From contig DATLGB010000223.1 of the NCBI GenBank assembly GCA_035540675.1, positions 4,502 to 68,501 on the forward strand: a DNA stretch of 64,000 bases, given 5' to 3'. The position numbers and the translations under genes were made by a program. The notes below the pieces were generated by a model. The model ran no database searches and had not been told where the DNA came from. It was given only the letters and a program-made list of their open reading frames with translations. This DNA is from Solirubrobacteraceae bacterium. GTDB taxonomy: Bacteria; Actinomycetota; Thermoleophilia; Solirubrobacterales; Solirubrobacteraceae. Shown piece by piece: positions 1-64,000 of the stretch (positions within the stretch are counted from its first letter, which is position 1; each line of letters opens with the position of its first letter).

Positions 1-1021
1 AGGTCGCCTCCGGCGGCAGGTGCTCCTCGAGCGCCGCCAGCATCACGTCGCGCCGGCGGCGGTAGTGCTCGCACAGGTCGGCGACGTACCGGCGCCAGTC
101 GCCGTGGGCGAAGTAGCCGGCCACGAAATGCTGCGTCAGCGACGACGAGCACAGGTCGGCGCCCTGCTTGCCGAGGTTCATCTTCTCCAGCACGGCGCGG
201 GGCGCCGCGGCCCAGCCGAGCCGCAGGCCCGCCGAGAGGATCTTCGAGAAGGTGCCGAGGTAGATGACGTACTCGCCGCCGTCCAGCGAGCGCAGCGTCG
301 GCAGCGACTCACCCTCGTAGCGCAGCAGGCCGTACGGGTTGTCCTCGAGCACCAGCAGCTCGCGCGAGCGGGCGAGGGCGACCAGCCGCCGCCGCCGCTC
401 GAGCGACATCGTGACGCCGGCCGGGTTCTGGAAGCTCGGGATCGTGTAGATGAACTTCGGCGTGCGGCCCTGCGCCGCCAGCTCGTCGAGCCGCGCCTCG
501 AGCAGGTCGACGCGCATGCCCTCGGTGTCCATCTCGATCTGGACCACGTCGGCCTGGTACGCCGAGAAGGTGGGGACGGCCCCGGGGTACGTGGGTCCCT
601 CGGCCATCACCACGTCGCCGGGATCGAGCAGCGTCTTGCACACCAGGTCGATGACCTGCTGTCCACCCGTGGTGACGAGCAGGTCGCCGGCGTCGACGCG
701 CATCCCCTCAGCGGCCATGACCTCGCCGATGCACGCCTTGACCTCCGCGGCGCCCTCGGTCGGGCCGTACTGCAGCGCCCGCGCCAGGCGCTCCGCGGCG
801 ATGGACTGCATGACGCCGGCGAACGAGTCGGCCGGGAACGTGCTGGTGTCGGGCAGCCCGCCGGCGAGCGAGATGACCTCCGGCCGCTCCGTGATCGCCA
901 TCAGGTCGCGCATGGCCGAGGACTTCATGCCCTGGGTCCGGCGCGCGAAGAGCCCGGCGTAGCGCGCCAGCTCGTGCTGCGTCGTGGGTCGCTCGCGCGG
1001 TGTGGCGGGCCGATCGGGCAT
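1..1021 (-). CDS. PLP-dependent aminotransferase, class I/II (2-aminoadipate/aromatic transaminase-like); C-terminus lies beyond window start
   Basis: Manual minus-strand translation (absent from the track because it runs off the edge): MPDRPATPRE...MKSSAMRDLM...FIYTIPSFQNPAG...GTFSKILSAGLRLGW (PLP-lysine SK motif). ATG at 1021-1019. Confidence 0.8.
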   Translation of the reverse strand, partial: MPDRPATPRERPTTQHELARYAGLFARRTQGMKSSAMRDLMAITERPEVISLAGGLPDTSTFPADSFAGVMQSIAAERLARALQYGPTEGAAEVKACIGEVMAAEGMRVDAGDLLVTTGGQQVIDLVCKTLLDPGDVVMAEGPTYPGAVPTFSAYQADVVQIEMDTEGMRVDLLEARLDELAAQGRTPKFIYTIPSFQNPAGVTMSLERRRRLVALARSRELLVLEDNPYGLLRYEGESLPTLRSLDGGEYVIYLGTFSKILSAGLRLGWAAAPRAVLEKMNLGKQGADLCSSSLTQHFVAGYFAHGDWRRYVADLCEHYRRRRDVMLAALEEHLPPEAT

Positions 1022-1127
1022 CGCGCTGCCTGCTTCGACGCCGGACGCCGGGCCCCTCGGGGTGTCGTCTATCGTCATGCCGCCTCGCGCCGGCTCCAAG
1101 CCTGCGCGCGGGCCACCGTACCGCACG

Positions 1128-1718
1128 ATGGATCTCGTACTCGACCTCCTCCAGGCCGCCGGCATCGGCGCCGCGATCGGGATTCGGCCGTTCCTGCCGG
1201 CCCTGCTCGTCGCCGCGCTGGCGACCGGCAACCTCGGCGTCGACTTCGACGGCACGGCCTTTGCGTTCCTCGAGCAGAGGCCCTTCCTGTTCGCCGTGCT
1301 CGTCGCCCTCGTCGTCTTCGATCTGGCCCGCCGCCGCGTCGGCGACGAGCGGCTGGAGGCGGGACCCGGCCTGATCGCGCTGGCGGTCATCGCGGTAGCG
1401 CTCGCCGCGCTGATCGGCGGCGGCTCGCTCGAGGACCGCGGCAACCCCGCGATCATCGGGATCCTGGCCGGCGTCGCAGCGGCCGCGCTCGGGCTGTACG
1501 CGACCCGGCCGATCTTCGAGCGCGTCCGCGGCCGCCTCGACGCCGGCGCCGCGGCCGTGCTGCCGCTCTACCGCGAGGCCGCCGCGCTGCTCGCCGCCGC
1601 GCTGTCGATCCTCTTCCCGCCGCTCGCGGTCGTGCTCCTCGGCGGGCTGGCCTTCCTGGCCATCGGCGGCCGCCGGCGCGCGGGCGAGAAGTACGCCGGG
1701 CTGCGGATCCTGCGGTGA
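1128..1718 (+). CDS. DUF4126-like integral membrane protein
   Basis: Inner ATG of track ORF 984..1718. MDLVLDLLQAAGIGAAIGIRPFLPALLVAALATGNLGVDF, several hydrophobic helices. The upstream 48 codons overlap the divergent aminotransferase start. Confidence 0.6.
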   Translation: MDLVLDLLQAAGIGAAIGIRPFLPALLVAALATGNLGVDFDGTAFAFLEQRPFLFAVLVALVVFDLARRRVGDERLEAGPGLIALAVIAVALAALIGGGSLEDRGNPAIIGILAGVAAAALGLYATRPIFERVRGRLDAGAAAVLPLYREAAALLAAALSILFPPLAVVLLGGLAFLAIGGRRRAGEKYAGLRILR

Positions 1719-3292
1719 GCCGCGGGGCCTCCCGCCCCCCGAAGCTGGTCCTGGCGGTGGTCGACGCCATGAAGCCGGCGATGCTCGAGCGCGCCGTCTC
1801 CACCGGGAGGGCTCCCGCGATGAAGCTCCTCATGGAGCGCGGCGTGTACGTCGACGACTGCGTCGCGTCGTTCCCGTCGGTGACGCCGGTCTGCGCCGCC
1901 TCGATCGCGACCGGCACCGGCCCCGACCGGCACGGGATCCCGTCGATGAACTGGTACCACCGCCGCGAGGGCCGCTACGTCGAGTACGGCACGAGCTTCA
2001 GCGCGTCGCGGACCTTCGGCTTCAAGCGCTCGCTGACGGACACGATCTACAACATGAACAGCGAGCACCTGTCGGCCGACGTCGCGACGGTGTTCGAGTC
2101 GCTCGACGACGCGGAGGTGCGGACGGCCGGGACGACCTACCTGATGTACCGCGGCCGTCACCGCCACGAGCCGGCGGTCGACACGGCGCTGGCGCGGCTG
2201 GCGACGCAGGTGTTCCGCAAGCCCGTGCTGGGCCCGCGCGAGTTCTTCTACGCCGACATCTTCGCGTCGCGCCGGACGGGCTGCCGCGCGCAGCTGGGGC
2301 TTCCGGGGGTCCGCGACCAGCACGCCGGCTGCGTCGGGGCGCACCTGATCGAGAACGACCTGTTCGACTTCCTGCTGCTGTCGCTGCCCGACAACGACAC
2401 GCACTCGCACCGCAACGGCCCCTTCGCCCAGGTGGGCTCGATCGCCGAGGCCGACCGCCAGATCGAGCGCCTCATGCACGCCGCCGGGGGGCCGGACGCG
2501 TTCCTGGCGGAGCACGCCGTCATCGTCTGCTCGGACCATTCGCAGTCCAAGGTCGAGGCCGAGATCGACCTGTTCGCAACCTTCGAGGACTTCGCCGTCC
2601 TGCCGCCGGACGCCTCGAAGCCCGAGGACGCGACGATCGCGCTGTGCCCCGCCTCGCGCTCGGCGCAGGTGTACCTCCTCGACGGGGCGGACGCGGCGCT
2701 GCTCGGGCGCGTCGAGCGCGCCGCGCTGGAGACCGACGGCGTCGACATCGTGATGCGGCTCACCGACCATCCCGACGGCGAGGCGCTCGTGCGGACGAGC
2801 CGCGGCGAGCTGCGCTTCTCGCCCGGCGGCGCCCTGCGCGACCTGCGCGGCGGGCGCTGGAGCCTCGACGGCGACCCGTCGATCCTGGCGCTCGAGACGG
2901 CGGACGGCGAGGTCGCCTCCGCGACGTATCCGGACGCGCTCGGGCGCATCTGGTCGGCGCTGCGCTGCCGCACCGCCGGCGACGTGCTGCTCTCCGCCGC
3001 GCCGGGGTACGAGTTCCTCGACTGGGGTCGCGCGCACCACGTCGGCGGCGGGTCCCACGGCTCGCTGCATGCCAACGACTCGCACGGCGTGCTGCTGTGG
3101 TGCGGCGCCGGCCTGCCGGAGCGCGACGCGCGGCCGCAGTGGTCGCTGGACGACATCACGCCCATGATCCGCGAGCACTTCGGCGCCACGGGGGACGCGG
3201 CCGGCGCGAGCCGCGGCGCGGCGGTGGGTGCCGCCAAGGGCGCCGCGAAGGGCGGCGGGAAACGGCGCGGCCGCGCGAAGGGCGAGCGCTGA
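1715..3292 (+). CDS. Alkaline phosphatase / nucleotide pyrophosphatase superfamily protein
   Basis: GTG at 1715 overlaps the upstream TGA (GTGA). Frame of track ORF 20..3292. Motifs LAVVDAMKP, FPSVTPVCAASIATG, SLPDNDTHSHRNGP, GGGSHGSLH. Lys/Gly/Ala-rich C-terminal tail. Confidence 0.7.
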   Translation: MSRGASRPPKLVLAVVDAMKPAMLERAVSTGRAPAMKLLMERGVYVDDCVASFPSVTPVCAASIATGTGPDRHGIPSMNWYHRREGRYVEYGTSFSASRTFGFKRSLTDTIYNMNSEHLSADVATVFESLDDAEVRTAGTTYLMYRGRHRHEPAVDTALARLATQVFRKPVLGPREFFYADIFASRRTGCRAQLGLPGVRDQHAGCVGAHLIENDLFDFLLLSLPDNDTHSHRNGPFAQVGSIAEADRQIERLMHAAGGPDAFLAEHAVIVCSDHSQSKVEAEIDLFATFEDFAVLPPDASKPEDATIALCPASRSAQVYLLDGADAALLGRVERAALETDGVDIVMRLTDHPDGEALVRTSRGELRFSPGGALRDLRGGRWSLDGDPSILALETADGEVASATYPDALGRIWSALRCRTAGDVLLSAAPGYEFLDWGRAHHVGGGSHGSLHANDSHGVLLWCGAGLPERDARPQWSLDDITPMIREHFGATGDAAGASRGAAVGAAKGAAKGGGKRRGRAKGER

Positions 3293-3300
3293 GGACGGCG

Positions 3301-4977
3301 GTGCTGGCGGCGCTGGCCGCCGCCGCCGCGCTCGCGGCGCCGGCGCCCGCGGCGCAGGCCCAGACCGCCGGCTCCGCCGAGCCCGGGGCGGGACGCACGC
3401 TCACCGTCGCGCCGCCCTCGGGCACGGCCCCGCCCGGGCGCCGGCGGACGGCGAGCGATATCACGCGGCGCGCGCTGCGGCACCCGCGGATGGTCCGCCT
3501 GCGCGCGCGGCACCCGGAGGCGACCACGCGGTCGTTCCTGCTGCCCGAGAACCGCTGGCAGGTCTCGGTGTACGACCGCGGCGGCGGGCGGCGGCGCGAG
3601 GTCGGCCAGGTGATCCTCGACGACCGGACGGGCCGGGTGCTGGAGGCGTGGACGGGCGTGCAGGTCCAGTGGCCGATGGCGCGCGGCTACGCCGGCGCCT
3701 TCGGGCGGCGGGCCAGCGCGGTCTACGTCTGGCTTCCGCTGCTCGTCCTGTTCCTGCTGCCGTTCCTGCGCCCGCCGTACCGGCTGGTCCATCTCGATCT
3801 GGCGGCGGTGGCGCTGCTGTCGGTCTCGTACGCGTTCTTCAACGCGGCCGAGATCGGCGCGTCGGTCCCGCTCGCGTACCCGCCGCTGATCTACCTGCTG
3901 ATCCGCATGCTGCTGCTGGCGCGGTCACGCGGTCGCGGCGCCGGGGGCGAGCCGCCGCCGCTGCGAACGCTGGTCGGGCCGGACTTCCTCGGCCTGGCGA
4001 TCGTCTTCCTGCTCGGGTTCCGGCTCGGGCTCAACATCACGTCGTCGAACGTCATCGACGTCGGCTACGCGAGCGTGATCGGCGCCGACCTGCTGGCGCA
4101 CGGCGAGCCGGTCTACGGCAACTTCCCGCCCAGCAACGCGCACGGCGACACCTACGGGCCGGCGAACTACCTCGCGTACGTGCCGTTCGAGCTCATCGCT
4201 CCGTGGAGCGGCGCGTGGGACGACCTGCCGGCGGCGCACGCGGCGGCGTTCACGTTCGACCTCGCCTGCCTGGGCGGCCTGTGGCTGGCGGGACGGCGCC
4301 TGCGCGGCCCGCGCCTCGGGTTGCTGCTCGCCTACCTGTGGCTCGCCTGTCCGTTCACCCTGCTCGCGGTCAACTCGGGCAGCAACGACGCGCTGGTCGG
4401 GGCGCTCGTGCTCGGGGCGTTCCTGCTCGCCCGGCGGCCGCTCGCGCGCGGCGCGCTGATCGGCGTGGCCGGCCTGACGAAGTTCGCGCCGCTCGCGCTC
4501 GCGCCGCTGTTCGCGGCTCACGGCGGCGGCGGTCGCGCGGCGGCGCGGACGCTGGCCGGCACCGGCGCCGCGACCGCGCTGCTGCTGGCGGTGGTGATCG
4601 CGACCGACGGCGGGCTCGGCGGCCTGTGGGAGCGCGCCATCGGCTACCAGGCCGGCCGCGACTCGCCGTTCTCGGTCTGGGGCTGGTACGGCCTGCCCGG
4701 TCCGCAGCTGGCGGTGCAGGTCGCCGCGGTCGCCCTCGCGCTGGCCGTGGCCTTCGTGCCCCGCCGCCGCGACGACGTGAGCCTGGCCGCCCTGGCCGCC
4801 GCCGTGCTGCTGGCGCTCCAGCTCGGCGTCAGCCACTGGTTCTACCTCTACGTCGTGTGGTTCCTGCCGCTCGTGCTGATCGCCGGGCTCGCGGCGCACG
4901 GCGAGCCGGTCACGGGGCGGGCCGCAGGACGGGCTCGATCGACGCCGCCCGCCGCGGCTCCTGGGCGCAGCGGATGA
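3301..4977 (+). CDS. Polytopic membrane protein, GT-C/DUF2029 (GT87)-like glycosyltransferase candidate
   Basis: GTG at 3301 in the frame of ORF 2644..4977. Signal-like VLAALAAAAALAAPAPAAQA followed by at least 9 predicted helices. Family assignment is tentative. Confidence 0.5.
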   Translation: MLAALAAAAALAAPAPAAQAQTAGSAEPGAGRTLTVAPPSGTAPPGRRRTASDITRRALRHPRMVRLRARHPEATTRSFLLPENRWQVSVYDRGGGRRREVGQVILDDRTGRVLEAWTGVQVQWPMARGYAGAFGRRASAVYVWLPLLVLFLLPFLRPPYRLVHLDLAAVALLSVSYAFFNAAEIGASVPLAYPPLIYLLIRMLLLARSRGRGAGGEPPPLRTLVGPDFLGLAIVFLLGFRLGLNITSSNVIDVGYASVIGADLLAHGEPVYGNFPPSNAHGDTYGPANYLAYVPFELIAPWSGAWDDLPAAHAAAFTFDLACLGGLWLAGRRLRGPRLGLLLAYLWLACPFTLLAVNSGSNDALVGALVLGAFLLARRPLARGALIGVAGLTKFAPLALAPLFAAHGGGGRAAARTLAGTGAATALLLAVVIATDGGLGGLWERAIGYQAGRDSPFSVWGWYGLPGPQLAVQVAAVALALAVAFVPRRRDDVSLAALAAAVLLALQLGVSHWFYLYVVWFLPLVLIAGLAAHGEPVTGRAAGRARSTPPAAAPGRSG

Positions 4978-5689
4978 CCACGGCGTTCAGCCACGGGTCG
5001 TCCACGGCCGCGTCGTAGCGGACCGGCATCTGCGTCTTGAGGTGCTCGATCGAGCTCTCGCGGGTGACGCCGATGACGCCGCCGCGGCCGCCGGTCATGC
5101 CGACGTCCGTGATGTAGGCGGTGCCGCCCGGCAGCACGCGCGCGTCGTTGGTCGGGACGTGCGTGTGCGTGCCGACGACGGCGGTCACGCGGCCGTCGAG
5201 GTACCAGCCGAGGGCGACCTTCTCGCTCGTCGCCTCGGCGTGCATGTCGACGACGACCTGATCGGCGCTCGCGACCTCGCCGAGGGCGATGTCGACCTCC
5301 ACGAGCGCCGGCCGCGACGCCCGCATGAACAGGTTGCCGCTGAGGTTGACGACGCCGAGCGACACGCCGTGGTGCTCGACGACGCAGGTCCCGCGCCCCG
5401 GCTGGGAGGGCAGGTAGTTCGCCGGGCGCACGATCCGCGGGTGCTCGTCTAGGTAGCGGTAGGCGTCGCGGTGGCGGTAGGTGTGGTTGCCCAGCGTGAT
5501 GACGTCCGCGCCGGCGTCGAACAGGTCGTCCGCGGTCTTGGGCGTGATCCCGACCCCGCCCGCCGCGTTCTCGCCGTTGACCACGACGAAGTCGAGCCCG
5601 AGCTCCTCCCGCAGCGCGGGCAGCAGCGCGCGGAAGGCCCGGCGGCCAGGGGCGGCGACCACGTCGCCGACGAACAGGATGGTCGTCAC
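4910..5689 (-). CDS. YmdB-like metallophosphoesterase (TIGR00282 family)
   Basis: C-terminal part of track ORF 4910..6118. GTG at 5689. ILFVGDVV, NGENAAGG, LGNHT, GTHTHVPTND, GMTG motifs. Confidence 0.85.
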   Translation of the reverse strand: MTTILFVGDVVAAPGRRAFRALLPALREELGLDFVVVNGENAAGGVGITPKTADDLFDAGADVITLGNHTYRHRDAYRYLDEHPRIVRPANYLPSQPGRGTCVVEHHGVSLGVVNLSGNLFMRASRPALVEVDIALGEVASADQVVVDMHAEATSEKVALGWYLDGRVTAVVGTHTHVPTNDARVLPGGTAYITDVGMTGGRGGVIGVTRESSIEHLKTQMPVRYDAAVDDPWLNAVVIRCAQEPRRAASIEPVLRPAP

Positions 5690-5747
5690 GGAGCAGACGC
5701 TACGGCTTCGCCGGCGGGCCCGCCCCGCCAGCACGCATACTTGGGGC

Positions 5748-7103
5748 ATGGCCGGGACCGACCAGCTCGACGACGCGCCGGAGGCTCCGCCGCCCGGCGG
5801 CGGCGCGCCGCCGCCCGCACCCGTGGCGCCCGCGGCCACGCCACTCGCGCCGGCGGTGCTGCCGCGCTGGCTGCAGCTCGTGCTGCTGCCGCTGACCATC
5901 CTCGGCGCGTACGCGCTGCTGCAAGCGGCGGGTGGCGTCCTGCTGCTGTTCATCATCGCCGCGCTGATCGCGCTCCTGCTCAACCCGTCCGTGATGGTCC
6001 TGCGGCGGGCGCGCGTCCCGCGCGGGCTGGCCGTGCTGCTCGTGTTCCTCGCGCTGCTGACGGTGCTCGGCGGCGTCGGCGTGCTGCTGGCGAACCCGAT
6101 CGCCGACCAGGTGACCACGTTCCAGCGCGACGTGCCGACCTACGTCCGCGACGCCAACCAGGCGCTCGCCGACGTCGAGTCGTGGCTGCACGACCGCGGC
6201 ATCAACGTCGAGATCGCCGAGCAGGGCCAGACGGCGCTGCAGACGCTCGGGCAGCGGCTGACGGAGGGCTCGGGCGACCTCGTCAGCTTCACGCGCGAGG
6301 CACTCACGGCGCTGGTCGAGGCGTCGCTGGCGCTGATCCTCATCATCGTCCTGAGCGTCTACATGCTGCTCTACGGCGAGCGCATCGGCGCCGGCGTCCG
6401 GACCCTGGTGCCGCGCGGCGACGGCACGGCGGCCGACGACTTCCCGACGCGCATCCAGGCGGCGGTGTTCGGCTACGTCCGCGGCCAGCTGCTGTTCTCG
6501 ACGATCATGGGGGCGAGCGCCGGGCTGATGCTGTGGGTGCTCGGCAGCGTCGGGATCTTCCCCGAGGGCAAGACGTACGCCCTGTTCTTCGGCGCGTTCT
6601 ACGGCTTCGCCGAGCTGATCCCGTACATCGGGCCCGCCATCGGCGCGTCCCCGGCGGTGATGATCGCGCTGTTCGGGCCCGAACCACTCGACGCCGTGTG
6701 GCTGGTCATCGCGTTCACGGCGCTCCAGCAGATCGAGGGCCACATCGTGGCGCCGAACGTGTTCGCGCAGGCCCTGCGGATCAACCCGATCCTGGTGATC
6801 TTCGCCCTGCTCATGGGCCACTCGGTCTACGGGCTGATCGGCGCGTTCGTCGCCCTGCCGATCGCCGCGATGCTGCGCGAGACCGTCGTCTACATGCGCC
6901 GCCACGTCGTCCTCGAGCCATGGCCGCGGGTGGCGGTGGCGGGTGCCGGCCTCACCTCCGGGGTGCCGCCGCCGCAGGCGGCCGGCTCGTGCCCCGAGTG
7001 CGCGGCGCCGCTGCCGGCGGGGGCCGCCTTCTGCCCGGCGTGCGGCACGGAGGTCGACGAGCCCGGCGCGCAGGCTGCGGCGACGTCGGCGGCGCCGGGG
7101 TAG
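5748..7103 (+). CDS. AI-2E (PerM/UPF0118) family transporter with C-terminal zinc-ribbon
   Basis: Inner ATG of ORF 5481..7103. Multi-helix core ending ELIPYIGPAIG...QQIEGHIVAPNV. C-terminal CPECAAPLPAGAAFCPACG. Confidence 0.75.
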   Translation: MAGTDQLDDAPEAPPPGGGAPPPAPVAPAATPLAPAVLPRWLQLVLLPLTILGAYALLQAAGGVLLLFIIAALIALLLNPSVMVLRRARVPRGLAVLLVFLALLTVLGGVGVLLANPIADQVTTFQRDVPTYVRDANQALADVESWLHDRGINVEIAEQGQTALQTLGQRLTEGSGDLVSFTREALTALVEASLALILIIVLSVYMLLYGERIGAGVRTLVPRGDGTAADDFPTRIQAAVFGYVRGQLLFSTIMGASAGLMLWVLGSVGIFPEGKTYALFFGAFYGFAELIPYIGPAIGASPAVMIALFGPEPLDAVWLVIAFTALQQIEGHIVAPNVFAQALRINPILVIFALLMGHSVYGLIGAFVALPIAAMLRETVVYMRRHVVLEPWPRVAVAGAGLTSGVPPPQAAGSCPECAAPLPAGAAFCPACGTEVDEPGAQAAATSAAPG

Positions 7104-7114
7104 CCTCCCCCGGG

Positions 7115-7852
<738 letters not shown>

Positions 7853-7855
7853 CGC

Positions 7856-9205
7856 GTGCGCTGGCTGCTGCTCAAGGACCTGCAGATCCTGCGCCGCTCG
7901 CCGCTGCTCGTCGCGCTGCTCGTCGTCTACCCCGTCGCGGTCTCGCTGCTGGTGGGCGCGTCGGTGTCGGGAGGGCCGACGAAGCCGCGCGTGGCGTTCG
8001 CCAACCTCCTGCCCGCCGACAAGGACGAGTTCGCCATCGGCGGCGAGCGCCTGCGCGCGTCGGACTACATCGACGACCTGTTCGAGACGATCGACCCGAT
8101 CCGCGTGCGCACGCGCGAGGAGGCGATCGAGCAGGTGCGCAACGGCAACGCGATCGCCGCGTTCGTCATCCCGGCCGACGTCACCGACCGCCTGCAGGGG
8201 ACGCTCAACCTGTCCGGCGGCCCGCGGCCGGAGGTGGAGGTCCTCTACAACGCCGAGAACCCGGCCAAGCGCCGCGAGGTGGAGTCCGCCATCCGGTCGC
8301 GCCTGTCGGAGGCCAACCAGGCGCTGGCCGAGCGGCTGACGCGGATCGCCGGCAGCTACCTCGGCATCATCACGTCCGGCGGCGAGTTCTCGGTCCTGGG
8401 AAGGGAGTTCGAGGTGCTCGGGCTGCGCCGCGCGCGGACGATCATCGAGGCGACGATCGCGTCGCTGCCCGCCGACGCACCGGAGCGGACCGCGCTGGCG
8501 CAGGTCTCGCGCTTCGCCCAGCTCGCCGCCGACAACCTCGACGTCTCCGAGCCGATCCTCGCGTCGATCGGCGAGCCGGTGCAGGTCAAGCAGACGGTGG
8601 TCGGCGGCAGCCGCTCGACGCTCGAGGTCTACATGGCGCAGGTCGCCGTCTCGATCTCGATGATGTTCGTGACCCTCCTGCTCGTGGCCGGGATGCTGGC
8701 GATCGAGCGCGAGGAGCACGCCTTCTCGCGGCTCGTACGGGGGCTCGTGAGCCGCACCGGCCTGCTGGCGGAGAAGATCGTGCTCGGCGCCGTCTGCGCG
8801 GTGCCGCTCTCGCTCGGGATGCTGGCGATTCTCAGCCTGTTCCTGGACGTCGACCGGTCGCGCGCGCCGCTGTGGGTGCCGGCCGCCGTGCTGGCGGCCC
8901 TCGCGTTCGCGGCCATGGGCGCCGCCATCGGCGCGGTGGCGCGCGACGTGCGCGCGGCGTCGCTGCTGGCGTTCGCGCTGTGCCTGCCCGTCGCGGCCCT
9001 GGCGCTCGTGCCGTCCGGCGCCGTGGCCGGCTGGATCTACGACGTCATCTCGGCCGTGTCGGCGGCCTTCCCGTTCCGCCCGTGCCTCGATGCCTTCGAC
9101 GCCGCCGTCAGCGGGGGCGACCTCGGGCGGCCGCTGGTGCACCTCGCCGCGCTGGCGCTGGCCTTCGGGCTGCTCGGCCGCCTGGCGCTCAGGCGCTTCG
9201 GCTGA
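7856..9205 (+). CDS. ABC-2 type transporter permease
   Basis: Track ORF 7856..9205. N-terminal helix, large extracytoplasmic loop, then a C-terminal bundle of 5 helices. Immediately follows the ATPase. Confidence 0.8.
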   Translation: MRWLLLKDLQILRRSPLLVALLVVYPVAVSLLVGASVSGGPTKPRVAFANLLPADKDEFAIGGERLRASDYIDDLFETIDPIRVRTREEAIEQVRNGNAIAAFVIPADVTDRLQGTLNLSGGPRPEVEVLYNAENPAKRREVESAIRSRLSEANQALAERLTRIAGSYLGIITSGGEFSVLGREFEVLGLRRARTIIEATIASLPADAPERTALAQVSRFAQLAADNLDVSEPILASIGEPVQVKQTVVGGSRSTLEVYMAQVAVSISMMFVTLLLVAGMLAIEREEHAFSRLVRGLVSRTGLLAEKIVLGAVCAVPLSLGMLAILSLFLDVDRSRAPLWVPAAVLAALAFAAMGAAIGAVARDVRAASLLAFALCLPVAALALVPSGAVAGWIYDVISAVSAAFPFRPCLDAFDAAVSGGDLGRPLVHLAALALAFGLLGRLALRRFG

Positions 9206-9235
9206 GCCGCCGCGCCGTTACCCTGGATCGAACGG

Positions 9236-10210
9236 ATGCCCTTCCCCGCCACCCGCATGCGCCGGTTGCGCCGCACCGGCCTCCTGCGCGACCTGGTGCG
9301 CGAGACGAGCCTCGAGCCGCGCCACCTGGTGTCGCCGATGTTCGTGGCGTCCGGCGTGCGCGGCCGGGCGCCGATCGCGGCCATGCCAGGCGTCGACCAT
9401 CTCTCGATCGACGCCGCCGTCGAGGAGGCCGGGCAGGTCGCGGCGCTCGGGATCCCGGCCGTCCTGCTGTTCGGGCTGCCGGCGGCCAAGGACGAGGAGG
9501 GCTCGGGCGCCTGGGACGACGAGGGCGTCGTCCAGCTCGCGACGCGGGCGATCAAGGCGGCGCATCCCGACCTGCTCGTGATGGCGGACCTCTGCCTGTG
9601 CGAGTACACGAGCCACGGCCACTGTGGCCTGCTGCGCGCCGACGGCTCCGTCGACAACGATGCGACGCTCGAGCTGCTGGCGCGGACCGCCGTGTCGCAG
9701 GTCGAGGCCGGCGCCGACGTCGTCGCGCCGAGCGACATGATGGACGGGCGCGTGGGCCACCTGCGGGCGGCGCTCGACGAGCACGGCCTCGCCGACACGC
9801 CGATCATGGCCTACAGCGCCAAGTTCGCCTCGGCCTTCTACGGGCCGTTCCGCGAGGCGGCCGGCTCGACGCCGGCGCACGGCGACCGCCGCGGCTACCA
9901 GGTGGATCCGGCCAACGCCGACGAGGCGCTGCGCGAGGTGCGGCTCGACGTCGAGGAGGGCGCCGACATCGTGATGGTCAAGCCGGCGCTGCCGTACCTC
10001 GACGTCATCCGGCGCGTCAAGGACGAGACGCGGATGCCGGTGGCGGCGTACAACGTCAGCGGCGAGTACGCGATGATCAAGGCCGCAGCCGCGGCGGGCC
10101 TGCTCGACGAGCGCGGCGCCGTGCTCGAGGCGCTGACCGGCATCCGCCGCGCCGGCGCCGACATCGTCATCACCTACCACGCCAAGGACGTCGTCAAGTG
10201 GCTCGAGTAG
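9236..10210 (+). CDS. hemB: Porphobilinogen synthase (delta-aminolevulinic acid dehydratase)
   Basis: MRRLRRTGLLRDLVRET, DLCLCEYTSHGHCG, ADIVMVKPALPYLDVI (Schiff-base Lys region), YNVSGEYAM. Confidence 0.95.
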   Translation: MPFPATRMRRLRRTGLLRDLVRETSLEPRHLVSPMFVASGVRGRAPIAAMPGVDHLSIDAAVEEAGQVAALGIPAVLLFGLPAAKDEEGSGAWDDEGVVQLATRAIKAAHPDLLVMADLCLCEYTSHGHCGLLRADGSVDNDATLELLARTAVSQVEAGADVVAPSDMMDGRVGHLRAALDEHGLADTPIMAYSAKFASAFYGPFREAAGSTPAHGDRRGYQVDPANADEALREVRLDVEEGADIVMVKPALPYLDVIRRVKDETRMPVAAYNVSGEYAMIKAAAAAGLLDERGAVLEALTGIRRAGADIVITYHAKDVVKWLE

Positions 10211-11274
10211 CCATCCCCAAGACACGTAGCCGCAAGGGTGGCTCCGCCATCCCGCTCGACGACACCGACAAGGCGCTGCTGAACCTCCTGCAGGGCCGGT
10301 TCCCGGTCGAGCGCCGGCCGTTCGCCCGCGTGGCCGAGGCGGCCGGGCTCAGCGAGGAGGAGGTGCTCGCGCGTACGCAGCGCCTCGTCGAGGGGCGCAT
10401 CATCCGCGAGATCACGCCGATCTTCGACACGCGCGCGCTCGGCTACCAGTCGATGCTCGTCGCGGCGAAGGTGGATGCCGAGCACCCGCACCGCGCGGCG
10501 CAGTTCATCAACTCGCACCCGGGCGTCACCCACAACTACCTGCGCAATCACGACTTCAACCTGTGGTTCACCATCGCCGTGGAGCCCGACTCGCGGCTCG
10601 GGCTGCAGGGGACGCTCGACGTCATCGCCGAGCGCACCGGCGCGGAGTCGATCCGCCAGCTGCCGACGCTGAAGCTGTTCAAGATCCGTATGGACCTCGA
10701 GATGGTCCAGGGCACGGAGGCGCTCGCGCAGGCGGCCGAGGCGGCCGAGCCGATGGAGCTCGACCCGATCGACGTCACCGACGACGACATCGCCGTCATC
10801 CGCGCGACGCAGGGGCCGATGCCGGTCGTGCCCGAGCCCTTCGCGCCGGCGGCGGAGCGCCTCGGCGCCACGCAGGAGGACGTCTTCGCCGCGCTGCAGT
10901 CGCTGCGCGAGCGCAAGGCGCTGCGGCGCGTCGCCGCGATCCTGTTCCACCGCCGGGCGGGCTTCTCCGCCAACGGGATGGGCGTCTGGAAGGTGCCGGA
11001 GGACCGCGTCGTCGAGCTCGGCAAGCGCATGGCCGCGACCCGCGGTATCTCGCACTGCTACGAGCGGCCCACGTACGCGGACTGGCCGTACGCCCTGTTC
11101 ACGATGGCCCACGGGCGCTCCAAGGAGGAGTGCGACGCCATCCTCGAGTCGATCGCGAACGACACCGGGATCCACGAGCGCGCCACGCTGTACTCCTCCA
11201 CCGAGTACAAGAAGGTCCGCATGCTCTACTTCACGGAGGACTTCGCGAACTGGGAGCGCGAGCACGCTCCGTGA
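10198..11274 (+). CDS. Fused AhbA/AhbB (NirD/L/G/H-type) siroheme decarboxylase-like protein
   Basis: GTG 10198 in the frame of ORF 6943..11274, overlapping the hemB end by 13 nt. Two tandem Lrp/AsnC-like modules: HPGVTHNYLRNHDFNLWFTIAV and GISHCYERPTYADWPYALFTMAHG. Confidence 0.75.
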   Translation: MARVAIPKTRSRKGGSAIPLDDTDKALLNLLQGRFPVERRPFARVAEAAGLSEEEVLARTQRLVEGRIIREITPIFDTRALGYQSMLVAAKVDAEHPHRAAQFINSHPGVTHNYLRNHDFNLWFTIAVEPDSRLGLQGTLDVIAERTGAESIRQLPTLKLFKIRMDLEMVQGTEALAQAAEAAEPMELDPIDVTDDDIAVIRATQGPMPVVPEPFAPAAERLGATQEDVFAALQSLRERKALRRVAAILFHRRAGFSANGMGVWKVPEDRVVELGKRMAATRGISHCYERPTYADWPYALFTMAHGRSKEECDAILESIANDTGIHERATLYSSTEYKKVRMLYFTEDFANWEREHAP

Positions 11275-12560
11275 CCGCCTCCGTCACCGACACGAAGTCC
11301 TCCACGCTGTTCGCCCGCGCCCAGGCGGTGCTGCCGGGCGGCGTCAACTCGCCCGTGCGCGCGATGCGCGCGATCGGGCGCGACCCGCTGTTCATCGACC
11401 GCGCCGACGGCGCCGAGATCGTCGACGTCGACGGCAACCGCTACGTCGACTACGTCTGCTCCTGGGGGCCGCTGATCCACGGCCACGCCCACCCGGTGAT
11501 CCTCGGTGCCGTGGCCCGCGCGGCCGCGCTCGGAACGACCTTCGGCGCCCCGACGGAGGGCGAGGTCGTGCTGGCGGAGACGGTCGCCTCGCGCATGCCC
11601 GCCGTCTCGATGCTCCGCATGACCTCGAGCGGTACCGAGGCCTCGATGAGCGCGATCCGGCTCGCGCGCGCGGCCACGGGGCGCGAGAAGCTGCTCAAGT
11701 TCGCCGGCGCCTACCACGGGCACGTCGACGGGCTGCTGGCCGAAGCCGGCTCCGGGCTGGCGACGGGCGGCATCCCGGCCTCCCCCGGCGTGCCGGAGGC
11801 CGCCACCGCGAACACGGTGATCGTCCCCTGGAACGACTTCGACGCCGTCGACCGCGCGCTCGAGCGGCACGAGTTCGCGGCCATCCTGGCCGAGCCGTAC
11901 CCCGCGAACATGGGGCTGGTCCGCCCGCGGGAGGGCTTCCTCGAGCGCCTGCGCGACCGCGCCACCGAGACCGGCGCGCTGCTGGTCTTCGACGAGGTCA
12001 TCACCGGCTTCCGCGTGGCGCGCGGCGGCGCGCAGGAGCTGACCGGGGTGCTTCCCGACCTGACGGTGATGGGGAAGGTGATCGGCGGCGGCCTGCCGGC
12101 CGCGGCCTACGGCGGCTCGGTCGAGCTGATGGAGCTGATCGCGCCGGCCGGCGACGTCTACCAGGCGGGGACGCTGTCCGGGAACCCGCTCGCGGTGGCG
12201 GCCGGGCTGGCGGCGCTCGAGCTGCTCGACGAGATGGCCTACGCGCGGCTGAGCGCCACCACCACCGCGCTGGCCGAGGGCCTGCGGGAGGCGGCCGAGG
12301 CGGCGCGCCGCCCCGTGCAGGTCGAGCACATCACCGGGCTGCTGACCGTCTTCTTCTCCGAGGAGCCGGTGCGCGACTACGCCGGCGCGGCCCGCTGCGA
12401 CCTCGAGGGCCACGCCGCCTGGTGCCGCGCGCTGCTCGCCCGCGGCGTCTACCCGCCGCCCTCGCAGTTCGAGGCCTGGTTCCCGTCCCTGGCGCACACG
12501 TCCGAGCACGTGACGCGCACGCTCGAGGCGGCCGCGGCGGCGTTCGCCGAGGTGTCGTGA
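11271..12560 (+). CDS. hemL: Glutamate-1-semialdehyde 2,1-aminomutase
   Basis: GTGA overlap with the upstream stop. LPGGVNSPVRA, MGKVIGGGLP (PLP Lys), GTLSGNPLA. Confidence 0.95.
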   Translation: MTASVTDTKSSTLFARAQAVLPGGVNSPVRAMRAIGRDPLFIDRADGAEIVDVDGNRYVDYVCSWGPLIHGHAHPVILGAVARAAALGTTFGAPTEGEVVLAETVASRMPAVSMLRMTSSGTEASMSAIRLARAATGREKLLKFAGAYHGHVDGLLAEAGSGLATGGIPASPGVPEAATANTVIVPWNDFDAVDRALERHEFAAILAEPYPANMGLVRPREGFLERLRDRATETGALLVFDEVITGFRVARGGAQELTGVLPDLTVMGKVIGGGLPAAAYGGSVELMELIAPAGDVYQAGTLSGNPLAVAAGLAALELLDEMAYARLSATTTALAEGLREAAEAARRPVQVEHITGLLTVFFSEEPVRDYAGAARCDLEGHAAWCRALLARGVYPPPSQFEAWFPSLAHTSEHVTRTLEAAAAAFAEVS

Positions 12561-12991
12561 GCGTCCTCGAGCGCCTGGCGGCGGAGCTGCGGGCCGAGGG
12601 CGGGTTGCTGGCGGAGGCGGCGGTCGACCCGTCCCCCGGCGCCGACGCCGGCCACGGCGAGGAGGCCGCGAGCGGCCCGCGGGCCGCGGCCGCGCCCGCC
12701 GAGTACGCCCTGCTCGTGGAGGCCATCCGGGAGGGCTACCTCGCCCACTACGGCGAGCCGCGCGTGCTGCGGACCGACGACCGCGACCTGGCGCTGCTGG
12801 CCGGCGATCATCTGTACGCGCTCGGCCTCGAGCGGCTGGCGGCGCTGGGCGACCTGCACGCGGTGCGCGCGCTCGCCGACGTCATCGCGGCCTGCGCCCG
12901 CGCGGCCGCCGAGGAGCGCCCGCAGGACGCGGAGGCCGCGTGGCGGCGCGGCGTCAGGTCGGTCGCCGGGACCGATCGGGCGCGCTCTTGA
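12557..12991 (+). CDS. Hypothetical helical protein
   Basis: GTGA-coupled to hemL. GC3-consistent frame of ORF 12422..12991. No family recognised. Confidence 0.45.
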   Translation: MSVLERLAAELRAEGGLLAEAAVDPSPGADAGHGEEAASGPRAAAAPAEYALLVEAIREGYLAHYGEPRVLRTDDRDLALLAGDHLYALGLERLAALGDLHAVRALADVIAACARAAAEERPQDAEAAWRRGVRSVAGTDRARS

Positions 12992-13039
12992 TCTTCCGGG
13001 TCGATAGAGTTCCCGCCCCCTGACTCCCCTCTCCTGATC

Positions 13040-13711
13040 GTGGCTTCAGCTCGCAAGACGCCCAAGTCGAAGTACACCGCGGACCGCAACATCCCCGGTG
13101 CCTTCGAGGGCGAGACCATCACCCGCCGGCGGCTCATGACGCTCACGGCGCACGGCGCCGGTGCGGCCGCCACCATGGCGTTCACGCTGCCCGTGCTCGG
13201 GTTCGCGATCGGCACCCCGGTGTTCGAGCGCCCCGAGCCGATCTGGACGCCGGTCGGCACCCCTGAGAGCTTCCCGAACGACACCTACGTCCCCAAGGTC
13301 GTGAACATGGTCGAGGGCGTGGGCGAGATCGGCAAGACGACCGCCTACGTGCGCGCGTACAACCCGGACATCGACGGGCCGGACCCGGTCCACCCGTTCA
13401 TCGCGGTGTCGACGCGCTGCATGCACCTCGGCTGTCCCGTCCGCTACGTCGACGCCGCCAAGCGCTTCATCTGCCCGTGCCACGGCGGCGTCTACGACGT
13501 CCGCGGCGACGTGACCGGCGGCCCGCCGGTGCGGCCGCTCGACCGCTTCTACGTGCGCCTGCGCAACGGCCAGGTCGAGGTCGGCCCGCGCTACTCGGTC
13601 AACAGCGAGCTCGACATCTTCCCGTCGTACCGCGACCCGGGCCAGGACCTGGACGGCATCGGCCAGTACCTCTACCCCGGCCGCTTCTCGACGCCGAGGA
13701 GAGAGAAGTGA
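13040..13711 (+). CDS. qcrA: Rieske [2Fe-2S] subunit of menaquinol:cytochrome c reductase
   Basis: Tat-like TRRRLMTLTAHGAGAAA. Rieske boxes CMHLGC and CPCHGG. Confidence 0.9.
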   Translation: MASARKTPKSKYTADRNIPGAFEGETITRRRLMTLTAHGAGAAATMAFTLPVLGFAIGTPVFERPEPIWTPVGTPESFPNDTYVPKVVNMVEGVGEIGKTTAYVRAYNPDIDGPDPVHPFIAVSTRCMHLGCPVRYVDAAKRFICPCHGGVYDVRGDVTGGPPVRPLDRFYVRLRNGQVEVGPRYSVNSELDIFPSYRDPGQDLDGIGQYLYPGRFSTPRREK

Positions 13712-14514
13712 AGCTCCCCAAGCTCCCCGCGCCCCCGCTTCCCGAGGCGCTGCAGCCGTCCCCGCCGCGTCCCGGCGCCGACAAGCCCAAGAAGCCGCTC
13801 GAGCAGGCCAAGGAAGCCGGCATCTCGGCGGTCGACTGGGTCGACGAGCGCACCGCGCTGTCGGGCAGCCTGCGCTGGATGCTCTTCCGGAAGGTCCCGA
13901 AGGGGACCAACTGGTTCTACACGCTCGGGTCGGCGTCGATGTTCGCCTTCCTGTCGCAGGCGATGACGGGCGTGTTCCTCGCGATGTACTACCGGCCCGA
14001 CGCCGCCGGCGGCGCGTACGAGTCGGTGGGCCACCTCACCAACGAGGTCTTCCTCGGCGAGTTCGTCCGCGGCATGCACCGCTGGGGATCGTCGGTGATG
14101 GTGATCCTGGTCTTCCTGCACATGGGCCGGACCTTCTTCTTCGGCGCCTACAAGTACCCGCGCGAGCTGAACTGGATCATCGGCGTCGTGCTGCTCATCC
14201 TCACGATGACCATGTCGTTCACCGGCTACCTGCTGCCGTTCGACCAGCGCTCCTACTGGGCGACGGTGGTCGGCGTGAACATCAACGGCACCGGGCCGCA
14301 CCTCGGCCCGTACCTGTCGGACTTCCTGCGCGGCGGCGCGGAGTTCAACGCGACGACGTTGCCACGCTTCTACGCCATCCACATGCTGCTGGTGCCAGGG
14401 GCGATAGCCGCCATGATCGGCGCGCACCTGTACCTGGTCGCGCGCCAGGGCACCACGGCGCCGCCGTGGCTGAAGGCCGAGCCGGACGAGAACCTCAGGA
14501 CGGACGAGGTCTAG
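13708..14514 (+). CDS. qcrB: Cytochrome b (b6-like, N-terminal four-helix half)
   Basis: GTGA overlap with qcrA. Frame of ORF 13477..14514. Haem-ligand His pairs in GMHRWGSSVMVILVFLHMGRTFF and FYAIHMLLVPGAIAAMIGAHL. Confidence 0.9.
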   Translation: MKLPKLPAPPLPEALQPSPPRPGADKPKKPLEQAKEAGISAVDWVDERTALSGSLRWMLFRKVPKGTNWFYTLGSASMFAFLSQAMTGVFLAMYYRPDAAGGAYESVGHLTNEVFLGEFVRGMHRWGSSVMVILVFLHMGRTFFFGAYKYPRELNWIIGVVLLILTMTMSFTGYLLPFDQRSYWATVVGVNINGTGPHLGPYLSDFLRGGAEFNATTLPRFYAIHMLLVPGAIAAMIGAHLYLVARQGTTAPPWLKAEPDENLRTDEV

Positions 14515-14542
14515 GAGTGGCCCGCCCCGAGGAGAACCACGG

Positions 14543-15409
14543 ATGAACCAGCGCGAGAAGGAGGCGTACCTCCGCGAGTACGCCCTGCTGAAGGCCAAGG
14601 GCAAGCCGTTCTTCCCGTACGCGGTCGCCAAGGACGGGATCATGGCCTGCCTGGTGATGGCCGCCATCATCCTGATGTCGCTCGTGCTCGGCGCCGAGCT
14701 CGGCCCGAAGGCCGACCCGACGACGACCACCTACGTGCCGCGGCCCGAGTGGTACTTCTTCTTCCTGTTCGAGCTGCTGCGCGTCATCAAGCCGGCGATC
14801 CTCACGCCGGTCGCGACGATCGGCGTGCCGACGATCTGCATCATCCTGCTGATCCTGCTGCCGTTCTACGACCGCAACCCCGAGCGGCGGCCGGAGCGGC
14901 GGCCGATCGCGACGACCGCCGGCATCCTCACGATCTTCGCGATGGGCTACCTGACCTACCTCGGCGCGTCCGCCGGCTCGCCGAACGAGATCGACATGGA
15001 GGTCCCGGCGGCGCTCGAGCCGGGCAAGCTCGTCACGGCGCAGGCCGGCTGCCTCGCGTGCCACAAGATCGGCGAGAACGGCAACGACGGCCCGGGGCCC
15101 GACCTCACCGAGATCGGCGACAAGCTGCTGCCCGGCGCGCTCAAGCGCACGCTGGACAACCCGACCGCGCCGATGCCCTCCTTCCGCGGGCTGCCCGACG
15201 AGAAGAAGGAGCAGCTCGTCGCCTTCCTGTCGTCGCTGCGCGGCCAGCAGCCCTCCGGCAGCGGCACCGGCGGCGGTGGCGGCGGGATCGGCGGCTCGTC
15301 CTCGGAGACCCAGGGCGGAGCGAGCGGCCCGGGGACCAACGAGGGCACGGGCACCGACGACGGTGAGGGGCCCGCCGGGGGCCCGCCCACCACCGACGGC
15401 TCCGAGTAG
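14543..15409 (+). CDS. qcrC: Subunit IV-like cytochrome b C-terminal half fused to a monohaem cytochrome c
   Basis: PRPEWYFFFLFELLR (subunit IV/PEWY region) followed by CLACH haem-c site and PMPSF. Gly-rich C-terminal tail. Confidence 0.85.
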   Translation: MNQREKEAYLREYALLKAKGKPFFPYAVAKDGIMACLVMAAIILMSLVLGAELGPKADPTTTTYVPRPEWYFFFLFELLRVIKPAILTPVATIGVPTICIILLILLPFYDRNPERRPERRPIATTAGILTIFAMGYLTYLGASAGSPNEIDMEVPAALEPGKLVTAQAGCLACHKIGENGNDGPGPDLTEIGDKLLPGALKRTLDNPTAPMPSFRGLPDEKKEQLVAFLSSLRGQQPSGSGTGGGGGGIGGSSSETQGGASGPGTNEGTGTDDGEGPAGGPPTTDGSE

Positions 15410-15428
15410 CCGCGGCGCGCCGCGCGCG

Positions 15429-16127
15429 ATGGGCTCGACGTCGGCACGCACGGGGACCCTCCAGGAGGGGCAGGTCCGCGCGATGTTCGACCGCATCGCC
15501 GGCGTCTACGACGTCATGAACTCGGTCATGACGGCCGGGCTGCACCACCGCTGGCGCGAGCGCGCGGCCGACCTGGCCGAGCTCGAGCCCGGCGGCCGGG
15601 CCCTCGACGTCGCGACCGGCACCGGCGACCTCGCGATCGAGCTGGCGCGGCGCGTGCGCCCGGGCGGCGTGGTCGTGGGGTCGGACTTCTCGGAGGGGAT
15701 GCTGGCGCGCGCGCGAGAGAAGGACCCGAGCCTGCGTTGGGAGTGGGCCGACGCCATGCAGCTCGGCTACGGCGACGGCGAGTTCGACGCCGCCACGGTC
15801 GGCTTCGGCGCGCGCAACTTCGGCGACCTCGAGCGCGGTTTGAGCGAGATGGCGCGCGTCGTGCGGCCCGGCGGCAAGGTCGTCGTGCTGGAGATCACGA
15901 CGCCGCAGCGCCCGCCGCTGTCGACGTTCTTCTCGCTGTGGTTCGACCGGCTGGTCCCGCTGCTCGGCCGCTTCGACGACGCGTACACGTACCTTCCGGC
16001 GTCGGTGAAGCGCTTCCCGCAGCCGCCCGCGCTGGCCGCCGCCATGGTGCGGGCCGGCCTGACCGACGTGCGCTGGATCCTCACGGCGGGCGGCATCATC
16101 GCCATCCACCACGGGCGGGTCGCCTGA
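15429..16127 (+). CDS. menG: Demethylmenaquinone / ubiquinone methyltransferase
   Basis: Inner ATG of ORF 15276..16127. MFDRIAGVYDVMNSVMT, LDVATGTGD, FGARNF. Confidence 0.9.
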   Translation: MGSTSARTGTLQEGQVRAMFDRIAGVYDVMNSVMTAGLHHRWRERAADLAELEPGGRALDVATGTGDLAIELARRVRPGGVVVGSDFSEGMLARAREKDPSLRWEWADAMQLGYGDGEFDAATVGFGARNFGDLERGLSEMARVVRPGGKVVVLEITTPQRPPLSTFFSLWFDRLVPLLGRFDDAYTYLPASVKRFPQPPALAAAMVRAGLTDVRWILTAGGIIAIHHGRVA

Positions 16128-16128
16128 G

Positions 16129-17103
16129 ATGGCCTCGGCCGAGGCCGTCCTCGCGGTCATCGAGGCCGGCGGCGCCCACGTCCCGCCGCTGATGGAGCGC
16201 GTCGAGCAGCGGCTCGCCGCCCTCGCGGCCGGGCACGGCGACGTGCTCGCCGAGCACGCGGGGACGACGATCGCGGCGGGCGGCAAGCGCCTGCGCCCCC
16301 TGCTCGTGCTGCTGGCCGCCGGACCGCCGGCGGCGGGCGGCGAGGATCGGCTGGTGCGCGCGGCGGCGGCGGTGGAGCTCGTGCACTCGGCGACGCTCGT
16401 GCACGACGACGTCCTCGACGCCGCGCCGCTGCGCCGCGGGCGCCCGACCGTCTTCGCGGCCGCCGGCGCGCGGATGGCGACCGCGACCGGCGACCTGCTG
16501 TTCTCCCGCGCGTTCGCGGAGCTGGCACGCAACGAGCGGGCCGACCAGGTGCGCGTCCTGTCGACGGCGTCGAGCGCGCTGGCGCAGGGCGAGCTGCTGC
16601 AGCGCGCGGACGCGTGGAACCTCGGCGTCCCCCGTGAGCGCTACCTGCGGCGCTGCGACCTCAAGACGGCGCGGCTGTTCCAGGCGGCGTGCGAGCTCGG
16701 TGCGCTCGAGACCGGCGGCTCGGCCGAGCTGCTCGGGGAGTTCGGGCGCCGCATCGGCCTCGCCTTCCAGCTGCTCGACGACGTGCTCGACGTGTCGGGA
16801 CCGGCGGAGCGCACGGGCAAGCACCGCGGCACCGACCTGCTCGACGGCACGGTCACCCTGCCGCTGATCCTCGCGCGCGAGCGCGACGGCGCCGTGGCGG
16901 GGCTCGACCTGCGCGCGGTCCGGACCCCGGCGGAGGCCGAGGCCGTCTGCGACGCGATCGCGGCCACGGGCGCGCTCGAGACCGCGCGCTCGCAGGCGCT
17001 CGAGATGGTCGCCGCCGCCAAGGCCTCGCTGCCCGAGCTGCCCGAGGCGCAGCGCGGCGCCCTCGAGCTGGTCGCCGACGGCGTCGTCGACCGCTACGCC
17101 TGA
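16129..17103 (+). CDS. trans-Polyprenyl diphosphate synthase (hepta/octaprenyl-type)
   Basis: GKRLRP, first DDxxD LVHDDVLD, second FQLLDDVLD, KHRGTDL. Confidence 0.9.
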   Translation: MASAEAVLAVIEAGGAHVPPLMERVEQRLAALAAGHGDVLAEHAGTTIAAGGKRLRPLLVLLAAGPPAAGGEDRLVRAAAAVELVHSATLVHDDVLDAAPLRRGRPTVFAAAGARMATATGDLLFSRAFAELARNERADQVRVLSTASSALAQGELLQRADAWNLGVPRERYLRRCDLKTARLFQAACELGALETGGSAELLGEFGRRIGLAFQLLDDVLDVSGPAERTGKHRGTDLLDGTVTLPLILARERDGAVAGLDLRAVRTPAEAEAVCDAIAATGALETARSQALEMVAAAKASLPELPEAQRGALELVADGVVDRYA

Positions 17104-17123
17104 GCCGGCGCCGAGGCGCCGGC
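17104..17123. terminator. GC-rich palindromic hairpin between convergent genes
   Basis: gccggcgcc-ga-ggcgccggc, 9-bp arms, between stop 17103 (+) and stop 17134 (-). No U-tract. Confidence 0.4.
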
Positions 17124-17133
17124 CGAGGTCGGT

Positions 17134-17562
17134 CTAGAAGTCCTCCGGAAGGATCGCGTCGACCGCCAGCGCGCGTGCGAAGCGCTCGACCTCGTCCTCC
17201 ATGTTGGCGCGCGTCAGGCGCTTGAGGTCGCGCACGAGCGCCTCGGTGCCGCGGTCGAGCTCCTCGTCGAAGCGGTCGACGCTCTCCTGCGTGAAGCGGC
17301 CGGTGCTCTCCCACTCGCAGTTGGGGCAGCGCAGCACGACGTCCCAATGCGCGGCGCCGGCCTCCTCCCAGTCCATCGGGTAGACGAGGCGCTGCTCGCA
17401 GGCGGGGCAGACGTGGAGGTCCTCGACCGGGTGGTCGGAACCTGGATGCAGGGTCTGCGGCGACTCCGGCTCGCCGTTCTCGAAGTACACGACCTCGATG
17501 GCGCGACCGGACGGCAGCACCACGCGGCGGACGTAATGGCTGTTGTCGGGGTGGTCACTCAT
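17134..17562 (-). CDS. Hypothetical zinc-ribbon protein
   Basis: Track ORF. CPACEQ...CPNCEW four-Cys pattern, acidic C-terminal helix. Confidence 0.6.
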   Translation of the reverse strand: MSDHPDNSHYVRRVVLPSGRAIEVVYFENGEPESPQTLHPGSDHPVEDLHVCPACEQRLVYPMDWEEAGAAHWDVVLRCPNCEWESTGRFTQESVDRFDEELDRGTEALVRDLKRLTRANMEDEVERFARALAVDAILPEDF

Positions 17563-17711
17563 GGCTGGGGTTCCACTGGTGGCCCATCAATCGGCATCCA
17601 GCCGATGCGCCTTTAGGGGTTCCGTGCTCCCGAAGGGGCGGGGCCGCTCCGCTAGGCTCTGTAGCCGACCATCGAACGGTGGTCGCAGCGCGTTTCTGCC
17701 GCGTCGCCGCC

Positions 17712-17945
17712 ATGCCCAACATCGGCATCCCCGAGCTCCTGATCATCCTCTTCGTGCTGCTGCTCGTCTTCGGCCCGAAGCGCCTGCCCGGCCTCGGCCG
17801 GACCGTCGGCGGGGAGCTGCGCGAGTTCAAGGACACGGTCACCGGCAAGAACCGCCGCGACGAGGAGCCAGCGCCGCAGGTCGAGCCGCCGAAGGACGAC
17901 GGCGAGGTCGTGCAGGGCGAGGTCGTCTCCGAGCGCCGGCAGTAG
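17712..17945 (+). CDS. tatA: Twin-arginine translocase protein TatA/E
   Basis: Inner ATG of ORF 17679..17945. MPNIGIPELLIILFVLLLVFGPKRLPGLGR. Confidence 0.9.
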   Translation: MPNIGIPELLIILFVLLLVFGPKRLPGLGRTVGGELREFKDTVTGKNRRDEEPAPQVEPPKDDGEVVQGEVVSERRQ

Positions 17946-17955
17946 GCGTCGCGCG

Positions 17956-18939
17956 ATGGCGGCGGTCCTGCGACCGGTCTCGCACGACGCGAAGCTGAGC
18001 CTCGTCGAGCACCTGGACGAGCTGCGCACGCGGCTCATCGTCAGCGTCGCCTCCTTCATCGTCCTGTTCGGGCTGTGCTTCTGGCAGAACGACCGGATCC
18101 TCGACGTCGTCAACCGGCCGTTCGAGCAGGCGACCGTCGGCCAGACGCCGCGCGGGCCGCTGGCCAAGACGCAGCGCGACCTGGGCGCCTTCGCCGCCGA
18201 CGCGCGGCGCCTGGCGGACGCGGTCGCCGCCGATCCCGACGCCTCGCCCGCCACGCGCGCGGCGGCGCGCGACCTCGCCATCAGCGCGGAGCGGGTTGCC
18301 GGCAACCCGACGCCGGCGCAGCGCGAGCCCGTGACGCTCGGCGTGGCCGAGCCGTTCACCGCGACCTTCAAGGTCGCCGCCTACGCGGCGCTCCTGCTCG
18401 CCCTGCCGATCCTGCTCTGGCAGGCGTACGCCTTCATCCTGCCGGCGTTCTCCCGGCGCGAGCGGCAGGCCGCGGTCCCGCTGATGGCGATGGTGCCCCT
18501 GCTGTTCATCGGCGGCGCCGTGTTCGCCTACTTCGTCGTGCTGCCGAGCGCGATCCGGGTGCTGCAGAACTTCAACGCGGACAACTTCGACATCCTGATC
18601 CAGGCCAAGGACCTCTACCGCTTCACGATCCTCACCTGCATGGCGATGGGCGCGCTGTTCCAGGTGCCGATCGGGATCCTGCTGCTGACCCGGATGGAGA
18701 TCCTGACCGTCGCGCAGCTGCGCGCCAACCGCCGCTACGCCGTCCTGATCATCGCCGTGCTGGCGATGCTGCTGCCCGGCACGGACCCGATCACGATGCT
18801 CCTCTCGATGGCCCCGCTCGTCGTCCTCTACGAAGGGTCTATCCTCCTAGCCGCGCTGCTCGACCGCCGAGCTGCGCGCCGTACAGCGGAACCGGACGAC
18901 GAGCCGGAGACGCTGGCGCTTCCCGACGACGACGACTGA
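17956..18939 (+). CDS. tatC: Twin-arginine translocase subunit TatC (with enlarged first periplasmic loop)
   Basis: LSLVEHLDELRTRLI start motif. Six-helix core with LLPAFS..ER and LLPGTDP motifs. About 70-aa insertion after TM1. Confidence 0.85.
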   Translation: MAAVLRPVSHDAKLSLVEHLDELRTRLIVSVASFIVLFGLCFWQNDRILDVVNRPFEQATVGQTPRGPLAKTQRDLGAFAADARRLADAVAADPDASPATRAAARDLAISAERVAGNPTPAQREPVTLGVAEPFTATFKVAAYAALLLALPILLWQAYAFILPAFSRRERQAAVPLMAMVPLLFIGGAVFAYFVVLPSAIRVLQNFNADNFDILIQAKDLYRFTILTCMAMGALFQVPIGILLLTRMEILTVAQLRANRRYAVLIIAVLAMLLPGTDPITMLLSMAPLVVLYEGSILLAALLDRRAARRTAEPDDEPETLALPDDDD

Positions 18940-18943
18940 ACCC

Positions 18944-19642
18944 ATGCTCTTCGACCTCCGCGGCCGCGGCCGCCGCAACACGATCAGGATCATCTACATC
19001 GGCCTCGCCTTCCTCATGGGCGGCGGCCTGGTGCTGTTCGGCATCGGCGGCGGGACGGCGCTCCAGGGCGGCCTGGTCGACGCCATCACCGGCGCCGGCG
19101 GTGGCACCGACGTGGCCGAGGAGCGCTTCGAGAAGCTCGAGCGCGAGGCGCTCGCGCGCACGCAGCGCAATCCGCGCGACGAGGCCGCCTGGATCCAGCT
19201 CGTCCGCGCGCGCGTGCAGCTCTCGACCTCGGGCGACCGCTACGACGCGGACAAGGGCACCTACACGGCGGCCGGCACGCGCGAGCTGCGCGAGGCCGCC
19301 GACGCGTGGGAGAAGTACCTCGCCATCGACCCCACCAACCGCCAGGAGCAGGCGCGCGTCGCCGGCCTGATGGTGCGCGCCTACCTCGCGCTCGGCGAGA
19401 CCCGTCAGGCGGCACGGGCGCAGGAGATCGTCGCGGAGGTGCGCGACGCCGCCGGCCCGTACTCGCAGCTGGCCGCGCTCTCCTACGAGGCGGGCGACAT
19501 CCGCAAGGGCGACCTCGCGGCCAAGAAGGCGCTGGCGCTGACCGACAAGGACCAGCGCGAGACGCTCAAGGCGCAGCTCGACAGCGCCAAGCAGCAGGCC
19601 GTCGTCAACCAGGTAACGCCCCAGACGACGCCCCAGGGCTGA
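18944..19642 (+). CDS. Hypothetical membrane-anchored helical (TPR-like) protein
   Basis: Track ORF. N-terminal helix IRIIYIGLAFLMGGGLVLFGIGG followed by a helical soluble domain. Confidence 0.55.
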   Translation: MLFDLRGRGRRNTIRIIYIGLAFLMGGGLVLFGIGGGTALQGGLVDAITGAGGGTDVAEERFEKLEREALARTQRNPRDEAAWIQLVRARVQLSTSGDRYDADKGTYTAAGTRELREAADAWEKYLAIDPTNRQEQARVAGLMVRAYLALGETRQAARAQEIVAEVRDAAGPYSQLAALSYEAGDIRKGDLAAKKALALTDKDQRETLKAQLDSAKQQAVVNQVTPQTTPQG

Positions 19643-19651
19643 GCCCGAGAC

Positions 19652-19673
19652 CGGTCGCTAGGATTGGCGACCG
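19652..19673 (+). terminator. Small hairpin after ORF 18944..19642
   Basis: cggtcgc-N8-gcgaccg followed by cttct. Weak. Confidence 0.3.
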
Positions 19674-19680
19674 CTTCTGC

Positions 19681-19753
19681 GCCCCTGTAGCTCAATTGGC
19701 AGAGCAGCGGACTCTTAATCCGAAGGTTGAAGGTTCGATTCCTTCCGGGGGCA
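19681..19753 (+). tRNA. tRNA-Lys (anticodon CUU)
   Basis: Hand-folded cloverleaf. Acceptor gcccctg/cgggggc (one G-U), D arm gctc-aattggca-gagc, anticodon loop cuCUUaa, T arm gaagg-ttcgatt-ccttc, discriminator A. CCA not encoded. Confidence 0.9.
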
Positions 19754-19857
19754 TGCTCCGAGAGCCCTGCTGACGCGGGGCGTTCGCCGTCGACGGGCCG
19801 GCGCGGGACGCGGCGCGGCGCTCGGTGGAGCCGAGGTGCCGACGGCTGACGCCGGGC

Positions 19858-20529
19858 CTACGACGCCGGCAACGGCAGCCGCCAGAAGGGGCCGGTGAGC
19901 CCGAGCCCGTCGAGGATCGCCTGGTTGGCGTCGCGCGTTCGCGGGCGCCAGTCCGGCGCGAGCCGGTCGCCCCACCAGGCATGGGCGAGCTCGCACAGCA
20001 GCGCCGCGCCGATCGTCGCGCCCGGCGGCCGGTCGCCGAGCCAGCGCGCCACGTGCTCCTCCGACCGGAAGAGGTTCATGGTGCTTCAGGTGAAGACGAT
20101 GTCCTCCCACCAGCGCGCGGCGGGCACGAGGCAGTGGAACAGCAGGTCCTCGCGGTCGGGCCGGCCGTCGCGGACCTCGATCGCGAGCGGCTCGCCGCAG
20201 TCGGGGCACGAGGTCTCGATGCGCCCGTCGGCGTGCAGCGCGGCGCAGACGCCGAACGCGTCCCAGGCGCAGTTGGCGTACCACCAGCGCTCGCGCGCGT
20301 GGACCCGGTAGGCCGTCGGCACCGCCGAGAACGGGTTGGCCATCCGCAGCTCGTCGGTCCCGGGGCTGAGCACGAGCGCGTGCGCGTCGTGCAGGCGCCG
20401 CCAGCTCGCGCGCACGGCGTCGCCGTCGCGGCCGGTGGCCGCGGCGACTTCGCGGATCGTCGGCGCGCGGCCGAGCGCCACGAACCGCTCGTAGGTGGCG
20501 TTGCGCACGTCGAGGTCGAGCGCCTGCAC
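19858..20529 (-). CDS. Alkylmercury lyase (MerB)-like protein with in-frame TGA (codon 148) at the position of catalytic Cys159 of MerB; probable selenoprotein (alternatively a pseudogene)
   Basis: Track ORFs 20086..21117(-) and 19858..20079(-) are in the same frame, separated by TGA-AGC-ACC. Joined reading: ...WWYANCAWDAF (MerB WCALDTL, Cys96/Asp99)...DIVFT-U-STMNLFRSEEHVARW (MerB [11 protein letters not shown]). GTG start at 20529. Total 223 aa, as expected for the family. Confidence 0.65.
20056..20073 (-). promoter_or_regulatory. Candidate bacterial SECIS hairpin (MerB-like gene)
   Basis: mRNA: UGA-N12-CUCUUCC[GGUC]GGAGGAG. 7-bp stem (one G-U), GGUC tetraloop. Confidence 0.55.
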
Positions 20530-20589
20530 CCCGCGACCATCCCACCCGTTCCCACCGCGCGCAAGGCGTGAAGGAATAGCCTGCGCGGG

Positions 20590-21378
20590 GTGAGCGAGCT
20601 TCTCGCCTCCGTCGACGGCGCGATCACCCCCGCCGGCCAGGCGGTCATTCCCGTCGCCGACGAGGGGCTCCTGCGCGGCGACGGCGCCTTCGAGGTCATC
20701 CGCCTCTACGGCGGGCGGCCGTTCGCCCTCGACGAGCACGTGGAGCGGCTCGGGCGCTCCTGCGAGGGCCTGAAGCTCCCCGTCGACCTCGGCGTCCTGC
20801 GGGCGGAGGTGGACGCCCTGCTCGAGGCCGGCGCGGTCGACGGGCTGCTGCGCCTGGTCGTCACCCGCGGCGGCCGCCGGATCGCGATCGTCGAGCCGCG
20901 GCCGCAGTACGGCGCCACGGCGCGCGTCGCGACCGTGACCTTCTCGCCGTCGCGGGTGCTCGACGGCCTCAAGACGCTGTCGTACGCCGGCAACATGCTC
21001 GCCCTGCGCATCGCCAAGGAGCAGGGAGCCGACGAGGCGCTGTTCGTGACCCCGCACGGCCGCGTCCTCGAGGGCACCACGTGGACGTTCTTCTGGGTGG
21101 ACGGGGGGCGGCTGCACACGCCGCCGCTGTCCGAGCGCATCCTGGACTCGATCACCCGCCGGCGCCTGCTGGAGGAGTGCGACGTCGAGGAGCGCATCTG
21201 CACCCTCGACGGCCTGCGCGCCGCCCAGGAGGCGTTCATCGCCTCGACGGTGCGCGAGGTCATGCCGATCGCGGCGGTCGACGACCGCGCGCTGCCGGAG
21301 GCGCCGGGGCCGGTCACCGCGCGGGCGGCCGAGGCGCTGCGGGCGCGCATCGAGCGGGAGCTCGGCGCCGCCCGGTGA
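20590..21378 (+). CDS. Fold-type IV aminotransferase (branched-chain aminotransferase / aminodeoxychorismate lyase family)
   Basis: EGLLRGDGAFEVIR, RLVVTRGGG-like, LEGTTWTFFWV. Confidence 0.8.
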   Translation: MSELLASVDGAITPAGQAVIPVADEGLLRGDGAFEVIRLYGGRPFALDEHVERLGRSCEGLKLPVDLGVLRAEVDALLEAGAVDGLLRLVVTRGGRRIAIVEPRPQYGATARVATVTFSPSRVLDGLKTLSYAGNMLALRIAKEQGADEALFVTPHGRVLEGTTWTFFWVDGGRLHTPPLSERILDSITRRRLLEECDVEERICTLDGLRAAQEAFIASTVREVMPIAAVDDRALPEAPGPVTARAAEALRARIERELGAAR

Positions 21379-22445
21379 GGGTCCTCACCGTCATCGGCAA
21401 CCGGCCCCAGTTCGTCAAGGCGGCCGCCGTCTCCGGCCACCTGCGCGCGGCGGCGACCGAGGTGATGGTCCACACGGGCCAGCACTACGACGACGAGATG
21501 TCGCGCGTGTTCTTCGACGAGCTCGGCCTGCCGCGGCCCGAGCACCGGCTCGAGGCCGGCGGCGGCTCCAACACCGAGCAGACGGCCCGCATGCTGCTGG
21601 CGGTCGGCGACCTGCTGCGCGCCGAGGCGCCCGACCTCGTGCTCGTCTACGGCGACACGAACTCCACGCTCGCCGGCGCGCTGGCGGCGGCGCAGGCGCG
21701 GGTGCCCGTCGCGCACGTCGAGGCGGGCATGCGCTCGTTCGACCGCTCGATGCCCGAGGAGCTCAACCGCGTCCTCACCGACCAGTGCAGCGACCTGCTG
21801 CTGTGCCCGTCCGAGGGGCCGGCGGAGAACCTGCGGCGGGAGGGCGCGCCCGGCGCGATCGCCGTCGTGGGCGACGTGATGGTGGACGTCGCGCAGCTCG
21901 TCGCCCCGCGGGCGCGCGCGCGGACGCGCGCGCTCGAGGAGCTCGGCGTGCGCAGCGGCGAGTACGTGCTGGTCACCGCCCACCGCGCCGGCAACGTCGA
22001 CGTCCCCGAGCGCCTCGAGAGGCTGGTGGCGCTGCTGGAGGCGCTGCCGCTGCCGGTCCTGCTGCCGCTGCACCCGCGCACCCGCGGCCGGCTGGCGGAC
22101 GCCGCGCTGCTCGCGCGGCTCGAGGCCGCGCCGGGGATCCGGCTGGCGCCGCCGCTCGGCTACCTGGACTTCACCGCCCTGCTGCTGCACGCGCGCGCGG
22201 TCCTGACCGACTCCGGCGGCGTGCAGAAGGAGGCCTACCTGGCCGGGGTGCCGTGCGTGACGCTGCGCGACACCACCGAGTGGGTGGAGACCGTGCAGGC
22301 CGGCTGGAACGTCCTGGTCGACCTCGACGCGGCCGCCGCGCTGGCGGCGCTCGAGCGGCCGCGGCCGGCCGAGCGCCCGCCGCTGTACGGCGACGGCCGT
22401 GCGGGCGAGCGCGTCGTGGCCGCTCTCGTAGGATCCCGCGCGTGA
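21375..22445 (+). CDS. wecB: UDP-N-acetylglucosamine 2-epimerase (non-hydrolysing)
   Basis: GTGA-coupled. VIGNRPQFVKAA, GQHYD, VYGDTNSTLAGALAA, AHVEAGMRS, TDSGGVQKEA. Confidence 0.9.
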   Translation: MRVLTVIGNRPQFVKAAAVSGHLRAAATEVMVHTGQHYDDEMSRVFFDELGLPRPEHRLEAGGGSNTEQTARMLLAVGDLLRAEAPDLVLVYGDTNSTLAGALAAAQARVPVAHVEAGMRSFDRSMPEELNRVLTDQCSDLLLCPSEGPAENLRREGAPGAIAVVGDVMVDVAQLVAPRARARTRALEELGVRSGEYVLVTAHRAGNVDVPERLERLVALLEALPLPVLLPLHPRTRGRLADAALLARLEAAPGIRLAPPLGYLDFTALLLHARAVLTDSGGVQKEAYLAGVPCVTLRDTTEWVETVQAGWNVLVDLDAAAALAALERPRPAERPPLYGDGRAGERVVAALVGSRA

Positions 22446-23443
22446 TCCGCGTCGGCGTCGCCGGCCTCGGCTACTGGGGCCCGAACCTGGCCCGCAACTT
22501 CGCGGCGATCGGCGGGTGCGAGCTCGCGTGGCTGTGCGACGCCTCCGAGGACGCGCTGGCGCGCGTGGGCGCCGCGCTCCCGGGCGCGCGGCGAACGACC
22601 TCGCTGGACGACCTGCTCGACGACGCCGCGCTGGACGCCGTGGTGCTGGCCACGCCGGTGCCGACGCACGCGCCGCTGGCCGAGCGCGTCCTGCGGGCGG
22701 GCAAGCACTGCTTCGTCGAGAAGCCGCTCGCGCAGTCGGTCGCCGACGCCGAGCGGGCGGTGGCCGCGGCGGCCGAGCACGACCGCCTGCTGATGGTGGG
22801 GCACCTGCTGGAGTACCACCCGGGCGTGGCGAAGCTCAAGGAGATCGCGACGTCCGGCGAGCTCGGCGACATCCACTACGTCTACTCGCACCGCCTCAAC
22901 CTCGGCAAGCTGCGCGCCGACGAGAACGCGCTGTGGTCGCTCGGCGCCCACGACGTCTCCGTCCTGCTGCACCTGCTCGACGAGGAGCCGAGCGACGTCG
23001 AGGCGCGCGGTGAGTCCTACATGCGGCCCGGGATCGAGGACGTCGTGTTCTGCTTCATCCGCTTCCCGTCCGGCCGCGCCGCGCACATGCACCTGTCGTG
23101 GCTGGACCCGCACAAGGCGCGCCGCTTCACCGTCGTCGGGTCGAAGCGAATGGCCACGTTCGACGACATGGACCTCGAGCGCAAGGTCACCGTCTACGAC
23201 AAGGGCTTCGACGAGGACGCCCGCTCCTACGGCGAGTACATCACCCGTTCGGGCGACATCTACAGCCCGCGCATCCCGAACCGCGAGCCGCTTCGGATCG
23301 AGTGCGAGCACTTCGTCGAATGCATCCGCACCGGCGCCGCGCCGCTGTCGGACGGGCACAGCGGCCTGCGGGTGGTGCGGGTCCTCGAGGCGCTGCAGGC
23401 GCGGCTCGACGCGACGCGGAGGGACGTGGGTGCGCCTCTCTGA
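22442..23443 (+). CDS. Gfo/Idh/MocA-family sugar-nucleotide oxidoreductase (WbpB/WlbA-like)
   Basis: GTGA-coupled. Rossmann VGVAGLGYWGPNLARNF, CFVEKPLA, LWSLGAHD. Confidence 0.8.
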   Translation: MIRVGVAGLGYWGPNLARNFAAIGGCELAWLCDASEDALARVGAALPGARRTTSLDDLLDDAALDAVVLATPVPTHAPLAERVLRAGKHCFVEKPLAQSVADAERAVAAAAEHDRLLMVGHLLEYHPGVAKLKEIATSGELGDIHYVYSHRLNLGKLRADENALWSLGAHDVSVLLHLLDEEPSDVEARGESYMRPGIEDVVFCFIRFPSGRAAHMHLSWLDPHKARRFTVVGSKRMATFDDMDLERKVTVYDKGFDEDARSYGEYITRSGDIYSPRIPNREPLRIECEHFVECIRTGAAPLSDGHSGLRVVRVLEALQARLDATRRDVGAPL

Positions 23444-24137
23444 CCGCGCCCCCGGCCTGGTGCTGGGCCCCGGGGCGGTCGTGCCCGACTCGGTCCGCCT
23501 CGGCGCCCACGTCGTGATCCACGCCGGGACGGTCGTCGGGGAGGGCTGCGAGATCCAGGACGGCGCGATCCTGGGCAAGCCGCCCAAGCTCGCGCGGACG
23601 TCGACCGCCCCGGCCGAGCCGCCGCGGCCGCTCGAGATCGGCGCCGGCAGCGTCGTCTGCGCGGCGGCGATCGTGCTGGCCGGCGCGCGCCTGGGCGACG
23701 GCGTGATCGTCGGCGACCAGGCCTACGTCCGCGAGCGGGCGGTGGTCGGCGACGGCTCGCTGGTCGGCCATCGCGCGACTCTCGAGAGCGACGTGGTGGT
23801 GGGGCAGCGCGTGAGGATCCAGACCGGCGCGTACGTCACGCGCTGGACGGTGGTCGAGGACGACGTGTTCGTGGGGCCGGGCGCCAGCACCACCAATGAC
23901 GACACGATGGGCCGCCACGGGCCGGACTACGAGCTGCGCGGCGCGACGCTGCGGCGCGCCTGCCGGGTCGGCGGCAGCGCCGTGCTGTGTCCCGGCGTAG
24001 AGGTCGGCGAGGAGGCGTTCGTGGCCGCCGGGGCGGTGGTGACGCGCGACGTGCCGCCGCGTGCCGTCGTGATGGGTGTCCCCGCGCGCGTGGTGCGTGA
24101 GGTGCCGGAGGGCGACCGGCTCGAGCGCTGGCGGTGA
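23430..24137 (+). CDS. Left-handed beta-helix (hexapeptide) acetyltransferase (WbpD-like)
   Basis: GTG 23430 in the frame of ORF 23010..24137. Repeated [LIV]-G-x4 hexapeptides (VVIHAGTVVGEGCEIQDGAILG...). Confidence 0.75.
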   Translation: MRLSDRAPGLVLGPGAVVPDSVRLGAHVVIHAGTVVGEGCEIQDGAILGKPPKLARTSTAPAEPPRPLEIGAGSVVCAAAIVLAGARLGDGVIVGDQAYVRERAVVGDGSLVGHRATLESDVVVGQRVRIQTGAYVTRWTVVEDDVFVGPGASTTNDDTMGRHGPDYELRGATLRRACRVGGSAVLCPGVEVGEEAFVAAGAVVTRDVPPRAVVMGVPARVVREVPEGDRLERWR

Positions 24138-24808
24138 GGCGCCGGCACGGGACCCGCGCGCTCGCGGCCCTGGCGGTCGGCCTGACGGCCGGGGTCGTCG
24201 CGCTCGAGTACGCGCACGTGTGGCGGCGCGGCCACGCGCCGCTGCCCACCAGCGACAGCGAGCCCGCCGAGGTCGTGGCCGCCGGCCGCGAGGCGGCGAT
24301 CGAGACTTACGAGGTGGCGGTCGCCGGCTACCGCTCCGGCTCGCCGCGCGAGAACGCGCTGCTGAACCTGCTCATCGCCTATGCGGCCACGGCCGGCATC
24401 GTCCGGCTGTCGACGCACTCCATCCGCGAGACCGGCAGCTTCGGCCCGTTCCGCAACGTCCTGCTCGCCGACCGCCACATCCACCACTTCATCCCCGGGA
24501 TCGTGCTGGCGTTCCTCTCGGGCGGCGCGTCGATCATCTCGCGCGACGAGCGGCTCGACCGCTACCTGGCGGTCCCGTTCGGCGTCGGCACGGCGCTGAC
24601 CCTGGACGAGGCGGCGCTCCTGGTCGAGCTGGAGGACGTCTACTGGAGCGAGAGGGGGATCCTGTCGGTGCAGGTGACGCTGGCGGCCATGGCGCTGCTC
24701 GGCGCCCTCTCCCTCGGGCTGCGCCTGCTGCGGCGCGGCGAGACGCTGGTGCTCGAGCCGCGGACGCCCCGGGACGAGCCGCACCAGAGCGTCGGCGCGC
24801 CCAGATAG
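24134..24808 (+). CDS. Hypothetical integral membrane protein
   Basis: Track ORF, GTGA-coupled to the acetyltransferase. 4-5 predicted helices. Confidence 0.55.
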   Translation: MRRRHGTRALAALAVGLTAGVVALEYAHVWRRGHAPLPTSDSEPAEVVAAGREAAIETYEVAVAGYRSGSPRENALLNLLIAYAATAGIVRLSTHSIRETGSFGPFRNVLLADRHIHHFIPGIVLAFLSGGASIISRDERLDRYLAVPFGVGTALTLDEAALLVELEDVYWSERGILSVQVTLAAMALLGALSLGLRLLRRGETLVLEPRTPRDEPHQSVGAPR

Positions 24809-24818
24809 CGTACGCCGC

Positions 24819-25487
24819 GTGAGCGATCCCACGCAGCCGCCCTCCAACCAGCCGCCGCCCGGTCCGTCGTCCGGCGGCGGCCTCACGTCCGGCGACCCGC
24901 TCGGAGGCAGCGGGAGCCCCGCGCCCGGGCCGCCGTCGTATCCGCCGGGCTACTCGTCGCCCGCGCCGCCCGGCGCCGGTGGCACGGGCGTCTCGCCCGC
25001 CTTCGGCTCCGCGCCGGCCACCGGCGGCCACCAGCTCGGCAGCTGGGGCGCGCGCGCCGGGGCGGCGATCATCGACGGGCTGATCATCACGGTCCCGAGC
25101 GTCATCCTGTTCACGGTGTTCGGCGTCGGCATCGCGAACTCCGACGGCGGCGCCGGCACCGGGGTGGCGATCGGCGGGCTGCTGGTGAGCCTGCTCGTGT
25201 ACCTCGCGGTGGCGCTGCTCTACGCGCCGGTGCTGATGTCGCGCTGGAACGGCCAGACGATCGGGCGCCGCGTGACCAACATCCGCGTGATCCGCGCCGA
25301 CGGGCAGCCGATGACCTTCGGCTTCGCCGCCCTGCGCGAGATCGCCGTCAAGGGCCTGCTCGTCGGCACGGCCGGCTCGTTCACCTTCGGCATCGCGTAC
25401 CTCGTCGACTTCCTGTGGCCGCTGTGGGACGACGAGAACCGCGCGCTGCACGACATGGTGGTCAACACGCGCGTCGTGAAGGCCTGA
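24819..25487 (+). CDS. RDD-family membrane protein with Pro/Gly-rich N-terminus
   Basis: GSWGARAGAAIIDGLI...RWNGQTIGRRVTNIRV...ALHDMVVNTRVV. Confidence 0.7.
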   Translation: MSDPTQPPSNQPPPGPSSGGGLTSGDPLGGSGSPAPGPPSYPPGYSSPAPPGAGGTGVSPAFGSAPATGGHQLGSWGARAGAAIIDGLIITVPSVILFTVFGVGIANSDGGAGTGVAIGGLLVSLLVYLAVALLYAPVLMSRWNGQTIGRRVTNIRVIRADGQPMTFGFAALREIAVKGLLVGTAGSFTFGIAYLVDFLWPLWDDENRALHDMVVNTRVVKA

Positions 25488-25519
25488 TCCGGGCGCCGGG
25501 CCCGCTCCGCCGGGGCGGG

Positions 25520-25544
25520 CCCGCCCGCGGCCGTCGCGGGCGGG
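25520..25544. terminator. Perfect 10-bp GC hairpin between convergent RDD gene and purA
   Basis: cccgcccgcg-gccgt-cgcgggcggg. A second 8-bp hairpin (gggcccgc...gcgggccc) lies at 25498..25522. Confidence 0.5.
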
Positions 25545-25548
25545 AAGG

Positions 25549-26880
<1,332 letters not shown>

Positions 26881-27678
26881 CTAGGCGGGCGGCTCGCCGT
26901 AGCGGGCGGGGGCGACGAACGCCATCCGGCCCGCCCCCGCGCCCCGGCCCGGCTCGCGCAGATGGGCAGGGATCTCCACCTGCTTGCGGTGGTCCTCGCC
27001 GAACAGCGCCAGCGGGTCGCCGCACATCTCCACGATGCGCGAGACCGTGCGCTCGCCGATCTGCTCGGTCAGCGCGTCGGGCTTTAGGTTCGTCGTCAGC
27101 AGCAGCGCCCGCTCCTCCTCGTAGCGCGCGTTGACGATCGAGTACAGCTGCTCGAGGACCCACTCGCTCGTGCGCTCGGCGCCGACGTCGTCGACGTGCA
27201 GCAGGTCGACGGCCGCGAGCGTGTCGAGCAGCTGCAGGTAGGACAGGTCGGAGCCCTCGTCGTAGGTCTTGCGCAGCTCGGCCAGCAGGCGCGGCAGCGA
27301 GTAGATGACGACGCTGCGCCCGCGCTCGAGCGCCGCGCGCGAGATCAGCATCGCCAGCGTCGTCTTGCCCGTCCCGACGTCGCCGGTCAGCCACAGCCCC
27401 TTGCCGGCATCGAGGTTGGCGTCGAGGTCGCGGACGTACTGGCGCACCGGCCGCACGACGTGGTCGTCGATCAGCGTCACCGGCGGCGTGGCGAAGGACA
27501 CGTGGCGGTACTTCTTCGGGATCACCGACGACAGCCGGCGCGCCTTCGCCTTGGCGATCCGCTCCGGCCGGCAGCGGCACTCGCGCGTCGTCCGCGCCTC
27601 CGTGTCGACGACGAAGCCGGAGCCGTCGCACTCGTCGAAGCGGCAGCGCGAGCCGCCGTGGTCGACGGTGAGCCTCAT
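26881..27678 (-). CDS. DnaC/DnaI/IstB-like AAA+ helicase-loader candidate with N-terminal Cys cluster
   Basis: ATGA overlap with the dnaB stop. CRFDECDGSGF..CRC zinc-like N-terminus, Walker A GDVGTGKTT, Walker B LLHVDDVG. Confidence 0.75.
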   Translation of the reverse strand: MRLTVDHGGSRCRFDECDGSGFVVDTEARTTRECRCRPERIAKAKARRLSSVIPKKYRHVSFATPPVTLIDDHVVRPVRQYVRDLDANLDAGKGLWLTGDVGTGKTTLAMLISRAALERGRSVVIYSLPRLLAELRKTYDEGSDLSYLQLLDTLAAVDLLHVDDVGAERTSEWVLEQLYSIVNARYEEERALLLTTNLKPDALTEQIGERTVSRIVEMCGDPLALFGEDHRKQVEIPAHLREPGRGAGAGRMAFVAPARYGEPPA

Positions 27679-30353
27679 GCGTAGCGGTCGGGGTCGCGGA
27701 TCCCGGGCATGAAGCGCGGGTACTCGTGCTGGAACACGAGCGGCACCGTCCCCAGCCCGCCGTTGCGGTGCTTGGCGATGATCAGCTCGGCCTCGCCCTG
27801 GCGCTCGGAGTCGTCCTCGTAGTACTCCTCGCGGTAGATGAACATCACCAGGTCGGCGTCCTGCTCGATCTGCCCGGACGAGCGCAGGTCGGACAGCATC
27901 GGGCGCTTGTCGTGGCGCTGCTCGACGGCGCGGTTGAGCTGCGACAGCGCCACCACCGGCACCGACAGCTCGCGCGCGAGCGTCTTGAGCCCCTTGGAGA
28001 TCTCGCCGATCTGCTCGACCACGCTGTCCGAGCGCGAGTCCGCGCGCATGAGCTGCAGGTAGTCGACGACGACCAGCCCGAGCTTGCCGTCCACCTGCGT
28101 CGACAGCCGCCGCGCCTTCGCGCGGATGTCGAGCACGGACAGGTCGCTCGAGTCGTCCACCCACAGCGGCGCCGAGTTGAGCGCCTTCAGCGCGCCCGTC
28201 ACCTTCTGCCAGGAGACCTTGCCGCGCCGCAGGTCGTTGCCTTTGATCGAGCCCTGCGACGCGATGAACCGCTGCGCCAGCTCGGACTCGGACATCTCGA
28301 GCGAGAACATCACCGCCGGCCGGTCGAAGCGCACGGCCGCGTTCTCGAGGAAGTTGGCGGCGAGCGCGCTGTTGTGCACGACCACGTCGCCCGCGACGAA
28401 GTTGTGATCGCCCGGCACCGTCAGGTCGAACGTCTCGCGCTCGCCCACCGGCTCGACCGCGACGATCTCGTCCCACCACACGTCCGACGTCGCCAGCTGG
28501 CGCAGCTCCTCGTCGCCGATCGCGTCCGCGAGCTTGGCCAGCTGCGGCCGCGACACGCCCCGCGTGCCGACGTGCCAGTTGTGGTTGCGCGGGTGCCCGG
28601 CGGCGGCCGACACCTCCGCCCACGAGCGCTCGCCCTTCGCGGCTGAGACGAGCCGCCAGATGCCGGCCGGGACGGTGTCGACGTTCGTCTTGGACCGCAC
28701 CGACCCGAGGCCGGCGACGACGCGAGCGAGGCAGCTCCGCTTGCCGCACACCGCAACCTGCTCGGCGAACGCACGCAGGTCCTCCTGGCCCGTGATCAGC
28801 ACCTCGAGCGCGACCTTCCCGGTGCCCTCGTAGACCGGCCGGCGCAGCTCGCGCAGCTTGGAGACGATGCCCAGCCGTAGCAGCAGGTGCTGGACGTCGC
28901 GCGCCAGCCGCTCGCTGATCGTGCTGTAGCCGACCTGCCACAGCCGGTCACTCGCGTAGACGTGGCCGTCGCAGCCGTAGAGCACCGACAGGAAGCGCGC
29001 GATGCGCCCGCGGTCGAGGCCGAACACCATCTCCGGGACGAACTTCGACTCCGACCGCGTGCCCCAGATGCCGTGCCGCTCGCACAGCTCGCGCACCGGG
29101 TTCGGCCGCGTGCGGTCGCCCGTGCTGATCGTCCCGGTGCCCCAGCCGGCGGCCGGGACGTGCAGGCGCGCGCCCATCGCCTCGGCCGCCTCGGCCACCT
29201 CGTCGACCACCGGCGAGTCCGGCCCCCAGCAGAACCGCGGGGTCCGCTCGGTCAGGTTGCCGTCGGCGAGCAGGGCCGCGAGCATGACCAGCTCGGCGTC
29301 GGGCATCGTCTGCTCGACCACCGGCGCGGGCAGGGTCCGCGGCACCGCGATCCGGTCTCCCGGCGCCAGCCCTCCGAGCTCGCGCCACCCGTCGATGGTG
29401 AGCAGCGGGTGGTTGGCCGTGGCCTCGATCCGGCGGCCGAGCTTCGTGGTGAGCCGCAGCACCGGCCTGACGCCGTTGCGGAAGCCGGCGGTCACCCGCG
29501 TGGGGCGCAGCCTGAGGTCGGGCCCGAGCGACGCCACCCACGCCTCCTCGGCCCCGTGCTCGAGTTCGGCCACCACGTCCTCGATGCGGCGCCGCGCGCC
29601 GCTCCACGGGTCGTAGACCGGCGTGCCCGCGCTCAGGCACTTGCCCATCGACGGGCGTGCGGCCAGGATGATCAGGTTGCCGGGCTGGAAGCCGCCGGTG
29701 ATCTCGTCGAGGTCGTTGAAGCCGGACGGGGTGCCCGTGACCGTCTTGCCGGCCTCCGACAGCGCGGCGAGCTTCTCGATCTCCTCGTCGAGGACCTCGT
29801 GGATCTTGCGGAAGTCCTTGCGGCGGTCGTCGTGGCCGACCTCGAGGATCGCCCGCTCGGCCTGGTCGACCAGCTCGCGCGGGTCGCCGCCGCGCTCGGC
29901 CACCTGCTGCTGGATGCGGTAGGTGGCGGTGAGGAGGTTGCGCACCAGCGCCGCCTCCTTGACGATCTTGCCGTAGTGCGCCGCGTTGCCGACCACGGGC
30001 GGCGCGGCGGCCAGTGCCTCGATCGCGGCGGCGCCGCCGGCGGCCTCCAGGCTGCCGGACTGCTTGAGCTTCTCGGTGACCGTGAGCTTGTCGACCGGCT
30101 CGCTCTGCTCGTAGAGCGCGAGCATGGCGGCGTAGATCACCGCGTGGCCCGGCCGGTAGAAGTCGTCGGGCTGCAGGTTGAGCTGGACGCGCAGCGCGTA
30201 GAGCGTCTGGTCGGAGAGCAGGATGGCGCCGAGAACGGACTGCTCGGCCTCGATGCTCTGCGGCGGCACGAGCCCGGCGGGCGGCGCGCCGTTGGCGCCG
30301 CTGCCGTTGCTGCCGTTGGTGCGCTCGGGGACGCTCATGGGATCGCCGAGCAT
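27675..30353 (-). CDS. dnaB: Replicative DNA helicase DnaB, interrupted by an intein (extein 469 aa)
   Basis: PPQSIEAEQSVLGAIL, GFxDLD, Walker A split ARPSMGK|C...HN|SALA, IEQDADLVMFIYRE. Confidence 0.95.
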   Translation of the reverse strand: MLGDPMSVPERTNGSNGSGANGAPPAGLVPPQSIEAEQSVLGAILLSDQTLYALRVQLNLQPDDFYRPGHAVIYAAMLALYEQSEPVDKLTVTEKLKQSGSLEAAGGAAAIEALAAAPPVVGNAAHYGKIVKEAALVRNLLTATYRIQQQVAERGGDPRELVDQAERAILEVGHDDRRKDFRKIHEVLDEEIEKLAALSEAGKTVTGTPSGFNDLDEITGGFQPGNLIILAARPSMGKCLSAGTPVYDPWSGARRRIEDVVAELEHGAEEAWVASLGPDLRLRPTRVTAGFRNGVRPVLRLTTKLGRRIEATANHPLLTIDGWRELGGLAPGDRIAVPRTLPAPVVEQTMPDAELVMLAALLADGNLTERTPRFCWGPDSPVVDEVAEAAEAMGARLHVPAAGWGTGTISTGDRTRPNPVRELCERHGIWGTRSESKFVPEMVFGLDRGRIARFLSVLYGCDGHVYASDRLWQVGYSTISERLARDVQHLLLRLGIVSKLRELRRPVYEGTGKVALEVLITGQEDLRAFAEQVAVCGKRSCLARVVAGLGSVRSKTNVDTVPAGIWRLVSAAKGERSWAEVSAAAGHPRNHNWHVGTRGVSRPQLAKLADAIGDEELRQLATSDVWWDEIVAVEPVGERETFDLTVPGDHNFVAGDVVVHNSALAANFLENAAVRFDRPAVMFSLEMSESELAQRFIASQGSIKGNDLRRGKVSWQKVTGALKALNSAPLWVDDSSDLSVLDIRAKARRLSTQVDGKLGLVVVDYLQLMRADSRSDSVVEQIGEISKGLKTLARELSVPVVALSQLNRAVEQRHDKRPMLSDLRSSGQIEQDADLVMFIYREEYYEDDSERQGEAELIIAKHRNGGLGTVPLVFQHEYPRFMPGIRDPDRYA
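28371..29639 (-). mobile_element. DnaB intein (423 aa) with LAGLIDADG homing-endonuclease domain, inserted in the P-loop
   Basis: Block A CLSAGTPV (Cys1 at 29639-29637), block B TANHPLLT, LAGLIDADG motifs LAALLADGNL and LSVLYGCDGHVY, blocks F/G FDLTVPGDHNFVAGDVVVHN, +1 Ser. Confidence 0.9.
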
Positions 30354-30393
30354 AGGTCGGGGAGCGGCGGCGAGAAACGGTTCTTGCCGCTCG

Positions 30394-30430
30394 CTGCGGC
30401 CTTTGTCACGAAGGCCGCAGATTTGTCACG
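30394..30430. promoter_or_regulatory. Hairpin plus direct 9-mer repeat between the hypE stop and the dnaB start
   Basis: ctgcggcc-N11-ggccgcag (30394..30420). TTTGTCACG occurs twice (30402-30410 and 30422-30430), 20 nt apart. Confidence 0.3.
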
Positions 30431-30460
30431 GATGCGCGCCGCGGGCCGCCGCCGGCGCGC

Positions 30461-31549
30461 TCAGCAGATGCGCGGGAGCGGGTCGCCCGCGAGCATGTCG
30501 ACCACGCGGGACCCGCCGAAGGAGGTCTCGAGCACGACCATGCCCGGGGGCTCCGCGCGGACCTCGCCCACCACCGCGGCGTCGGTCCCCAGCGGATGGG
30601 CGCGCAGCGCCGCCAGCGCCTCCGCCTCCGCCTCCGGCGCCACCACCGCCAGCAGCTTGCCCTCGTTGGCCACGTAGAGCGGGTCGATGCCGAGGATCTC
30701 GCACGCGCCGGCGACGGCGGGACGCACGGGGATGGAGGCCTCGTCGAGCACGATCGCGACCTCGGCGCTCATGGCGAGCTCGTTCAGCACGGTGGCGACG
30801 CCGCCGCGCGTCGGGTCGCTCATGCAGCGCAGGTTCTCGCCCGCGGCGGCGCGCAGGGCGCCGGCGAGCTCGTGCAGCGGCGCCGAGTCGCTGCGCAGGT
30901 CGGCTTCGAGCTCGAGGCCGCCGCGGGCGACCATGATCGCCATCCCGTGATCGCCGATCGTGCCGGAGCACAGCACGCGATCGCCCGGCCGGATCGCCAT
31001 CGGCGAGAGCCGGTGGCCCTCGCGCACGCCGATGCCCGTCGTGCTCACGTACAGGCCGTCGGCCTTGCCGCGCTCGACCACCTTGGTGTCGCCGGTGACG
31101 ATGGCGACGCCGGCGCCGGCGGCCGCTTGCGCCATCGAGGCGACGTAGCGCTGGAGGTCGGAGACCGGCAGCCCCTCCTCGAGGACGACGCCCAGCGCGA
31201 GGAAGCACGGCCGCGCGCCGCTGACGGCGAGGTCGTTGATCGTGCCGTGCACCGCCAGCGAGCCGATGTCGCCGCCCGGGAAGTCGAGCGGCCGGACCAC
31301 GTAGGTGTCCGTCGAGATCGCGAGCGGCGCGCCGCCGGCGTCCACGACGGCGGCGTCGCCGAGCTCGGCCAGCGCCGGGTTGTCGAAGGCTCGCGCGAAG
31401 ACGGTCTCGATCAGGACGTGCGACGAGCGCCCGCCGGCGCCGTGGCTGAGCGTGATCCGCTCATCCATCAGCTTGACGTGCGGGCGACGCCGGCGGCGCT
31501 CGATCGCCTCGAGCACCTCCTCCTCGGAGCGCGTCGTCCTGCCGATCAC
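30461..31549 (-). CDS. hypE: Hydrogenase maturation protein HypE (carbamoyl dehydratase)
   Basis: C-terminal part of ORF 30461..31852. LSHGAGG, GDTKV, C-terminal PRIC. GTG 31549 overlaps the hypD stop (GTGA). Alternative ATG at 31471 (MDERITLSHG). Confidence 0.9.
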   Translation of the reverse strand: MIGRTTRSEEEVLEAIERRRRRPHVKLMDERITLSHGAGGRSSHVLIETVFARAFDNPALAELGDAAVVDAGGAPLAISTDTYVVRPLDFPGGDIGSLAVHGTINDLAVSGARPCFLALGVVLEEGLPVSDLQRYVASMAQAAAGAGVAIVTGDTKVVERGKADGLYVSTTGIGVREGHRLSPMAIRPGDRVLCSGTIGDHGMAIMVARGGLELEADLRSDSAPLHELAGALRAAAGENLRCMSDPTRGGVATVLNELAMSAEVAIVLDEASIPVRPAVAGACEILGIDPLYVANEGKLLAVVAPEAEAEALAALRAHPLGTDAAVVGEVRAEPPGMVVLETSFGGSRVVDMLAGDPLPRIC

Positions 31550-32679
31550 GCCGGCTCCATCGCCGCGTCGCGGCCGGCGCGGCGCTGGAAGCGGCCGAAG
31601 TTGTAGTACGCGGCGCAGGCGCCCTCGCTCGACACCATGCAGGTTCCGATCGGCCGGTCCGGGGTGCAGGCCGTGCCGAACACCTTGCACTCCCACGGCT
31701 TGATCACGCCCTTGAGCACCTCGCCGCACTGGCACGCCTTCGGGTCGGCCACCCGCACGCCGGGGACCGCGAAGCGCACCTCCGCATCCCAGTCGGCGAA
31801 GTCGTCGCGCAGCTTCAGCGCGCTCTGGGAGATGAAGCCCAAGCCACGCCACTCGAACGTCGTCCGCAGCTCCATCGTCTGCGCGATGGCCTGCAGCGCG
31901 AGCGGGTTGCCCTCCTCGCGCACCACGCGCGTGTACTGGTTCTCGACCTCGCTGCGACCCTCGGCGAGCTGCTTGAGCACCTGGTAGACGCCCTGCAGGA
32001 TGTCCAGCGGCTCGAACCCGGCCACGACGACGGGGCGCCCGTGGTCGCGCGCGATCCAGCGGTACGGGCGGGTGCCGATGACCGTCGACACGTGCCCCGG
32101 CCCGAGGAACCCGTCGAGGCGGAGGTCCGGCGAGTCGAGGATCGCTCGGATCGCCGGGATGATCGTCACGTGGTTGGCGAACACGCTGAAGTTGCGGATG
32201 CCCTCCGCGCGGGCGCGCAGCAGCGTCAGGGCCGTCGAGGGCGCCGTGGTCTCGAACCCGATCGCGAAGAACACGACCTCGCGGTCAGGGTTCTCGCGCG
32301 CGACCTTCAGCGCGTCCAGCGGCGAGTAGACCATCCGCACGTCGGCGCCGCGCGCCTTGGCGTCGAGCAGCGAGCCGCGGCTCGCGGGCACCCGCATCAT
32401 GTCGCCGAACGTGGTGAAGATCACCTCGGGGCGCTCGGCGATGGCGACGGCGTCGTCCTGCCGGCCCATCGGGATCACGCAGACGGGGCAGCCGGGGCCA
32501 TGGACCAGCTCGACGTTGGGCGGCAGCAGGTCCTCGATGCCGTGCTTGTAGATCGTGTGCGTGTGGCCGCCGCACACCTCCATCACCTTGTAGCCGCGGC
32601 CGGGATCCACCAGCGCCGCGATCTGCGCCGCCAGGCGCCGGGCGACGTCGCCGTCGCGGTACTCGTCGACGAACCTCAT
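31546..32679 (-). CDS. hypD: Hydrogenase maturation protein HypD
   Basis: MRFVDEYRD, MEVCGGHTH, GPGCPVCV, FxPGHVS-type motif GPGHVSTVIG, C-terminal Cys cluster. Confidence 0.95.
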   Translation of the reverse strand: MRFVDEYRDGDVARRLAAQIAALVDPGRGYKVMEVCGGHTHTIYKHGIEDLLPPNVELVHGPGCPVCVIPMGRQDDAVAIAERPEVIFTTFGDMMRVPASRGSLLDAKARGADVRMVYSPLDALKVARENPDREVVFFAIGFETTAPSTALTLLRARAEGIRNFSVFANHVTIIPAIRAILDSPDLRLDGFLGPGHVSTVIGTRPYRWIARDHGRPVVVAGFEPLDILQGVYQVLKQLAEGRSEVENQYTRVVREEGNPLALQAIAQTMELRTTFEWRGLGFISQSALKLRDDFADWDAEVRFAVPGVRVADPKACQCGEVLKGVIKPWECKVFGTACTPDRPIGTCMVSSEGACAAYYNFGRFQRRAGRDAAMEPA

Positions 32680-34010
32680 GGCCTCCCGATCCGGTCGAGC
32701 AGCAGGTGCGAGATCGTGGCGTGCGCCTCCTGCAGGCGCGGGACGTAGTCGCCGGGGACGCCGATGTGGTGGTCAAGCCAGCCGGCGCCGGCCAGACGGC
32801 CCCCGTCGTAGCCCGTGACGGCGACGGTCAGCATCCCGCGGCGGCGGGCCTCCTCGAGCCCGGCAAGGACGTTCGGCGACGACCCGCTCGTGGAGAACGC
32901 GATCGCCACGTCGCGCGCGCGGCCGAGCGGGATCAGCTGCCGGGCCCAGACGTTCTCGAAGCCGACGTCGTTGGCCACCGCGGTGACCGTCGGCGCGTCG
33001 TCGACGAGCGCGACCGCCGGCCAGCCCGCCGCCTGCGCGTCGAAGGCGAGGTCCTGGGCGTCGGTGGCCGAGCCGCCGTTGCCGAACGCGAGCAGGCGGC
33101 CGCCGGCGTCGAGGCGCGCGCGCACGGCCGCGGCGCACGCCGCGATCGCGTCGGCGTCGATCGTCCGCCGCAGCTCGATGGCGTCGCGCCCCTTGCGCAG
33201 TGTCGACGCGCGCACGTCGGCCAGGACGGCCTCGAGGTCGCGCTCGTCACCTTCGAGGAACGGATACAGGAAGCCCGTCGCCTCCGCCGGCGCGGCCGCG
33301 CGCTCGAGGCGCTCCAGCGCGACGCCGGCGTGGCAGAGCAACCGGTCGCCGGGTGCGACGGGCCCGACGAGGTCCACCGCGACCGTCTCGCGCGCGCCGC
33401 CGTGCTCGACGACCGCCGCCGTCCCCTCCACCGCGACGACCTCGACCTCCACCGCCACGTCGCCGCAGGTCAGGCACGCGTCGTCGAGCAGCCCCGGGTG
33501 CTCGAAGAAGACGTGCACGAGCTCCCACAGCACGTGGTACGTCGTCTCCTGCACCTCCTGGACGATCTCGGGCGCGGCAGCGGGCACCACGAACGCGTGG
33601 TCGGCGGCGAGCCGCTCCGCGCCGGCACCGAGCGCGATCGTCAGCATGCCGCGCCGTCGCGCTTCCTCCAGGAACGCGTCCAGCCGGCCGGGCTCGTGCG
33701 CCATCCCGATCGCGATGTCCTGCGGTCCGCCGAACGCCAGCGCCCGCTCCGGGCCGCCGGCGGGCGCGAGCGCCGGCAGCGCCCGCTTGCCGACGATCAC
33801 GGGGTGCATGAACTCGACCGCCACGTGGGCGGCGTCCGTGACGGCGGCGCCCGCGCCGTGCGCGATCAGCACGCCGCCGCGCGCGAAGGCGCGGGCGAGG
33901 TCGTGGCAGGCGCGCGCCAGCCGGTCCTGCTCGCGCTCGAGGAACGCCTCGAGCACCCGCTCGCGCTCGGCGATCGCGGTGGCGCTGGGACTGGTGGCGG
34001 AGGGCGTCAT
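32676..34010 (-). CDS. Fusion protein: degenerate SIS domain, HypC/HupF-like OB domain, then GmhA-like SIS domain
   Basis: ATG 34010 (ATGA with the hypC stop); its stop overlaps the hypD start (ATGA). The N-terminal SIS lacks S/T motifs (HGAGAAVTDAAHVAVEF). Middle CLTCGDVAVEVEVVAV...GDRLLCHAGVALERL. C-terminal AFGNGGSATDAQDLAFD and AFSTSGSSPNVLAGLEEARRRGMLTVAVTG. Confidence 0.7.
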   Translation of the reverse strand: MTPSATSPSATAIAERERVLEAFLEREQDRLARACHDLARAFARGGVLIAHGAGAAVTDAAHVAVEFMHPVIVGKRALPALAPAGGPERALAFGGPQDIAIGMAHEPGRLDAFLEEARRRGMLTIALGAGAERLAADHAFVVPAAAPEIVQEVQETTYHVLWELVHVFFEHPGLLDDACLTCGDVAVEVEVVAVEGTAAVVEHGGARETVAVDLVGPVAPGDRLLCHAGVALERLERAAAPAEATGFLYPFLEGDERDLEAVLADVRASTLRKGRDAIELRRTIDADAIAACAAAVRARLDAGGRLLAFGNGGSATDAQDLAFDAQAAGWPAVALVDDAPTVTAVANDVGFENVWARQLIPLGRARDVAIAFSTSGSSPNVLAGLEEARRRGMLTVAVTGYDGGRLAGAGWLDHHIGVPGDYVPRLQEAHATISHLLLDRIGRP

Positions 34011-34285
34011 TCGATCGAGGACGACCGCAGGTCGTCGAGCTCCTGCTCGAAGGCCTCGCCGAGCTCGACGAGGAACGCGCGCGTGGCCTCCGCCTCGGCC
34101 TCGTCGATCTTCGACATCGCGAAGCCGACGTGGATGAGCACCCAGTCGCCGACGTCGACGGCGTCGGGGCCGCCGCTGAGCAGGCCGACGTTGATCGCAC
34201 GCCGCACCCCCGAGACCTCCGCCTTGGCGATGTGGTGCTCGGGGTCGACCCACTCTACGATCTGGCCGGGAATTCCTAGGCACAT
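34007..34285 (-). CDS. hypC: Hydrogenase maturation chaperone HypC
   Basis: MCLGIPGQIVEW...GDWVLIHVGFAMSKIDEAEA. C-terminal part of ORF 34007..35698. Confidence 0.9.
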   Translation of the reverse strand: MCLGIPGQIVEWVDPEHHIAKAEVSGVRRAINVGLLSGGPDAVDVGDWVLIHVGFAMSKIDEAEAEATRAFLVELGEAFEQELDDLRSSSIE

Positions 34286-36462
34286 GACGCACGCATCCTC
34301 GCGGCCGCGACCGCAGCTTGTCCATAGGCGATCCCGCCGTCGTTCGGAGGCAGACGCCGGTGGGTCAGGACGCGGAACCCCGCCGCCTCGAGCCGCCGGC
34401 GCAGCGACCGGGCCAGCCGCCGGTTCTGCAGGCACCCCCCGCTGAGCGCGACGGTGTCGCCCGGAGTCGCCGCGGCGGCGCAGGCGGCGGCGAAGGCCGC
34501 GGCGAGGCCCTCGTGCACCGCGGCGGCGATCGCCGCCGCCGGGCGCCCGCCCCGCAGATCGTCGTGCGCGGCCCGCACGAGGTCGCTGCCGCGGATCACG
34601 CCGCCGGCGACCCGGCAGGGATAGGCGCGCGCCTCGGCGTCGCCAGCGAGCTGCTCGAGCTCGATCGCGGCCTGCCCCTCGTAGCTGATCACCTCGCGCA
34701 CGCCGAGCAGCGCCGCGACCGCGTCGAGCAGCCGCCCGGCGCCCGACGACGGGGGCGCGTTGACCGCCAGCGACTGGCGAACGAGCCTCCAGCGCTCCCA
34801 CGGCACCGGGCGCCCCGCCCGCTCGAGGTGCGCCGCGGCCGCGCGCCACGGCTCGCGGATGGCGGCCTCGCCTCCGGGCAGCGGCACCGGCTCGAGGTGC
34901 GCGACGCGCTCGAAGTCCGCCAGGTCGCACCGCAGCAGCTCGCCGCCCCAGAGCGTGCCGTCGGTCCCGTAGCCCGTCCCGTCGAGCACGATCGCCAGCG
35001 CGGGCGCCGTCTCGCCGTGCTCGGCCAGGCAGGCGGCGGCGTGCGCGTGGTGGTGCTGCACGCCGACGAGCTCGGCCTCCTGCTCCAGCGCCCAGCGCGT
35101 CGAGCGGTACTCGGGGTGCAGGTCGTGCGCGACGACCGCCGGCCGAATGCCGAGCATCTCCAGGTACAGGCGCAGGTCGTCGCCGAAGGCGAGCACCGCC
35201 GCCTCCGAGGAAAGGTCGCCGAGGTGCCCCGACGGGAACGCGCGCGCCCCGACCGCGACGCAGAACGCGCTCTTGAGGTCGGCTCCGGCGGCCACCAGCG
35301 GCTCCGGCGCCGCCAGCGGCAACGACAGCGGCGCCGGCGCCAGCCCGCGCGAGCGCCGCAGCGGATGCGCCGCCCGCACCACCGAGTCCTCGCAGCGCCG
35401 CTGGATTGGGCGGTCGTGGCCGAGGAAGGCGTCCGCGATGTCGCGCAGCCGGTCGTGCGCCTCGTCGTCGCCGACCGCGATCGGCTCGTCGCCGCGGTTG
35501 CCGCTGGTCATCACGAGCGGGCCGCCGAAGTCGTGCGCCAGCAGGTGGTGCAGCGGCGTGTAGGGGAGCATCACCCCGAGCTCCCGGGCGCCGGGCGCGA
35601 CCGACGGCGCGACGGGCGCGGCGGCCAGGCGCTCGAGCAGCACGATCGGCCGTGATGGCGCTTGCAACAGCGCCCGCTCGTCCGGCGATACCCGGCACAG
35701 CGCGTCCGGGTCGCCCGTCATCAGCGCGAACGGCTTGGCGTCGCGCGCCTTGCGCGCGCGCAGCCGCGCGACCGCGAGCTCATCGGCGGCGTCGCAGGCG
35801 AGATGCCAGCCGCCGAGGCCCTTCACGGCGAGGATGCCGCCGGCGCGCAGCACCGCGACCGCCTCCTCGAGCGGCATCGACAGGCGCGGCCCGCAGGCGG
35901 GACAGGCGATCGCCTCGGCGTGGAAGCGGCGGTCGGCCGGATCCTCGTACTCCGCCCGGCAGTCGCCGCAGAGGGGAAAGCCGGCCAGGGTCGTCCGCTC
36001 GCGGTCGTAGGGCAGCGCCCGCACGATCGTGAAGCGCGGCCCGCAGTTGGTGCAGGTCAGGAACGGGTAGCGGTGGCGCCGGTCGGCCGGGTCGAACAGC
36101 TCCCGCAGGCAGTCGGCGCACGTCGACAGGTCCGGCCCGATCGCCGGCGCCCCGGCGCCCCCGGCGCTCGTCGCGACGGCGAACCGGCGCTCTCCGCTCG
36201 GCGCCACGGACGTCTGCACGACGCCGTCGAGGGCGGCCGCGGCGGGCGCCTCGGCCACGAGCGCGGTGGCGAACGCATCCAGCGCCGCCGGCGACCCCTC
36301 GACCTCGACCTCGACGCCGGCGGCGGTGTTGCGGACATGGCCGCCGAGGCCGTGCCGGACGGCCAGGCCGTGCACGAAGGGCCGGAACCCCACGCCCTGC
36401 ACGATGCCCGTGATCTCGAGGCGGCGGCGCGCGGCCGGGACTGCGTCGGAGGCGACCGCCAC
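34276..36462 (-). CDS. hypF: Carbamoyltransferase HypF
   Basis: Acylphosphatase-like GIVQGVGFRPFV. Zn fingers CADCLRE..CTNCGPRFT and CGDCRAEY..CPACGPR. YrdC-like and Kae1-like C-terminal domains. Confidence 0.95.
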   Translation of the reverse strand: MAVASDAVPAARRRLEITGIVQGVGFRPFVHGLAVRHGLGGHVRNTAAGVEVEVEGSPAALDAFATALVAEAPAAAALDGVVQTSVAPSGERRFAVATSAGGAGAPAIGPDLSTCADCLRELFDPADRRHRYPFLTCTNCGPRFTIVRALPYDRERTTLAGFPLCGDCRAEYEDPADRRFHAEAIACPACGPRLSMPLEEAVAVLRAGGILAVKGLGGWHLACDAADELAVARLRARKARDAKPFALMTGDPDALCRVSPDERALLQAPSRPIVLLERLAAAPVAPSVAPGARELGVMLPYTPLHHLLAHDFGGPLVMTSGNRGDEPIAVGDDEAHDRLRDIADAFLGHDRPIQRRCEDSVVRAAHPLRRSRGLAPAPLSLPLAAPEPLVAAGADLKSAFCVAVGARAFPSGHLGDLSSEAAVLAFGDDLRLYLEMLGIRPAVVAHDLHPEYRSTRWALEQEAELVGVQHHHAHAAACLAEHGETAPALAIVLDGTGYGTDGTLWGGELLRCDLADFERVAHLEPVPLPGGEAAIREPWRAAAAHLERAGRPVPWERWRLVRQSLAVNAPPSSGAGRLLDAVAALLGVREVISYEGQAAIELEQLAGDAEARAYPCRVAGGVIRGSDLVRAAHDDLRGGRPAAAIAAAVHEGLAAAFAAACAAAATPGDTVALSGGCLQNRRLARSLRRRLEAAGFRVLTHRRLPPNDGGIAYGQAAVAAARMRASCA

Positions 36463-36468
36463 CCGTAC

Positions 36469-36822
36469 CTACGGCGTCGCCGGCCGCGGCAGGTCGGCGC
36501 GCGAGTCGATGTCGGCGGGCGAGGCGGCGGCCGTGCCGGCCTCCGTCGGGCCGCCCGAGGTCGTCTGCTCGGCGGGTGGCGCCGGCTCGCCCACGACCTC
36601 CTGCAGCGCGGTGGCCACCTGGGTGAGCGCCGCGTTGACGTCGCCGAGCGCCTGGCCGATCGGCGCCGTCTGCGACTCGATCGCGCGCACGCCGAACGTC
36701 ACGAGGCCGAGGGTCTTGGAGATGTTGCGCAGCGTCCGGGCGATCGCGATCAGGTAGCCCGCGAGCACGACGACGAGCAGCAGGACCTCGACGAGCGTGA
36801 GGACGATCAGCAGGGTGTTCAC
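36469..36822 (-). CDS. Small single-pass membrane protein, paralog 4 of 4 (117 aa)
   Basis: GTG 36822 (GTGA with the upstream stop). VNTLLIVLTLVEVLLLVVVLAGYLIAIARTLRNISK..., Pro/Ala-rich tail. Ends 7 nt before the hypF start. Confidence 0.6.
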   Translation of the reverse strand: MNTLLIVLTLVEVLLLVVVLAGYLIAIARTLRNISKTLGLVTFGVRAIESQTAPIGQALGDVNAALTQVATALQEVVGEPAPPAEQTTSGGPTEAGTAAASPADIDSRADLPRPATP

Positions 36823-37091
36823 GATTGGCCCCTCCCGGCTTGGCGATGGCGCTCGACTTCCTCGGCGAGCTCGGTTCCACGGGCGACGGTCGCCCCCAGC
36901 AGGTACGACGTCTGCGTGTTCTGGGCGACGAGCTTGCCGGTGTCCCACAGCACGGCCACGCCCTCGTCGATCCGCTTGACCGTGCGGCGCAGCGCCTCGA
37001 GGAGGGCCCACACCACCAGGGCCACCACGAGACCCACCGCGAGCGTGATCCACCACGCGGTCTGGTTCGACGTCATCGCGATCACGGTCAT
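36819..37091 (-). CDS. Small single-pass membrane protein, paralog 3 of 4 (90 aa)
   Basis: Track ORF. ATGA overlap. AWWITLAVGLVVALVVWALLEALRRTVKRIDEG... Confidence 0.6.
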   Translation of the reverse strand: MTVIAMTSNQTAWWITLAVGLVVALVVWALLEALRRTVKRIDEGVAVLWDTGKLVAQNTQTSYLLGATVARGTELAEEVERHRQAGRGQS

Positions 37092-37360
37092 ACGAGCCCC
37101 AGCTTCTTGAGGTAGCCGACGGCGAGGCCCGGAACGGCGCCGCCGAGGCGGCGGGTCGTGGCGAGCTGCTCGACGCCGTCGAGGTTGGTGGCGATGCCCA
37201 CGCCGGCCTGCAGGATGTCCTTCGCGTAGGAGTCGATCTCGCGCGCGGGCGCCATGATCCGCTGGAAGAGCGCGATCACGACGGCGAGCACCACGACGCC
37301 GAGCACGAGCCCGACGATCGCGAGCACGGCGCCGGCGGTCGACACGGCCAGGACGCTCAT
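37088..37360 (-). CDS. Small single-pass membrane protein, paralog 2 of 4 (90 aa)
   Basis: ATG 37360 (ATGA overlap). MSVLAVSTAGAVLAIVGLVLGVVVLAVVIALFQRIMAPAREID... Confidence 0.6.
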   Translation of the reverse strand: MSVLAVSTAGAVLAIVGLVLGVVVLAVVIALFQRIMAPAREIDSYAKDILQAGVGIATNLDGVEQLATTRRLGGAVPGLAVGYLKKLGLV

Positions 37361-37608
37361 CCGAACAGCTTCTCCCGCGCGGCGGCGAGGCTGCGCGTTA
37401 TGCGGTCGACGGTGTGGTTGGTCGTCCGGACCTCCCACAGCGGGTCCGTGTTCGCCGCCGCGCCCGCCAGGGCGCGCGTGATGTCCCCCGCCTGGCGCAC
37501 GATGCGCCGGCCCTCGCCGATGATCACCAGCAGCAGCGTCGCCGCGATCAGCACGACCACGAGCCCGACGCCCCAGCCGACGTACCAGCCGTAGGAGAGC
37601 GCGGTCAC
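37357..37608 (-). CDS. Small single-pass membrane protein, paralog 1 of 4 (83 aa)
   Basis: GTG 37608 (GTGA overlap with the DUF1059 stop). VTALSYGWYVGWGVGLVVVLIAATLLLVIIGEGRRIVRQAGDI... Confidence 0.55.
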   Translation of the reverse strand: MTALSYGWYVGWGVGLVVVLIAATLLLVIIGEGRRIVRQAGDITRALAGAAANTDPLWEVRTTNHTVDRITRSLAAAREKLFG

Positions 37609-37790
37609 TTCGACGGGAGGTCGCGGATCGCGGAGCGCGCGTAGCGGGCCAGCGTCGACGACTGCGAGAGGTCGACGCCGTGGACCTCCTTGGCGTGCTC
37701 GACCGCCTTCGCGAGGACCTCCTCCTCGGTCTCGCCCCGCACCTCGGCCTTGCACAGGACGCCGGCGTCCGCGCACTTGAAGCTCTTCAC
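37605..37790 (-). CDS. DUF1059-type small metal-binding protein (61 aa)
   Basis: GTG 37790 inside ORF 37605..37841. (M)KSFKCADAGVLCKAEVRGETEEEVLAKAVEHAKEVHG. Confidence 0.7.
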   Translation of the reverse strand: MKSFKCADAGVLCKAEVRGETEEEVLAKAVEHAKEVHGVDLSQSSTLARYARSAIRDLPSK

Positions 37791-37806
37791 GACGGGACCT
37801 CCACCG

Positions 37807-37870
37807 TTGACCTCTCCGCTCCCAGGCGGTAGATGTACCATACATACAGTGCCCGGTCCACCCGGACCGG
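37807..37870 (+). promoter_or_regulatory. Candidate sigma70-like promoter, overlapping palindrome and 5'-UTR hairpin in the divergent hydrogenase/hyp intergenic region
   Basis: TTGACC (37807-12), 17-nt spacer, TAGATG (37830-35). Palindrome ATGTA-cca-TACAT (37833-45) in the only AT-rich patch. Hairpin ccggtcc-accc-ggaccgg (37853-70). SD GGGAGGGAG at 37876-84. Confidence 0.3.
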
Positions 37871-37891
37871 CGTGTGGGAGGGAGAGCGACG

Positions 37892-39283
37892 GTGGCGACG
37901 CGAGCGAGGACGTCCGAGAAGACTCCGGCCGAGCGGCTGCTCGACGCCCTCGGCCCGGTCGAGGGGTTCAACCCCGACCATGGCGACTTCGGGTCACCGG
38001 CGCGGATGACGATGGAGGACTACCTCGCGCCCCACGCCGTCGCCGACGAGTCGACGCGCCTCGGCCCGCTCGAGAAGGTGCACCTCTTCTGGTTCGCCGG
38101 GATGAGCTGCGACGGCTGCAGCGTCGCGGTCACCGGCGCGCAGGCGCCGACCCTCGAGGGGCTGCTGATGGGCGCCCACCCGGGCCTGCCGCGCGTCGTG
38201 CTGCACCACCCGGTGGTCAACCTCGAGGCCGGCCCGGCCTACGTCCGCGCGGCCGAGCAGGCGCTCGCGGGAACGCTCGACGCGCCGTACGTGATCGTGC
38301 TCGAGGGTTCGATCAGCGACGAGACGATCCCGTACGCGTTCGGCGGCTACTGGGCGGGCCAGGGCGAGGAGCCCTGGGGGCCCGACGGCGAGCAGCGGAC
38401 CGTCACGGCCGACGAGTGGATCGCACGCATGGCCGACGGCGCCGCGGCGATGATCGCCATCGGCACGTGCGCCACCTGGGGCGGCATCCCGTCGGCGGCC
38501 GGCAACCCGACGGGGGCCATGAGCCTGATGGACTTCCTCGGCCGCGACTACCGCAGCACCTTCGGGGTGCCGGTCATCAACGTCCCGGGCTGCCCGCCGA
38601 TCGGCGACAACTTCACGGAGGCCGTCGCCGCGGTCGTGTACTTCCTGCAGGGCTTCGGGCCGCTGCCGGAGTTCGACGAGCTCGGACGGCCGGCCTGGCA
38701 GTTCGGCGAGACGGTGCACCGCCACTGCACGCGCGGCGCGTACTACGAGGAGGGCAACTTCGCGAAGGAGTACGGCGACAAGGAGTGCCTCGTCGAGCTC
38801 GGCTGCTGGGGCCCGGTCGTCAACTGCAACATCACCTCGCGCGGCGCCATCAACCACCACGGCGGGTGCATGAACGCCGGCGGCCCCTGCATCGGCTGCA
38901 CGATGCCCGGCTTCCCCGACAAGTTCACGCCGTTCTACAAGGCGCCGCCGGGCTCGAAGGTCTCCAGCACGATGTCGCGGATGCTCGGCTCCTTCATCCG
39001 CCCGCTGCGCGAGTACTCGAACGAGCACCTCAACCGGGAGGTGCGCTGGGACCTCGAGGGCCACGTCCCCAGCGGGTGGGCGCGGCGCCAGGAGGAGCCG
39101 GGGCCCATCCGGGCCGTCGGGCACCGCTTCTACGACCGGATGCGCCAGTCGACCGACGGCGCACGGCGCTCCGGCGAGACGTGGGGCAAGCGCGACGAGT
39201 TCACGTTGATGAAGGACCCGTCGCTGGATCGCCGCCTCCCGGGCGGCGAGGAGGAGACGCTCACCATCGACGAGGGGCGCTAG
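37892..39283 (+). CDS. [NiFe]-hydrogenase small subunit, no Tat signal, long hydrophilic C-terminal extension
   Basis: GTG 37892, 7 nt after GGGAGGGAG (track start 37874 also possible). FWFAGMSCDGCS, GTCATWGGIP, PGCPPIGDN, HRHC..C, CLVELGCWGPVVNC, GGCMNAGGPCIGCTMPGFPD. No RRxF motif. Confidence 0.9.
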   Translation: MATRARTSEKTPAERLLDALGPVEGFNPDHGDFGSPARMTMEDYLAPHAVADESTRLGPLEKVHLFWFAGMSCDGCSVAVTGAQAPTLEGLLMGAHPGLPRVVLHHPVVNLEAGPAYVRAAEQALAGTLDAPYVIVLEGSISDETIPYAFGGYWAGQGEEPWGPDGEQRTVTADEWIARMADGAAAMIAIGTCATWGGIPSAAGNPTGAMSLMDFLGRDYRSTFGVPVINVPGCPPIGDNFTEAVAAVVYFLQGFGPLPEFDELGRPAWQFGETVHRHCTRGAYYEEGNFAKEYGDKECLVELGCWGPVVNCNITSRGAINHHGGCMNAGGPCIGCTMPGFPDKFTPFYKAPPGSKVSSTMSRMLGSFIRPLREYSNEHLNREVRWDLEGHVPSGWARRQEEPGPIRAVGHRFYDRMRQSTDGARRSGETWGKRDEFTLMKDPSLDRRLPGGEEETLTIDEGR

Positions 39284-39287
39284 CGCC

Positions 39288-41189
39288 GTGTGCTTCAAGA
39301 ACCTCCCCATCGAGTTCGACGAGGGCGGCGTCGCCACCCTGCGCGGCGGCATCCCCAATCCCTACGCCGTCGAGGTGTCAAAGCCCCACGTGGGGATGAC
39401 CAACGACGAGCAGCGCGAGCAGATCGAGCGCCTCGTCGCGTCCAACGGGCACATCCGCGAGATCAACATGGACCCGGTCACGCGCGTGGCCGGCGCCATC
39501 GCGCTCAACATCGCCGCCAACCTCGACGACGGCAAGTACCTCGACGCGCGCTCGCAGGCGACGCTGTTCCGCGGCTACGAGGTGATCCTCATGGGCCGCG
39601 ACCCGCGCGACGCGATCTTCGTGTCCTCGCGCGCGTGCGGCGTCTGCGGCGGCGTCCACGCTCACTGCTCGGCCTACGCGATCGAGATGGCGATGGGCGT
39701 CGCGCCGCCGCCGATGGGGACCGTCGTGCGCAACCTCGGCGAGGCCGCCGAGATGGGCTACGACAACCCGCTGCACCTCTACCTGCTGGCCGGCCCCGAC
39801 TACTCCGAGATCGTCGTCCGCGCCACCAACCCGGAGATCTGGGAGAAGGCGCAGACGTGGAAGTGCCCCGGCGCCGAGCACCACGGCTTCAAGACCATGG
39901 GCGAGCTGATGACGGCGCTGAACCCGCTGACGGGCCGCCTGTACCGCGAAGGACTGGACTTCACCCGGCTGGCGCGCGAGATGTTCGTGCTGCTGCACGG
40001 CAAGTACCCGCACCCGCAGGCGATCGTCCCCGGCGGCGTCACCTCGACGATCTCGCTGCAGACGCTCAACGAGTACCAGGCCAAGCTCGGGCGCATCTTC
40101 GACTACGCCCAGCGCCTGGTCGCGGTGTGGGACGACATCCCGGAGTTCTTCTACGAATGCGACGAGCGCTACAAGCTCGTCGGCTCGCGGCCGGTCAACC
40201 TCGTCGACACCGGCTTCTGGGACGACCCCTACGCCTACGACGCCACGTACGAGAACTGCAACGAGTGGGGCGCGCGCCGCTGGTCGACGCCGGGCGCGAT
40301 CATCGACGGCGAGCTGGTCACGACGCGCCTGACCGACCTCAACATGGGCATCGAGGAGTTCGTCGAGCACTCCTACTACGAGCAGTGGGCGGGCGACCGC
40401 TACGAGACCGACCCGCTCGGCAACCCGCTCTCGCCCTACCACGCGTGGAACAAGCAGACGCTGCCCAAGCCGAGCGGGCGCAGCTGGAAGGACAAGTACA
40501 CCTGGGCCTGCACGCCGCGCTGGGACCGCCACGTCGTCGAGGCCGGCGCCTACAACCGCCTGTTCATGACGGCGCTGGCGCAGCAGCAGCCCGAGAACGA
40601 CTTCATCGAGGCCACCGGCACCGGCATCCGCATGTCGATCCCCAAGGGCTACACGAAGGCCGCCGAGGCCGAGTGGCGGATCCCGGACTCCTGGAACGCG
40701 TTCGAGCGCAACCGGGGGCGCGCCTACCACTACCTGTTCTCGCAGCTCGTCGGCCTGTCGAGCCTGCTCGAGGCCTACAAGCTCTTCCGCGCGGGTGAGA
40801 CGCGGGTCGCCGCGCTGAACTCCAAGGAGCTCGAGAAGGCGATGCCGCGCGACGAGCGGCGCGGCGTCGGCTTCTGGGGCGCCGGCCGGGGCTGGCTGAC
40901 GCACCACATCGTCATGGACAACGGCAAGATCACCAACTACCAGATCAACACCCCGTCGACCATCAACGCCTCGCCGCGCGACCCGTGGGGACAGCCCGGG
41001 CCGTACGAGCAGGCGGTCCAGAACACGCCGATCCTCGAGAAGTTCTCGAGTCCCGACGAGTTCACGTCGATCGACATGCTGCGGGCGCTGCGGTCGTTCG
41101 ACCCGTGCATGCCGTGCACGACCCACACGGCCACCGGCAACGGCACCGTGATCGGCCAGGTGAACACCTGCTCGTGCGGCGCCGACTGA
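39288..41189 (+). CDS. [NiFe]-hydrogenase large subunit (subgroup unassigned)
   Basis: L1 RACGVCGGVHAHC, L2 RSFDPCMPCTTH followed by a 20-aa cleavable-type tail. GC3-rich from the GTG at 39288. Atypical DPVTRVAGA and GAGRGWLTHH. Confidence 0.9.
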   Translation: MCFKNLPIEFDEGGVATLRGGIPNPYAVEVSKPHVGMTNDEQREQIERLVASNGHIREINMDPVTRVAGAIALNIAANLDDGKYLDARSQATLFRGYEVILMGRDPRDAIFVSSRACGVCGGVHAHCSAYAIEMAMGVAPPPMGTVVRNLGEAAEMGYDNPLHLYLLAGPDYSEIVVRATNPEIWEKAQTWKCPGAEHHGFKTMGELMTALNPLTGRLYREGLDFTRLAREMFVLLHGKYPHPQAIVPGGVTSTISLQTLNEYQAKLGRIFDYAQRLVAVWDDIPEFFYECDERYKLVGSRPVNLVDTGFWDDPYAYDATYENCNEWGARRWSTPGAIIDGELVTTRLTDLNMGIEEFVEHSYYEQWAGDRYETDPLGNPLSPYHAWNKQTLPKPSGRSWKDKYTWACTPRWDRHVVEAGAYNRLFMTALAQQQPENDFIEATGTGIRMSIPKGYTKAAEAEWRIPDSWNAFERNRGRAYHYLFSQLVGLSSLLEAYKLFRAGETRVAALNSKELEKAMPRDERRGVGFWGAGRGWLTHHIVMDNGKITNYQINTPSTINASPRDPWGQPGPYEQAVQNTPILEKFSSPDEFTSIDMLRALRSFDPCMPCTTHTATGNGTVIGQVNTCSCGAD

Positions 41190-41202
41190 GTCGCGGCGGC
41201 GC

Positions 41203-41688
41203 GTGATCCTCGTCGCCGGGGTCGCCGAGCTCTACCAGGGCGACCTCGACCTCGGGCGCGTCGCCGTCGCGCGGCTGCAGGAGGCCGGCCTCGGCGACGA
41301 CGTGCGGGTGGAGGAGCTCTCCTACGGCGCCGTGGCCGTGACGCAGCGGCTGCAGGAGCTGCGGCCGGACGCACTCGTCCTGATCGCGGCGCACCCGCGC
41401 GGCCGCGAGCCCGGCAGCGTCGAGCGGCGCGACGTCGGCCCCAGCGACCTCCCCGCGGCCGAGCTGCAGACGGCCATCGGCGACGCGATCACCGGCTACG
41501 TGACGGTCGACCTGCTCGTCGAGGTGGCGACGGCGCTGGAGGCGCTGCCGCCGCGAGTGGTCGCCATCGAGGTCGAGCCGGCGCGGGTCGAGCCGGTCGA
41601 CGAGCTGTCCGAGCCGGCGCGGGCGGGGCTCGAGCGGGCGCTCGAGCTCGTGCGCACGGAGGTCGAGCGCCTGCGGGCGCGCAGCTAG
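41203..41688 (+). CDS. Degenerate HyaD/HupD-family hydrogenase maturation protease-like protein
   Basis: Fold-level resemblance (ILVAGVAELYQGDLDLGRVAV...ALVLIAAHP...). By my alignment the GNxxxxD(D/E)GxG motif and the Glu/Asp/His metal ligands are not conserved. Confidence 0.55.
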   Translation: MILVAGVAELYQGDLDLGRVAVARLQEAGLGDDVRVEELSYGAVAVTQRLQELRPDALVLIAAHPRGREPGSVERRDVGPSDLPAAELQTAIGDAITGYVTVDLLVEVATALEALPPRVVAIEVEPARVEPVDELSEPARAGLERALELVRTEVERLRARS

Positions 41689-42419
41689 AGCGCCGGCACG
41701 ATCTCGTCCGGCGGCTCGAGCCGGGCGAGGTGCTGCGGGCGGACGGCGATCCGCCGCCCGTCGGGCTGCTCGATCACGAGCGCACCGTCGCGCAGCACGC
41801 TCGTCGCGGTGCCGGTGATCTGGACTCCATCCGGCCAGGTGGGGATGAGGTGCGCCCGGACCGGACGGCCGAGCGTCGCGCAACGCTCGCGATAGCGCGC
41901 GAGGGCGGCGTCGTCGGGCTCCTGGAGGCGCTCCACGGCCGCCGCCAGGCGGGCGATCAGCTCGCCGCGCGGGGAGGGCGCGTCGAGCACGAGCAGGTTG
42001 ACGACCGCCCACTCCACGCCGGTGGGACCGAGCCCCGCGTGCCCGGCCACGTCGGCCAGCCGGCGCTCGGTCGCCCACACCTGGTCGGGCCACTCGATCG
42101 CCGCAGCGGGATCGACCGCGTCGACCACGGCGGCCGCGGCGGCGACGAACAGCCAGCCCTCGTCGTCGGGCGCGAGCTGCGGCCGCAGCAGCAGCGAGAA
42201 GCACAGGTCGCGGCCCGGGCGAGGCGTCCACGGCAGGCCGCCGCGGCCGCGCGCGGCGGCCTGGTAGTCGGCGGTGACGACGGCGCCCGCAGGCCCGCCG
42301 GCGCGCGCCCAGGCGACGGCGTCGGCGTCGGTCGACATGACGGCGGGATAGGTGCGGACGGGGCGATCGCCGAGCGCGCGCGCGAGCGCGTCGGGGGTGA
42401 GGTCGTCGCTCAGCGCCAC
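41685..42419 (-). CDS. Biotin/lipoate protein ligase (BirA catalytic domain)-like protein
   Basis: Track ORF. ADYQAAARGRGGLPWTPRPGRDLCFSLLLRP resembles the GRGRxGRxWxSPxGxxL motif, but degenerate. Confidence 0.5.
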   Translation of the reverse strand: MALSDDLTPDALARALGDRPVRTYPAVMSTDADAVAWARAGGPAGAVVTADYQAAARGRGGLPWTPRPGRDLCFSLLLRPQLAPDDEGWLFVAAAAAVVDAVDPAAAIEWPDQVWATERRLADVAGHAGLGPTGVEWAVVNLLVLDAPSPRGELIARLAAAVERLQEPDDAALARYRERCATLGRPVRAHLIPTWPDGVQITGTATSVLRDGALVIEQPDGRRIAVRPQHLARLEPPDEIVPAL

Positions 42420-43645
42420 GGCCCGGGATCACCGTGGTCGAGCGCCGCCTGCGCGAAGACGTCCTGCAGCCGCATCCACTGCGGGATGTGGAAGCGCGCC
42501 ATGGCGCGGCGGACGGCCTCGCGGAACGTCTCGGCCGTGTCAGCGTCGGTCGCCGCCAGCGCCTGCATCGCGCTCGCCACGAGCCGGTCGAGCGCGTCCG
42601 ACGGCAACTCGAGCAGGGCGCCGAGCCAGATCTGCGCGACGTCGGTGGGGTCGCGACGGGCGCGCGCGTGGACCGCTACCCACTCCGCGGCATCGGAGCG
42701 GCGGGCGTCGTCGCCGGCGTCGGCGCTGCGCAGCAGCTCCTCCCGCGCGAGCTGCTCGGCCGCGAGGTCGCCGGCGGCATCGAGGGCGGTGCCGAGGTCC
42801 TCGGCCTGCGGGACCCCCAGGCGCCGGATTAGCTCAGCCGCCTGCGCGCGCACCGGCTCGGCGGCGCCGGGCGCCGCGAGCGCCTGCCGCGCCGCCAGGC
42901 GCGCCCGTGGCGCGTCGCCCGCGCGCTCGAGCGCCAGCGCCAGGTTGGCCTTGGCCATCGCGAAGGCGTCGGGGCGCAGCGCGCGCGGGCTCGAGGCGAC
43001 GGCGACCGCGAACGCCTCGGTCGCGGCCTCGGGACGTCCCCCGGCCAGTCGCGCCAGCCCCAGCGCGTTGGCGGCGGCGGCGCGCCCGGGGGCGTCCCCC
43101 GCGCGCTCGCTCAGCTCCACCGCAGCCTCGAGTGCCGCCTCGGCACCGTCGGCGTCGCCGGCGTCGAGCCGCGCGGCGCCGAGCTCGCGCAGTGCGGCGG
43201 CGGCCTGCGCCGGCACGCGCCGCTCGTCGAGGCGCTCCACCGCCCGCTCGAGCACGCGGGCGGCGGCCTCGGCGCGTCCTCCCTCGCGCATCACCAGCCC
43301 GAGGTTGTACAGCGCGGCGCCCTCGTCGAGGGGCAGGCCGGCGGCGGCCAGCCCGGCGGCGGCGTGCTCGAGCGCCCGCTCGGCGACGTCGAGGCGGCCG
43401 GCGGCACGCAGCGTGGCGCCGAGCCCGTTGAGCGCCTTCGCCTGCTCCGGACGCGCGCCGCGCAGGCCGAACAGGCCGGCCGCGGTCGTGAACGCCTCCT
43501 CGGCGGCGTCGAGCGCGCCCTGCGCGAGGAGCACGCCTCCGAGGTGGAACTGGACGGTGGCGTGCTGGAGCGGGTGGCGGTGCGCGTCGTAGCGCTCCAG
43601 CCGCCCGCGCAGCTCGTCGAGGACGTCGTCGGGAGCCGCCGCCAC
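42410..43645 (-). CDS. TPR-repeat protein
   Basis: Track ORF. At least 6 Ala/Leu/Gly-rich TPR-like repeats (ALNGLGATLRAAGRLDVAERALEHA...). Unrelated C-terminal helical domain. Confidence 0.6.
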   Translation of the reverse strand: MAAAPDDVLDELRGRLERYDAHRHPLQHATVQFHLGGVLLAQGALDAAEEAFTTAAGLFGLRGARPEQAKALNGLGATLRAAGRLDVAERALEHAAAGLAAAGLPLDEGAALYNLGLVMREGGRAEAAARVLERAVERLDERRVPAQAAAALRELGAARLDAGDADGAEAALEAAVELSERAGDAPGRAAAANALGLARLAGGRPEAATEAFAVAVASSPRALRPDAFAMAKANLALALERAGDAPRARLAARQALAAPGAAEPVRAQAAELIRRLGVPQAEDLGTALDAAGDLAAEQLAREELLRSADAGDDARRSDAAEWVAVHARARRDPTDVAQIWLGALLELPSDALDRLVASAMQALAATDADTAETFREAVRRAMARFHIPQWMRLQDVFAQAALDHGDPGPWR

Positions 43646-44266
43646 CTAGGCGTCCGCGCCGCCGCGCGGCAGGCGCGTCTCGATCTGCAGCAGCCCGGCA
43701 TCGGCCGGCCCCGCGGCCGGGGGCGGGAAGGCGTCGATCTGCAGCAGCGTCGGTCCGGGCGGCGGATGCGGCAGGGCGTCGTCCTCCTCGACCTCCATGG
43801 CCACGAAGCCGGGCATGCCCTCGCGCAGCGCCTCCTCCACGCCCCGGCGCAGCGTGATCGTCGACGCGGTGCAGCCCGAGCAGGCGCCCGAGAGCCGCAC
43901 GCGCACGACGCCGCCGGCGGCCTCGACGACGCTGACGTCTCCGCCGTGCGAGTGCAGGTAGGGGCGAACGCCGTCCAGCGCCGCCTCGGCCGCCGCGCGC
44001 TCGTCGACGCCGACGGCATACGCGTTCAGCAGCCAGCCGACGGCCGGGTCGGCGCCGCGCAGCCGCTCGACCTCGTCCGGATGCAGCGCGGCGGCGAGGC
44101 GGTGGAGCGCGTGTCGGTGGACGGCGTCGATGCCGTCGAGCAGCGAGAAGACCCGCGCGCGCACGGCCTCGTCGAGAGCGTCGACCGCCCGCAGGTCGTC
44201 CTCCATGTCGTCGAGCAGGTCGTCGAAGTCCGTCACCGGCGAAGTACCTTTCGTCACTTGGACCAT
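43646..44266 (-). CDS. NifU C-terminal (Nfu)-domain protein
   Basis: ATG 44266 in the frame of ORF 43646..45682. VRPYLHSHGGDVSVVEAAGGVVRVRLSGACSGCTASTITLR. Confidence 0.75.
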   Translation of the reverse strand: MVQVTKGTSPVTDFDDLLDDMEDDLRAVDALDEAVRARVFSLLDGIDAVHRHALHRLAAALHPDEVERLRGADPAVGWLLNAYAVGVDERAAAEAALDGVRPYLHSHGGDVSVVEAAGGVVRVRLSGACSGCTASTITLRRGVEEALREGMPGFVAMEVEEDDALPHPPPGPTLLQIDAFPPPAAGPADAGLLQIETRLPRGGADA

Positions 44267-44731
44267 ACCGGCCGCATCATCGTCGCGTGCGTGGGCAACG
44301 TCCTGCGGCTCGACGACGGTTTCGGGTACGCGGTCGCCGAGCGGCTCGGCGACGTGCCGCCGGGCGTCGAGGTGCTGGAGAGCGGCATCGGCGGCATGAT
44401 GGTCGTGCAGGAGCTGCTGGTCGGGGCGGACGGGCTGATCATCGTGGACGCCGTGGACCGCGGCGCGGCGCCCGGCACGCTGTTCGTGATCGAGCCGGAG
44501 GTGGAGCCGCCGTCGCAGGTCGGCGACATCCACCTGTCCAACCCGGACAAGGTGCTGTCGCTGGCCGGCGGCCTCGGGTGCCTGCCTGAGCGGCTCCTGC
44601 TGGTCGGCTGCCAGCCGCGCGACGTCGAGGGCATGGGTCGCCGCCTGTCGCCGGAGGTCGAGCGAGCCGTGGACCTGGCGGTCGACCGCATCCACGCGAT
44701 CCTGCGCGAGTGGACGGCCGCCCCGGCGTGA
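44258..44731 (+). CDS. Hydrogenase maturation endopeptidase (HyaD/HupD/HybD family), canonical
   Basis: IIVACVGNVLRLDDGFGYAV, LIIVDAV, GDIHLSNP. The start is uncertain: TTG 44258 is the only in-frame start upstream of the first strand, and it overlaps the divergent NifU-like start by 9 nt. Confidence 0.75.
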   Translation: MDHTGRIIVACVGNVLRLDDGFGYAVAERLGDVPPGVEVLESGIGGMMVVQELLVGADGLIIVDAVDRGAAPGTLFVIEPEVEPPSQVGDIHLSNPDKVLSLAGGLGCLPERLLLVGCQPRDVEGMGRRLSPEVERAVDLAVDRIHAILREWTAAPA

Positions 44732-45336
44732 GCGGCGACCGCGAGCGCTGGAACGAGCGGCACGCCGCCGCGCTGGCCGCCGGGCGGGCGAACGGGCCGC
44801 CGAGCGCGTGGCTGCTCGAGCACGCCGGTGTCGTGGCGGCGCAGCCGCGCGGCCGCGCGCTCGACGTCGCGTGCGGCCTCGGCCGCAACGCGCTGCACCT
44901 CGCCGCGATGGGCTTTCGGGTTCTCGCCCTGGACGTCTCCGACGTCGCGGTCGAGCACGTGGCGCGGCGCGCGCGCGAGCGGGGTCTGGCGGTGGAGGCG
45001 CGACGGGTCGACCTCGGTCGCGAAGCGCTGCCGCCGGGACCCTTCGAGGTCGTCGTGGTCGCGTCCTTTTTGGACCGCCGCCTGCTCGGGCCGCTGGCGC
45101 GGGCGCTCGCCCCGGGCGGGCTGCTGCTCTACGACACGTTCCTGGCCGATGCGACGGCGACCTGCGGCCCGCGCGATCCCGCGCACGTCCTGCGGCCGGG
45201 GGAGCTCTCCGCGGCCTTCGCCGGCCTCGAGCGGCTGGATCTGCGCGAAGGCGCCCCGGCGCCCGGCGAGCGCGCGCGGGCCCGGCTCCTCGCCCGCCGC
45301 CGCGACGGGTTGCCGGTGTGTGTTCCAGACACGTAG
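44728..45336 (+). CDS. Class I SAM-dependent methyltransferase (TehB/TPMT-like)
   Basis: GTGA-coupled to the protease. WNERH...ALDVACGLGRNALHLAAMGFRVLALDVS. Confidence 0.7.
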   Translation: MSGDRERWNERHAAALAAGRANGPPSAWLLEHAGVVAAQPRGRALDVACGLGRNALHLAAMGFRVLALDVSDVAVEHVARRARERGLAVEARRVDLGREALPPGPFEVVVVASFLDRRLLGPLARALAPGGLLLYDTFLADATATCGPRDPAHVLRPGELSAAFAGLERLDLREGAPAPGERARARLLARRRDGLPVCVPDT

Positions 45337-45346
45337 AATCGCGCCC

Positions 45347-46099
45347 ATGAAGCTCGTCGTGGCCGGCAAGGGCGGCTCGGGGAAGACGTCCATCTCGGGG
45401 ACGCTGGCGCGCCTGCTCGCCCGCTCGGGCCGGCGCGTGCTGGCGATCGACGCCGACTCCAATCCGAACCTGTCGCTGACGCTCGGCATCCCGGCCGACC
45501 GCTTCAACTCGGTGCCCACGCTGCCGCGCGACCTGCTGCAGCGCACGCCGGATGGCGCACGGCTGTCGAAGTCGCTCGACGAGATCCGGTCCTCGCACTC
45601 CCTCGACGGGCCCGACGGCGTCAGCCTGCTCGTCATGGCCCACCCGCAGCACGCGGGCACCGGGTGACTGTGCTCCATGCACGCTACGGTCCGTAGCGTC
45701 ATCGAGGTGTCAGGCGAGGGTCCCGCGGACGTGACGATCCTCGACACGGAAGCGTCGCCGGAGCACCTCTCGCGCGGGACGGCGATGCACGCCGACGCGA
45801 TGCTCGTGGTCGTCGAGCCCTACTTCAAGTCGCTCGAGACGGGCCGGCGGATGGCGGCGCTCGGCACCGACCTCGGGCTGCCGCGCGTCGCGCTCGTGGC
45901 CAACAAGATGCGCGACGAGCGCGACGAGGCCGCCGTGCGCGAGTTCGCCGAGCAGCACGGGCTCGAGGTGGCGGGGACCATCCCCTTCGACGAGGCGATG
46001 CCGGCCGCCGAGCGCGCCGGCGTCTCACCGCTCGACCACGATCCCGGCGCGCCGAGCGTCGCGGCGATCGGCGAGCTCGCCCGGAGCTTCGTGCGATGA
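45347..46099 (+). CDS. CooC/AcsF-like MinD-family Ni-insertion ATPase with in-frame TGA (codon 107) replacing the first Cys of the CxC metal site; probable selenoprotein (alternatively a pseudogene)
   Basis: Tail of track ORF 44828..45667 and ORF 45677..46099 share one frame. Joined: MKLVVAGKGGSGKTS (deviant Walker A)...LLVMAHPQHAGTG-U-LC-SMHATVRSV...ILDTEASPEHLSRGT...VVVEP. 250 aa, typical CooC length. U-x-C aligns with CooC Cys-x-Cys. Confidence 0.7.
45681..45699 (+). promoter_or_regulatory. Candidate bacterial SECIS hairpin (CooC-like gene)
   Basis: UGA-N13-ACGCUAC(G)[GUC](C)GUAGCGU. 7-8 perfect bp, apical GGUCC/GUC loop. Confidence 0.6.
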
Positions 46100-46461
46100 G
46101 CGACCTCGAGCGGCTGAAGATCCTCGACGAGGTCCTGCAGGCGATGTACTGGATGCACGCCGAGGGCATCTCGTCGGTACCGACCGCGGACGAGCTCTCG
46201 CGCTTCCTGGGCGTGCCGTCGGGGACGCTCGCGCCCCACCTGGAGGGCTTCGCCGACGACGGCCTGCTCGAGCGCGAGGCGGGCGGCTACCGCCTCAGCG
46301 CCGAGGGGGAGCAGCGCGGCAAGCGGACGTTCGCCGACGAGTTCGCGGGCCTGACCGGCGCCTCGCACGGCGAGTGCGACGAGAACTGCTGGTGCCACGA
46401 TTCGCCGGAGGCGGCGGCGAGCTGTCTGGAGGAGCGCAGCGGGCATGCCCACCAGCACTGA
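46096..46461 (+). CDS. Small DtxR-like winged-helix protein with Cys/His-rich C-terminal tail (metal sensor or metallochaperone candidate)
   Basis: ATGA-coupled to the CooC-like gene. LQAMYWMHAEGISSVPTADELSRFLGVPSGTLAPHLEGFADDGLLERE... then HGECDENCWCHDSPEAAASCLEERSGHAHQH. Confidence 0.55.
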   Translation: MSDLERLKILDEVLQAMYWMHAEGISSVPTADELSRFLGVPSGTLAPHLEGFADDGLLEREAGGYRLSAEGEQRGKRTFADEFAGLTGASHGECDENCWCHDSPEAAASCLEERSGHAHQH

Positions 46462-46834
46462 GCCGGCGGCGCCGCTGCTGCCGCGCAACTTCCTGCGCCC
46501 GTGCGTCCTGCTGTTGCTGCGCGAATCCCCCGCTCACGGTTACGACCTGCTCGAGCGGCTCGCGGCCTTCGGGTTCGCCAAGCAGGATCCGGGCGGCCTG
46601 TACCGCGCGCTGCGGGCGCTGGAGGACGAGGGCCTCGTGCGCTCCTCGTGGGAGGCGTCCGACCAGGGCCCGGACCGCCGCATCTACGAGATCACGCGCG
46701 CGGGCGCCGAGCACCTGCACGAGCACGCGCTCGCGCTGCAGTCGACCGCCGACGTGCTGCACGCGTTCCTTGGCCGCTACGAGGAGTTCGTCGCGCTGCC
46801 GGAGCGCCCCCGCGCGGCGCGGGCGCTGCGCTGA
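46445..46834 (+). CDS. PadR-family transcriptional regulator
   Basis: LLLLRESPAHGYDLLERL...GGLYRALRALEDEGLVRSSWE...RRIYEITRAG. Confidence 0.85.
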   Translation: MPTSTEPAAPLLPRNFLRPCVLLLLRESPAHGYDLLERLAAFGFAKQDPGGLYRALRALEDEGLVRSSWEASDQGPDRRIYEITRAGAEHLHEHALALQSTADVLHAFLGRYEEFVALPERPRAARALR

Positions 46835-46835
46835 C

Positions 46836-47213
46836 TCAGCGGGCGAGCACCATCCACAGGCCGGTGGCGGCGACGGGCGGTCCCGCGCTGAGGTGCAGGA
46901 GCCCGGTGAGCGCGGGCGCCGTCCCGTCGAGGATCTCCGGCAGCAGGGGGACGTGCGTCGCGGTGATCCACAGGCCGGCGAGCAGCGCGACGGCGGCAGC
47001 CGCCAGCCACGGAGCGCTGCCCGGGCGCCAGCCCGCTCCGAGGACCGCTCCGGCCGCGGCGAGCAGGATCACGCCGGGCACCACGTGATCGACCACCTCG
47101 ACCGTCGGGTCCACGTCGAGCCGGGCGAGGTAGGGGACGGCGATCGCCCACGCCGCCGCGACCACCAGGATCCACGGCTGCGGCCGGCGCGGCGTCTGCG
47201 GGCGTGCGGTCAC
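46836..47213 (-). CDS. Hypothetical membrane protein (4 helices)
   Basis: Track ORF. Hydrophobic throughout. No family recognised. Confidence 0.45.
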   Translation of the reverse strand: MTARPQTPRRPQPWILVVAAAWAIAVPYLARLDVDPTVEVVDHVVPGVILLAAAGAVLGAGWRPGSAPWLAAAAVALLAGLWITATHVPLLPEILDGTAPALTGLLHLSAGPPVAATGLWMVLAR

Positions 47214-47257
47214 GACCGCGGATCATCGCGCAGCACGGCGGCGGCGGCCGCGGCAGG

Positions 47258-48781
47258 ATGCCGCGGGTGACCGCTGAGCCGGGCAGATCGCGTCCCTGGG
47301 CCGGCGGCGCGCTGCTGGCGGCCACCGGCGCGGCGATGCTGGCGGCGGCTCTGCTCGGCGACCCGGCGCCGGTGGCGGTGCCGGCGCAGGCCGATCGCCC
47401 GGTGAGCGCCCGCGCGGGCGACCGGGGCGACATCCGCGCGCACAACTCGCCGACGCTCGCGCGCAACCCCCGCCGGCCGGCCGAGCTCGCGGTCACGAGC
47501 CGGATCGACACGCCTCGCTTCTCGTGCGCGCTGCGCGTGTCGCCCGACGGCGGCCGCTCCTGGCGCAGCACCCGCGTGCCGATCCCGGCGGGCGAGCAGC
47601 GCAAGTGCTACGCGCCCGACGCCGCCTTCGGGCCGGACGGCACGCTGTACATGAGCTACGTCACCCTGCGCGGGATCGGCAACGTCCCGAACGCCGTGTG
47701 GCTCGCGCGCTCGCGCGACGGCGGCCGCACGCTGGAGCCGCCCCGCCGCGTCGCGGGGCCGCTGGCCTTCCAGGTGCGCCTGGCGGTCGACCCGGCCGCC
47801 CCCGGGACGCTGTACGTGACCTGGCTGCAGGCGCGCGAGGTCGGGCCGCTGCGCTTCACCGCGCCCGGCAACCCGATCGTCGCCAGCTCCTCGACCGACG
47901 GCGGGCGCACCTGGTCGCGGCCCGCGCGCGTCAGCAGCGCGGCGCGCGGCCGGGTGCTCGCGGGGACGCCGCGAGTCGGGCGCGACGGCGAGCTGTACGT
48001 CGCGTACCTCGACCTCGGCGACGACCGGCTCGACTACGAGGGCGGGCACGACGCGCTCGGCGGACCGCCCCACCCGGGGCCGTTCACGCTGGTGGTCTCC
48101 CGCTCGCGCGACCGCGGTGCGACGTGGGAGGAGTCGGTGGCCGACGACGCCATCCGGCCGACCCGTCGCTTCGTCGCCTTCCTGCCGCCGTTCCCGGCCC
48201 TGGCGATCGATCGTCGCAGCGGCCGGATCCACGTCGCGTTCGAGGATCGCCGCCACGGCAGCGCCGACGTGCACGTGTGGACGCTGGCGCCGGGAGCGAG
48301 CGACTGGAACGGCCCGGTGCGACTGGACGACGCGCCCGCGATCGACCGCTCCGCGCAGTACCTGCCGCAGCTCGATGTCGCGCCGAGTGGGCGCCTCGAC
48401 GTCGCCTACTACGACCGCCGCGGCGATCCGCGCGGCCGCCGGACGGAGGTCTCGCTGCAGTCCTCCCACGACGACGGCGGGTCGTTCGGCGAGCGGGTCC
48501 GGCTGTCGAGCCGGACCTTCGACGGCGGGATCGGGGCAGGCAGCGAGCGCGGCCTGCCCGACCCCGGCAGCCGCATCGGCCTCATCTCCGGCCCCGCCGA
48601 CGCGATGGCCGCGTGGAGCGACACGCGCGCCGGCACGGAGGCATCGAACAAGCAGGAGATCCGCGCCGCGCGCGTCACCTTCCGCGGCGGGACCCGGCCG
48701 GGCAGCGGCTTGTGGCTTGGCGGCGGCGGGCTGCTGCTGATCGCCGCCGGCGCGCTGCTGGCCGCGCGGTCTCGGCGCTGA
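47258..48781 (+). CDS. BNR/sialidase-like beta-propeller protein, N- and C-terminally anchored (paralog 1)
   Basis: Inner ATG of ORF 47204..48781. BNR Asp-boxes SPDGGRSW, SRDGGRTL, STDGGRTW, SRDRGATW, SHDDGGSF. C-terminal helix plus RSRR. Confidence 0.75.
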   Translation: MPRVTAEPGRSRPWAGGALLAATGAAMLAAALLGDPAPVAVPAQADRPVSARAGDRGDIRAHNSPTLARNPRRPAELAVTSRIDTPRFSCALRVSPDGGRSWRSTRVPIPAGEQRKCYAPDAAFGPDGTLYMSYVTLRGIGNVPNAVWLARSRDGGRTLEPPRRVAGPLAFQVRLAVDPAAPGTLYVTWLQAREVGPLRFTAPGNPIVASSSTDGGRTWSRPARVSSAARGRVLAGTPRVGRDGELYVAYLDLGDDRLDYEGGHDALGGPPHPGPFTLVVSRSRDRGATWEESVADDAIRPTRRFVAFLPPFPALAIDRRSGRIHVAFEDRRHGSADVHVWTLAPGASDWNGPVRLDDAPAIDRSAQYLPQLDVAPSGRLDVAYYDRRGDPRGRRTEVSLQSSHDDGGSFGERVRLSSRTFDGGIGAGSERGLPDPGSRIGLISGPADAMAAWSDTRAGTEASNKQEIRAARVTFRGGTRPGSGLWLGGGGLLLIAAGALLAARSRR

Positions 48782-48859
48782 CCGTCCAGAGGTTCCGACG
48801 GCCGCTTTGCGGTGATACGGTGCGTCAGTACAGGGGTCGCACGGGAGGAGAGGACCGGC

Positions 48860-49423
48860 ATGACCGACAGTCGTCGGAGGTTGATCACTCTGGTGGTCGT
48901 CGCAGCGGTGGCCGTGCCGCTCGCCGTCGCCGCGACAGCGTTCGCGTGCGCGCGGCTCGCGACCTTGAAGCTCGACCGCGCGGGCGGCACGCCGGGTGAC
49001 CGCGTCACCGCCGTCGGGCGCAACTTCAACAGCACGGCATCATCGTCGCCGGTCAGCATCCGCTTCAACAGCCGCAATGGCCGCGTGCTCTGGGAGGGCC
49101 GGCCGGACGCGCAGGGCCGCTTCCGCGGGACGTTCGAGATCCCGCGGGGGCGCGCGGGCCACTACGTGATCCTCGCGACGCAGTCGCTCGCCAACGGCTC
49201 GCCGGCCCCGGGCACCCCGGGCCGCGCGCCGCTGCGGATCCGGCGCGCCGACGCATCGCGCTCGGTCGCCGTCGTGCCGCCCGGCACCGGCGCCGGCCCC
49301 TCCGGGCCGCCCGCCGGCGTCGGCCTGGTCGGGGCGCTGGCGCTCCTGGCCCTGGGCGGTGCCGCCGCCGTCGGCCGCGTGCGCTCGCGCAGCAGCCTCC
49401 GCTCCGTCGCCCAGCCGTCGTAG
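48860..49423 (+). CDS. Secreted Ig-like-domain protein with C-terminal helix and basic tail (paralog A)
   Basis: ATG 48860 preceded by GGGAGGAG. Signal peptide, GDRVTAVGRNF...VSIRFNS..G.VLWEG.PD..GRFRGTFEIP...GHYVILATQ, Pro/Gly linker, TM plus RVRSR. Confidence 0.65.
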   Translation: MTDSRRRLITLVVVAAVAVPLAVAATAFACARLATLKLDRAGGTPGDRVTAVGRNFNSTASSSPVSIRFNSRNGRVLWEGRPDAQGRFRGTFEIPRGRAGHYVILATQSLANGSPAPGTPGRAPLRIRRADASRSVAVVPPGTGAGPSGPPAGVGLVGALALLALGGAAAVGRVRSRSSLRSVAQPS

Positions 49424-49427
49424 CCGG

Positions 49428-51920
49428 ATGAAGCCCATCGCATCGCGCCGCGCCCGCTGCACCCGGGCGGTGGTCGCCGCGCTCGCGGTCGCCGCCGCCG
49501 GCACCGCCGTCCCCTCGGCCGACGCCGCCGTGCGCGTCAGCCCGAACATCCTGATGCTGCCCGACCGCAACCCGGTCCACGGGCGCGACGCGCTCGGCCT
49601 CGCGGTCAACCCGCGCAACCCCCGTCACATCGTCGCCGTCTACGCCGACTGGCACAGCCTCTGGTGCGAGGTGGCCATGACGCGCAACGCCGGCCGCACC
49701 TGGCGCAAGAGCCGCCTGAAGGCGCCCGAGGGATTCGTCTGGCCGCCGTGCACGGTCGGCGGCCACCTCTCCGGACAGCTCGACCAGAGCATCGCCTTCG
49801 GGCGCGGCGGCAACGTTTACACCACCTTCTCGTCTGCCGTCGTGCTGCCGAACGGCGACTTCGCCGGCCAGTCGGCGCTCGTCGCGAAGTCCACGGACGG
49901 CGGACGCAGCTTCGGCACCGGCAGGGTCGTCCTCCGCGGCGGCGAGTCGAGCACCCAGGGGCCGGAGTACATCCTGCCCAAGCTCGCCGTCGACCCCGCA
50001 CGGCGCCGCGGCGGCGAGGACCGCATCTACGTCGTGGCCGGCGAGTCCGAGCAGGACGCGAACCGCGTCGTGCAGGAGCGGACGGTCCTGACCGTCTCGC
50101 GCGACGGCGGCGCGACCTGGTCGCCGCGGCGGGTGGCGAGTCCCGCCGACCAGAACGCGATCGAGCAGTCCCAGCCCGCGATCGGCAAGGGCGGCGTGTT
50201 GCACGTCGCCTGGCGTGAGCGGGGCCGTGGCACGCGCCCGGGCCAGCACCGGCCCGAGGGCGCGGTCGTGGTCGGCACGTCGCGCGACGGCGGCGCGACG
50301 TGGGAGACGGAGAAGGTCGCCGAGGTCCGCGGCTACGTCTACGAGGGCCCACCGACCCCGCCCTTCGCCGCCGGCGGGTCGTTCACCGCGTCGACGTTCC
50401 CGCGGTTGGTCGCCGACCGGCGCCGCGGGCGCGTCTACCTCGTCTACGGCGATGCCGGCGCCCGCGCTCCGGGCTCGGCGAGCGCCTCCGACCACTTCAT
50501 CCACCCGGACATGGACGTCTACTTCCAGCGTTCGGGCGACGGCGGCGATACGTGGTCGCCGCCCCGGCGCATGAACGGCGAGCCCGAGGTCCAGACCGAG
50601 TCGATCACGCAGACGCGCCATCCGAACCTCGCGGTGGCACGCAACGGCCGCGTCGACCTGGCCTGGCACGACCGCCGCCACTGGTACCGCGGTTGCACGC
50701 ACACGCACACGATCTGCGACGAGGCGCGGCTCGGCGACACCTACTACCGCCACTCCGACGACGGCGGGCGCAGCTTCTCGCGGGACCGCCGCGTCACCGA
50801 CCGGTCGATCAACAACGACGTCGGCTTCGACTACCGCTTCGGGACCTACTGGGACTTCGGCCCGTTCGTGGTCCCGCGCGGCCGCGACCGCGCGCTGATC
50901 GGCTGGATGGACTCCCGCCTCGGCAACCCCGACACGGACACGCAGAGCCTGTTCCTGGCCGAGGTCGATCACGACGCTCCGAAGCGCGTGCCGGTGGAGC
51001 GCCTGCGGGCGCGGTCGGCGGACCGCTTCGCCGTCGGCATGTCGCAGCGCACCTTCCCGGGTGGCGGCGAGTCGGTGCTCGCCGGCACGTTCGCCTCGCG
51101 GCCGTTCACGCGCGTCGTGATCGTCAACCGCCGTGACGCGGCCTCCGCGCTCGCCGGCGGCGTGCTGGCGCGCGCGTTCGTCGGGCCGGTGCTGCTGACC
51201 GGCCGGGGCGGGATGTCGCCCGCGACGCGCGCCGAGCTGGCGCGGCTCGCGCCGGTGGGCGCCTTCGTCGTCGGCGGCACGAACGCGGTCTCGGACACCG
51301 TCGTCGCGCAGCTCGCCGCGGCGCGAATCCCCCGCGAGGAGATCCGCCGGCTGGCCGGCGCCGATCGGGCGGCGACGGCGCGACTGATCGCCGAGGCGGC
51401 CGACCGCCGCACGGATGCGCAGCGGCGCGAGGGCCGGGCGGCGTTCGACGCCGCGATCCTGGTCAACCCGAACAGCCGCGACGCCTACGCCGCGTCCGTG
51501 CTGGCCGCGAACCGGCGACTGCCGGTCCTCATGACCGGTCGCGACGAGCTGCCGGCGGCGACCGCCGAGGCGCTGCGCTCGCTCGGCATCACGCGCACGC
51601 TGCTCGTCGGGTCGCGGCGCGAGATCTCGTCGCAGGTCGCCGCGCAGGTGCCGCGCCCGCAGCGCCTGGGCGGGAGCAACGCCTACCGCACCTCGCGTGC
51701 CGTGATCGCGGAGTCCCGACGCCGGCCGGTGCCGGACAACATCGTCTACAGCGTCGACAGCCGGCGCAGCACGTGGGCGGCGCTGCTCGGCGCCACGGCC
51801 GGCCGGGCCGGCGGCGTCCTGCTGCTCACGCAGCGCGGCGGCCACGGACCGCGGCGGGCCGTCGCCCGCATGGACATGAACGACCGCGTCGACCGCATCG
51901 TGGTCGCGCGCCGCAGGTGA
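49428..51920 (+). CDS. BNR/sialidase-like domain fused to three cell-wall-binding (CWB2-type) repeats
   Basis: Inner ATG of ORF 49359..51920. Signal peptide. STDGGRSF, SRDGGATW (x2), SGDGGDTW, SDDGGRSF. C-terminal repeats with ADRFAVG, GADRAATARLIAE, GSNAYRTSRAVIAE. Confidence 0.75.
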   Translation: MKPIASRRARCTRAVVAALAVAAAGTAVPSADAAVRVSPNILMLPDRNPVHGRDALGLAVNPRNPRHIVAVYADWHSLWCEVAMTRNAGRTWRKSRLKAPEGFVWPPCTVGGHLSGQLDQSIAFGRGGNVYTTFSSAVVLPNGDFAGQSALVAKSTDGGRSFGTGRVVLRGGESSTQGPEYILPKLAVDPARRRGGEDRIYVVAGESEQDANRVVQERTVLTVSRDGGATWSPRRVASPADQNAIEQSQPAIGKGGVLHVAWRERGRGTRPGQHRPEGAVVVGTSRDGGATWETEKVAEVRGYVYEGPPTPPFAAGGSFTASTFPRLVADRRRGRVYLVYGDAGARAPGSASASDHFIHPDMDVYFQRSGDGGDTWSPPRRMNGEPEVQTESITQTRHPNLAVARNGRVDLAWHDRRHWYRGCTHTHTICDEARLGDTYYRHSDDGGRSFSRDRRVTDRSINNDVGFDYRFGTYWDFGPFVVPRGRDRALIGWMDSRLGNPDTDTQSLFLAEVDHDAPKRVPVERLRARSADRFAVGMSQRTFPGGGESVLAGTFASRPFTRVVIVNRRDAASALAGGVLARAFVGPVLLTGRGGMSPATRAELARLAPVGAFVVGGTNAVSDTVVAQLAAARIPREEIRRLAGADRAATARLIAEAADRRTDAQRREGRAAFDAAILVNPNSRDAYAASVLAANRRLPVLMTGRDELPAATAEALRSLGITRTLLVGSRREISSQVAAQVPRPQRLGGSNAYRTSRAVIAESRRRPVPDNIVYSVDSRRSTWAALLGATAGRAGGVLLLTQRGGHGPRRAVARMDMNDRVDRIVVARRR

Positions 51921-51942
51921 ACTGACGACCGGAGGTATGCGC

Positions 51943-52791
51943 ATGGTTCGAACTGACAGCCGTCGCGAGCGCAGGACACGGGTGCTGGCCGCCGGTGTGC
52001 TGGCGTGCGGCGCGCTCGGCCTCGCCGCTCCGGCGTACGCCGATCACCCCGGCAGCGCGAGCGGCATGGGCGCCAACTGCCCGATGGGGTCCGACGGGTC
52101 CGGCTCCGCCGGAGCCGGCCCGTCGCCGATGAACCAGTCGAGCGGGAGCGGGCCGCTGTCGATGGCGGGCCGGTCCTCCGGCCTGTCGACCGGCCGCTCG
52201 GGCGGCGCCACGCGCGCACCCGTCGCGCAGGCCGCGCCGGTCGCGCAGCCGGCCGCCGTTCCGGCCCAGGCGGCGACGGGCGCCGCCGCCCAGCCCGCGG
52301 CGGCGACCCAGGGTGCGGGTGTCCTAGCCGCGGTGCGGCCCGACCCCGCCGCGGTCGAGCGCGCGCGGCAGGCGCGCGTGCGCGCCGAGGCACGGCGCCG
52401 GGAGGCGCGACTCGCCGCCACCATCGCCCGCGCCCGCTCGCAGGCGCTCCGCGCCCGCACCGCGGCCGCCGAGCGCTGGCACGCCCCTGCCGCGGGCAGC
52501 ACGCTGCCGGCCGAGCCGGCCGCGGCACCCGCTGCGGCGACGACCGAGGCGCGCGACGTCATGCCGCTCGCCCTGATGGCCCTCGCCCTGCTCGCGCTCG
52601 CCGGCCTCGGCGCCGCCGGGCTGCGCCTGCGCCGGCGCGGCACCGGTGGGGCGCCGGCGATCCGCGTCGAGACGCCGCTCCTCCCGCCGCTGGCGGATCC
52701 GGCGAGCGTCGAGGCGGCGCTGCAGGAGATGCTCGCCGAGGAGCGGGCGGCGCGCCTGCTCGATCGCGGCGAGGTCCTCAGCCGCGACTGA
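51943..52791 (+). CDS. Low-complexity secreted/anchored Ala-Pro-rich protein
   Basis: ATG 51943, 7 nt after GGAGG (track start 51937). Signal peptide ...APAYA, Ala/Gln/Pro-rich region, one internal helix followed by LRLRRRG. Confidence 0.5.
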   Translation: MVRTDSRRERRTRVLAAGVLACGALGLAAPAYADHPGSASGMGANCPMGSDGSGSAGAGPSPMNQSSGSGPLSMAGRSSGLSTGRSGGATRAPVAQAAPVAQPAAVPAQAATGAAAQPAAATQGAGVLAAVRPDPAAVERARQARVRAEARRREARLAATIARARSQALRARTAAAERWHAPAAGSTLPAEPAAAPAAATTEARDVMPLALMALALLALAGLGAAGLRLRRRGTGGAPAIRVETPLLPPLADPASVEAALQEMLAEERAARLLDRGEVLSRD

Positions 52792-52800
52792 CCGATCGCA

Positions 52801-52832
52801 CCGTCCCTGCCCGCCCGTGCGGGCGGGGACGG
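52801..52832. terminator. 14-bp GC-rich hairpin between convergent genes
   Basis: ccgtccctgcccgc-ccgt-gcgggcggggacgg (one G-U). Confidence 0.55.
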
Positions 52833-52845
52833 CCGCCCGCGGCGC

Positions 52846-53622
52846 TCACGCCCGCCGCCGGGTGCCGTACTGCGCCGTCAGGCGCGTCGCGAGCGCCTCG
52901 ATCGCGGCCACGGCGTCCGAGCCCGGCGCATGCTCGATCAGCGGCCGCCCGAGCCGCTCGGCGTCCGCGACCGCCGCGTCCCGCGGCACGACGGCGACCG
53001 CGCGCGTCCCGAGGAAGCGCTCGATCCGCTGCAGGTCCTGCGCGCCTGACACCTTCGAGGCGACCAGGCTCACCGTCGGACCGGGGCGCTGCGACACTAT
53101 CCGTGCCACCCGCCGGGCCGTCAGCAGCGACTGCATGGTCGGCTCGGCCACCAGCAGGAACGTCTTCGCGTACGGCGCCCAGTCGAACGCCACCTGGCGC
53201 GGCCCCGCCGGCAGGTCGCCGACGAACGCCCAGTCGCGCAGGGCGGCTGCGTCGCCGATGCCGTGGACGACGCGCCAGAACGCCTGCACGGCCGGCATGA
53301 ACTCGGCCTGACCGCCGGGGCCCGCCTTGCCCAGCTCCAGCAGGCGCACGCCGTCCGGCGCGTCGTAGGCGAACCGCTGGACCGCGCGAACGGGGCCGAT
53401 CCCGCGCGCGAAGCGCCAGCGACCGTTCTCGCCGCGCTCCGCCGCGACCATCAGCGCGGGCTGCGGCGGCGTCCGGGCCCCGAGCACGAACGCCATGCCC
53501 GGCATCACGTCGGAGTCGAGCGCCAGCACGCGCTCGCCGCGCCGCGCCAGCACGCGAGCCAGCGTGCCGGCGACGACGGACTTCCCGGCCCCGCCCTTGC
53601 CGACGACCGCCACTCGCGTCAT
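52846..53622 (-). CDS. MinD/ParA/CooC-superfamily ATPase lacking the CxC metal motif
   Basis: ATG 53622 (ATGA with the upstream stop). MTRVAVVGKGGAGKSVVAGTLARVLARRGERVLALDSD. C-terminal part of ORF 52846..54897. Confidence 0.7.
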   Translation of the reverse strand: MTRVAVVGKGGAGKSVVAGTLARVLARRGERVLALDSDVMPGMAFVLGARTPPQPALMVAAERGENGRWRFARGIGPVRAVQRFAYDAPDGVRLLELGKAGPGGQAEFMPAVQAFWRVVHGIGDAAALRDWAFVGDLPAGPRQVAFDWAPYAKTFLLVAEPTMQSLLTARRVARIVSQRPGPTVSLVASKVSGAQDLQRIERFLGTRAVAVVPRDAAVADAERLGRPLIEHAPGSDAVAAIEALATRLTAQYGTRRRA

Positions 53623-55136
53623 CGCGGCGGCGCCACCGTCCGCCGCGGGCGGCGGCGCAGGAGCAGCAGAACGCCGGCGGCGGCCGCCCCGATCCCGCCG
53701 ACCCGCAGCGCGTGCTCGGCGGGGCCGCCGAGTCGCGGCGGGACGGAGAACGTCACGAGGCCGCTGGCGATGTCCTGCTTGTGCGAGGCGCGGGTGCCCG
53801 CGCGCGTGTCGGTCCACACCGCCAGCGCCGCGGTGTCCGTCGAGGCCAGCCCGAGGCGGCTGCCGAGCTCGGGCATCCCGCGCTCGGCGCCGAACCCGAT
53901 GCCGGTGTCGAAGGCGCGATCGCTGACCGCGATCCTGTCGCTGAACGTCTGGCCACCGTCGAACGACGACTGCAGCGAGACCTCTGCGCGCGTGCCGGAC
54001 GGGTCGCCCCGGCGGTCGTAGTAGGCGACGTCGATCCGCCCGCCCGGCGCCAGCGCGATCCGCGGAAGCGACTGGTGCGTGCCGTCGCGCCGCGGCGTGT
54101 CGTTCACGCGCGCGGGAGCGGCGAACGTGGCCCCGCGGTCCTCCGATGCCCACAACCACACGTCGGCGTCCCCGAGGCGCCCGTCGTGGAAGCTCGCGTA
54201 GACACGCGCGCCCGCTGCAGCGATCGAGGGGTAGGGCGGCGTGAACACGACGAAGCGCTCCACCGGCACCAGACGCTCGTCGACCACGCGCTCCTGCCAG
54301 CTGTCGCCGCCGTCGCCGGAGCGCGAGAGGACGAGCTGCCACGGCCCGGGATGCGGCGGGCCGCCGCGCCCCTCGTGGCCGCCCTCGTAGTCGAGACGGT
54401 CCTCCCCCAGGTCGAGGTAGAGCACGTACAGCGCGCCGTCGCCGATCGCCGGCGCGCCGGCGACGACGCGCTCGCGCGCGCCGCCGCTGACCCGCGCGGG
54501 CGGGCTCCACCCGATGCCGCCGTCGTCGGAGCGGGCCGACATGATCGGGTTGCCGGTCCGCGCGAAGCGGAAGGGCCCCACCTCCTGCGCCTGAAGCCAC
54601 GTCAGGTGCAGCCGCCGCGCGACCCGCGGGTCCGCGACCAGCCGGACCTGGAAGGCGAGCGGGCCGAGGACGCGCGCGGGCGCCGACAGCGTGTCCCCGT
54701 TGTCGCTCGACTGCACCAGCCACGCCGCGCCCGGCACGTTGCCCTCGCCGCGCAGCGTCACGAACACCAGGTACAGCGTGCCGTCGGCGCCGTAGGCGAC
54801 GTCGGGCGCGTAGCACTTGCGGCCGGCTCCGCTCGGGATCGGGATCGTGACCTGCCGCCAGGACACGCCGCCGTCGGAGGAGACCTGCAGCGCGCACGAG
54901 TAGTCCGGCTCGTCGATCCGGTTGGCGACCGCCAGCTGGTCGCCGTCGCGCGGGTTGCGGACGAGCGCCGGCGAGTTGTGGGCGCTGATGTCGCCCGCCA
55001 CCGTGGCGCTGGCGTTGACCGGCCGGTTGCCGTCGGCCCGGACCGCCGCGCGCTGCGCGCCGAAGGCGCCCGAGAGCACGATTGCCCCGGCGCCGACGAG
55101 GATCAGCGCGACGCCGGTGACGAGCGGGACCTTCAG
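53619..55136 (-). CDS. BNR/sialidase-like beta-propeller protein, anchored (paralog 2)
   Basis: Frame of ORF 53619..55562. Collinear with 47258..48781 (GDISAHNSPALVRNP, SSDGGVSW, SSDNGDTL, SDDGGIGW, SGDGGDSW, SFDGGQTF). The start is uncertain: CTG 55136 is the only start-like codon before the signal-anchor helix, and the next ATG upstream overlaps the preceding gene by about 160 nt. Confidence 0.65.
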   Translation of the reverse strand: MKVPLVTGVALILVGAGAIVLSGAFGAQRAAVRADGNRPVNASATVAGDISAHNSPALVRNPRDGDQLAVANRIDEPDYSCALQVSSDGGVSWRQVTIPIPSGAGRKCYAPDVAYGADGTLYLVFVTLRGEGNVPGAAWLVQSSDNGDTLSAPARVLGPLAFQVRLVADPRVARRLHLTWLQAQEVGPFRFARTGNPIMSARSDDGGIGWSPPARVSGGARERVVAGAPAIGDGALYVLYLDLGEDRLDYEGGHEGRGGPPHPGPWQLVLSRSGDGGDSWQERVVDERLVPVERFVVFTPPYPSIAAAGARVYASFHDGRLGDADVWLWASEDRGATFAAPARVNDTPRRDGTHQSLPRIALAPGGRIDVAYYDRRGDPSGTRAEVSLQSSFDGGQTFSDRIAVSDRAFDTGIGFGAERGMPELGSRLGLASTDTAALAVWTDTRAGTRASHKQDIASGLVTFSVPPRLGGPAEHALRVGGIGAAAAGVLLLLRRRPRRTVAPPR

Positions 55137-55155
55137 GGCGCGGCGGGCTTCGGCG

Positions 55156-56073
55156 CTACCGGACGAGCCGGCGGCGACGCACGGCCACGGTGCCGAAGCC
55201 GCCTGCCAGTGCGAGCAGGCCCAGGGCCAGCAGCCCGACGCCGTAGGCGAGGGTCGGGTTCGCGGTGACCGCGGCCGGCGCATCCGACAGCCCGCGCCGG
55301 GCCGAGCCCGGGGCGAAGCCGCTCCAGATGTCCCCGCCGGCGGTGGCCTGGGACGGCTGCACGGCCGCTGCGAGCGGCGTCTGCGGTGCCGGTGCCGCCG
55401 CCGGCGGCGAGGGCGTGGTCGCGGTGGCGCGCGTGGTCGAGGCGGCGGCCGTCCGGTCGCGGATGCGGGCCGGCGCACCGCCGGTCGTGGCGGCATCGCG
55501 CTGGCGCGCGGAGCGGCGGGTGGGTGCCGCGGGCGCCGGGCGCCGCGGCGCGGAACGGGCATCCGGCCGCGCGGTCGCGGGCCGCGACGGCCGGCCGGCC
55601 GCGGGCGGCGCGCTCGACGCCGGCGCGGGCGCCGGGGCCTGCGCCGTCGCCGGATCCGGCGACGCGGGAGCCGTGGTCGGTGGCGCGGCGGGCGCCTGCT
55701 GCTCGGCGGGCGGCCCGACCGTGAAGCTCGCGCGCGAGGTGTAGCGCGGGTCCTGCGGGATCGCGAGGATCACGTGGTTCCCGTCGGGCGCGTCCGCCGG
55801 GATGCGGACCGTCGTCCTGAACGTCTCCTGCGCGGTCGGGCGCACCGTCGCCAGCAGCGGCCCGTTCTCGTCGTTCCAGCGGATCCGCACGGGGTGGTCC
55901 GCCTCGAACCCGCGGCCGCTGATGGAGACGTCGGAACCGGCCTCTCCGGCCGCCGGAGCGGGCGGGTCCAGCGACGCGCGCGGCGAGCAGGCCCATGCGA
56001 GGCCCGCCCATACGACCGCCAGCGACAGGATCGTCAGCAACGCGACCAGCGGGCGACGCGACCGGTTCGTCAT
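55156..56073 (-). CDS. Secreted Ig-like-domain protein with long Pro/Ala-rich linker and C-terminal helix and basic tail (paralog B)
   Basis: ATG 56073 (track TTG 56082). Signal peptide, GSDVSISGRGF..HPVRIRWNDENGPLLATV.P....FRTTVRIP...DGNHVILAIPQ, TM plus RRRRLVR. Confidence 0.65.
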   Translation of the reverse strand: MTNRSRRPLVALLTILSLAVVWAGLAWACSPRASLDPPAPAAGEAGSDVSISGRGFEADHPVRIRWNDENGPLLATVRPTAQETFRTTVRIPADAPDGNHVILAIPQDPRYTSRASFTVGPPAEQQAPAAPPTTAPASPDPATAQAPAPAPASSAPPAAGRPSRPATARPDARSAPRRPAPAAPTRRSARQRDAATTGGAPARIRDRTAAASTTRATATTPSPPAAAPAPQTPLAAAVQPSQATAGGDIWSGFAPGSARRGLSDAPAAVTANPTLAYGVGLLALGLLALAGGFGTVAVRRRRLVR

Positions 56074-56082
56074 GCCCGGCAA

Positions 56083-56110
56083 AAACTAGTCACTTCTGTG
56101 ACGAAGTCAA
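56083..56110 (-). promoter_or_regulatory. Candidate internal promoter giving a (near-)leaderless transcript of 55156..56073
   Basis: Minus strand: TTGACT, 16-nt spacer, TAGTTT, 9 nt, ATG. The -35 contains the RTX gene stop codon. Spacer holds GTCAC-nnnn-GTGAC. Confidence 0.3.
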
Positions 56111-58893
56111 GGCTCGCGGGCGATCCTGAAGCGCTGGCGCGAGACCCGCGACACGTTGCCGGCGGCGTCGCGGGCGCGGCCGCTGAGCCGGTACAGGCCC
56201 GGCCGCAGCGCGCGACCGGAGAGGCGTCCCGAGAAGCCGGCGCGGTTCGGCCCGGCGCGGCCCGCCAGTGTCACCCTGCCGCGCAGCGGCCTGACGCGGC
56301 CGCCGCGCAGGCGTTGGACCGTGATCGTGAGGGTCGCCGGCTCGCTGAGCTGGTAGCGCAGGCGCGCTCCGCGGCGCCCGCGGCGCTTGCGCGTGGTCGA
56401 GCCGGAGCGGTGGGCGGCGAACCGGCGCGGCGACAGGACGAGCCGCAGCCGCGGCGGCGTCACGTCGGCCTGGGGGGCGGCCGGTGGCGGCGGCGCCGGA
56501 GGCCGGGCCGTCCCGTCGTCGACGCTCTCGCAGTTGGGCTGGACGGTGTCGCGGGCGTCGGCGACCACGGCGTCCGTGCCCGCGCCGCAGGTGATGAGCG
56601 GCTCCGCCAGGCCGTCGCGCGTCAGCAGGAGGTCGTCGCCGTCATCGCCGCTGAAGACGTCCAGCCCCGGGCCGCCGGCGAGCCGATCCGGCCCGCCGTC
56701 GCCGCCGAGGTAGTCCCCGCCGTCGCCGCCGTCCGCGGCGTCCGCGCCGTCGCCCCCGGACAGCCTGTCGGCGCCGGGACCGCCCGCGAGCGCGTCGTCG
56801 CCCGCGCCGCCCTCGAGGGTGTCGCCGTCGGCGCCGCCGGCCAGCGTGTCCGCCCCGGGCCCGCCCGCCAGCAGGTCGGCCTCGGCGTCGCCGTCGAGCA
56901 CGTCGTCGCCCTCTCCGCCCTCGACGGTGTCCGCGCCGTCGCCGCCGCCGATCCGGTCGGGCCCGAAGTCGCCGTGCAGCCGGTCGGCGCCGGCGCCGCC
57001 GGCGATGTCGTCGGCTCCCTCGCCGCCCGTGACCGTGTCCGCGCCCGCGCCGCCGGCCAATGTGTCGTCGCCGTCGCCGCCCGAGATCTCATCGCCGCCG
57101 GGGCCGCCCCGCACGACGTCGCCGCCGCCGCCGCCGGACAGGATCGCCGGCCCGGGGAACTCCGAGGCGTCGAGCGTGTTGGCGCCGGCGCCCCCGCGCA
57201 GCGTCGCGGTCTCGATGCCGGCCAGGACGTCGGCGCCGCGACCCGCGAGCGCGTCGCCGGTGAGCGTGAAGTCGGCGTCGCCGGACTCGAGGACGCGGTC
57301 CGTGCCGCCGCCGCCGGTGAGGACGTCGTCGCCCTCGCCGCCGGTCAGCGTGTCGGCGCCCGGCCCGCCGGTGAGGGCGTCGTCGCCGGCGCCGCCGTCG
57401 ATCGCAACGGGCCCGGAGAAGCCGGCGGCGTCGATGCGGTTGTCGTGCGGGCCGCCGGTCAGCACGGCGGCCTCGATGCTCTCCAGCGTGTCGGCGCCGC
57501 GGCCGGCGAGCGACGCGTCCGTCAGGGTGAGGTCCGCCTCCGCCAGCTCGTGGAGCTGGTCGGTTCCGGCTCCGCCGCGGAGCACGTCGTCGCCGTCGCC
57601 CCCGGTCAGCGTGTCGGACCCGGAGCCGCCGGTCAGGCGGTCGTGGCCGCCGCCGCCCTCCAGCAGCACCCGGCCGCCGAAGCCGGTGGCGTCGAACTCG
57701 TCGGCGCCGTCGCCGCCGACCAGCCGGACCTCCTCGATCGTCCGGGCGCCGGCGGTCGGCAGGAGGGTGTCCCGGCCGCGGCCGGTCAGCCCGGTGTCGT
57801 CGAGCCGGAACGTGCTCCCCCACTCGACGATGCGGTCCGTCCCGAGGGGGTCGCTGAAGACGTCGTCGCCGTCGTTGCCGGTGAGCACGTCGTCGCCGCC
57901 GCCGCCGTCGAGGCCGTCGACCCCCGAGCCACCGATCAGGCGGTCGCCGCCCGGGCCGCCGTTGAGCAGGGTCCGAAGCGACGCCGCCGACGCGTCGATG
58001 GTGTCGAACGTCGCGTCGCCGGTGAGCTCGGCGTGCTCGATCTCGACGAACGAGTCCGTCCCCGGTCCCGTGAGCGTGAAGTCGGTGAGGACCATCGGGC
58101 CCTGGGCCACGCCTGCGAGATCCGCTGCGACGAGCGTGTCCGTGCCCGGGCCGCCCTCGATGCGGTCGTCGCCGGCCGTGTCGAAGCCGGCAAGCATCCC
58201 GCTGACGCCCGGCGGATCGCCGCTCAGGCGGTCGTCCCCATCGCCGCCGCGCAGCACGTCGGACGCCTGGCCGCCCTGGAGGCTGTCGGCGCCCGCGCCG
58301 CCCTCGAGCGTGTCGGCCCCGAGCCCGCCGGTGATGGAGTCCTGACCGTCGCCGCCCGAGAGGAGGTTCGCCCCGAGGCGGTCGACGATGGTGTCGTCGC
58401 CGCCGCCGCCCGCGAGGGCGTCGTCGCCGTGCTCGCCGAACAGCGCGTCGTGGTTCGGCCCGCCGTCGAGGGCGTCGGCGCCGTCGAAGCCCAGCAGCTC
58501 GTCGCCGGCCTCGCTGCCGGTGATCGTGTCGCCGCCCGCGCCTCCGTCCACCGTCACCGGCCGCACGCCCGTCACCCGCGCCGGCAGGCGGGTGAAGTCG
58601 GCCAGCCGCACCCCGGAGAGATCGATCACGTTCGCGCCCGAGCCGCCCGTCACGTCGATGTGCCGCACGCTCGCGCACCGCACCGGCTGCGCCGTCCCCT
58701 GCCCGCCGTTGACGGTCACGTGCGACGCCGCGCAGCCGATGGCGATCGCGTCGCTCCCCTCGCCGGAGACCTCGAGCGTCGTGCCGTCGAAGCCGGCGCT
58801 GACGGCGGCGCCGGCGGCGGCCGGCATCAGCAGCGACACCGCCAGGGCGGCGGCGAGAGCCGGTCGATGGGGGATCCGGTGCCGGCCTCGCAC
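56107..58893 (-). CDS. RTX-type (haemolysin-type calcium-binding repeat) secreted protein
   Basis: Track ORF. Signal peptide, then dozens of GGxGxDxL/I nonapeptide repeats (GGAGADTLTGGEGDDVLTGG...). Basic C-terminal domain. Confidence 0.85.
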   Translation of the reverse strand: MRGRHRIPHRPALAAALAVSLLMPAAAGAAVSAGFDGTTLEVSGEGSDAIAIGCAASHVTVNGGQGTAQPVRCASVRHIDVTGGSGANVIDLSGVRLADFTRLPARVTGVRPVTVDGGAGGDTITGSEAGDELLGFDGADALDGGPNHDALFGEHGDDALAGGGGDDTIVDRLGANLLSGGDGQDSITGGLGADTLEGGAGADSLQGGQASDVLRGGDGDDRLSGDPPGVSGMLAGFDTAGDDRIEGGPGTDTLVAADLAGVAQGPMVLTDFTLTGPGTDSFVEIEHAELTGDATFDTIDASAASLRTLLNGGPGGDRLIGGSGVDGLDGGGGDDVLTGNDGDDVFSDPLGTDRIVEWGSTFRLDDTGLTGRGRDTLLPTAGARTIEEVRLVGGDGADEFDATGFGGRVLLEGGGGHDRLTGGSGSDTLTGGDGDDVLRGGAGTDQLHELAEADLTLTDASLAGRGADTLESIEAAVLTGGPHDNRIDAAGFSGPVAIDGGAGDDALTGGPGADTLTGGEGDDVLTGGGGTDRVLESGDADFTLTGDALAGRGADVLAGIETATLRGGAGANTLDASEFPGPAILSGGGGGDVVRGGPGGDEISGGDGDDTLAGGAGADTVTGGEGADDIAGGAGADRLHGDFGPDRIGGGDGADTVEGGEGDDVLDGDAEADLLAGGPGADTLAGGADGDTLEGGAGDDALAGGPGADRLSGGDGADAADGGDGGDYLGGDGGPDRLAGGPGLDVFSGDDGDDLLLTRDGLAEPLITCGAGTDAVVADARDTVQPNCESVDDGTARPPAPPPPAAPQADVTPPRLRLVLSPRRFAAHRSGSTTRKRRGRRGARLRYQLSEPATLTITVQRLRGGRVRPLRGRVTLAGRAGPNRAGFSGRLSGRALRPGLYRLSGRARDAAGNVSRVSRQRFRIAREP
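56620..58590 (-). repeat. Coding tandem nonapeptide (GGxGxDxxx) repeat region of the RTX protein (approximate bounds)
   Basis: Repeated ggcggc..ggcgcc..gac units visible on the minus strand. Generates long spurious ORFs in the other five frames. Confidence 0.7.
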
Positions 58894-59042
58894 GTCCCGA
58901 CAACCCTGGAGCCATGGCGTGCGCGTGTCAAGCGCCTACGGAGCTATATGCCCCGCACACCTATTGCCGAATGGCGTCGCGTCTGAATAGGGTCGCCCGA
59001 CGGCGTCGGCCGGTCGCAAGCGAGGGAAGGAAGCCGGAAGCC

Positions 59043-60830
59043 ATGAAGGGTCGCACCACCTCCGCTCGATCGCGGGTCACGCGGCGAGCTCTCGTCCTGC
59101 TGGGCGCAGCCGGTCTCGCGGTCCCGGTGGCCGCGAGCCTCGAGGGCTCCGCGCGCGCCGCGTTCCCGGGGACGAACGGCAGGATCATCTGCTCGGGCGC
59201 CCTGGCGACCGAGATCCCGACGCCGACGCCCCAGGGCCAGTCGCGCCTCGAGCTGTTCTCCATGAACCCGGATGGCAGCGGCCAGACGCGCCTGATGCAC
59301 AACACCTTCAGCGACTACAGCCCGCGCTACTCGGCCGACGGCACGCGCGTCGCCTGGGTCCGCGAGACGACGAACAACGTCAGCCCGCAGATCTGGACGA
59401 TGAACGCGGACGGCAGCGACCAGACCGGTCCGCTCACCTCGCAGGGATCGCAGTCGTTCATGGGCGACTGGTCGCCCGACGGGACGAAGCTGGTGTTCCA
59501 GTCCAACCGGGACGGCAACTTCGAGGTCTACGTGATGAACGCCGACGGCTCGAACCAGGTGAACCTCACGAACAACGCGACAACCGGCCGCAACAACGAC
59601 TCGCAGCCCGCGTGGTCGCCTGACGGCACGAAGATCGCCTTCCACAGCAACCGCGACGGCAACTCGAACATCCACGTGATGGACGCCGACGGCACGAACG
59701 TCGTCAACCTCACCGCCGACTCGCCGGCCCAGGAGTCGGCTCCGCGCTGGTCGGCGGACGGCATGAGGATCGCCTTCCAGAGCAACCGCGACGCGTTCCC
59801 GCGCCCGAGCACGGAGGCGCCGAACTTCGAGATCTACCGGATGAACGCCGACGGGTCGGACGTCAAGCGCCTGACGTTCAGCGACTACACGGGGGGCGGC
59901 ACGACGAGCCCGTTCGACGTCACGGGCTACGACGTCTTCCCGGCCTGGTCGCCCGATGGCACGCGCATCGTCTTCCACAGCGGCCGCGCGCCGGAGTACC
60001 GGGACACCGGACAGGCGGGCGTGATCGGGCAGTGGGAGGTCTACACGATCGACGCCGAACTCGGTGAGGGCGCCGGCGGCGCCGGAGTGACGCGCCTGAC
60101 CAACCGGCCGGGCAACGACGAGCGCTGCGACTGGCAGCCGATCCCGCGGCAGGTCCTGACGGTGAGGAAGGCGGGTGACGGCTCGGGCACCGTCGTCAGC
60201 GCCCCGGCCGGCATCGATTGCGGCACCGACTGCACCGAGGAGTTCGCGCGCGACACCGAGGTCACGCTGGCCGCCAGTCCCGAGGACGGGTCGCGCTTCG
60301 AGGGCTTCACCGGCGGCGGGTGCAGCGGCACGGCCGCCTCCTGCACGGTGACGATGAGCGAGGCGCGGACGGTGACGGCCACCTTCGGGATCGCGCCGGT
60401 CGTCACGGTGACGCCGGACCCGACGCCGACGCCGACGCCCACTCCGACGACCACGCCGGCGCCGACGACCACGGCGACCCCGTACAGCCTCCCGCGGCGC
60501 GCCGCGCGGCTGTCGGTCCGGGTCCGGCCGAAGCGCGACACCCGCAAGCCCTTCCGCTTCACGGTCAGCGGCCGCCTGCGGTACCCGTCGTCGGTCCGCA
60601 AGGCCGACGCGTGCCGGGGCCGCGTGACCGTCCGCTTCAAGGCCGGCAAGCGCACGATCTCGACCCGCCGCGACCGCCTGGACCGGTCCTGCCGCTACGA
60701 GCAGCGCGTGACGTTCAAGCAGCCGCGCCGCTTCAACCGGCGCTCGAGACTGCGCGTGTGGGCGACGTTCGAGGGCAACAAGGTGCTGCTGCCCAAGAAG
60801 TCGAAGGTCATCTCCGCGCGCGTCAAGTAG
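59043..60830 (+). CDS. TolB-like PD40 beta-propeller protein with C-terminal Cys-containing and basic domains
   Basis: ATG 59043 after GGGAAGGAAG. Signal (Tat-like RVTRRAL). Repeats P.WSPDGTKIAF.SNRDGN..I.VM.ADGS. TPTPTPTPTT linker. Confidence 0.8.
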   Translation: MKGRTTSARSRVTRRALVLLGAAGLAVPVAASLEGSARAAFPGTNGRIICSGALATEIPTPTPQGQSRLELFSMNPDGSGQTRLMHNTFSDYSPRYSADGTRVAWVRETTNNVSPQIWTMNADGSDQTGPLTSQGSQSFMGDWSPDGTKLVFQSNRDGNFEVYVMNADGSNQVNLTNNATTGRNNDSQPAWSPDGTKIAFHSNRDGNSNIHVMDADGTNVVNLTADSPAQESAPRWSADGMRIAFQSNRDAFPRPSTEAPNFEIYRMNADGSDVKRLTFSDYTGGGTTSPFDVTGYDVFPAWSPDGTRIVFHSGRAPEYRDTGQAGVIGQWEVYTIDAELGEGAGGAGVTRLTNRPGNDERCDWQPIPRQVLTVRKAGDGSGTVVSAPAGIDCGTDCTEEFARDTEVTLAASPEDGSRFEGFTGGGCSGTAASCTVTMSEARTVTATFGIAPVVTVTPDPTPTPTPTPTTTPAPTTTATPYSLPRRAARLSVRVRPKRDTRKPFRFTVSGRLRYPSSVRKADACRGRVTVRFKAGKRTISTRRDRLDRSCRYEQRVTFKQPRRFNRRSRLRVWATFEGNKVLLPKKSKVISARVK

Positions 60831-62452
60831 CCGTTCGCGCCGTAGCCGCCGCCGTCCTGGCGACCCTCGCGGTCGCCGGGACGGCGCACGCGCAGACGCC
60901 GCTGCGGATCCCCTTCCCGCAGGACGACGGGACGCTCACGCCGTACACCTTCGAGCTCGGCTACCCGCTGGTCACGCTCGTCTACGACACCCTCACGTGG
61001 CGCGACCGGCGCGGCGTCCCGCGCCCCTGGCTGGCGCGCTCGGTCCGCGTGAGCCGCGGCGGGCGGCGCGCGACGATCCGGTTGCGCCCCGGCGTGCGCT
61101 GGCACGACGGCCGCGCGCTCACGGCGCGCGACGTCGCGTTCACCTTCCGGCGCTTCCGCGCGCGCCCGCACCCGCGCTTCACCCCGCAGCTCGCCGCCGT
61201 GGCGAGCGTCCGGGCGACGGACCGCACCACCGTGGTCGTCGAGCTGCGCCATGCGTCGCTCGGCTTTCGCGACCAGCCGCTGGCCGACGTGCCGATCCTG
61301 CCGCGGCACCTGTGGCGCGGCGTCCCGCGCGAGGAGCTCGCGCCGGCCGGCCTGCCGGTGGGCAGCGGGCCGTACCGGTTGGTCGAGCACCGGCCGGGCG
61401 CGGGCTACCGCTTCCGGGCCAACCGACGCTACTTCCGCGGGCGCCCCTCCGTCGCGCGCATCGACGTCCGCGTGATCGAGGGTGCGGGCGAGACGTTCTC
61501 GGCGTTCGAGCGGCGGGCGGTGGACGTCGTGCCCGCGCCGCTGCCGGAGCGCGAGCGCGCGAGGCTCGACGACCTCGGCGTCGAGATCGCGCGCGGCCCC
61601 TCGTACGCCGGCACCGTCCTGATGTTCAACCTCCGCCGGCCTCCGCTGGACCGCCTCGAGGTGCGGCGAGCGATCGCCGCGGCGCTCGACCCGGCCCGAC
61701 TCGCCCGGGCGGTCTCGGGCGCGGCGGCCGCCGATCGCGGCTACCTGCACCCGCGGTCGCCGTGGGCCCCGCGCGCGCCGCTCGAGCGGCCGCCGGCGGC
61801 GACGGTCGCCATGGCGCCGCTGACGATCGCCGTCTCCGACGCCGACCCGACGCGCCTGCAGGTGGGCCGGGAGGTCGTGCTCGCACTGCGTCGCGCCGGC
61901 GTCGACGCCGCCCTGCGGCCGCTGGCGCCGCCCCTGCTGGCTGCGGCGGTCGGGCAGGACGGGGCACCGCCTGACTTCGACGCGGCCATCTGGAGCTCTC
62001 CGCCGCTGGCCTCCTACGACCCCGACTTCCTGCGGGTGGTCTTCGGAGCCGGGCAGCCGCTCAACTACAGCGGCTTCAGCAGCCCGCGCTTCGAGGAGCT
62101 CGCCCAGCGCGTCGCCGCGGCGCCGACGCGCGCCGAGCGGCGGGCGGCGGTGCGCGAAGAGCTGCGGCTGCTGGCGGACGAGCTCCCGGTGGTCCCCCTG
62201 ATCTTCCAGGAGGGTACGTTCGCCTACCGGCGGGGGCGCCACGACGGCTGGGTCTTCGTCAAGGGCGCCGGCATCCTCGACAAGCGCTCCTTCTTCGCTC
62301 GGCGGCGGGCCGTCCGCCCGCGCGGCGCCGCACCGGCCCCTCCGGCGGCGGCCGGCGACTCCTCGACCGGCCTGGCCGGATGGCTCGCCGCCGGGGCGGC
62401 GATGGCCGCCCTCGCACTCGCGGGTGCTGCAGCGCGCCGCCGCCGCGGATAG
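60758..62452 (+). CDS. Family-5 (peptide/nickel, DppA/NikA-type) substrate-binding protein with C-terminal helix and RRRRG tail
   Basis: Frame of ORF 60218..62452. Signal ...LAVAGTAHA, VRWHDGRALTARDV, GSGPYRLVEHRPG. The start is uncertain: GTG 60758 is the nearest in-frame start. Confidence 0.65.
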   Translation: MGDVRGQQGAAAQEVEGHLRARQVAVRAVAAAVLATLAVAGTAHAQTPLRIPFPQDDGTLTPYTFELGYPLVTLVYDTLTWRDRRGVPRPWLARSVRVSRGGRRATIRLRPGVRWHDGRALTARDVAFTFRRFRARPHPRFTPQLAAVASVRATDRTTVVVELRHASLGFRDQPLADVPILPRHLWRGVPREELAPAGLPVGSGPYRLVEHRPGAGYRFRANRRYFRGRPSVARIDVRVIEGAGETFSAFERRAVDVVPAPLPERERARLDDLGVEIARGPSYAGTVLMFNLRRPPLDRLEVRRAIAAALDPARLARAVSGAAAADRGYLHPRSPWAPRAPLERPPAATVAMAPLTIAVSDADPTRLQVGREVVLALRRAGVDAALRPLAPPLLAAAVGQDGAPPDFDAAIWSSPPLASYDPDFLRVVFGAGQPLNYSGFSSPRFEELAQRVAAAPTRAERRAAVREELRLLADELPVVPLIFQEGTFAYRRGRHDGWVFVKGAGILDKRSFFARRRAVRPRGAAPAPPAAAGDSSTGLAGWLAAGAAMAALALAGAAARRRRG

Positions 62453-62462
62453 CGTCTCGGTC

Positions 62463-64000
62463 GTGCGGCGCCGGCGGCCAGCGGATGACAAGCCCTCGGT
62501 GGGGATCTGGTTCCTGGTCGCGATCCTGCTGCTGCTCGCGCTCTACCTGACCGCCGTCGAGCTCTCGCGGCCGCACGTCGACGGAGACCGGCTGCGCATC
62601 GACCAGTTCCTCACCGCCGTCGACGACGGTCGCGTGCGCACCGCGCGCGTGCTCGATGCCGACGGCATCGTCATCGGCTCGTACGAGCGGCCGGACGGCG
62701 TGATCGCCCGGTACAACGCGCGCTACCTGCGCATGGAGGGCCAGGGCTCGCTGGTCGACACCCTGGTCGACGCGGGCGTGCCGACCACGATCGACCAGCA
62801 GGACCTCAAGGCCCTCGTCCTGCCGGCGGTGCTCATCCTCTTCCCCGCGCTGATCGTCGTCCTGGTCTTCGCCTACTTCATCCTGTCGGCGCGCGCGCGA
62901 ACCGGGCTGTTCGCCGTCCGCAGCGGCGCGAGGCGGATCGGCTCCGAGCACACCCGCACGACCTTCGCCGCCGTCGCGGGGCAGGAGGTGGCGGTCGCCG
63001 AGATGCGCGAGGTCTCGGAGTTCCTGTCGGCGCCGAGGAAGTTCGCGGCGCTCGGCGTCTCGATGCCGAAGGGCGTCCTCCTCTACGGTCCCCCCGGCTG
63101 CGGCAAGACGCTGCTCGCCCGCGCGCTCGCGGGCGAGACGGGCGCGGCGTTCTTCTCGATCTCCGGCGCCGACTTCGTCGAGCTCTACGTGGGCGTCGGC
63201 GCGGCGCGCGTGCGGGACCTGTTCAAGGAGGCGCGCGAGCACGCGCCGGCCATCGTCTTCATCGACGAGCTCGACACGCTCGCCCGCCGGCGCAGCTCGG
63301 GGGCGGCCGCCGCCGCCTCGAGCGACAGCGAGCAGGAGCAGGCGCTCAACCAGCTGCTCGCCGAGATGGACGGCTTCTCGCCGCTGGACCGGATCCTCGT
63401 CGTGGGGGCCACCAACCGCCCGGACACGCTCGACCCCGCGCTGCTGCGGCCGGGGCGGCTCGACCGCTCGATCGGCCTCGAGCTGCCCGACGAACGCGGC
63501 CGCCATGCGATCCTCGAGGTCCACGCGCGGGGCAAGCCGCTGGCGGGCGACGTCGACCTGCGCGCCGTCGCCGAGGCGGCGGTCGGCCTCACCGGAGCCG
63601 ATCTCGCCAGCGTCGTCAACGAGGCCGGGCTGCTGGCGACGCGGGCGGGGCAGCGGCAGATCACGCGGGCGCACCTCGAGCAGGCCCTCCGGCGCATCGT
63701 CGAGGCGCCCGAGCGCCAGCGCCGCCTGTCGATGCGCGACCGCACCATCGGCCAGCGGACCCTCGCCGAGGACCGCGTGACGTTCGCCGACGTCGCCGGC
63801 GTCGACGCGGTCGTCGACGAGCTCAAGGAGATCCGCGACTACCTCAGCGCGCCCGACCGTTTCGCGGCGCTCGGCGCGCGCATTCCCCGTGGCTACCTGC
63901 TCTCGGGTCCGCCCGGGTGCGGCAAGACGCTGGTCGCGCGCGCGGTGGCCGGCGAGGCCAACGCCGTGTTCATCTCGGCGGCGGCGACGGCGTTCGTGGA
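62463..64000 (+). CDS. FtsH-like membrane AAA+ protein with a second AAA module where the M41 protease domain is expected (3' end beyond window)
   Basis: Manual translation (open to the window end). TM, FtsH-ext-like loop, TM. AAA-1: GPPGCGKTLLARALAGE, IVFIDELD, ATNRPDTLDPALLRPGRLDR. Then VTFADVAGVD...GPPGCGKTLVARAVAGE (AAA-2). Confidence 0.75.
   Translation, partial: MRRRRPADDKPSVGIWFLVAILLLLALYLTAVELSRPHVDGDRLRIDQFLTAVDDGRVRTARVLDADGIVIGSYERPDGVIARYNARYLRMEGQGSLVDTLVDAGVPTTIDQQDLKALVLPAVLILFPALIVVLVFAYFILSARARTGLFAVRSGARRIGSEHTRTTFAAVAGQEVAVAEMREVSEFLSAPRKFAALGVSMPKGVLLYGPPGCGKTLLARALAGETGAAFFSISGADFVELYVGVGAARVRDLFKEAREHAPAIVFIDELDTLARRRSSGAAAAASSDSEQEQALNQLLAEMDGFSPLDRILVVGATNRPDTLDPALLRPGRLDRSIGLELPDERGRHAILEVHARGKPLAGDVDLRAVAEAAVGLTGADLASVVNEAGLLATRAGQRQITRAHLEQALRRIVEAPERQRRLSMRDRTIGQRTLAEDRVTFADVAGVDAVVDELKEIRDYLSAPDRFAALGARIPRGYLLSGPPGCGKTLVARAVAGEANAVFISAAATAFV

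Follow-up and report, generated by a model that had tools for sequence, protein, structure and literature searches.

In MerB, a cysteine attacks the C-Hg bond, and Cys96, Asp99 and Cys159 are the catalytic positions of the enzyme. MerB and MerB2 (EC 4.99.1.2; PDB 3F0O, 3FN8, 5C17) are one of two described groups of proteins to which the locus reported here comes closest. The other is SaoL, a MerB-like organometallic lyase and so far the only selenoprotein of this type in the literature (NCBIfam NF040728; Haft and Gwadz, bioRxiv 10.1101/2022.07.06.499078; listed in PMC13188914). SaoL is reported to be exclusive to anaerobes, i.e., Firmicutes, Deltaproteobacteria and Spirochaetes, and to be tied to the SAO locus (bioRxiv 10.1101/2022.07.06.499078).

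A further described system concerns the codon used for selenocysteine (Sec). In the Geodermatophilaceae, selenoprotein genes are reported to encode Sec by TAG, which is read by a tRNASec whose anticodon is CUA (Mukai et al. 2016, via PMC5330540). The passage of PMC5330540 that treats these UAG-Sec selenoproteins lists FDH, UGSC-motif and AhpC proteins, and a MerB-like gene is absent from that list.

Here, we describe a locus on the minus strand of a 64 kb window, by which we mean the whole stretch of DNA that was analysed. Judged by its sequence and by its relatives, the region 19858-20529 is very probably one functional gene, whose product is a MerB-superfamily enzyme of 223 residues with Sec at the site equivalent to Cys159. 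We found no description of this selenoprotein gene in the literature, and MerB is not mentioned in the main text of either Zhang and Gladyshev 2008 or Peng et al. 2016.

The gene and its reading frame

Two ORFs, 20086..21117(-) and 19858..20079(-), had been proposed in a first-pass annotation to form one gene that is interrupted by a single TGA. Both lie at these coordinates and share one frame. When joined from GTG 20529, they yield 147 aa, a stop and another 75 aa, which gives the expected 223 residues with the TGA decoded. The minus strand around this codon reads ...ATC GTC TTC ACC TGA AGC ACC ATG AAC CTC TTC CGG TCG GAG GAG CAC... and the features of the locus are collected in Table 1. The same GTG start is used by P0002, a database entry of 100% identity. 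The part of ORF 20086..21117 that extends beyond 20529 does not belong to the gene; it is the antisense strand of a class IV aminotransferase gene, 20590-21378(+).

Table 1. Coordinates of the features at the MerB-like locus, given as positions in the window.
Feature	Position	Strand	Remark
MerB-like gene, predicted selenoprotein	19858..20529	-	GTG start 20529; 223 residues, Sec at 148; true stop TAG 19860-19858
UGA codon, predicted Sec residue 148, equivalent to MerB Cys159	20086..20088	-	Cys in Cys-form homologs
Codons of Cys87-Ala-Trp-Asp90, motif NCAWDA, equivalent to MerB Cys96/Asp99	20260..20271	-	invariant in close homologs
N-terminal ~60 residues, three-helix winged-helix-like module	20350..20529	-	typical of MerB-family proteins; AF2, Foldseek
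C-terminal 75 residues, completing the MerB domain	19861..20085	-	translation requires decoding of the UGA
Upper hairpin CUCUUCC-GGUC-GGAGGAG, 7 bp, GGUC apical loop	20056..20073	-	RNAalifold consensus, 79 sequences
Extended element with probable 5-bp lower stem	20049..20081	-	CCAUG 20081-20077 with CGUGG 20053-20049; small internal loop between the stems

The joined product scores 92.5 bits against the Pfam MerB model PF03243, well above the gathering score of 27 bits. Its match covers profile positions 1-125 of 126 and crosses the TGA. The 147-aa fragment alone reaches 60.1 bits.

The equivalence with the active site of MerB that had been proposed initially proved correct in the alignment to the family profile. 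C87 and D90 fall on Cys96 and Asp99 (within 'AWCALDTL' of MerB), and the TGA column falls on the first C of 'SFCCHVHFF', i.e., on Cys159. Which of the two adjacent residues is Cys159 and which is Cys160 is settled by the chain of the MerB C160S mutant. The same column aligns with Cys165 of MerB2. All three catalytic positions of MerB are thus filled, namely by C87, D90 and the UGA codon of the predicted Sec148.

The fold was assessed on the AF2 model of the Cys homolog P0003 (pLDDT 97, pTM 0.92), which stands in for the window protein and is 65% identical to the window product. In this model, the C-terminal part lies inside a confidently folded MerB-like core. Its significant neighbours in the PDB are MerB2 and MerB only, with TM values between 0.57 and 0.74 (0.69/0.74 for MerB2 5c17 and 0.57-0.64 for MerB). 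The N-terminal helices of the model span residues 6-22, 28-35 and 39-51, and partial Foldseek matches of 50-60 residues were obtained with the HTH domains of MntR, IdeR and LexA.

The codon column in related genes

An alignment of MerB-like homologs had been suggested as a check on whether the TGA replaces a conserved Cys, and it bears out this expectation. Cys occupies the column in all four close Cys-form homologs and in 18 of the 22 full-length representatives of clusters at 50% identity. The four Cys forms (64-67% identity) also conserve the C-terminus, and the conservation of the C-terminal part is high in Cys and Sec forms alike. The residues that flank the predicted Sec (U) follow the pattern T/S/A-U-S/G/T/A across the orthologs and are F-T-U-S in the window protein. 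Trp is found at this position in a few homologs (P0130, P0139 and L089). We considered that these might represent TGA mis-translated with genetic code 4 and rejected this for the one homolog examined, L089, which carries a genuine TGG.

A TGA at the same column is present in 79 of 80 species-level genome loci. The four divergent metagenomic members, whose GC content ranges from 0.49 to 0.68, have it as well. Overall, TGA occurs in 84 out of 84 orthologs from outside the Geodermatophilaceae. TAG is the stop codon of approximately one third of the gene calls in the window. Since the column is always TGA outside the Geodermatophilaceae despite such common TAG stops, the choice of the stop codon is not free at this place.

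Within the Geodermatophilaceae, all four orthologs have TAG at the Sec column, with the hairpin and the C-terminus intact. The carriers are Geodermatophilus saharensis, Blastococcus saxobsidens, Blastococcus sp. PRF04-17 and Modestobacter excelsi. These orthologs resemble the known UAG-selenoproteins of the family in that they carry TAG, here followed by the same hairpin as in the window, whereas the gene of the window has the standard UGA. The codon appears to follow the tRNASec anticodon of the respective lineage, CUA being the anticodon published for the family. Such a TGA/TAG alternation between Geodermatophilaceae and all other lineages would be a clean natural demonstration that the codon follows the Sec-decoding system, and the short list of selenoproteins with UAG-encoded Sec would grow by one family.

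Signs of decay in relatives had been named in the first-pass annotation as a possible refutation. The relatives are intact: no stop is found in the 67 codons after the TGA in any of 79 sequences, window included. The frame after the TGA is conserved and stop-free over 73-75 codons. Its nucleotide diversity is three-periodic, with 0.224, 0.193 and 0.462 at codon positions 1, 2 and 3, much as upstream of the TGA.

A conserved hairpin downstream of the TGA

The SECIS-like hairpin reported together with the interrupted frame is present. It begins 12 nt 3' of the TGA with its 5' arm at 20073-20067, continues with the loop GGUC at 20066-20063 and closes with the 3' arm at 20062-20056, one of the 7 bp being a G-U pair. 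RNAfold, applied to the window sequence (MFE), recovers both the upper hairpin and the 5-bp lower stem. Across the 79 sequences, 99.1% of the cells pair in the upper stem and 91.4% in the lower stem, where changes from U-A to U-G are tolerated. The lower stem is a probable part of the element, on weaker evidence than the upper one.

It had also been asked whether the hairpin is conserved in orthologs. It is kept at the nucleotide level, and its presence is tied to that of the TGA. At the codons CTC, CGG and TCG, 78-79 of the 79 sequences are identical. Synonymous entropy amounts to 0 bits at these Leu, Arg and Ser codons versus 1.2-2.3 bits at comparable codons elsewhere in the gene. Only one site varies freely, GAG/GAA (42:37), and either base can pair with U; C-to-U changes opposite G also preserve pairing. 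Part of this nucleotide conservation is at the protein level, since the peptide NLFRSEE is itself conserved. In four Cys forms (TGC or TGT) and one Trp form (TGG), the NLFRSE-type peptide is encoded by other codons, and the hairpin is missing.

No compensatory double changes occur within the close clade, i.e., in the 79-sequence alignment, because the stem is nearly invariant there. The evidence from covariation comes only from two divergent members. L086, located on a contig of 49% GC, shows a compensatory change from C-G to U-A, with CGG TCG still kept. In L087, the hairpin differs in sequence and has the same shape and position, and an equivalent lower stem is found. The stability of the fold is not exceptional when compared to dinucleotide shuffles (z = -0.40 in a sequence of 74.5% GC). 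The hairpin could hence be a chance product if only a single sequence were considered, but the comparative data show otherwise. From the aligned sequences we conclude that the hairpin is under selection as RNA.

Rfam yields no SECIS or tRNA-Sec match, neither in a gathering-threshold scan of the whole window nor in a permissive scan of 19980-20140, and it apparently contains no model suited to this hairpin. The element shares with the SECIS of E. coli fdhF that it is a stem-loop within the coding region directly 3' of the UGA. The spacer of 12 nt is close to that of fdhF, which is about 11 nt. The GGUC apical loop, whose G and U lie here ~23-25 nt from the U of the UGA, is likewise common to both. 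The SelB-SECIS work behind this comparison is that of Huttenhofer and Bock and of Fourmy et al. Unlike the fdhF element, the upper stem in the window is without a bulged U, the remaining sequence is unrelated, and we speak of a SECIS predicted from sequence.

Proposed decoding and alternative explanations

We favour the selenoprotein reading because of the conserved continuous frame, the Cys/Sec equivalence of the column, the nucleotide constraint on the hairpin, the linkage between hairpin and stop, and the switch to TAG. Accepting it, the UGA at 20088-20086 would not be read as a stop, and the hairpin in the downstream coding sequence would function as a SECIS of the bacterial type. As in the SelB-SECIS system of E. 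coli, this hairpin may recruit SelB-GTP-Sec-tRNASec to the ribosome. We infer that Sec would then be incorporated and that the 75 residues translated thereafter would complete the MerB fold. With a selenolate standing in for one of the two thiolates, the protein would cleave a carbon-metal bond. As a guess at the substrate, this bond is most plausibly C-Hg.

Could two separate proteins be made from the locus instead? Translation would then stop at the TGA to give a 147-aa product and re-initiate at ATG 20079 to give one of 73 aa, the result being a MerB-like protein in two pieces. This ATG, which lies at +3 codons after the TGA, is indeed invariant (79/79 sequences), a separate ORF of 69-73 aa is routinely annotated by gene callers (e.g., P0246, P0257), and purifying selection on the C-terminal part would be expected equally. 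However, the Met is conserved in the Cys forms too and is internal there, so that the ATG need not be a start codon. It has no Shine-Dalgarno sequence ahead of it, and none of the sequences examined departs from the frame or from the 2-codon spacing. A two-piece protein would moreover miss the catalytic residue equivalent to Cys159. Re-initiation offers no reason for TGA in 84/84 orthologs with TAG only in the family that reads UAG as Sec, nor for the loss of the hairpin with TGC, TGT or TGG. We regard a split gene as very unlikely.

Read-through without selenium would leave the protein in one piece. A near-cognate or suppressor tRNA (for Trp, Cys or Arg) would act at the UGA, stimulated by the hairpin. 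Downstream structures can promote stop-codon read-through in general, Trp occupies the column in a few homologs, and Sec machinery is not found within the 64 kb window. Against this stands the catalytic Cys of the homologs, which makes the column a classic Cys/Sec pair. The position and the GGUC loop of the hairpin are those of the fdhF SECIS. Furthermore, the change from TGA to TAG occurs exactly in the Geodermatophilaceae and matches the change of the tRNASec anticodon, and the TGG form is without the hairpin. Such selenium-free decoding is highly improbable in our view.

A TGA that arose by nonsense mutation in a decaying gene or by an error of base calling or assembly would be only one base away from the TGC of the close Cys forms, and in one MAG (L057) another in-frame TGA even takes the place of a conserved Trp, but this explanation is effectively refuted by the comparative sequence data: 84 independent assemblies, among them complete chromosomes and isolates, have the same codon at the same column, 79 of 79 sequences are free of downstream frameshifts and stops and show codon-periodic selection, and thousands of database entries end at exactly that residue.

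Relation to SaoL and MerB

With SaoL, the predicted selenoprotein of the window has in common the PF03243 superfamily, a single in-frame UGA/Sec aligned to Cys159 of MerB, and the retained equivalents of Cys96 and Asp99. It is nevertheless distinct from SaoL. Its score against NF040728 is 45.7 bits, where the cut-off is 140. The motif around the predicted Sec is T-U-S/G in the window clade in contrast to C-U in SaoL, and a conserved CPDC motif is peculiar to the clade. While SaoL hosts are described as anaerobes, the hosts of the window clade are high-GC Actinomycetota. Finally, the window gene stands alone, without the nine-gene SAO locus or conserved neighbours, and its flanking genes are unrelated. 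Even the commonest neighbour family, alpha/beta-hydrolase, is seen in no more than 8 of the neighbourhoods analysed. In the window, the neighbours are a tRNA-Lys and the class IV aminotransferase gene.

With MerB and MerB2, the protein shares the fold, the Pfam domain and the catalytic positions. It differs from them by an identity of only ~20%, by the predicted Sec in place of Cys159 and by the lack of Cys160. Its scores of 31.5 bits against NF009710 (cut-off 193) and 31.2 bits against NF033555 (cut-off 200) lie far below the thresholds of these MerB equivalog models. In contrast to MerB, no merR, merT, merP or merA is located around the window gene.

Distribution and annotation

The clade to which the gene belongs is very large. 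Its hosts are aerobic soil Actinomycetota, comprising Gaiellales, Solirubrobacterales, Acidimicrobiia, Geodermatophilaceae and others, and OY969104.1, OY970267.1, CP095412.1 and SHKV01000001.1 are among the carrier sequences. Approximately 6,700-7,000 clusters at 90% identity match this clade, and most of the top matches end at the Sec codon. This points to mis-annotation at scale. The gene is recorded as a 147-aa 'organomercurial lyase', often together with a separate ORF of 69-73 aa, where the real product would be a selenoprotein of ~220 aa. The 147-aa annotation is found in RefSeq isolates (Geodermatophilus, Blastococcus, Modestobacter) as well as in thousands of MAG and metagenome entries.

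The predicted exchange of Cys159 for Sec in the MerB family would thereby extend beyond the anaerobic SaoL and be widespread, as a stand-alone gene, in aerobic high-GC soil bacteria. This suggests that a selenolate at the Cys159 site may be advantageous for carbon-metal bond chemistry in general. Blastococcus saxobsidens and Geodermatophilus saharensis are cultivable carriers, which makes direct biochemistry feasible. Going further, it is conceivable, though on balance doubtful, that the clade represents a major unrecognised selenoenzyme of aerobic soil Actinomycetota, that is, a selenol-based lyase independent of the mer operon, acting at trace concentrations to demethylate methylmercury or another organometal(loid). 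If this were true, the cycling of Hg and metalloids in soil and the selenium demand of aerobic soils would involve an enzyme missed by marker-gene surveys and annotation, because only a 147-aa 'truncated MerB' is visible to them.

Sec machinery and other features of the window

No selA, selB, selD or tRNA-Sec was detected within the 64 kb window, where the tRNA-Lys is the only tRNA, and no tRNA-Sec adjoins the gene in 24 related loci. Two candidates for Sec machinery were rejected. A pair of genes for 463 aa and 633 aa, which by size could be selA and selB, encodes the small and large subunits of a [NiFe]-hydrogenase, whose cluster lies in the same window. An AIRS-domain protein at 30461-31549, considered as SelD, adjoins hypD and hypF and is therefore HypE by context.

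Further in-frame TGA codons with coding signal on both sides were noted in the window. The one at 9203 was discarded; an ABC-2 permease gene ends there, and hemB continues in its frame. In a CooC-like gene at 45347-46099, a TGA occupies the position of an invariant Cys and a hairpin of 8 bp comes after it, and such a second candidate would fit a Sec-decoding organism. Another TGA of this kind is located at 52848.

Gene structure and active site

Two minus-strand reading frames, 20086..21117 and 19858..20079, had been joined across a TGA into one MerB-like gene in the first-pass annotation. They indeed share one frame, and translation from the GTG at 20529 yields the proposed joined product, i.e., 147 aa, a stop codon and 75 aa up to the final TAG (19860-19858). 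Around the TGA, the minus strand reads ...GAC ATC GTC TTC ACC TGA AGC ACC ATG AAC CTC TTC CGG TCG GAG GAG CAC GTG.... ORF 20086..21117 beyond 20529 lies antisense to an aminotransferase gene and was rejected as coding. A tRNA-Lys(CUU) gene is found on the opposite strand ~100 nt past the 3' end, an arrangement not conserved in other genomes.

Features of the MerB-like and CooC-like loci in the window
Feature	Position	Strand	Remark
MerB-like gene	19858-20529	-	
In-frame TGA of MerB-like gene	20088-20086	-	from sequence
Hairpin CUCUUCC-GGUC-GGAGGAG	20073-20056	-	starts 12 nt past TGA
Lower stem, 5 bp	20081-20077 with 20053-20049	-	RNAfold
Codons -5 to -1 ahead of TGA	20089-20103	-	
His-Cys pair H132-C133	20131-20136	-	
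CPDC motif C108-P-D-C111	20195-20206	-	
tRNA-Lys(CUU) gene	19681-19753	+	
Class IV aminotransferase gene	20590-21378	+	overlaps antisense the upstream part of ORF 20086..21117
[NiFe]-hydrogenase cluster	30461-44731		
hypE, hypD, HypC/SIS fusion, hypF	within 30461-44731	-	[NiFe]-hydrogenase cluster
Hydrogenase small subunit	37892-39283	+	[NiFe]-hydrogenase cluster
Hydrogenase large subunit	39288-41189	+	[NiFe]-hydrogenase cluster
Two maturation proteases	within 30461-44731	+	[NiFe]-hydrogenase cluster
CooC-like P-loop ATPase gene	45347-46099	+	in-frame TGA 45665-45667
CooC-like hairpin	about 45681-45699	+	starts 13 nt past TGA

Against Pfam MerB (PF03243), the joined product scores 92.5 bits in a match that crosses the TGA and spans profile positions 1-125 of 126; the N-terminal fragment by itself scores 60.1 bits. 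In the family profile alignment, NCAWDA falls on AWCALDTL of MerB, with C87 at Cys96 and D90 at Asp99, and the TGA falls on the first Cys of SFCCHVHFF. Since the chain of the C160S mutant reads SFCSHVHFF, this first Cys is Cys159; Cys165 of MerB2 (5c17) aligns to the same column, hereafter the Sec column. The active-site match of WWYANCAWDAF and the placement of the TGA at Cys159, both proposed in the first-pass annotation, are thus correct. The AlphaFold model of P0003, a 65% identical homolog with Cys in the Sec column (pLDDT 97, pTM 0.92), has only MerB2 (TM 0.69/0.74) and MerB as significant PDB neighbours.

The CPDC motif, which is invariant in the MerB-like subfamily, and the His-Cys pair are both absent from canonical MerB, and may provide an additional metal site or act as a redox relay. 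Residues 105-118 give weak Pfam zinc-ribbon matches.

Conservation across the TGA

A protein search with the MerB-like product returned 6,703 matches. Among the best 120, nearly all are 142-147 aa long and terminate at ...DIVFT, while three are full length (219-230 aa); these three and one N-terminally truncated match carry Cys in the Sec column and a highly conserved C-terminus. At least 63 of 150 representatives of 50%-identity clusters stop exactly ahead of the column, and 22 run through it (18 Cys, 2 Trp, 1 Ala, 1 Tyr). Scanning one genome per species uncovered 437 relatives. The top 80 loci come from Gaiellales, Solirubrobacterales, Acidimicrobiia and other groups; the column holds TGA in 79 of them and TAG in one.

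Decay of the two fragments had been named as a possible objection, but the 79 sequences examined, the window among them, contain no stop within 67 codons past the TGA. Nucleotide diversity at codon positions 1/2/3 is 0.224/0.193/0.462 downstream and 0.171/0.132/0.424 upstream of the TGA. We conclude that the downstream region is translated in the same frame and under purifying selection.

One Solirubrobacteraceae MAG (L057, ~4.7x coverage) has a second in-frame TGA seven codons ahead of the Sec column, in place of a conserved Trp (WW -> W*). Either a sequencing error at low coverage or a true pseudogene may account for it.

The hairpin downstream of the TGA

The hairpin is present at the predicted distance, and folding extends it by a lower stem. 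In the window sequence (74.5% GC) it folds no better than shuffles (z = -0.40), and hence the single sequence proves nothing. Comparison of the 79 sequences, whose loci span GC 0.60-0.77, is more informative. The stem-loop codons are frozen (Leu CTC 78/78, Arg CGG 79/79, Ser TCG 79/79); at other conserved Leu, Arg and Ser positions of the gene, synonymous entropy is 1.2-2.3 bits. Third-position diversity drops from ~0.44 to 0.14 in codons +4 to +11. Changes that do occur keep the pairing: GAG/GAA variation (42:37) faces U, and TTC -> TTT as well as a Leu-to-Phe replacement (CTC -> TTC) face G. Two divergent loci contribute covariation: L086 (GC 0.49) retains CGG TCG with a compensatory C-G -> U-A change, and L087 has an 8-bp hairpin of different sequence (loop CGUGAC) at the same location with the same lower stem. 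The hairpin is missing in the four Cys forms (TGC/TGT) and the one Trp form (TGG) examined, which encode the same NLF(R/L)(S/A)E-type peptide by other codons, e.g., CTG TTT CGC TCC or CTT TTT CTC GCC. It thus goes with the stop codon, not with the protein sequence. Judged from these alignments, the hairpin is under selection as RNA, and its conservation in orthologs is confirmed.

Synonymous sites in codons -5 to -1 are also unusually fixed (GAC 79/79, TTC 75/76, GTC 62/69), which hints at a codon-context constraint or an RNA element longer than the hairpin. A few family members, P0130 and P0139 (metagenome contig L089), have Trp in the column. In L089 the codon is a genuine TGG and the hairpin has decayed; as TGG is one base from TGA, Trp members may descend from Sec forms and have given up the catalytic residue.

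The stop codon follows the Sec code

The sole TAG among the best 80 loci belongs to Geodermatophilus saharensis (L063). Blastococcus saxobsidens (L090), Modestobacter excelsi (L091) and Blastococcus sp. PRF04-17 (L092) likewise carry TAG, and their C-terminal frame is intact; RefSeq annotates a 147-aa 'organomercurial lyase' in each. All four orthologs have the identical hairpin. Geodermatophilaceae genomes contain a tRNASec with anticodon CUA and Sec-TAG selenoprotein genes, according to Santesmasses et al. (PMC5330540), which credits Mukai et al. 2016 with the first report. In total, the column holds TGA in 84/84 sequences outside and TAG in 4/4 within this family. About one in three gene calls in the window ends in TAG, so a plain stop would predict mixed stop codons everywhere. 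The codon follows the Sec code, with the Geodermatophilaceae anticodon taken from PMC5330540.

The only rival worth weighing is termination at the TGA and re-initiation at the ATG at +3, which is invariant. Under this model the enzyme would lack the catalytic residue, and the model explains neither the exclusive TGA, nor the switch to TAG, nor the hairpin loss in Cys forms. Read-through of UGA without Sec fails on the TAG switch. A pseudogene or sequencing error is excluded by the conserved, selected downstream frame.

Selenocysteine decoding thus remains the preferred reading. The MerB-like protein would join the UAG-encoded selenoproteins of Geodermatophilaceae and extend the pattern to Modestobacter, a genus not named individually in the passage of PMC5330540 on this family.

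Proposed mechanism and function

We propose that the hairpin is a bacterial SECIS, similar to the E. coli fdhF element in its position and its GGUC loop. By analogy, it would recruit SelB-Sec-tRNASec to have UGA148 decoded as Sec, after which the 75 C-terminal residues would complete the fold. Both SelB binding and selenium incorporation are inferences.

Given Cys87, Asp90 and Sec148 in the catalytic positions of MerB, the most economical function would be to cleave a carbon-metal bond by protonolysis, with a selenolate standing in for one thiolate. The protein scores far under the MerB equivalog cut-offs. The gene stands alone: no mer genes, SAO genes or conserved neighbours occur in the neighbourhoods examined.

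Relation to known selenoproteins and annotation

SaoL (NF040728) is a published MerB-like selenoprotein whose Sec aligns with Cys159; it has a CU motif, a nine-gene SAO locus and is restricted to anaerobes (bioRxiv 10.1101/2022.07.06.499078). The protein encoded in the window is distinct from SaoL: it scores 45.7 bits where the cut-off is 140, has T-U instead of CU, lacks a surrounding SAO locus and is found in actinobacteria. Since we found no paper describing this clade in the literature searched, we regard it as a new addition to the known MerB-like selenoproteins.

Public annotations still truncate the clade. RefSeq, GenBank and JGI list a 147-aa 'organomercurial lyase', 'alkylmercury lyase' or hypothetical protein, frequently with an additional 69-73-aa ORF called for the C-terminal part (e.g., proteins P0391, P0399, P0438, P0462, P0009 and P0118; loci L085, L087, L091 and L092). 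This systematic mis-annotation touches thousands of database entries.

A second candidate in the window

No selA, selB, selD or tRNA-Sec gene lies within the 64-kb window. Indirect support for Sec decoding in the source organism comes from a CooC-like gene, in which the first Cys position of the invariant motif G-T-G-C-L-C is a TGA; 9/9 close homologs, at 68-75% identity, encode Cys at this position. Its hairpin, ACGCUACG-GUC-CGUAGCGU, is a perfect 8-bp stem that uses the codons GCT and CGT, although T-ending codons are rare in the genome (GC3 about 0.97). CooC is absent from the selenoprotein list of a 2026 review. As the best 120 homologs are all full length, the Sec form looks rare, unlike that of the MerB-like gene. 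The CooC-like candidate lies just downstream of the [NiFe]-hydrogenase cluster.

Follow-up and report, generated by a model that had tools for sequence, protein, structure and literature searches.

A CooC-like ATPase encoded in a [NiFe]-hydrogenase cluster (positions 30461-46834) of the window, that is, the whole 64-kb stretch of DNA analysed here, is a real selenoprotein, because an in-frame TGA recurs among its orthologues and is followed by a hairpin with compensatory changes that is absent from the Cys-type genes. The linkage of this ATPase and of an acidic winged-helix Cys/His protein to the hydrogenase is conserved in four phyla, and we put at about 0.55 the probability that the two proteins perform nickel insertion for this enzyme. 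In such a role, nickel binding, the direction of transfer and the replacement of HypA/HypB are predicted from sequence. An earlier note on this DNA had observed hypF, hypC, hypD and hypE without hypA or hypB in this cluster, and had interpreted it as a maturation variant with a MinD-family ATPase in their place; the observation was confirmed, and the interpretation is partly supported.

Gene calling and comparison sample

Genes were called over the 64-kb window by codon statistics, because its GC content of 74% makes raw lists of open reading frames useless, and the called genes were annotated by Pfam and NCBIfam scans. The comparison sample comprised 59 genome loci and 80 metagenome loci (about 140 loci, 1.41 Mb), the latter retrieved with the ATPase itself as query; these loci cover only 10 kb on either side of each gene and not whole genomes. 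A long-locus subset was made up of the 29 genome loci that measured 15 kb or more, with members from Actinomycetota, Chloroflexota, Acidobacteriota and Pseudomonadota.

Gene content and hydrogenase class

The scans returned exactly the gene content listed in the earlier note. On the minus strand lie hypE (30461-31549; Pfam AIRS/AIRS_C, C-terminal end PRIC), which stands beside hypD in 23 related genome loci, hypD itself (31546-32679; Pfam HypD, E=1.7e-157), a GmhA-like SIS-HypC-SIS fusion (32676-34010; Pfam SIS_2 and HupF_HypC, with NCBIfam gmhA below cut-off), hypC (34007-34285; Pfam HupF_HypC, E=7e-25) and hypF (34276-36462; Acylphosphatase, zf-HYPF, Sua5 and HypF_C domains). The fusion is homologous (E=1.3e-51) to the Cupriavidus necator SIS gene located between hypC and hypD, and a SIS gene occupies the equivalent position in group 1h and group 1l clusters. 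The same strand carries four small single-pass membrane proteins with hydrophobic N-terminal segments (117, 90, 90 and 83 aa; 36469-37608) and a DUF1059 protein (37605-37790; E=1.7e-16). The membrane proteins are homologues of HylTM1-5, described in Ortiz et al. (bioRxiv 10.1101/2020.08.06.239558, Suppl. Note 1), and three related loci (L047, L049, L057) have homologues of them between the genes of the two subunits.

The plus strand encodes the HylS-like small subunit (37874-39283; Pfam), the HylL-like large subunit (39288-41189; Pfam NiFeSe_Hases) and a degenerate maturation-protease paralogue (41203-41688; NCBIfam hydrog_prot, 40 bits against a cut-off of 47 bits). In this paralogue, alignment with canonical proteases shows their conserved Asp and His positions to be substituted, and its gene is found immediately 3' of the large subunit in 50 of the 59 genome loci. 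Three minus-strand genes follow, encoding a biotin/lipoate-protein-ligase-like protein (41685-42419; NCBIfam birA_ligase, sub-threshold), a TPR protein (42410-43645; Pfam TPR_12) and a HhyE/HylE-related NifU-like Fe-S protein without the Rieske part (43646-44236; Pfam NifU). The former two are confined to the actinobacterial clade (20/59 and 17/59 genome loci, respectively); at the position equivalent to the third, L062 has a NifU+Rieske fusion, and in C. necator a NifU family gene comes after the large subunit.

The remaining genes of the cluster are on the plus strand: a canonical large-subunit C-terminal endopeptidase of the HycI/HupD type (44258-44731; Pfam HycI, E=2.6e-17; motifs GNVLRLDDGFG, VDAVD and DIH), a class I SAM methyltransferase (44710-45336), the CooC-like ATPase (45347-46099), the winged-helix Cys/His protein (46096-46461) and a PadR-family regulator (46445-46834; Pfam PadR, E=1e-19), whose gene follows that of the winged-helix protein in actinobacterial loci. 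Start/stop overlaps (GTGA, ATGA and 17 nt) link the endopeptidase to the methyltransferase and the ATPase to the winged-helix and PadR genes. The endopeptidase is canonical, as had been claimed; the methyltransferase named with it, taken for TehB/TPMT-like, has only generic Methyltransf_25/11 matches and a TehB match limited to the SAM-binding part. Found in none of the 59 genome loci and in two of the 80 metagenome loci (L067, L069), it is lineage-specific and outside the conserved set.

The enzyme matches the group 1l (Hyl) [NiFe]-hydrogenase of the literature, a type proposed to scavenge atmospheric hydrogen. The large subunit, whose best PDB match is 5AA5_C (E=5e-144), is 39-42% identical to group 1h enzymes and 54-56% identical to those of loci whose subunit genes are separated by transmembrane genes; it carries the motifs RACGVCGGVH and DPCMPCTTH and a 20-aa C-terminal tail for cleavage. 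The small subunit, in which no Tat motif was found, has four Cys at the proximal cluster and a C-terminal extension of about 75 aa; aligned to 5AA5_A (E=1e-99), it reads CDGC where group 1h has CDGD, and runs past residue 393.

Since the enzyme fits group 1l, the cluster type is already known, and the earlier view of it as not worked out was not sustained: the 'CbiA', PadR, SIS, TPR, DUF1059 and small transmembrane genes had been drawn, uninterpreted, by Ortiz et al. (bioRxiv 10.1101/2020.08.06.239558, Fig. S5 and Suppl. Note 1), who gave no role to the CbiA gene and mentioned neither CooC nor selenocysteine. We found no earlier report of the CbiA gene as a CooC-family ATPase with a TGA in its nickel motif, of the recurrence of this TGA and its hairpin, of the linkage of the ATPase and the Cys/His protein to the hydrogenase, or of fusions between the Cys/His protein and proteases.

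The CooC-family ATPase and its selenocysteine

The comparison shows that the 'CbiA' gene encodes a CooC-family ATPase. Translated with TGA readthrough (250 aa), its best PDB match is Carboxydothermus hydrogenoformans CooC1 (3KJE; E=1.3e-27, 27% identity over the full length), which is also the top Foldseek match of the predicted fold. It is the only candidate nickel NTPase, as had been noted: a second MinD/CooC-like ATPase, encoded outside the cluster (52846-53613, minus strand; Pfam CbiA), lacks the CxC motif in the alignment, and three relatives (L003, L009, L062) have its equivalent directly after PadR.

The TGA (45665-45667, plus strand) replaces the first Cys of the nickel-binding CxC motif, aligning with CooC1 Cys112 of the Ni/Zn-binding C112-x-C114, and yields the motif GTG-U-L-C-S-M-H; close homologues carry Cys at this position, and G-C/U-x-C-x-x-H is invariant in orthologues across phyla. 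At the equivalent codon, TGA is carried by 20 of the 36 orthologues from genome loci and by 52 of all 120 full-length orthologues, which come from three phyla. Folding placed a SECIS-like hairpin with a 7-8 bp stem and a GU-containing loop at 45681-45699 (plus strand), starting 17 nt past the U of the UGA. Its stem positions are 86% paired, with covariation, in 56 Sec-type genes and just 49% paired in 69 Cys-type genes; the Sec-type hairpin shows 43 double changes, its score was reached by 0 of 500 shuffles, and shifted registers gave 17-42%. The earlier guess of a "(Sec-)" protein was therefore right. No selA, selB, selC or selD is visible in the window or in the related loci.

Linkage to the hydrogenase across phyla

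Conservation of synteny, a check set beforehand, was observed across the 59 genome and 80 metagenome loci. The ATPase is encoded in 26 and the winged-helix protein in 25 of the 29 long loci, three of which have no CooC-like gene within reach. Nearly all metagenome contigs of at least 8 kb, L062 and L063 likewise, carry hydrogenase subunits. The CooC-like gene thus travels with this hydrogenase in relatives, and the loci gave no incidental sign of a link to a carbon monoxide dehydrogenase (CODH). The tight coupling of the ATPase and winged-helix genes, with PadR after them, holds in the window and in the actinobacterial clade and not beyond: in non-actinobacterial loci the CooC gene precedes that of the small subunit, and the winged-helix gene is flanked by those of the degenerate protease and the NifU-like protein. 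In L062, a NicO-type nickel transporter is encoded at a distance of 9 kb from the ATPase.

The ATPase gene is found upstream of the small-subunit gene, and not with the hyp genes, in most phyla, an arrangement that would also be compatible with a function in maturing the small subunit.

HypA and HypB

No gene called in the 64-kb window has a HypA (PF01155) or HypB/CobW (PF02492) domain, and phmmer and six-frame tblastn with E. coli, C. necator, Chloroflexota and Propionibacteriales HypA/HypB queries gave no match in it, in line with what the first reading had reported. The search was sensitive enough, because the same HypA queries recover the HypA of L047 at 1e-17 to 1e-21. Among the related loci (about 140, 1.41 Mb), HypA is found in only two, L047 and L054, so that CooC and HypA are not strictly exclusive and some lineages keep both. 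HypB is represented solely by one N-terminally truncated, frameshifted remnant in L041.

Alternative explanations

The TGA could be a true stop, in a pseudogene or between two small genes, or a sequencing error of TGC. A change from TGC to TGA involves one base, GenBank splits the gene into HVL97620.1 and HVL97621.1, and no Rfam SECIS family matches the hairpin; nevertheless, this reading is extremely improbable, given that TGA recurs in 52 independent orthologues (42-76% identity) with a conserved full-length downstream frame, that the compensatory changes are limited to TGA-type genes, that at least 13 Sec/Cys switches on the ATPase tree form a pattern typical of selenoprotein families, and that GCT and CGT, both ending in T, serve as stem codons in a genome with 95% GC3. 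The ATPase might also carry Fe-S clusters in the manner of Mrp/NBP35, or assist in assembling the small subunit or the membrane anchors, as its gene lies directly 5' of the small-subunit gene in non-actinobacterial loci, NifU-like genes are part of the cluster, and the MinD/Mrp/NifH superfamily includes Fe-S carriers with nearly equal Foldseek scores. We consider this quite unlikely: similarity to CooC1 is far stronger (1e-27 versus 1e-9 for MinD and 1e-5 for Mrp), the motif is C-x-C as in CooC and not the C-x-x-C of Mrp/NBP35, and a first Cys exchangeable with Sec, together with the invariant His after the motif, suits a nickel site.

The winged-helix protein, which matched no Pfam or NCBIfam family, could be a metal- or redox-sensing transcription factor of the ArsR/DtxR/MarR kind instead of a maturation factor. 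Its AlphaFold2 model (pLDDT 79) consists of a winged helix and a long helix, its nearest folds are the DtxR/MntR/IdeR and MarR repressors, JGI annotates some homologues as DtxR- or IscR-family regulators, and it is co-transcribed with PadR in Actinomycetota. However, the fold similarity is weak (E about 1e-3, TM 0.5-0.6), and the acidity of the protein (net charge -14, and -9 to -17 across all orthologues), which extends to the HTH region itself, argues against DNA binding; conservation is poor in the acidic putative recognition helix, whereas the N-terminal helix and the C-terminal Cys/His site (HGEC-x3-4-C-x0-1-C...C, aligned across phyla) are conserved. Moreover, the family is compact (177 representatives among 1.84 billion), fusion to a HycI-type protease or its degenerate paralogue is seen in about 11 of its best 150 representatives, and in most phyla the gene is flanked by those for the degenerate protease and NifU, so a regulatory role appears doubtful. 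It is possible, though we would not expect it, that HypA/HypB encoded elsewhere in the genome insert nickel and that the ATPase and the Cys/His protein are auxiliary, as SlyD and HypX are in other systems; they might then store or buffer nickel, speed loading at trace nickel or protect the site under air. HypA adjoins group 1l genes in L047 and L054, the view is limited to 10 kb on either side of each gene, and hypA/hypB are commonly unlinked from the structural genes in bacteria. Against this, linkage to the enzyme is seen for hypC, hypD, hypE and hypF in 17-23 of the 29 long loci but not for hypA/hypB; the closest sister cluster type, group 1h of C. necator, which has no CooC gene, keeps hypA-hypB right after hypE, exactly where L041 has its decayed HypB, alone, after hypE-SIS; and the L047 HypA may belong to another enzyme, because an apparent part of a second, 1h-like small subunit follows it.

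Proposed maturation pathway

Under nickel insertion by the CooC-like ATPase and the Cys/His protein, the locus would specify a group 1l-type [NiFe]-hydrogenase, associated with the membrane and facing the cytoplasm, and a maturation set of its own. HypF, HypC, HypD and HypE, with the SIS protein, would assemble and insert Fe(CN)2CO, the HypC/D/E/F step following established Hyp biochemistry, and nickel would be delivered by the CooC-family ATPase instead of the G3E GTPase HypB with HypA. ATP binding would drive dimerization of the ATPase, with Ni(II) held between two U/C-x-C-x-x-H loops, in this organism by two selenolates and two thiolates, and ATP hydrolysis would release the metal to the large subunit. 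The acidic winged-helix His-Cys4 protein may act at the nickel step, next to the proteases, as a HypA-like adaptor or as a metal carrier. The degenerate protease paralogue would hold the uncleaved C-terminus of the large subunit until the canonical endopeptidase trims its 20-residue tail.

Comparison with known systems

The cluster shares with published group 1l the four-Cys proximal cluster, the long small-subunit C-terminal extension, the small single-pass membrane proteins and the HupD and HypF genes, and differs in that the membrane-protein genes lie divergently upstream rather than between the subunit genes. The group 1h cluster of C. necator pHG1 (PDB 5AA5) contains the closest solved enzyme and has a common backbone of large subunit, NifU, protease, hypF, hypC, SIS, hypD and hypE; yet it has Asp and not Cys at the proximal cluster, only 41% identity, and hypA-hypB, hoxN and DUF5947/DUF6084 genes, whereas the CooC-like, degenerate protease and winged-helix Cys/His genes are absent from it.

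CooC of C. hydrogenoformans and Rhodospirillum rubrum is the ATP-dependent nickel insertase of Ni-CODH. The window ATPase resembles these proteins (CooC1, 3KJE-3KJI; R. rubrum CooC) in its deviant Walker A (GKGGxGKT), aligned C-x-C metal motif and size of about 250 aa; however, it is linked to a [NiFe]-hydrogenase, with no sign of a link to cooS/acsA, has selenocysteine as the first Cys in about half of the members of its type and an extra invariant His three residues past the motif, occurs in aerobic soil and marine lineages, and is partnered by an acidic His-Cys4 protein and not by CooT or CooJ. The Mrp/MinD-type HypB of Thermococcus kodakarensis (3VX3, 5AUN-5AUQ), the Thermococcales precedent invoked earlier, is likewise a MinD-superfamily ATPase substituting for HypB in hydrogenase maturation, but it belongs to another subfamily, is similar over the P-loop only (3VX3, E=1.8e-5, residues 4-39), acts through HypA and is not known to have a CxC metal site. 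Nickel insertion into CODH is the sole documented role of CooC; like HypB, it is an NTPase of the SIMIBI class whose dimer interface carries a Cys/His metal site coupled to the nucleotide (PMC9164220). Compared with the HypA/HypB system, the proposed step would be alike, nickel passing to a large subunit that bears Fe(CN)2CO before C-terminal cleavage, and HypA and the window small protein each have a four-Cys site. In contrast, the window ATPase has a deviant Walker A and is not a G3E GTPase, PF02492/PF01155 membership is lacking, and the small protein is a winged helix without the N-terminal MHE nickel site of HypA. Finally, in [NiFeSe]-hydrogenases selenocysteine also takes the place of a nickel-ligating cysteine, but there it lies in the active site of the enzyme, whereas the window large subunit keeps its Cys (DPCMPCTTH) and the selenocysteine is found in the presumed chaperone.

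Gene content of the hydrogenase cluster

The GC content of the window ranges from 71 to 79%, and plain lists of open reading frames were therefore swamped by spurious frames. Genes were called from codon-usage log-odds, with the frames clearest in third-position GC as the training set, and the called products were scanned against Pfam and NCBIfam. With this procedure, every member of the gene list in the earlier note, which had described a 16-kb [NiFe]-hydrogenase supercluster, was found between 30461 and 46834. The minus strand carries hypE, hypD, a SIS-HypC-SIS fusion of 444 aa, hypC, hypF, four small membrane proteins of 83–117 aa with one N-terminal hydrophobic helix apiece, and a DUF1059 gene. 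Divergent from this hyp block, the plus strand encodes the small and large subunits (469 and 633 aa) and a degenerate protease paralogue, in which alignment with canonical proteases revealed the replacement of VDA by IAA and of a conserved His by Gly or Thr, the two positions lost being presumably metal ligands. A convergent minus-strand block comprises BPL-like, TPR and NifU-like genes, and the BPL-like and TPR genes were limited to the actinobacterial clade in the locus survey. Finally, a plus-strand operon with stop/start overlaps encodes a canonical endopeptidase, a SAM methyltransferase, the CooC-like ATPase (45347–46099), a winged-helix protein of 121 aa (46096–46461) whose C-terminal end reads HGECDENCWCH...C...HAHQH, and a PadR regulator. 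The methyltransferase, described in the earlier note as TehB/TPMT-like and of a family linked to Se/Te methylation, is a generic class I SAM enzyme according to Pfam, and a link to selenium finds no support; it occurred in none of the 59 genome loci surveyed and in just two close metagenome relatives, and it was dropped as a selenium-related partner because the gene is not conserved across loci.

Several other genes of the window were recorded. An intein bearing a LAGLIDADG homing-endonuclease domain splits the replicative helicase gene, dnaB, that adjoins hypE (27675–30353, minus strand). A second MinD/CooC-like ATPase (52846–53613) lacks the CxC motif and stands directly after PadR in relatives; it is flanked by two paralogous modules of BNR/sialidase-like and Pro/Ala-rich anchored proteins (47204–49423 and 53619–56073) and by an 830-aa BNR and cell-wall-binding protein within 47204–56073. 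The segments 10198–15409 and 17679–20529 hold a NirD/L-like siroheme decarboxylase pair, glutamate-1-semialdehyde aminomutase-like and ALAD haem genes, a Rieske/cytochrome b/cytochrome c complex, TatA/TatC and a MerB-like alkylmercury lyase, and a minus-strand gene at 56107–58839 encodes a 910-aa protein made up almost entirely of GGxGxD-type (RTX-like) repeats.

Placement of the hydrogenase in group 1l

The nearest solved structure, well ahead of all others, is that of the Cupriavidus necator group 1h enzyme (PDB 5AA5), which was matched by the large subunit with E=5e-144 (the next-best entry gave 1e-55) and by the small subunit with E=1e-99. The large subunit carries the NiFe-binding CxxC pairs in RACGVCGG, near residue 115, and in DPCMPCTTH, at residues 605–613. 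Its identity to the 1h enzymes of C. necator, Streptomyces, Methylocystis and Mycobacterium is 39–42%, the group 1l criterion being a lineage apart from 1h with about 40% identity or less to 1h enzymes. It is 54–56% identical to the large subunits of Rubrobacter, Chloroflexota, Acidobacteriota and Gammaproteobacteria loci with the hylTM arrangement, and its placement in group 1l was made by identities and synteny. A search of a plasmid collection for relatives of the large subunit retrieved group 1h only, and these served as the 1h control.

The group 1l (Hyl) hydrogenases were described by Ortiz et al. (bioRxiv 10.1101/2020.08.06.239558), who reported that the proximal Fe-S cluster of the small subunit is held by four Cys, while 1h uses Asp (Suppl. 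Note 1), and that the small subunit has a C-terminal extension of ~100 aa relative to 1h. In the window, the proximal-cluster motif is GMSCDGCS versus GLGCDGDS in 5AA5_A, with Cys in place of the Asp ligand, and the alignment with 5AA5_A stops at residue 393 of 469, about 65 residues running past the equivalent of the 1h C-terminus. In group 1l, hylS and hylL, which encode the small and large subunits, are commonly but not universally separated by five short single-pass membrane genes (Ortiz et al.). Here the subunit genes are adjacent, and four homologous single-pass genes plus DUF1059 lie divergently upstream (36469–37790); their homologues stand between the subunit genes in the genome loci L047, L049 and L057, such loci including Chloroflexota, Rubrobacteria and Gammaproteobacteria. 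Therefore, given the Cys-ligated proximal cluster, the C-terminal extension and the membrane-protein homologues, the cluster is an actinobacterial version of a known group 1l type, with its membrane-protein genes shifted upstream. The earlier suggestion of an uncharacterised maturation variant holds in part: the cluster type is known, but the genes for nickel insertion within it seem to represent a new variant.

CbiA, DUF1059, PadR, SIS and TPR genes are named in such clusters without an assigned role in the Fig. S5 legend of Ortiz et al., and the later papers found by literature search assigned none to them. The CooC-like gene was not discussed in the papers retrieved with CooC plus selenoprotein, HylL/HylS, the HIMB30 hydrogenase or the HypB of H. 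roseosalivarius. In L033, L040 and L057, the CooC-like gene is immediately preceded by a small ORF whose product terminates in a Cys-rich tail (GCRCGCCQP or CGCGCCDP), which recalls the C-terminus with three cysteines reported for the small membrane protein HylTM4.

A CooC-family ATPase beside hydrogenase genes

When the in-frame TGA at 45665–45667 is read through, the gene encodes a 250-aa protein whose best solved relative is CooC1 of Carboxydothermus hydrogenoformans, the nickel insertase of CODH (phmmer E=1.3e-27). MinD was matched with E=1.2e-9 and the Mrp-type HypB of Thermococcus with E=1.8e-5, in the latter case over the P-loop only. Foldseek, run with the predicted model of a 75%-identical Cys homologue, also ranked CooC1 (3KJE) first by a small margin, and no NCBIfam model reached its cut-off for the ATPase. 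A deviant Walker A sequence bearing the signature lysine (AGKGGSGKTS, residues 6–15) is invariant in all orthologues. The U-L-C of the window aligns opposite the C-Y-C of 3KJE, with the TGA at Cys112 of the Ni/Zn-binding Cys112-x-Cys114, and each of the 120 orthologues has either C-x-C or U-x-C here.

Hydrogenase genes surround this gene in the window, and the same holds for 26 of the 29 long genome loci and for nearly all long metagenome contigs. Judged by these neighbouring genes, the ATPase, by sequence a member of the CooC family, is probably not a CODH maturation factor. In four Pseudonocardiales/Mycobacteriales loci (L004, L006, L017 and L018), up to four MinD/CooC-like paralogues were observed beside the hydrogenase, just one of them with CxC.

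Selenocysteine in the predicted metal site

The TGA position is occupied by Cys in hundreds of close full-length homologues. A TGA codon was found in 20 of the 36 hydrogenase-linked orthologues from the 59 genome loci, and in 52 of 120 full-length orthologues when metagenome contigs were included. The TGA-type genes come from Thermoleophilia, Rubrobacteria, Nitriliruptoria, Chloroflexota and Acidobacteriota, the reading frame past the TGA is conserved in every case, and a neighbour-joining tree of the family required at least 13 switches between Sec and Cys. A pseudogene stop is effectively excluded.

In bacteria, a SECIS element is a stem-loop that closely follows the UGA and carries G/U in its apical loop. 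Here, a 7-bp stem starts 17 nt after the U of the UGA (+17 to +35) and closes a loop of C/G-G-U-G/C-C. In 56 distinct TGA-type sequences, 86% of the stem positions were paired, with compensatory changes in four of the seven stem pairs (43 cells), and none of 500 shuffles matched the observed pairing or covariation. Shifted registers gave 17–42% pairing, and the same columns in 69 Cys-type sequences were paired in 49% of cells. Additionally, the stem employs the codons GCT and CGT in a genome with G or C at about 95% of third positions. A weak 5-pair structure (−3.6 kcal/mol), obtained with RNAalifold from the first 18 downstream sequences, was dropped in favour of this 7-bp stem with constant register and covariation. 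The single-sequence fold z-score of the hairpin region was −1.5, a value that is uninformative because of the GC content. Rfam returned no family match around the TGA, and selA, selB, selC and selD were found neither in the window nor in the loci.

Judged on sequence, the recurrent TGA, the hairpin and the Sec/Cys switches are the standard signature of a selenoprotein family, and the chaperone candidate is a previously unrecognised selenoprotein. In GenBank, this single gene is annotated as a 106-aa 'AAA family ATPase' (HVL97620.1) and a 122-aa 'hypothetical protein' (HVL97621.1), and the JGI and ENA gene callers split it in the same way, so that surveys of selenium use cannot see it. Nothing relevant emerged from a full-text search that combined CooC with selenoprotein.

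The small acidic Cys/His protein

The winged-helix protein encoded after the ATPase has no Pfam or NCBIfam family, and an exhaustive search among 1.84 billion representatives retrieved 177 relatives. The segments conserved across phyla comprise an N-terminal helix (DE-I/V-LQxxYW...GEGFG), the FADEF stretch and H-G-E-C-x3-4-C-x0-1-C, after which a fourth Cys follows. In an AlphaFold2 model (pLDDT 79), a winged helix leads into a long helix, and the Cys/His tail is poorly ordered; the nearest folds, weakly matched, are DtxR/MntR and MarR repressors. Every orthologue is strongly acidic, with a net charge of −9 to −17 and a pI of 4.3–5.0, the helix-turn-helix segment included. In about 11 of the best 150 of the 177 representatives, the Cys/His domain follows a hydrogenase maturation protease in a fusion of 265–342 aa. 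In some fusions the protease scores above the Pfam cut-off as a canonical HycI-type enzyme and shares 46% identity with the window endopeptidase; others contain the degenerate paralogue, with 39% identity to that of the window. The acidity of all orthologues and the protease fusions argue against a DNA-binding role, and the fusions tie the protein to the recognition and cleavage of the nickel-loaded large subunit. It is a putative new small metal-binding partner, tied to the protease step by gene fusion.

Distribution of HypA and HypB

In the window, as the earlier note had stated, hypA and hypB are missing. Pfam detected no HypA or HypB/CobW domain in any gene of the 64 kb, and six-frame searches with four HypA/HypB queries gave no match; since the same queries detect genuine HypA elsewhere at 1e-17 to 1e-21, this negative is meaningful. 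Neither a CobW/HypB/UreG domain with NKxD nor a HypA with MHE and a Zn ribbon occurs in any gene or frame. A small protein with two CxxC pairs (g17, 17134–17562) was considered as a cryptic HypA and rejected, having no MHE, no Pfam HypA match and a different spacing.

A survey with the large subunit, one genome per species, yielded 59 loci from Actinomycetota, Chloroflexota, Acidobacteriota and Pseudomonadota, and linkage was counted over the 29 loci of at least 15 kb. The CooC-like orthologue was present in 26 of these, the Cys/His protein in 25 and the degenerate protease in 28; hypC, hypD, hypE and hypF were each present in 17–23, HypA in one and HypB in none. The reverse survey, which started from the ATPase, retrieved 80 metagenome contigs with hydrogenase subunits on nearly every contig of at least 8 kb and no HypA or HypB on any. 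Two further ATPase-centred contigs (L062 and L063) gave the same picture, a NicO-type nickel transporter lying near the gene in one of them. On the 1.06-Mb contig of L062, a NicO-family gene pair with a long His-rich loop (18797–20765) lies 9 kb from the CooC-like gene, and a weak HypB match in this locus was traced to that loop. L062 also has a NifU+Rieske fusion and, following its endopeptidase gene, genes of the MoxR-like AAA and VWA (CoxE-like) kinds.

Across ~1.41 Mb of loci, HypA was found in L047 and L054 only, and HypB only as an N-terminally truncated and frameshifted fragment in L041, a Rubrobacter MAG locus. This fragment (12744–13013), the C-terminal half of HypB, directly follows hypE and a SIS gene, which is the site of the intact hypA-hypB in the C. 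necator group 1h cluster, and it looks like a decaying relic. In the Chloroflexota locus L047, an intact HypA gene (20988–21881) stands after a SIS gene and is followed by a likely fragment of a second, 1h-like small subunit (QPSIEDVLLGNIPGLPKVILHN); because of this adjoining fragment, the HypA may serve a neighbouring hydrogenase. Over the linked loci surveyed, such a distribution would be expected had a CooC-based module replaced HypA/HypB in the group 1l lineage.

A proposed route of nickel insertion in the group 1l cluster

In [NiFe]-hydrogenase maturation, HypCDEF build and insert the Fe(CN)2CO group, nickel is added next, and the endopeptidase then removes the C-terminal tail, which in the window comprises the 20 residues after DPCMPCTTH. 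In the mechanism proposed here, the CooC-like dimer would take Ni(II) through U/C-x-C-x-x-H and free it upon ATP hydrolysis, the acidic His-Cys4 (Cys/His) protein would act as a HypA-like adaptor beside the proteases, and the two would stand in for HypB and HypA. We assign a probability of roughly 0.55 to the reading that the CooC-like dimer and the acidic His-Cys4 protein load nickel in place of HypB/HypA. The broader proposition, that group 1l as a whole operates without HypA/HypB and is loaded by a dedicated CooC-type ATPase, with Sec in the metal site in many lineages, and a protease-docking acidic His-Cys4 protein, is put forward tentatively.

The main alternative is that HypA and HypB encoded elsewhere in these genomes perform nickel insertion, in which case the CooC module would have an auxiliary part in supplying nickel when air is present or the metal is at trace levels. 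The survey counts cover linked loci, and the HypB relic at the hypA-hypB site of L041 points against this explanation; we consider it rather unlikely. That the ATPase is an Fe-S carrier would fit the position of its gene upstream of the small-subunit gene, but the CooC-type motif does not fit such a function, and this explanation appears improbable. Nickel loading by the CooC-like dimer and its acidic partner is the reading preferred here.

Significance and comparison with known systems

To our knowledge, the insertion of nickel through HypA/HypB is regarded as universal among [NiFe]-hydrogenases, and a 2025 review still gives the six Hyp proteins (ABCDEF) as necessary. In Antarctic desert soils, group 1l is reported to be the main hydrogenase type; it also occurs in marine bacteria and spans nine or ten phyla. 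The enzyme is biochemically uncharacterised, and two isolates that encode it consumed no H2 in culture. If the proposed mechanism is true, the ATPase would represent the first metallochaperone that is a selenoprotein, and the first CooC to work on a hydrogenase, and CooC would no longer be a chaperone of CODH only. Trace-gas H2 oxidation would then be selenium-dependent in Thermoleophilia, Rubrobacteria, Chloroflexota and Acidobacteriota, and heterologous production and activity of the group 1l enzyme would require these genes and selenium. Furthermore, the family would offer a natural Sec/Cys pair in a metallochaperone site, with which to ask why selenium is chosen in nickel handling under air.

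With respect to known systems, the CooC family is marked by gene association with Ni-CODH/ACS (cooS, acsA/B), whereas the ATPase of the window lies beside hydrogenase genes. The group 1h cluster of C. necator differs from the present one in lacking the CooC-like gene, the degenerate protease and the Cys/His protein.

Follow-up and report, generated by a model that had tools for sequence, protein, structure and literature searches.

Atmospheric H2 is removed biologically mainly by the oxygen-tolerant group 1h [NiFe]-hydrogenases, which also sustain bacteria lying dormant in soil. On contig DATLGB010000223.1 of a Solirubrobacteraceae bacterium, the maturation operon beside such an enzyme includes, between hypC and hypD, a gene whose product carries a HypC-like segment between two SIS domains. 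The question raised by this locus is what such a protein does there. GmhA-like genes in clusters of group 1h and 2a hydrogenases have been noted without a function (PMC11879354, PMC5900883, PMC5445863). The original prediction, which was made from the DNA sequence, said the same of some actinobacterial hydrogenase clusters. A recent review counts among the open questions where the iron and the CO come from and what the additional HypC paralogues do (PMC12134894). The stretch of DNA analysed here, referred to as the window, is 64,000 nucleotides long, and all positions are counted from its first letter.

Genomic context

The gene order is hypF–hypC–fusion gene–hypD–hypE; the genes form one operon, from which a group 1h [NiFe]-hydrogenase is divergently transcribed (Table 1). 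The predicted ATGA coupling is present on both flanks: the fusion-gene ATG overlaps the TGA of hypC, and the hypD ATG overlaps the TGA of the fusion gene, with GGGAGG immediately 5′. A longer open reading frame, reaching position 34325, was rejected, since it crosses hypC in another frame and homologues begin at M1 of the 444-aa protein or close to it. The attribution of the hydrogenase to group 1h is based on its closest PDB structure, 5AA5 (R. eutropha actinobacterial-type HofG, E = 4.7e-144), which is far ahead of the runner-up (about 1e-55).

Neither hypA nor hypB was found among the ORFs scanned around the cluster, and HypX was not found among the part of the window ORFs scanned with Pfam. 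In S. avermitilis a group 1h cluster coexists with hypX (PMC4767420), which speaks neither for nor against a plain replacement of HypX. An RNA-based element was ruled out by an Rfam search of the whole window, which returned one tRNA and nothing else.

Table 1. Features of the fusion gene and its surroundings (window positions)
Feature	Position	Strand	Basis or remark
hypE, last gene of the operon	30461..31549 (start approximate)	minus	Pfam AIRS, AIRS_C
hypD	31546..32679	minus	directly downstream of the fusion gene, translationally coupled; Pfam HypD 1.7e-157
Whole gene, N-SIS / HypC-like / C-SIS fusion protein	32676..34010	minus	444 aa; stop codon 32676–32678
C-terminal GmhA-like SIS half, residues 244–444	32679..33281	minus	NCBIfam gmhA 6e-42
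HypC-like OB-fold module, residues 176–243	33282..33485	minus	Pfam, hhalign, Foldseek
C226-H227	33330..33335	minus	H227 = conserved HypC His (HxGxA); C226 = 'third Cys' of this lineage
C179-L-T-C182-G-D184 motif	33459..33476	minus	directly 5′ of barrel strand 1
N-terminal GmhA-like SIS half, residues 15–175	33486..33968	minus	Pfam SIS_2 on this part alone 6.5e-7
Canonical hypC, 92 aa, product MCLGIPGQ...	34007..34285	minus	directly upstream of the fusion gene, translationally coupled
hypF, first gene of the operon	34276..36462	minus	Pfam HypF_C_2, Sua5_yciO_yrdC, zf-HYPF, Acylphosphatase
Group 1h [NiFe]-hydrogenase, divergent	37874..41189	plus	Pfam and PDB match
Hydrogenase small subunit	within 37874–39283	plus	Pfam Oxidored_q6, NiFe_hyd_SSU_C
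Hydrogenase large subunit	39288–41189	plus	Pfam NiFeSe_Hases

The HypC-like module

The middle segment had been described as a HypC/HupF-like OB fold encoded at about 33306–33479. Domain, profile and structure searches (Pfam, hhalign and Foldseek) agree with this description, the range lies within a few bases of 33315–33476, and both motifs that had been quoted are present (CLTCGD, residues 179–184; LLCHAGVAL, residues 224–232). The Pfam model HupF_HypC (PF01455) matches residues 186–240 (8.7e-11, 42.2 bits versus a gathering score of 28.5), and stand-alone homologues score 32–47 bits on it; the NCBIfam hypC_hupF subfamily model stays below its cut-off (35.2 versus 48). The same residues match T. 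kodakarensis HypC in a PDB sequence search (7e-7), and the barrel of the neighbouring hypC product aligns with the internal module in BLASTP (37% identity over 60 residues, E = 2e-4). When a profile of 62 HypC-like modules was compared with one of 66 canonical HypC proteins, hhalign gave a probability of 97.6% (E = 3.6e-12).

The five-strand barrel occupies residues 187–235. The AlphaFold model of residues 172–243 alone has a pLDDT of 83.9, and its six best PDB matches in Foldseek are all HypC (2Z1C and 3VYR–3VYU; RMSD 0.9–2.5 Å); TM-target values reach 0.93, and the lowest RMSD, 0.9 Å, is over 52 residues with 40% identity. The AlphaFold models have no helix between the end of strand 5 (residue 235) and residue 259, with low pLDDT at 241–250. 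Stand-alone modules stop 5–10 residues past the barrel.

Across two alignments of the family, the 61 locus modules and 120 stand-alone relatives, C179, C182 and D184 never vary; H227, G229 and A231 are also invariant in the alignments. A third Cys is found in all 61 modules at mutually exclusive positions, C226 being present exactly where the upstream Cys is missing (17 versus 42 modules, none with both or neither), although this pattern represents few independent lineages. The Cys pair is internal, as had been predicted (residues 179 and 182 of 444), but not because of the fusion: C-x-x-C-x-D begins at residue 9–43 in 120 of 120 stand-alone relatives and never at residue 2. In the alignment register, it is the invariant Asp184 that occupies the slot of HypC Cys2, which rules out the assignment of C179 to that position.

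The two SIS halves

In the whole protein, Pfam detects SIS_2 (PF13580; 6.3e-25, 88.2 bits) in two stretches, as well as SIS (1.5e-6); the N half alone exceeds the SIS_2 gathering score (29.9 bits versus 27). The halves are paralogous (35% identity, E = 5e-10). GmhA matches residues 292–438 in a PDB sequence search (about 1e-28), and Foldseek superimposes the C half on GmhA and DiaA structures with TM-target values of 0.75–0.91 (0.80 for the DiaA structure 2YVA). The scores nevertheless fall below the cut-offs of two gmhA equivalog models, TIGR00441 and NF010546 (143.3 versus 209.45 bits and 141.5 versus 276, respectively), and of the DiaA model NF008138 (1.4e-28, but 100 bits versus 352). The full-length AlphaFold model is continuous and represents one compact protein (pLDDT 93.4, pTM 0.86). 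A Foldseek search of this model against the PDB returned single-SIS (GmhA/DiaA) or tandem-SIS (GlmS) structures only and no SIS-OB-SIS arrangement, which leaves the seating of the barrel on the SIS pair without a template.

In the original prediction, the N half was regarded as degenerate and the C half as well conserved; the N half is more than a degenerate copy. The phosphate loops of the N half are gone (GNGGS is replaced by GAGAA, and STSGSS by GMAHEPG), but the GmhA metal ligands H62, E66 and H159 are retained, along with H69-P70, E163 and H166. All 73 N halves from the 80 loci described below have H62, E66, H69, P70, H159 and E163, and position 151 (Q151 here) is Q or K in about equal shares across the family. 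The C half contains LYPF (248–251), GNGGS (310–314), ND (347–348), STSGSS (373–378), Q427-E428 and H435; its GNGGS, S/T-T-S-G-x-S, N347-D348 and Q427-E428 are kept in 81 of 81 C halves, with H435 conserved in only 85%. The His-Glu-His ligands, however, are lost from this half: D320 stands in the GmhA His position, where none of the 81 C halves has His, and in the alignment to B. pseudomallei GmhA the helix of the catalytic Glu is remodelled or six residues shorter.

This distribution of residues suggests that the halves are complementary, not 'degenerate plus intact', and that one composite site spans both. According to the literature, the catalytic metal of GmhA has three ligands from one protomer (His, Glu and His) and a Gln from the neighbouring one, and GmhA active sites draw residues from several chains (PMC11056994). 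As judged by alignment, the full GmhA-type catalytic residue set survives in trans, split over the N and C halves of the fusion protein, and the statement that sugar-phosphate chemistry is not involved is therefore unwarranted. The assignment of the phosphate loops to a chain of the GmhA Zn site comes from a docked monomer model, not from a crystal-structure statement; in this model, the substrate touches the phosphate loops and the Gln of a single chain (PMC7705670). If the loops belonged to the His-Glu-His chain of GmhA, the fusion protein would have no complete GmhA site.

Architectures and distribution of the family

An identical 444-aa protein (P0001, 100%) is found in public data, and 119 relatives of 429–496 aa (63–71% identity) all have the same three Pfam domains. 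At least 534 species-level genomes encode a member of the family. Its architecture was compared in 80 related loci from Actinomycetota, Chloroflexota, Dormibacterota, Acidobacteriota, Eremiobacterota, Myxococcota and SAR324. The full triple fusion occurs in 14 of them; the N-SIS is fused to the HypC-like module beside a separate C-SIS gene in nine, and the HypC-like module is fused to the C-SIS beside a separate N-SIS gene in two. Three separate adjacent genes in the same order are the commonest layout (33 loci). The HypC-like insert is absent from a fused SIS pair in 17 loci, and three loci have separate N-SIS and C-SIS genes with no such module; one locus (L055) has separate SIS genes with a frameshifted HypC-like module, and one contig ends within the C half. 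The triple fusion is thus lineage-specific, and in most of the other lineages its parts are spread over two or three genes. Since 119 relatives share its architecture and 14 loci are fully fused, it is a true fusion gene rather than the product of a frameshift, and the gene is not split in all relatives.

Genes of the hyp or hhy type lie within 8 kb in 77 of the 80 loci, and the modules almost always adjoin hypF/C/D/E and the hydrogenase structural genes hhyS/L. In about one-fifth of the loci, no HypC-like module lies within 8 kb of the SIS pair, which indicates that the barrel is dispensable for the core function. A relaxed search for hidden HypC-like genes in the loci that apparently lack them recovered only canonical HypC and the frameshifted copy in L055. 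Other fusion partners of the SIS pair are glutaredoxin (P0153, P0167) and the HypF N-terminus (P0205, P0265), and in three loci without a HypC-like module a glutaredoxin gene is located directly 3′ of the SIS pair. In databases, relatives of the fusion protein are named 'D-sedoheptulose 7-phosphate isomerase' and stand-alone modules 'HypC' or 'HupF'; the family is systematically mis-annotated as a heptose-pathway enzyme or as plain 'HypC'.

Proposed function and alternative explanations

The 14 fused loci, the 11 pairwise fused ones and the 33 with separate genes in the same order, taken with the hyp/hhy context, point to the modules working as one accessory complex. It is reasonably likely that these are three co-working proteins, fused in a lineage-specific manner, which constitute an accessory maturation complex for aerobic (group 1h) [NiFe]-hydrogenases. 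The SIS halves would pair like two protomers of the GmhA tetramer, with His62, Glu66 and His159 of the N half and Gln427 of the C half forming a composite metal site to which the C half probably contributes the sugar-phosphate-binding loops; each SIS pair would then have one complete site for a metal and a phospho-ligand, the reciprocal site being dead. The HypC-like barrel may hold a metal site of its own, most likely for iron, and its candidate ligands are Cys179, Cys182, the third Cys, His227 and possibly Asp184. Such a site could be a more elaborate version of the Cys2/His51 iron site in canonical HypC, whose Cys/His pair, as Soboh et al. reportedly found in 2013, binds iron. Via the barrel, the complex might communicate with HypC–HypD, the scaffold on which Fe(CN)2CO is assembled, or with the precursor of the large subunit, and it would provide or shield a component that becomes limiting during maturation in air. 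The fusion had been taken as an argument for a role in cofactor handling or large-subunit chaperoning and against heptose metabolism; the fusions do tie the protein to the Hyp machinery, and it may have a direct role in Fe(CN)2CO handling, but sugar-phosphate chemistry may still be part of it.

The GmhA fold may instead be a non-catalytic oligomeric platform on which Hyp proteins assemble, much as DiaA gathers DnaA; the HypC-like barrel would be its docking piece, and the conserved 'catalytic' residues would form a structural metal site or a ligand-sensing site. DiaA is indeed among the best fold and sequence matches, the N half lacks phosphate loops, and the partners of the SIS pair vary (HypC-like module, glutaredoxin, HypF), as for a hub. 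Such an adaptor nevertheless appears rather unlikely: one half or the other retains every catalytic or ligand residue of GmhA at 100% conservation, which would be surprising in a protein with no functional site, the score on the DiaA model is far under its cut-off, and the catalytic Glu that DiaA and HobA have lost (PMC4697000) is kept in 73 of 73 N halves. An ordinary sedoheptulose-7-phosphate isomerase that makes heptose for the envelope or a glycoprotein and is merely located in a hydrogenase cluster would agree with the database name, with gmhA models as the strongest family matches (6e-42) and with the full catalytic residue set in trans. This is improbable in view of scores under every gmhA equivalog cut-off, the lack of a complete site in either half alone, strict co-location and translational coupling with hyp genes in seven phyla, and the fusions to a HypC-like barrel, glutaredoxin or HypF. 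Expression also tracks the hydrogenase cluster, both in M. smegmatis, where gmhA (MSMEG_2706) is among the hyp genes induced with it (PMC5445863), and in A. ferrooxidans (PMC7735108).

Another explanation sees the CxxC of the barrel as a redox dithiol in a thiol–disulfide relay that keeps Hyp cysteines reduced in air (HypC Cys2, the HypD CxxC cascade and the HypE C-terminal Cys), the SIS pair being regulatory or ligand-binding. We give this a low probability, since the CxxC lies in a pre-strand loop with an invariant Asp, an invariant His and a relocating third Cys, which is more typical of metal ligation, and the Cys/His pair of canonical HypC is, as said, reported to bind iron. Group 1h hydrogenases do mature in air, and a glutaredoxin-like gene is fused to, or directly follows, the SIS pair in lineages without the HypC-like module; a putative glutaredoxin was also noted in acidobacterial group 1h loci (PMC5900883). 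However, 20 loci lack an intact HypC-like module nearby, and glutaredoxin is found in only three of them. Split genes in most other lineages could be read as a sign that the fusion is a sequencing or assembly artefact, and the HypC resemblance of the middle segment might be due to chance, but neither deserves practically any credence: the identical protein, the 119 relatives with the same three domains, the 14 independent fully fused loci and the continuous, confident AlphaFold model stand against an artefact, and Pfam, hhalign and Foldseek each identify HypC.

In one elaboration of the accessory maturation complex, its composite site, with Fe or Ni and not Zn, would hold a sugar-phosphate ene-diol(ate) and cleave it oxidatively in air, the resulting CO passing to iron on the Cys3-His site of the HypC-like barrel and then to HypCD. 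His/Glu metal sites of acireductone dioxygenase and quercetinase release CO oxidatively from related substrates. We consider this scheme very unlikely; if true, the CO ligand of the [NiFe] cofactor could be made in air by a second route that does not need HypX, and the conservation of a sugar-phosphate isomerase fold in the clusters of air-maturing hydrogenases would be accounted for.

The vague observation that 'gmhA' often occurs in these operons can now be replaced with a defined putative three-part complex and specific candidate key residues, namely H62, E66, H159 and Q427, the serine phosphate loops, and C179, C182, D184, C226 and H227. The triple fusion is a natural single-polypeptide form, convenient for purification and structure determination, and the split forms of the gene are informative in themselves.

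Comparison with known systems

HypC, HybG, HupF and HoxL (PF01455) are small OB-fold chaperones that, with HypD, hold the Fe(CN)2CO iron and deliver it to the large subunit. The fusion module resembles them in its five-strand barrel (the close superposition given above is with T. kodakarensis HypC), in the His of H-x-G-x-A (His51 in E. coli) and in being encoded inside hyp operons. Unlike HypC, which begins with MC[LI][GA][IV]P and whose essential Cys2 becomes N-terminal once Met is removed, it has an internal C-x-x-C-x-D in place of that Cys, always has a third Cys and has no predicted C-terminal helix; it is linked to a SIS pair genetically and, in this protein, covalently, and a canonical HypC (MCLGIPG) is also encoded next door. 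HupF/HoxL is a HypC paralogue among the extra maturation factors of O2-tolerant proteobacterial hydrogenases (PMC12134894, PMC3534401). Like HupF/HoxL, HupK/HoxV and HypX, the family described here adds proteins beyond HypA–F to clusters of hydrogenases maturing in air, but it has no sequence relation to HupK/HoxV or HypX, and its SIS pair has no counterpart in those systems.

GmhA (TIGR00441; PDB 2X3Y, 2I22 and 5I01) is a homotetrameric Zn enzyme with inter-subunit active sites that converts S7P to glycero-manno-heptose-7-P. Both halves of the fusion protein have the GmhA/SIS_2 fold, and every metal ligand and phosphate-binding residue is present somewhere in the protein and invariant across the family. 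In contrast with GmhA, the His, Glu and His are in the N half only, while the Gln, the phosphate loops and ND are in the C half only; LYPF, H69-P70, E163 and H166 are additional (LYPF being invariant), and the neighbouring genes serve the maturation of a hydrogenase, not the making of heptose. DiaA (DnaA initiator-associating protein) and HobA, with similar fold scores, are a precedent for the GmhA fold as a non-enzymatic oligomeric binding platform; unlike these proteins, which have lost catalytic residues, the fusion family keeps all of them in trans and has no link to replication.

The 'gmhA' genes mentioned in hydrogenase clusters of M. smegmatis (MSMEG_2706), Frankia (FsymDg_2476), Acidobacteria and A. 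ferrooxidans belong to the same family. A literature search found 'gmhA' mentions only, with no experiment on any family member and no paper on the HypC-like insert or CxxC module, the N-SIS partner or the fused form. The occurrence of 'gmhA' in the clusters is already known, and the partner N-SIS half, the HypC-like CxxC module and the fused form appear to be new. In the split layout of mycobacteria and Frankia, the 'gmhA' of the literature is the C-SIS gene, and the 'hypothetical protein' that precedes it fits the gene for the N-SIS fused to the HypC-like module (locus L023 compared with PMC11879354). Whereas the literature treats the cluster 'gmhA' as a lone heptose-pathway enzyme of unassigned relevance, here it is part of a three-part set.

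Locus and domain architecture

The fusion gene encodes a 444-aa protein (the fusion protein, to which residue numbers refer) that joins an N-terminal GmhA-like SIS part (the N half), a HypC-like OB-fold module (the barrel) and a C-terminal GmhA-like SIS part (the C half; together with the N half, the SIS pair). The gene is embedded in a hyp operon. Its ATG overlaps the hypC stop codon as ATGA and its own stop codon overlaps the hypD start, also as ATGA. A HycI-type protease gene comes after the hydrogenase subunit genes; neither hypA nor hypB turned up in the window ORFs scanned. The best PDB match of the large subunit is 5AA5, the actinobacterial-type enzyme of R. eutropha (E = 4.7e-144), against about 1e-55 for the next-best solved hydrogenase; the cluster is therefore assigned to group 1h, the high-affinity oxygen-insensitive class. 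The G+C content of the window is about 75% and its closest relatives are Solirubrobacterales and Thermoleophilia genomes.

Features of the window
Feature	Position	Strand	Evidence or remark
tRNA	19681-19753	plus	sole Rfam match in the window
IstB/DnaC-like ATPase gene	about 26881-27600		after dnaB
dnaB (replicative helicase), interrupted by an intein	27675-30353	minus	Pfam Intein_splicing, 3.9e-20
hypE	about 30461-31549	minus	Pfam
hypD	31546-32679	minus	Pfam
Fusion gene, 444-aa ORF	32676-34010	minus	ORF reading
LYPF at the start of the C half (residues 248-251)	33258-33269
Canonical hypC, product MCLGIPGQ...	34007-34285	minus	adjoins the fusion gene's start
hypF	34276-36462	minus	Pfam
Three short ORFs	36469-37056; 36819-37091; 37088-37438	minus	one hydrophobic helix each
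DUF1059 'small metal-binding protein' gene, 78 aa	37605-37841	minus	Pfam, 3.7e-15
[NiFe]-hydrogenase small and large subunits	37874-41189	divergent from hyp operon	Pfam
Several ORFs 3' of the large subunit	41164-44350; 44828-47270	plus	strong coding bias
ORF with MinD/ParA-type P-loop	44828-45667	plus
916-aa BNR/Asp-box protein with cell-wall-binding CWB2 repeats	49170-51917	plus
942-aa protein	56110-58935	minus	12 RTX calcium-binding repeat matches

The DUF1059 gene and the three short ORFs occupy the 1.4 kb that separate the hypF operon from the divergently transcribed hydrogenase operon, a stretch with lower codon-position bias. The short ORFs match no family, and the several ORFs 3' of the large subunit gave no Pfam match. 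The dnaB intein bears a LAGLIDADG homing-endonuclease domain (LAGLIDADG_3, 5.2e-17).

The three-module architecture proposed in the original prediction was borne out by several lines of analysis. Pfam matched SIS_2 in two stretches (6.3e-25), as well as SIS, and HupF_HypC at residues 186-240 (8.7e-11, exceeding the gathering score). The NCBIfam gmhA models match the protein at about 1e-41, every one well under its cut-off. A PDB sequence search related residues 292-438 to GmhA and residues 186-240 to T. kodakarensis HypC; sequence identity between the N and C halves is 35%. The AlphaFold model, built from 119 sequences (pLDDT 93.4, pTM 0.86), consists of an alpha/beta domain, a five-strand barrel (187-235) and a second alpha/beta domain, with dips in confidence limited to the surroundings of the CxxC loop and the linker 241-250. 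When the barrel was modelled alone, its six best PDB matches were all HypC chains (rmsd 0.9 Å, 40% identity), and profile-profile comparison of the HypC-like module with canonical HypC gave a probability of 97.6%.

Fused and split forms in related genomes

One 100% identical protein and 119 relatives (63-71% identity, 429-496 aa) all possess the three domains, and a library-wide search (E ≤ 1e-30) yielded 196 cluster representatives, among which several architectures occur. A one-genome-per-species scan found at least 534 encoding loci, of which 80 were retrieved and classified with purpose-built module profiles. Fourteen of the 80 are fully fused (Solirubrobacterales, Thermoleophilaceae, one Nocardioidaceae MAG and Dormibacterota). 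The N-terminal SIS and HypC-like modules are fused beside a separate C-terminal SIS gene in nine (Mycobacterium, Acidimicrobiales, Gaiellales), and the HypC-like module is fused to the C-terminal SIS in two (Nonomuraea, Saccharopolyspora). The modules are three separate adjacent genes in unchanged order in 33, including complete isolate genomes (Amycolatopsis, Kibdelosporangium, Streptosporangiaceae, Ktedonobacteria and others). In 17 loci the two SIS parts are joined directly with no insert, and three of these carry a HypC-like gene between hypC and hypD. The remainder comprise three loci with separate SIS genes and without a HypC-like module, one with separate SIS genes and a frameshifted HypC-like module (L055) and one whose contig ends within the C half (L026). 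Hyp or hydrogenase genes lie no more than 8 kb away in 77 of the 80 loci.

The gene is thus not split in all relatives, and the fused form is lineage-specific. A fusion artefact was considered and rejected, given the identical protein, the 119 relatives of the same architecture and the fully fused loci. Pairwise fusion in every combination is a classical signature of proteins acting as one complex.

In L055, the HypC-like module is spread over two frames (8038-8608), through either a MAG frameshift error or pseudogene formation. A Thermoleophilaceae locus (L005, 466-7522) has two tandem pairs of small and large hydrogenase subunit genes beside the fused gene, with no hypF between.

Complementary SIS halves

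The catalytic zinc of GmhA has as ligands His61, Glu65 and His183 from one monomer and Gln175 from the adjacent one (PMC5387315); all four ligands are conserved and required for activity (PMC5705639), and several chains contribute to each site (PMC11056994). The His-Glu-His equivalents H62, E66 and H159 are invariant among 73 N halves, as are H69-P70 and E163, and the phosphate loops are lost. The C halves (81 sequences) all have GNGGS, S/T-T-S-G-x-S, N347-D348 and Q427-E428; none has His at the GmhA His position, and the Glu-bearing helix is remodelled. Also essentially invariant across the family are the LYPF motif that lies at the beginning of the C half and, in the N half, H69-P70, E163 and H166; no equivalent of these was seen in the single GmhA alignment inspected, which starts at residue 292.

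The N half had been described as degenerate, which holds for its phosphate loops, but 'simply degenerate' is too weak a term for a half with H62, E66 and H159 retained in 73 of 73 sequences. Nor does the accompanying dismissal of sugar-phosphate chemistry follow, since the GmhA residues are kept, divided between the halves. The simplest reading of the conservation pattern is that the SIS pair would be a GmhA-like pseudo-heterodimer in which one composite site is kept and the reciprocal site has decayed. When M. tuberculosis GmhA was modelled as a monomer, the substrate sat on the phosphate loops and Gln of the same chain (PMC7705670), which fits a putative role of the C half in substrate binding and of the N half in metal binding, the chain assignment being indirect.

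The HypC-like module as a subfamily

Alignments show that C179, C182, D184 and H227 of the HypC-like module are invariant; D184 is in register with HypC Cys2 and C182 lies two residues upstream. The canonical HypC Cys/His pair binds iron, as in E. coli HypC and HybG. At least 2591 stand-alone versions of the module exist (67-101 aa, named HypC or HupF by their sources); in the 120 examined for it, the CxxC motif begins at residue 9-43. The internal Cys pair remarked on in the original prediction is present, but is therefore a family trait and not a consequence of fusion. All 61 modules compared have a third Cys, at alternative places: it directly precedes the His in 17, including C226 of the fusion protein, and lies 5-9 residues upstream of CxxC in 42, and two modules have two Cys within the barrel; no module has both third-Cys positions filled and none has neither, a pattern that rests on few independent lineages. 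This relocation and the invariance of His and Asp point to a metal site around the Cys/His pair.

Other partners of the SIS pair

Additional domains fused to the SIS pair are glutaredoxin and the N-terminal part of HypF. In Acidobacteriota and Eremiobacterota, where the HypC-like module is missing, a possible alternative partner is glutaredoxin-like and has the motifs SCPF/Y and GRxC. It is fused C-terminally to the SIS pair in P0153 and P0167, and in three loci (L036, 1313-1576; L051, 8881-9369; L080, 8968-9345) its gene comes immediately after that of the SIS pair. In P0205 (664 aa) and P0265 (496 aa), the SIS pair is followed by HypF acylphosphatase and zinc-finger domains; these proteins are either genuine SIS-HypF fusions or read-through gene calls. 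The SIS-pair gene and hypF abut in L036 and L054.

Possible function

The facts presented speak for an accessory complex in the maturation of aerobic hydrogenases, with the SIS pair as its core and exchangeable thiol-rich or Hyp partners. In a model proposed as a whole with moderate confidence, the SIS pair would form a composite GmhA-like site for metal and a phospho-ligand, and the HypC paralogue would bind iron and connect this site to HypCD or the large subunit. Alternatively, the SIS pair might be a non-catalytic hub resembling DiaA, which we consider unlikely, or the CxxC might be the redox dithiol of a thiol-redox relay, which seems quite improbable. A true heptose isomerase is the least likely of the rivals because the gmhA scores are sub-threshold, the catalytic residues are divided between the halves and the linkage to Hyp genes is strict. 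As for chemistry within the proposed maturation complex, CO might be released in an O2-dependent reaction from a metal-bound sugar ene-diol and passed to the tethered iron site, a reading that is compatible with the anatomy and is offered as a long shot.

Comparison with described hydrogenase clusters

The domain architecture is already visible in precomputed Pfam annotations. In the literature, we came across no account of the partner pseudo-half, of the complementary residue pattern, of the CxxC HypC subfamily or of the fusion series, and a 2025 review on how the [NiFe] cofactor is assembled makes no mention of 'gmhA'. The family is relevant to hydrogenase-maturation specialists and directly testable. 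A 'gmhA' gene has been recorded without function in group 1h and 2a clusters (PMC11879354, citing a 2020 thesis; PMC5900883; PMC5445863; PMC7735108; PMC12727194). The order in Frankia, hypF-hypC-'hypothetical'-gmhA-hypE-hypC-hypD (PMC11879354), matches the mycobacterial split arrangement, in which the gene before the C-terminal SIS gene encodes the fused N-terminal SIS and HypC-like modules; the C-terminal SIS gene is the 'gmhA' of the Frankia paper.
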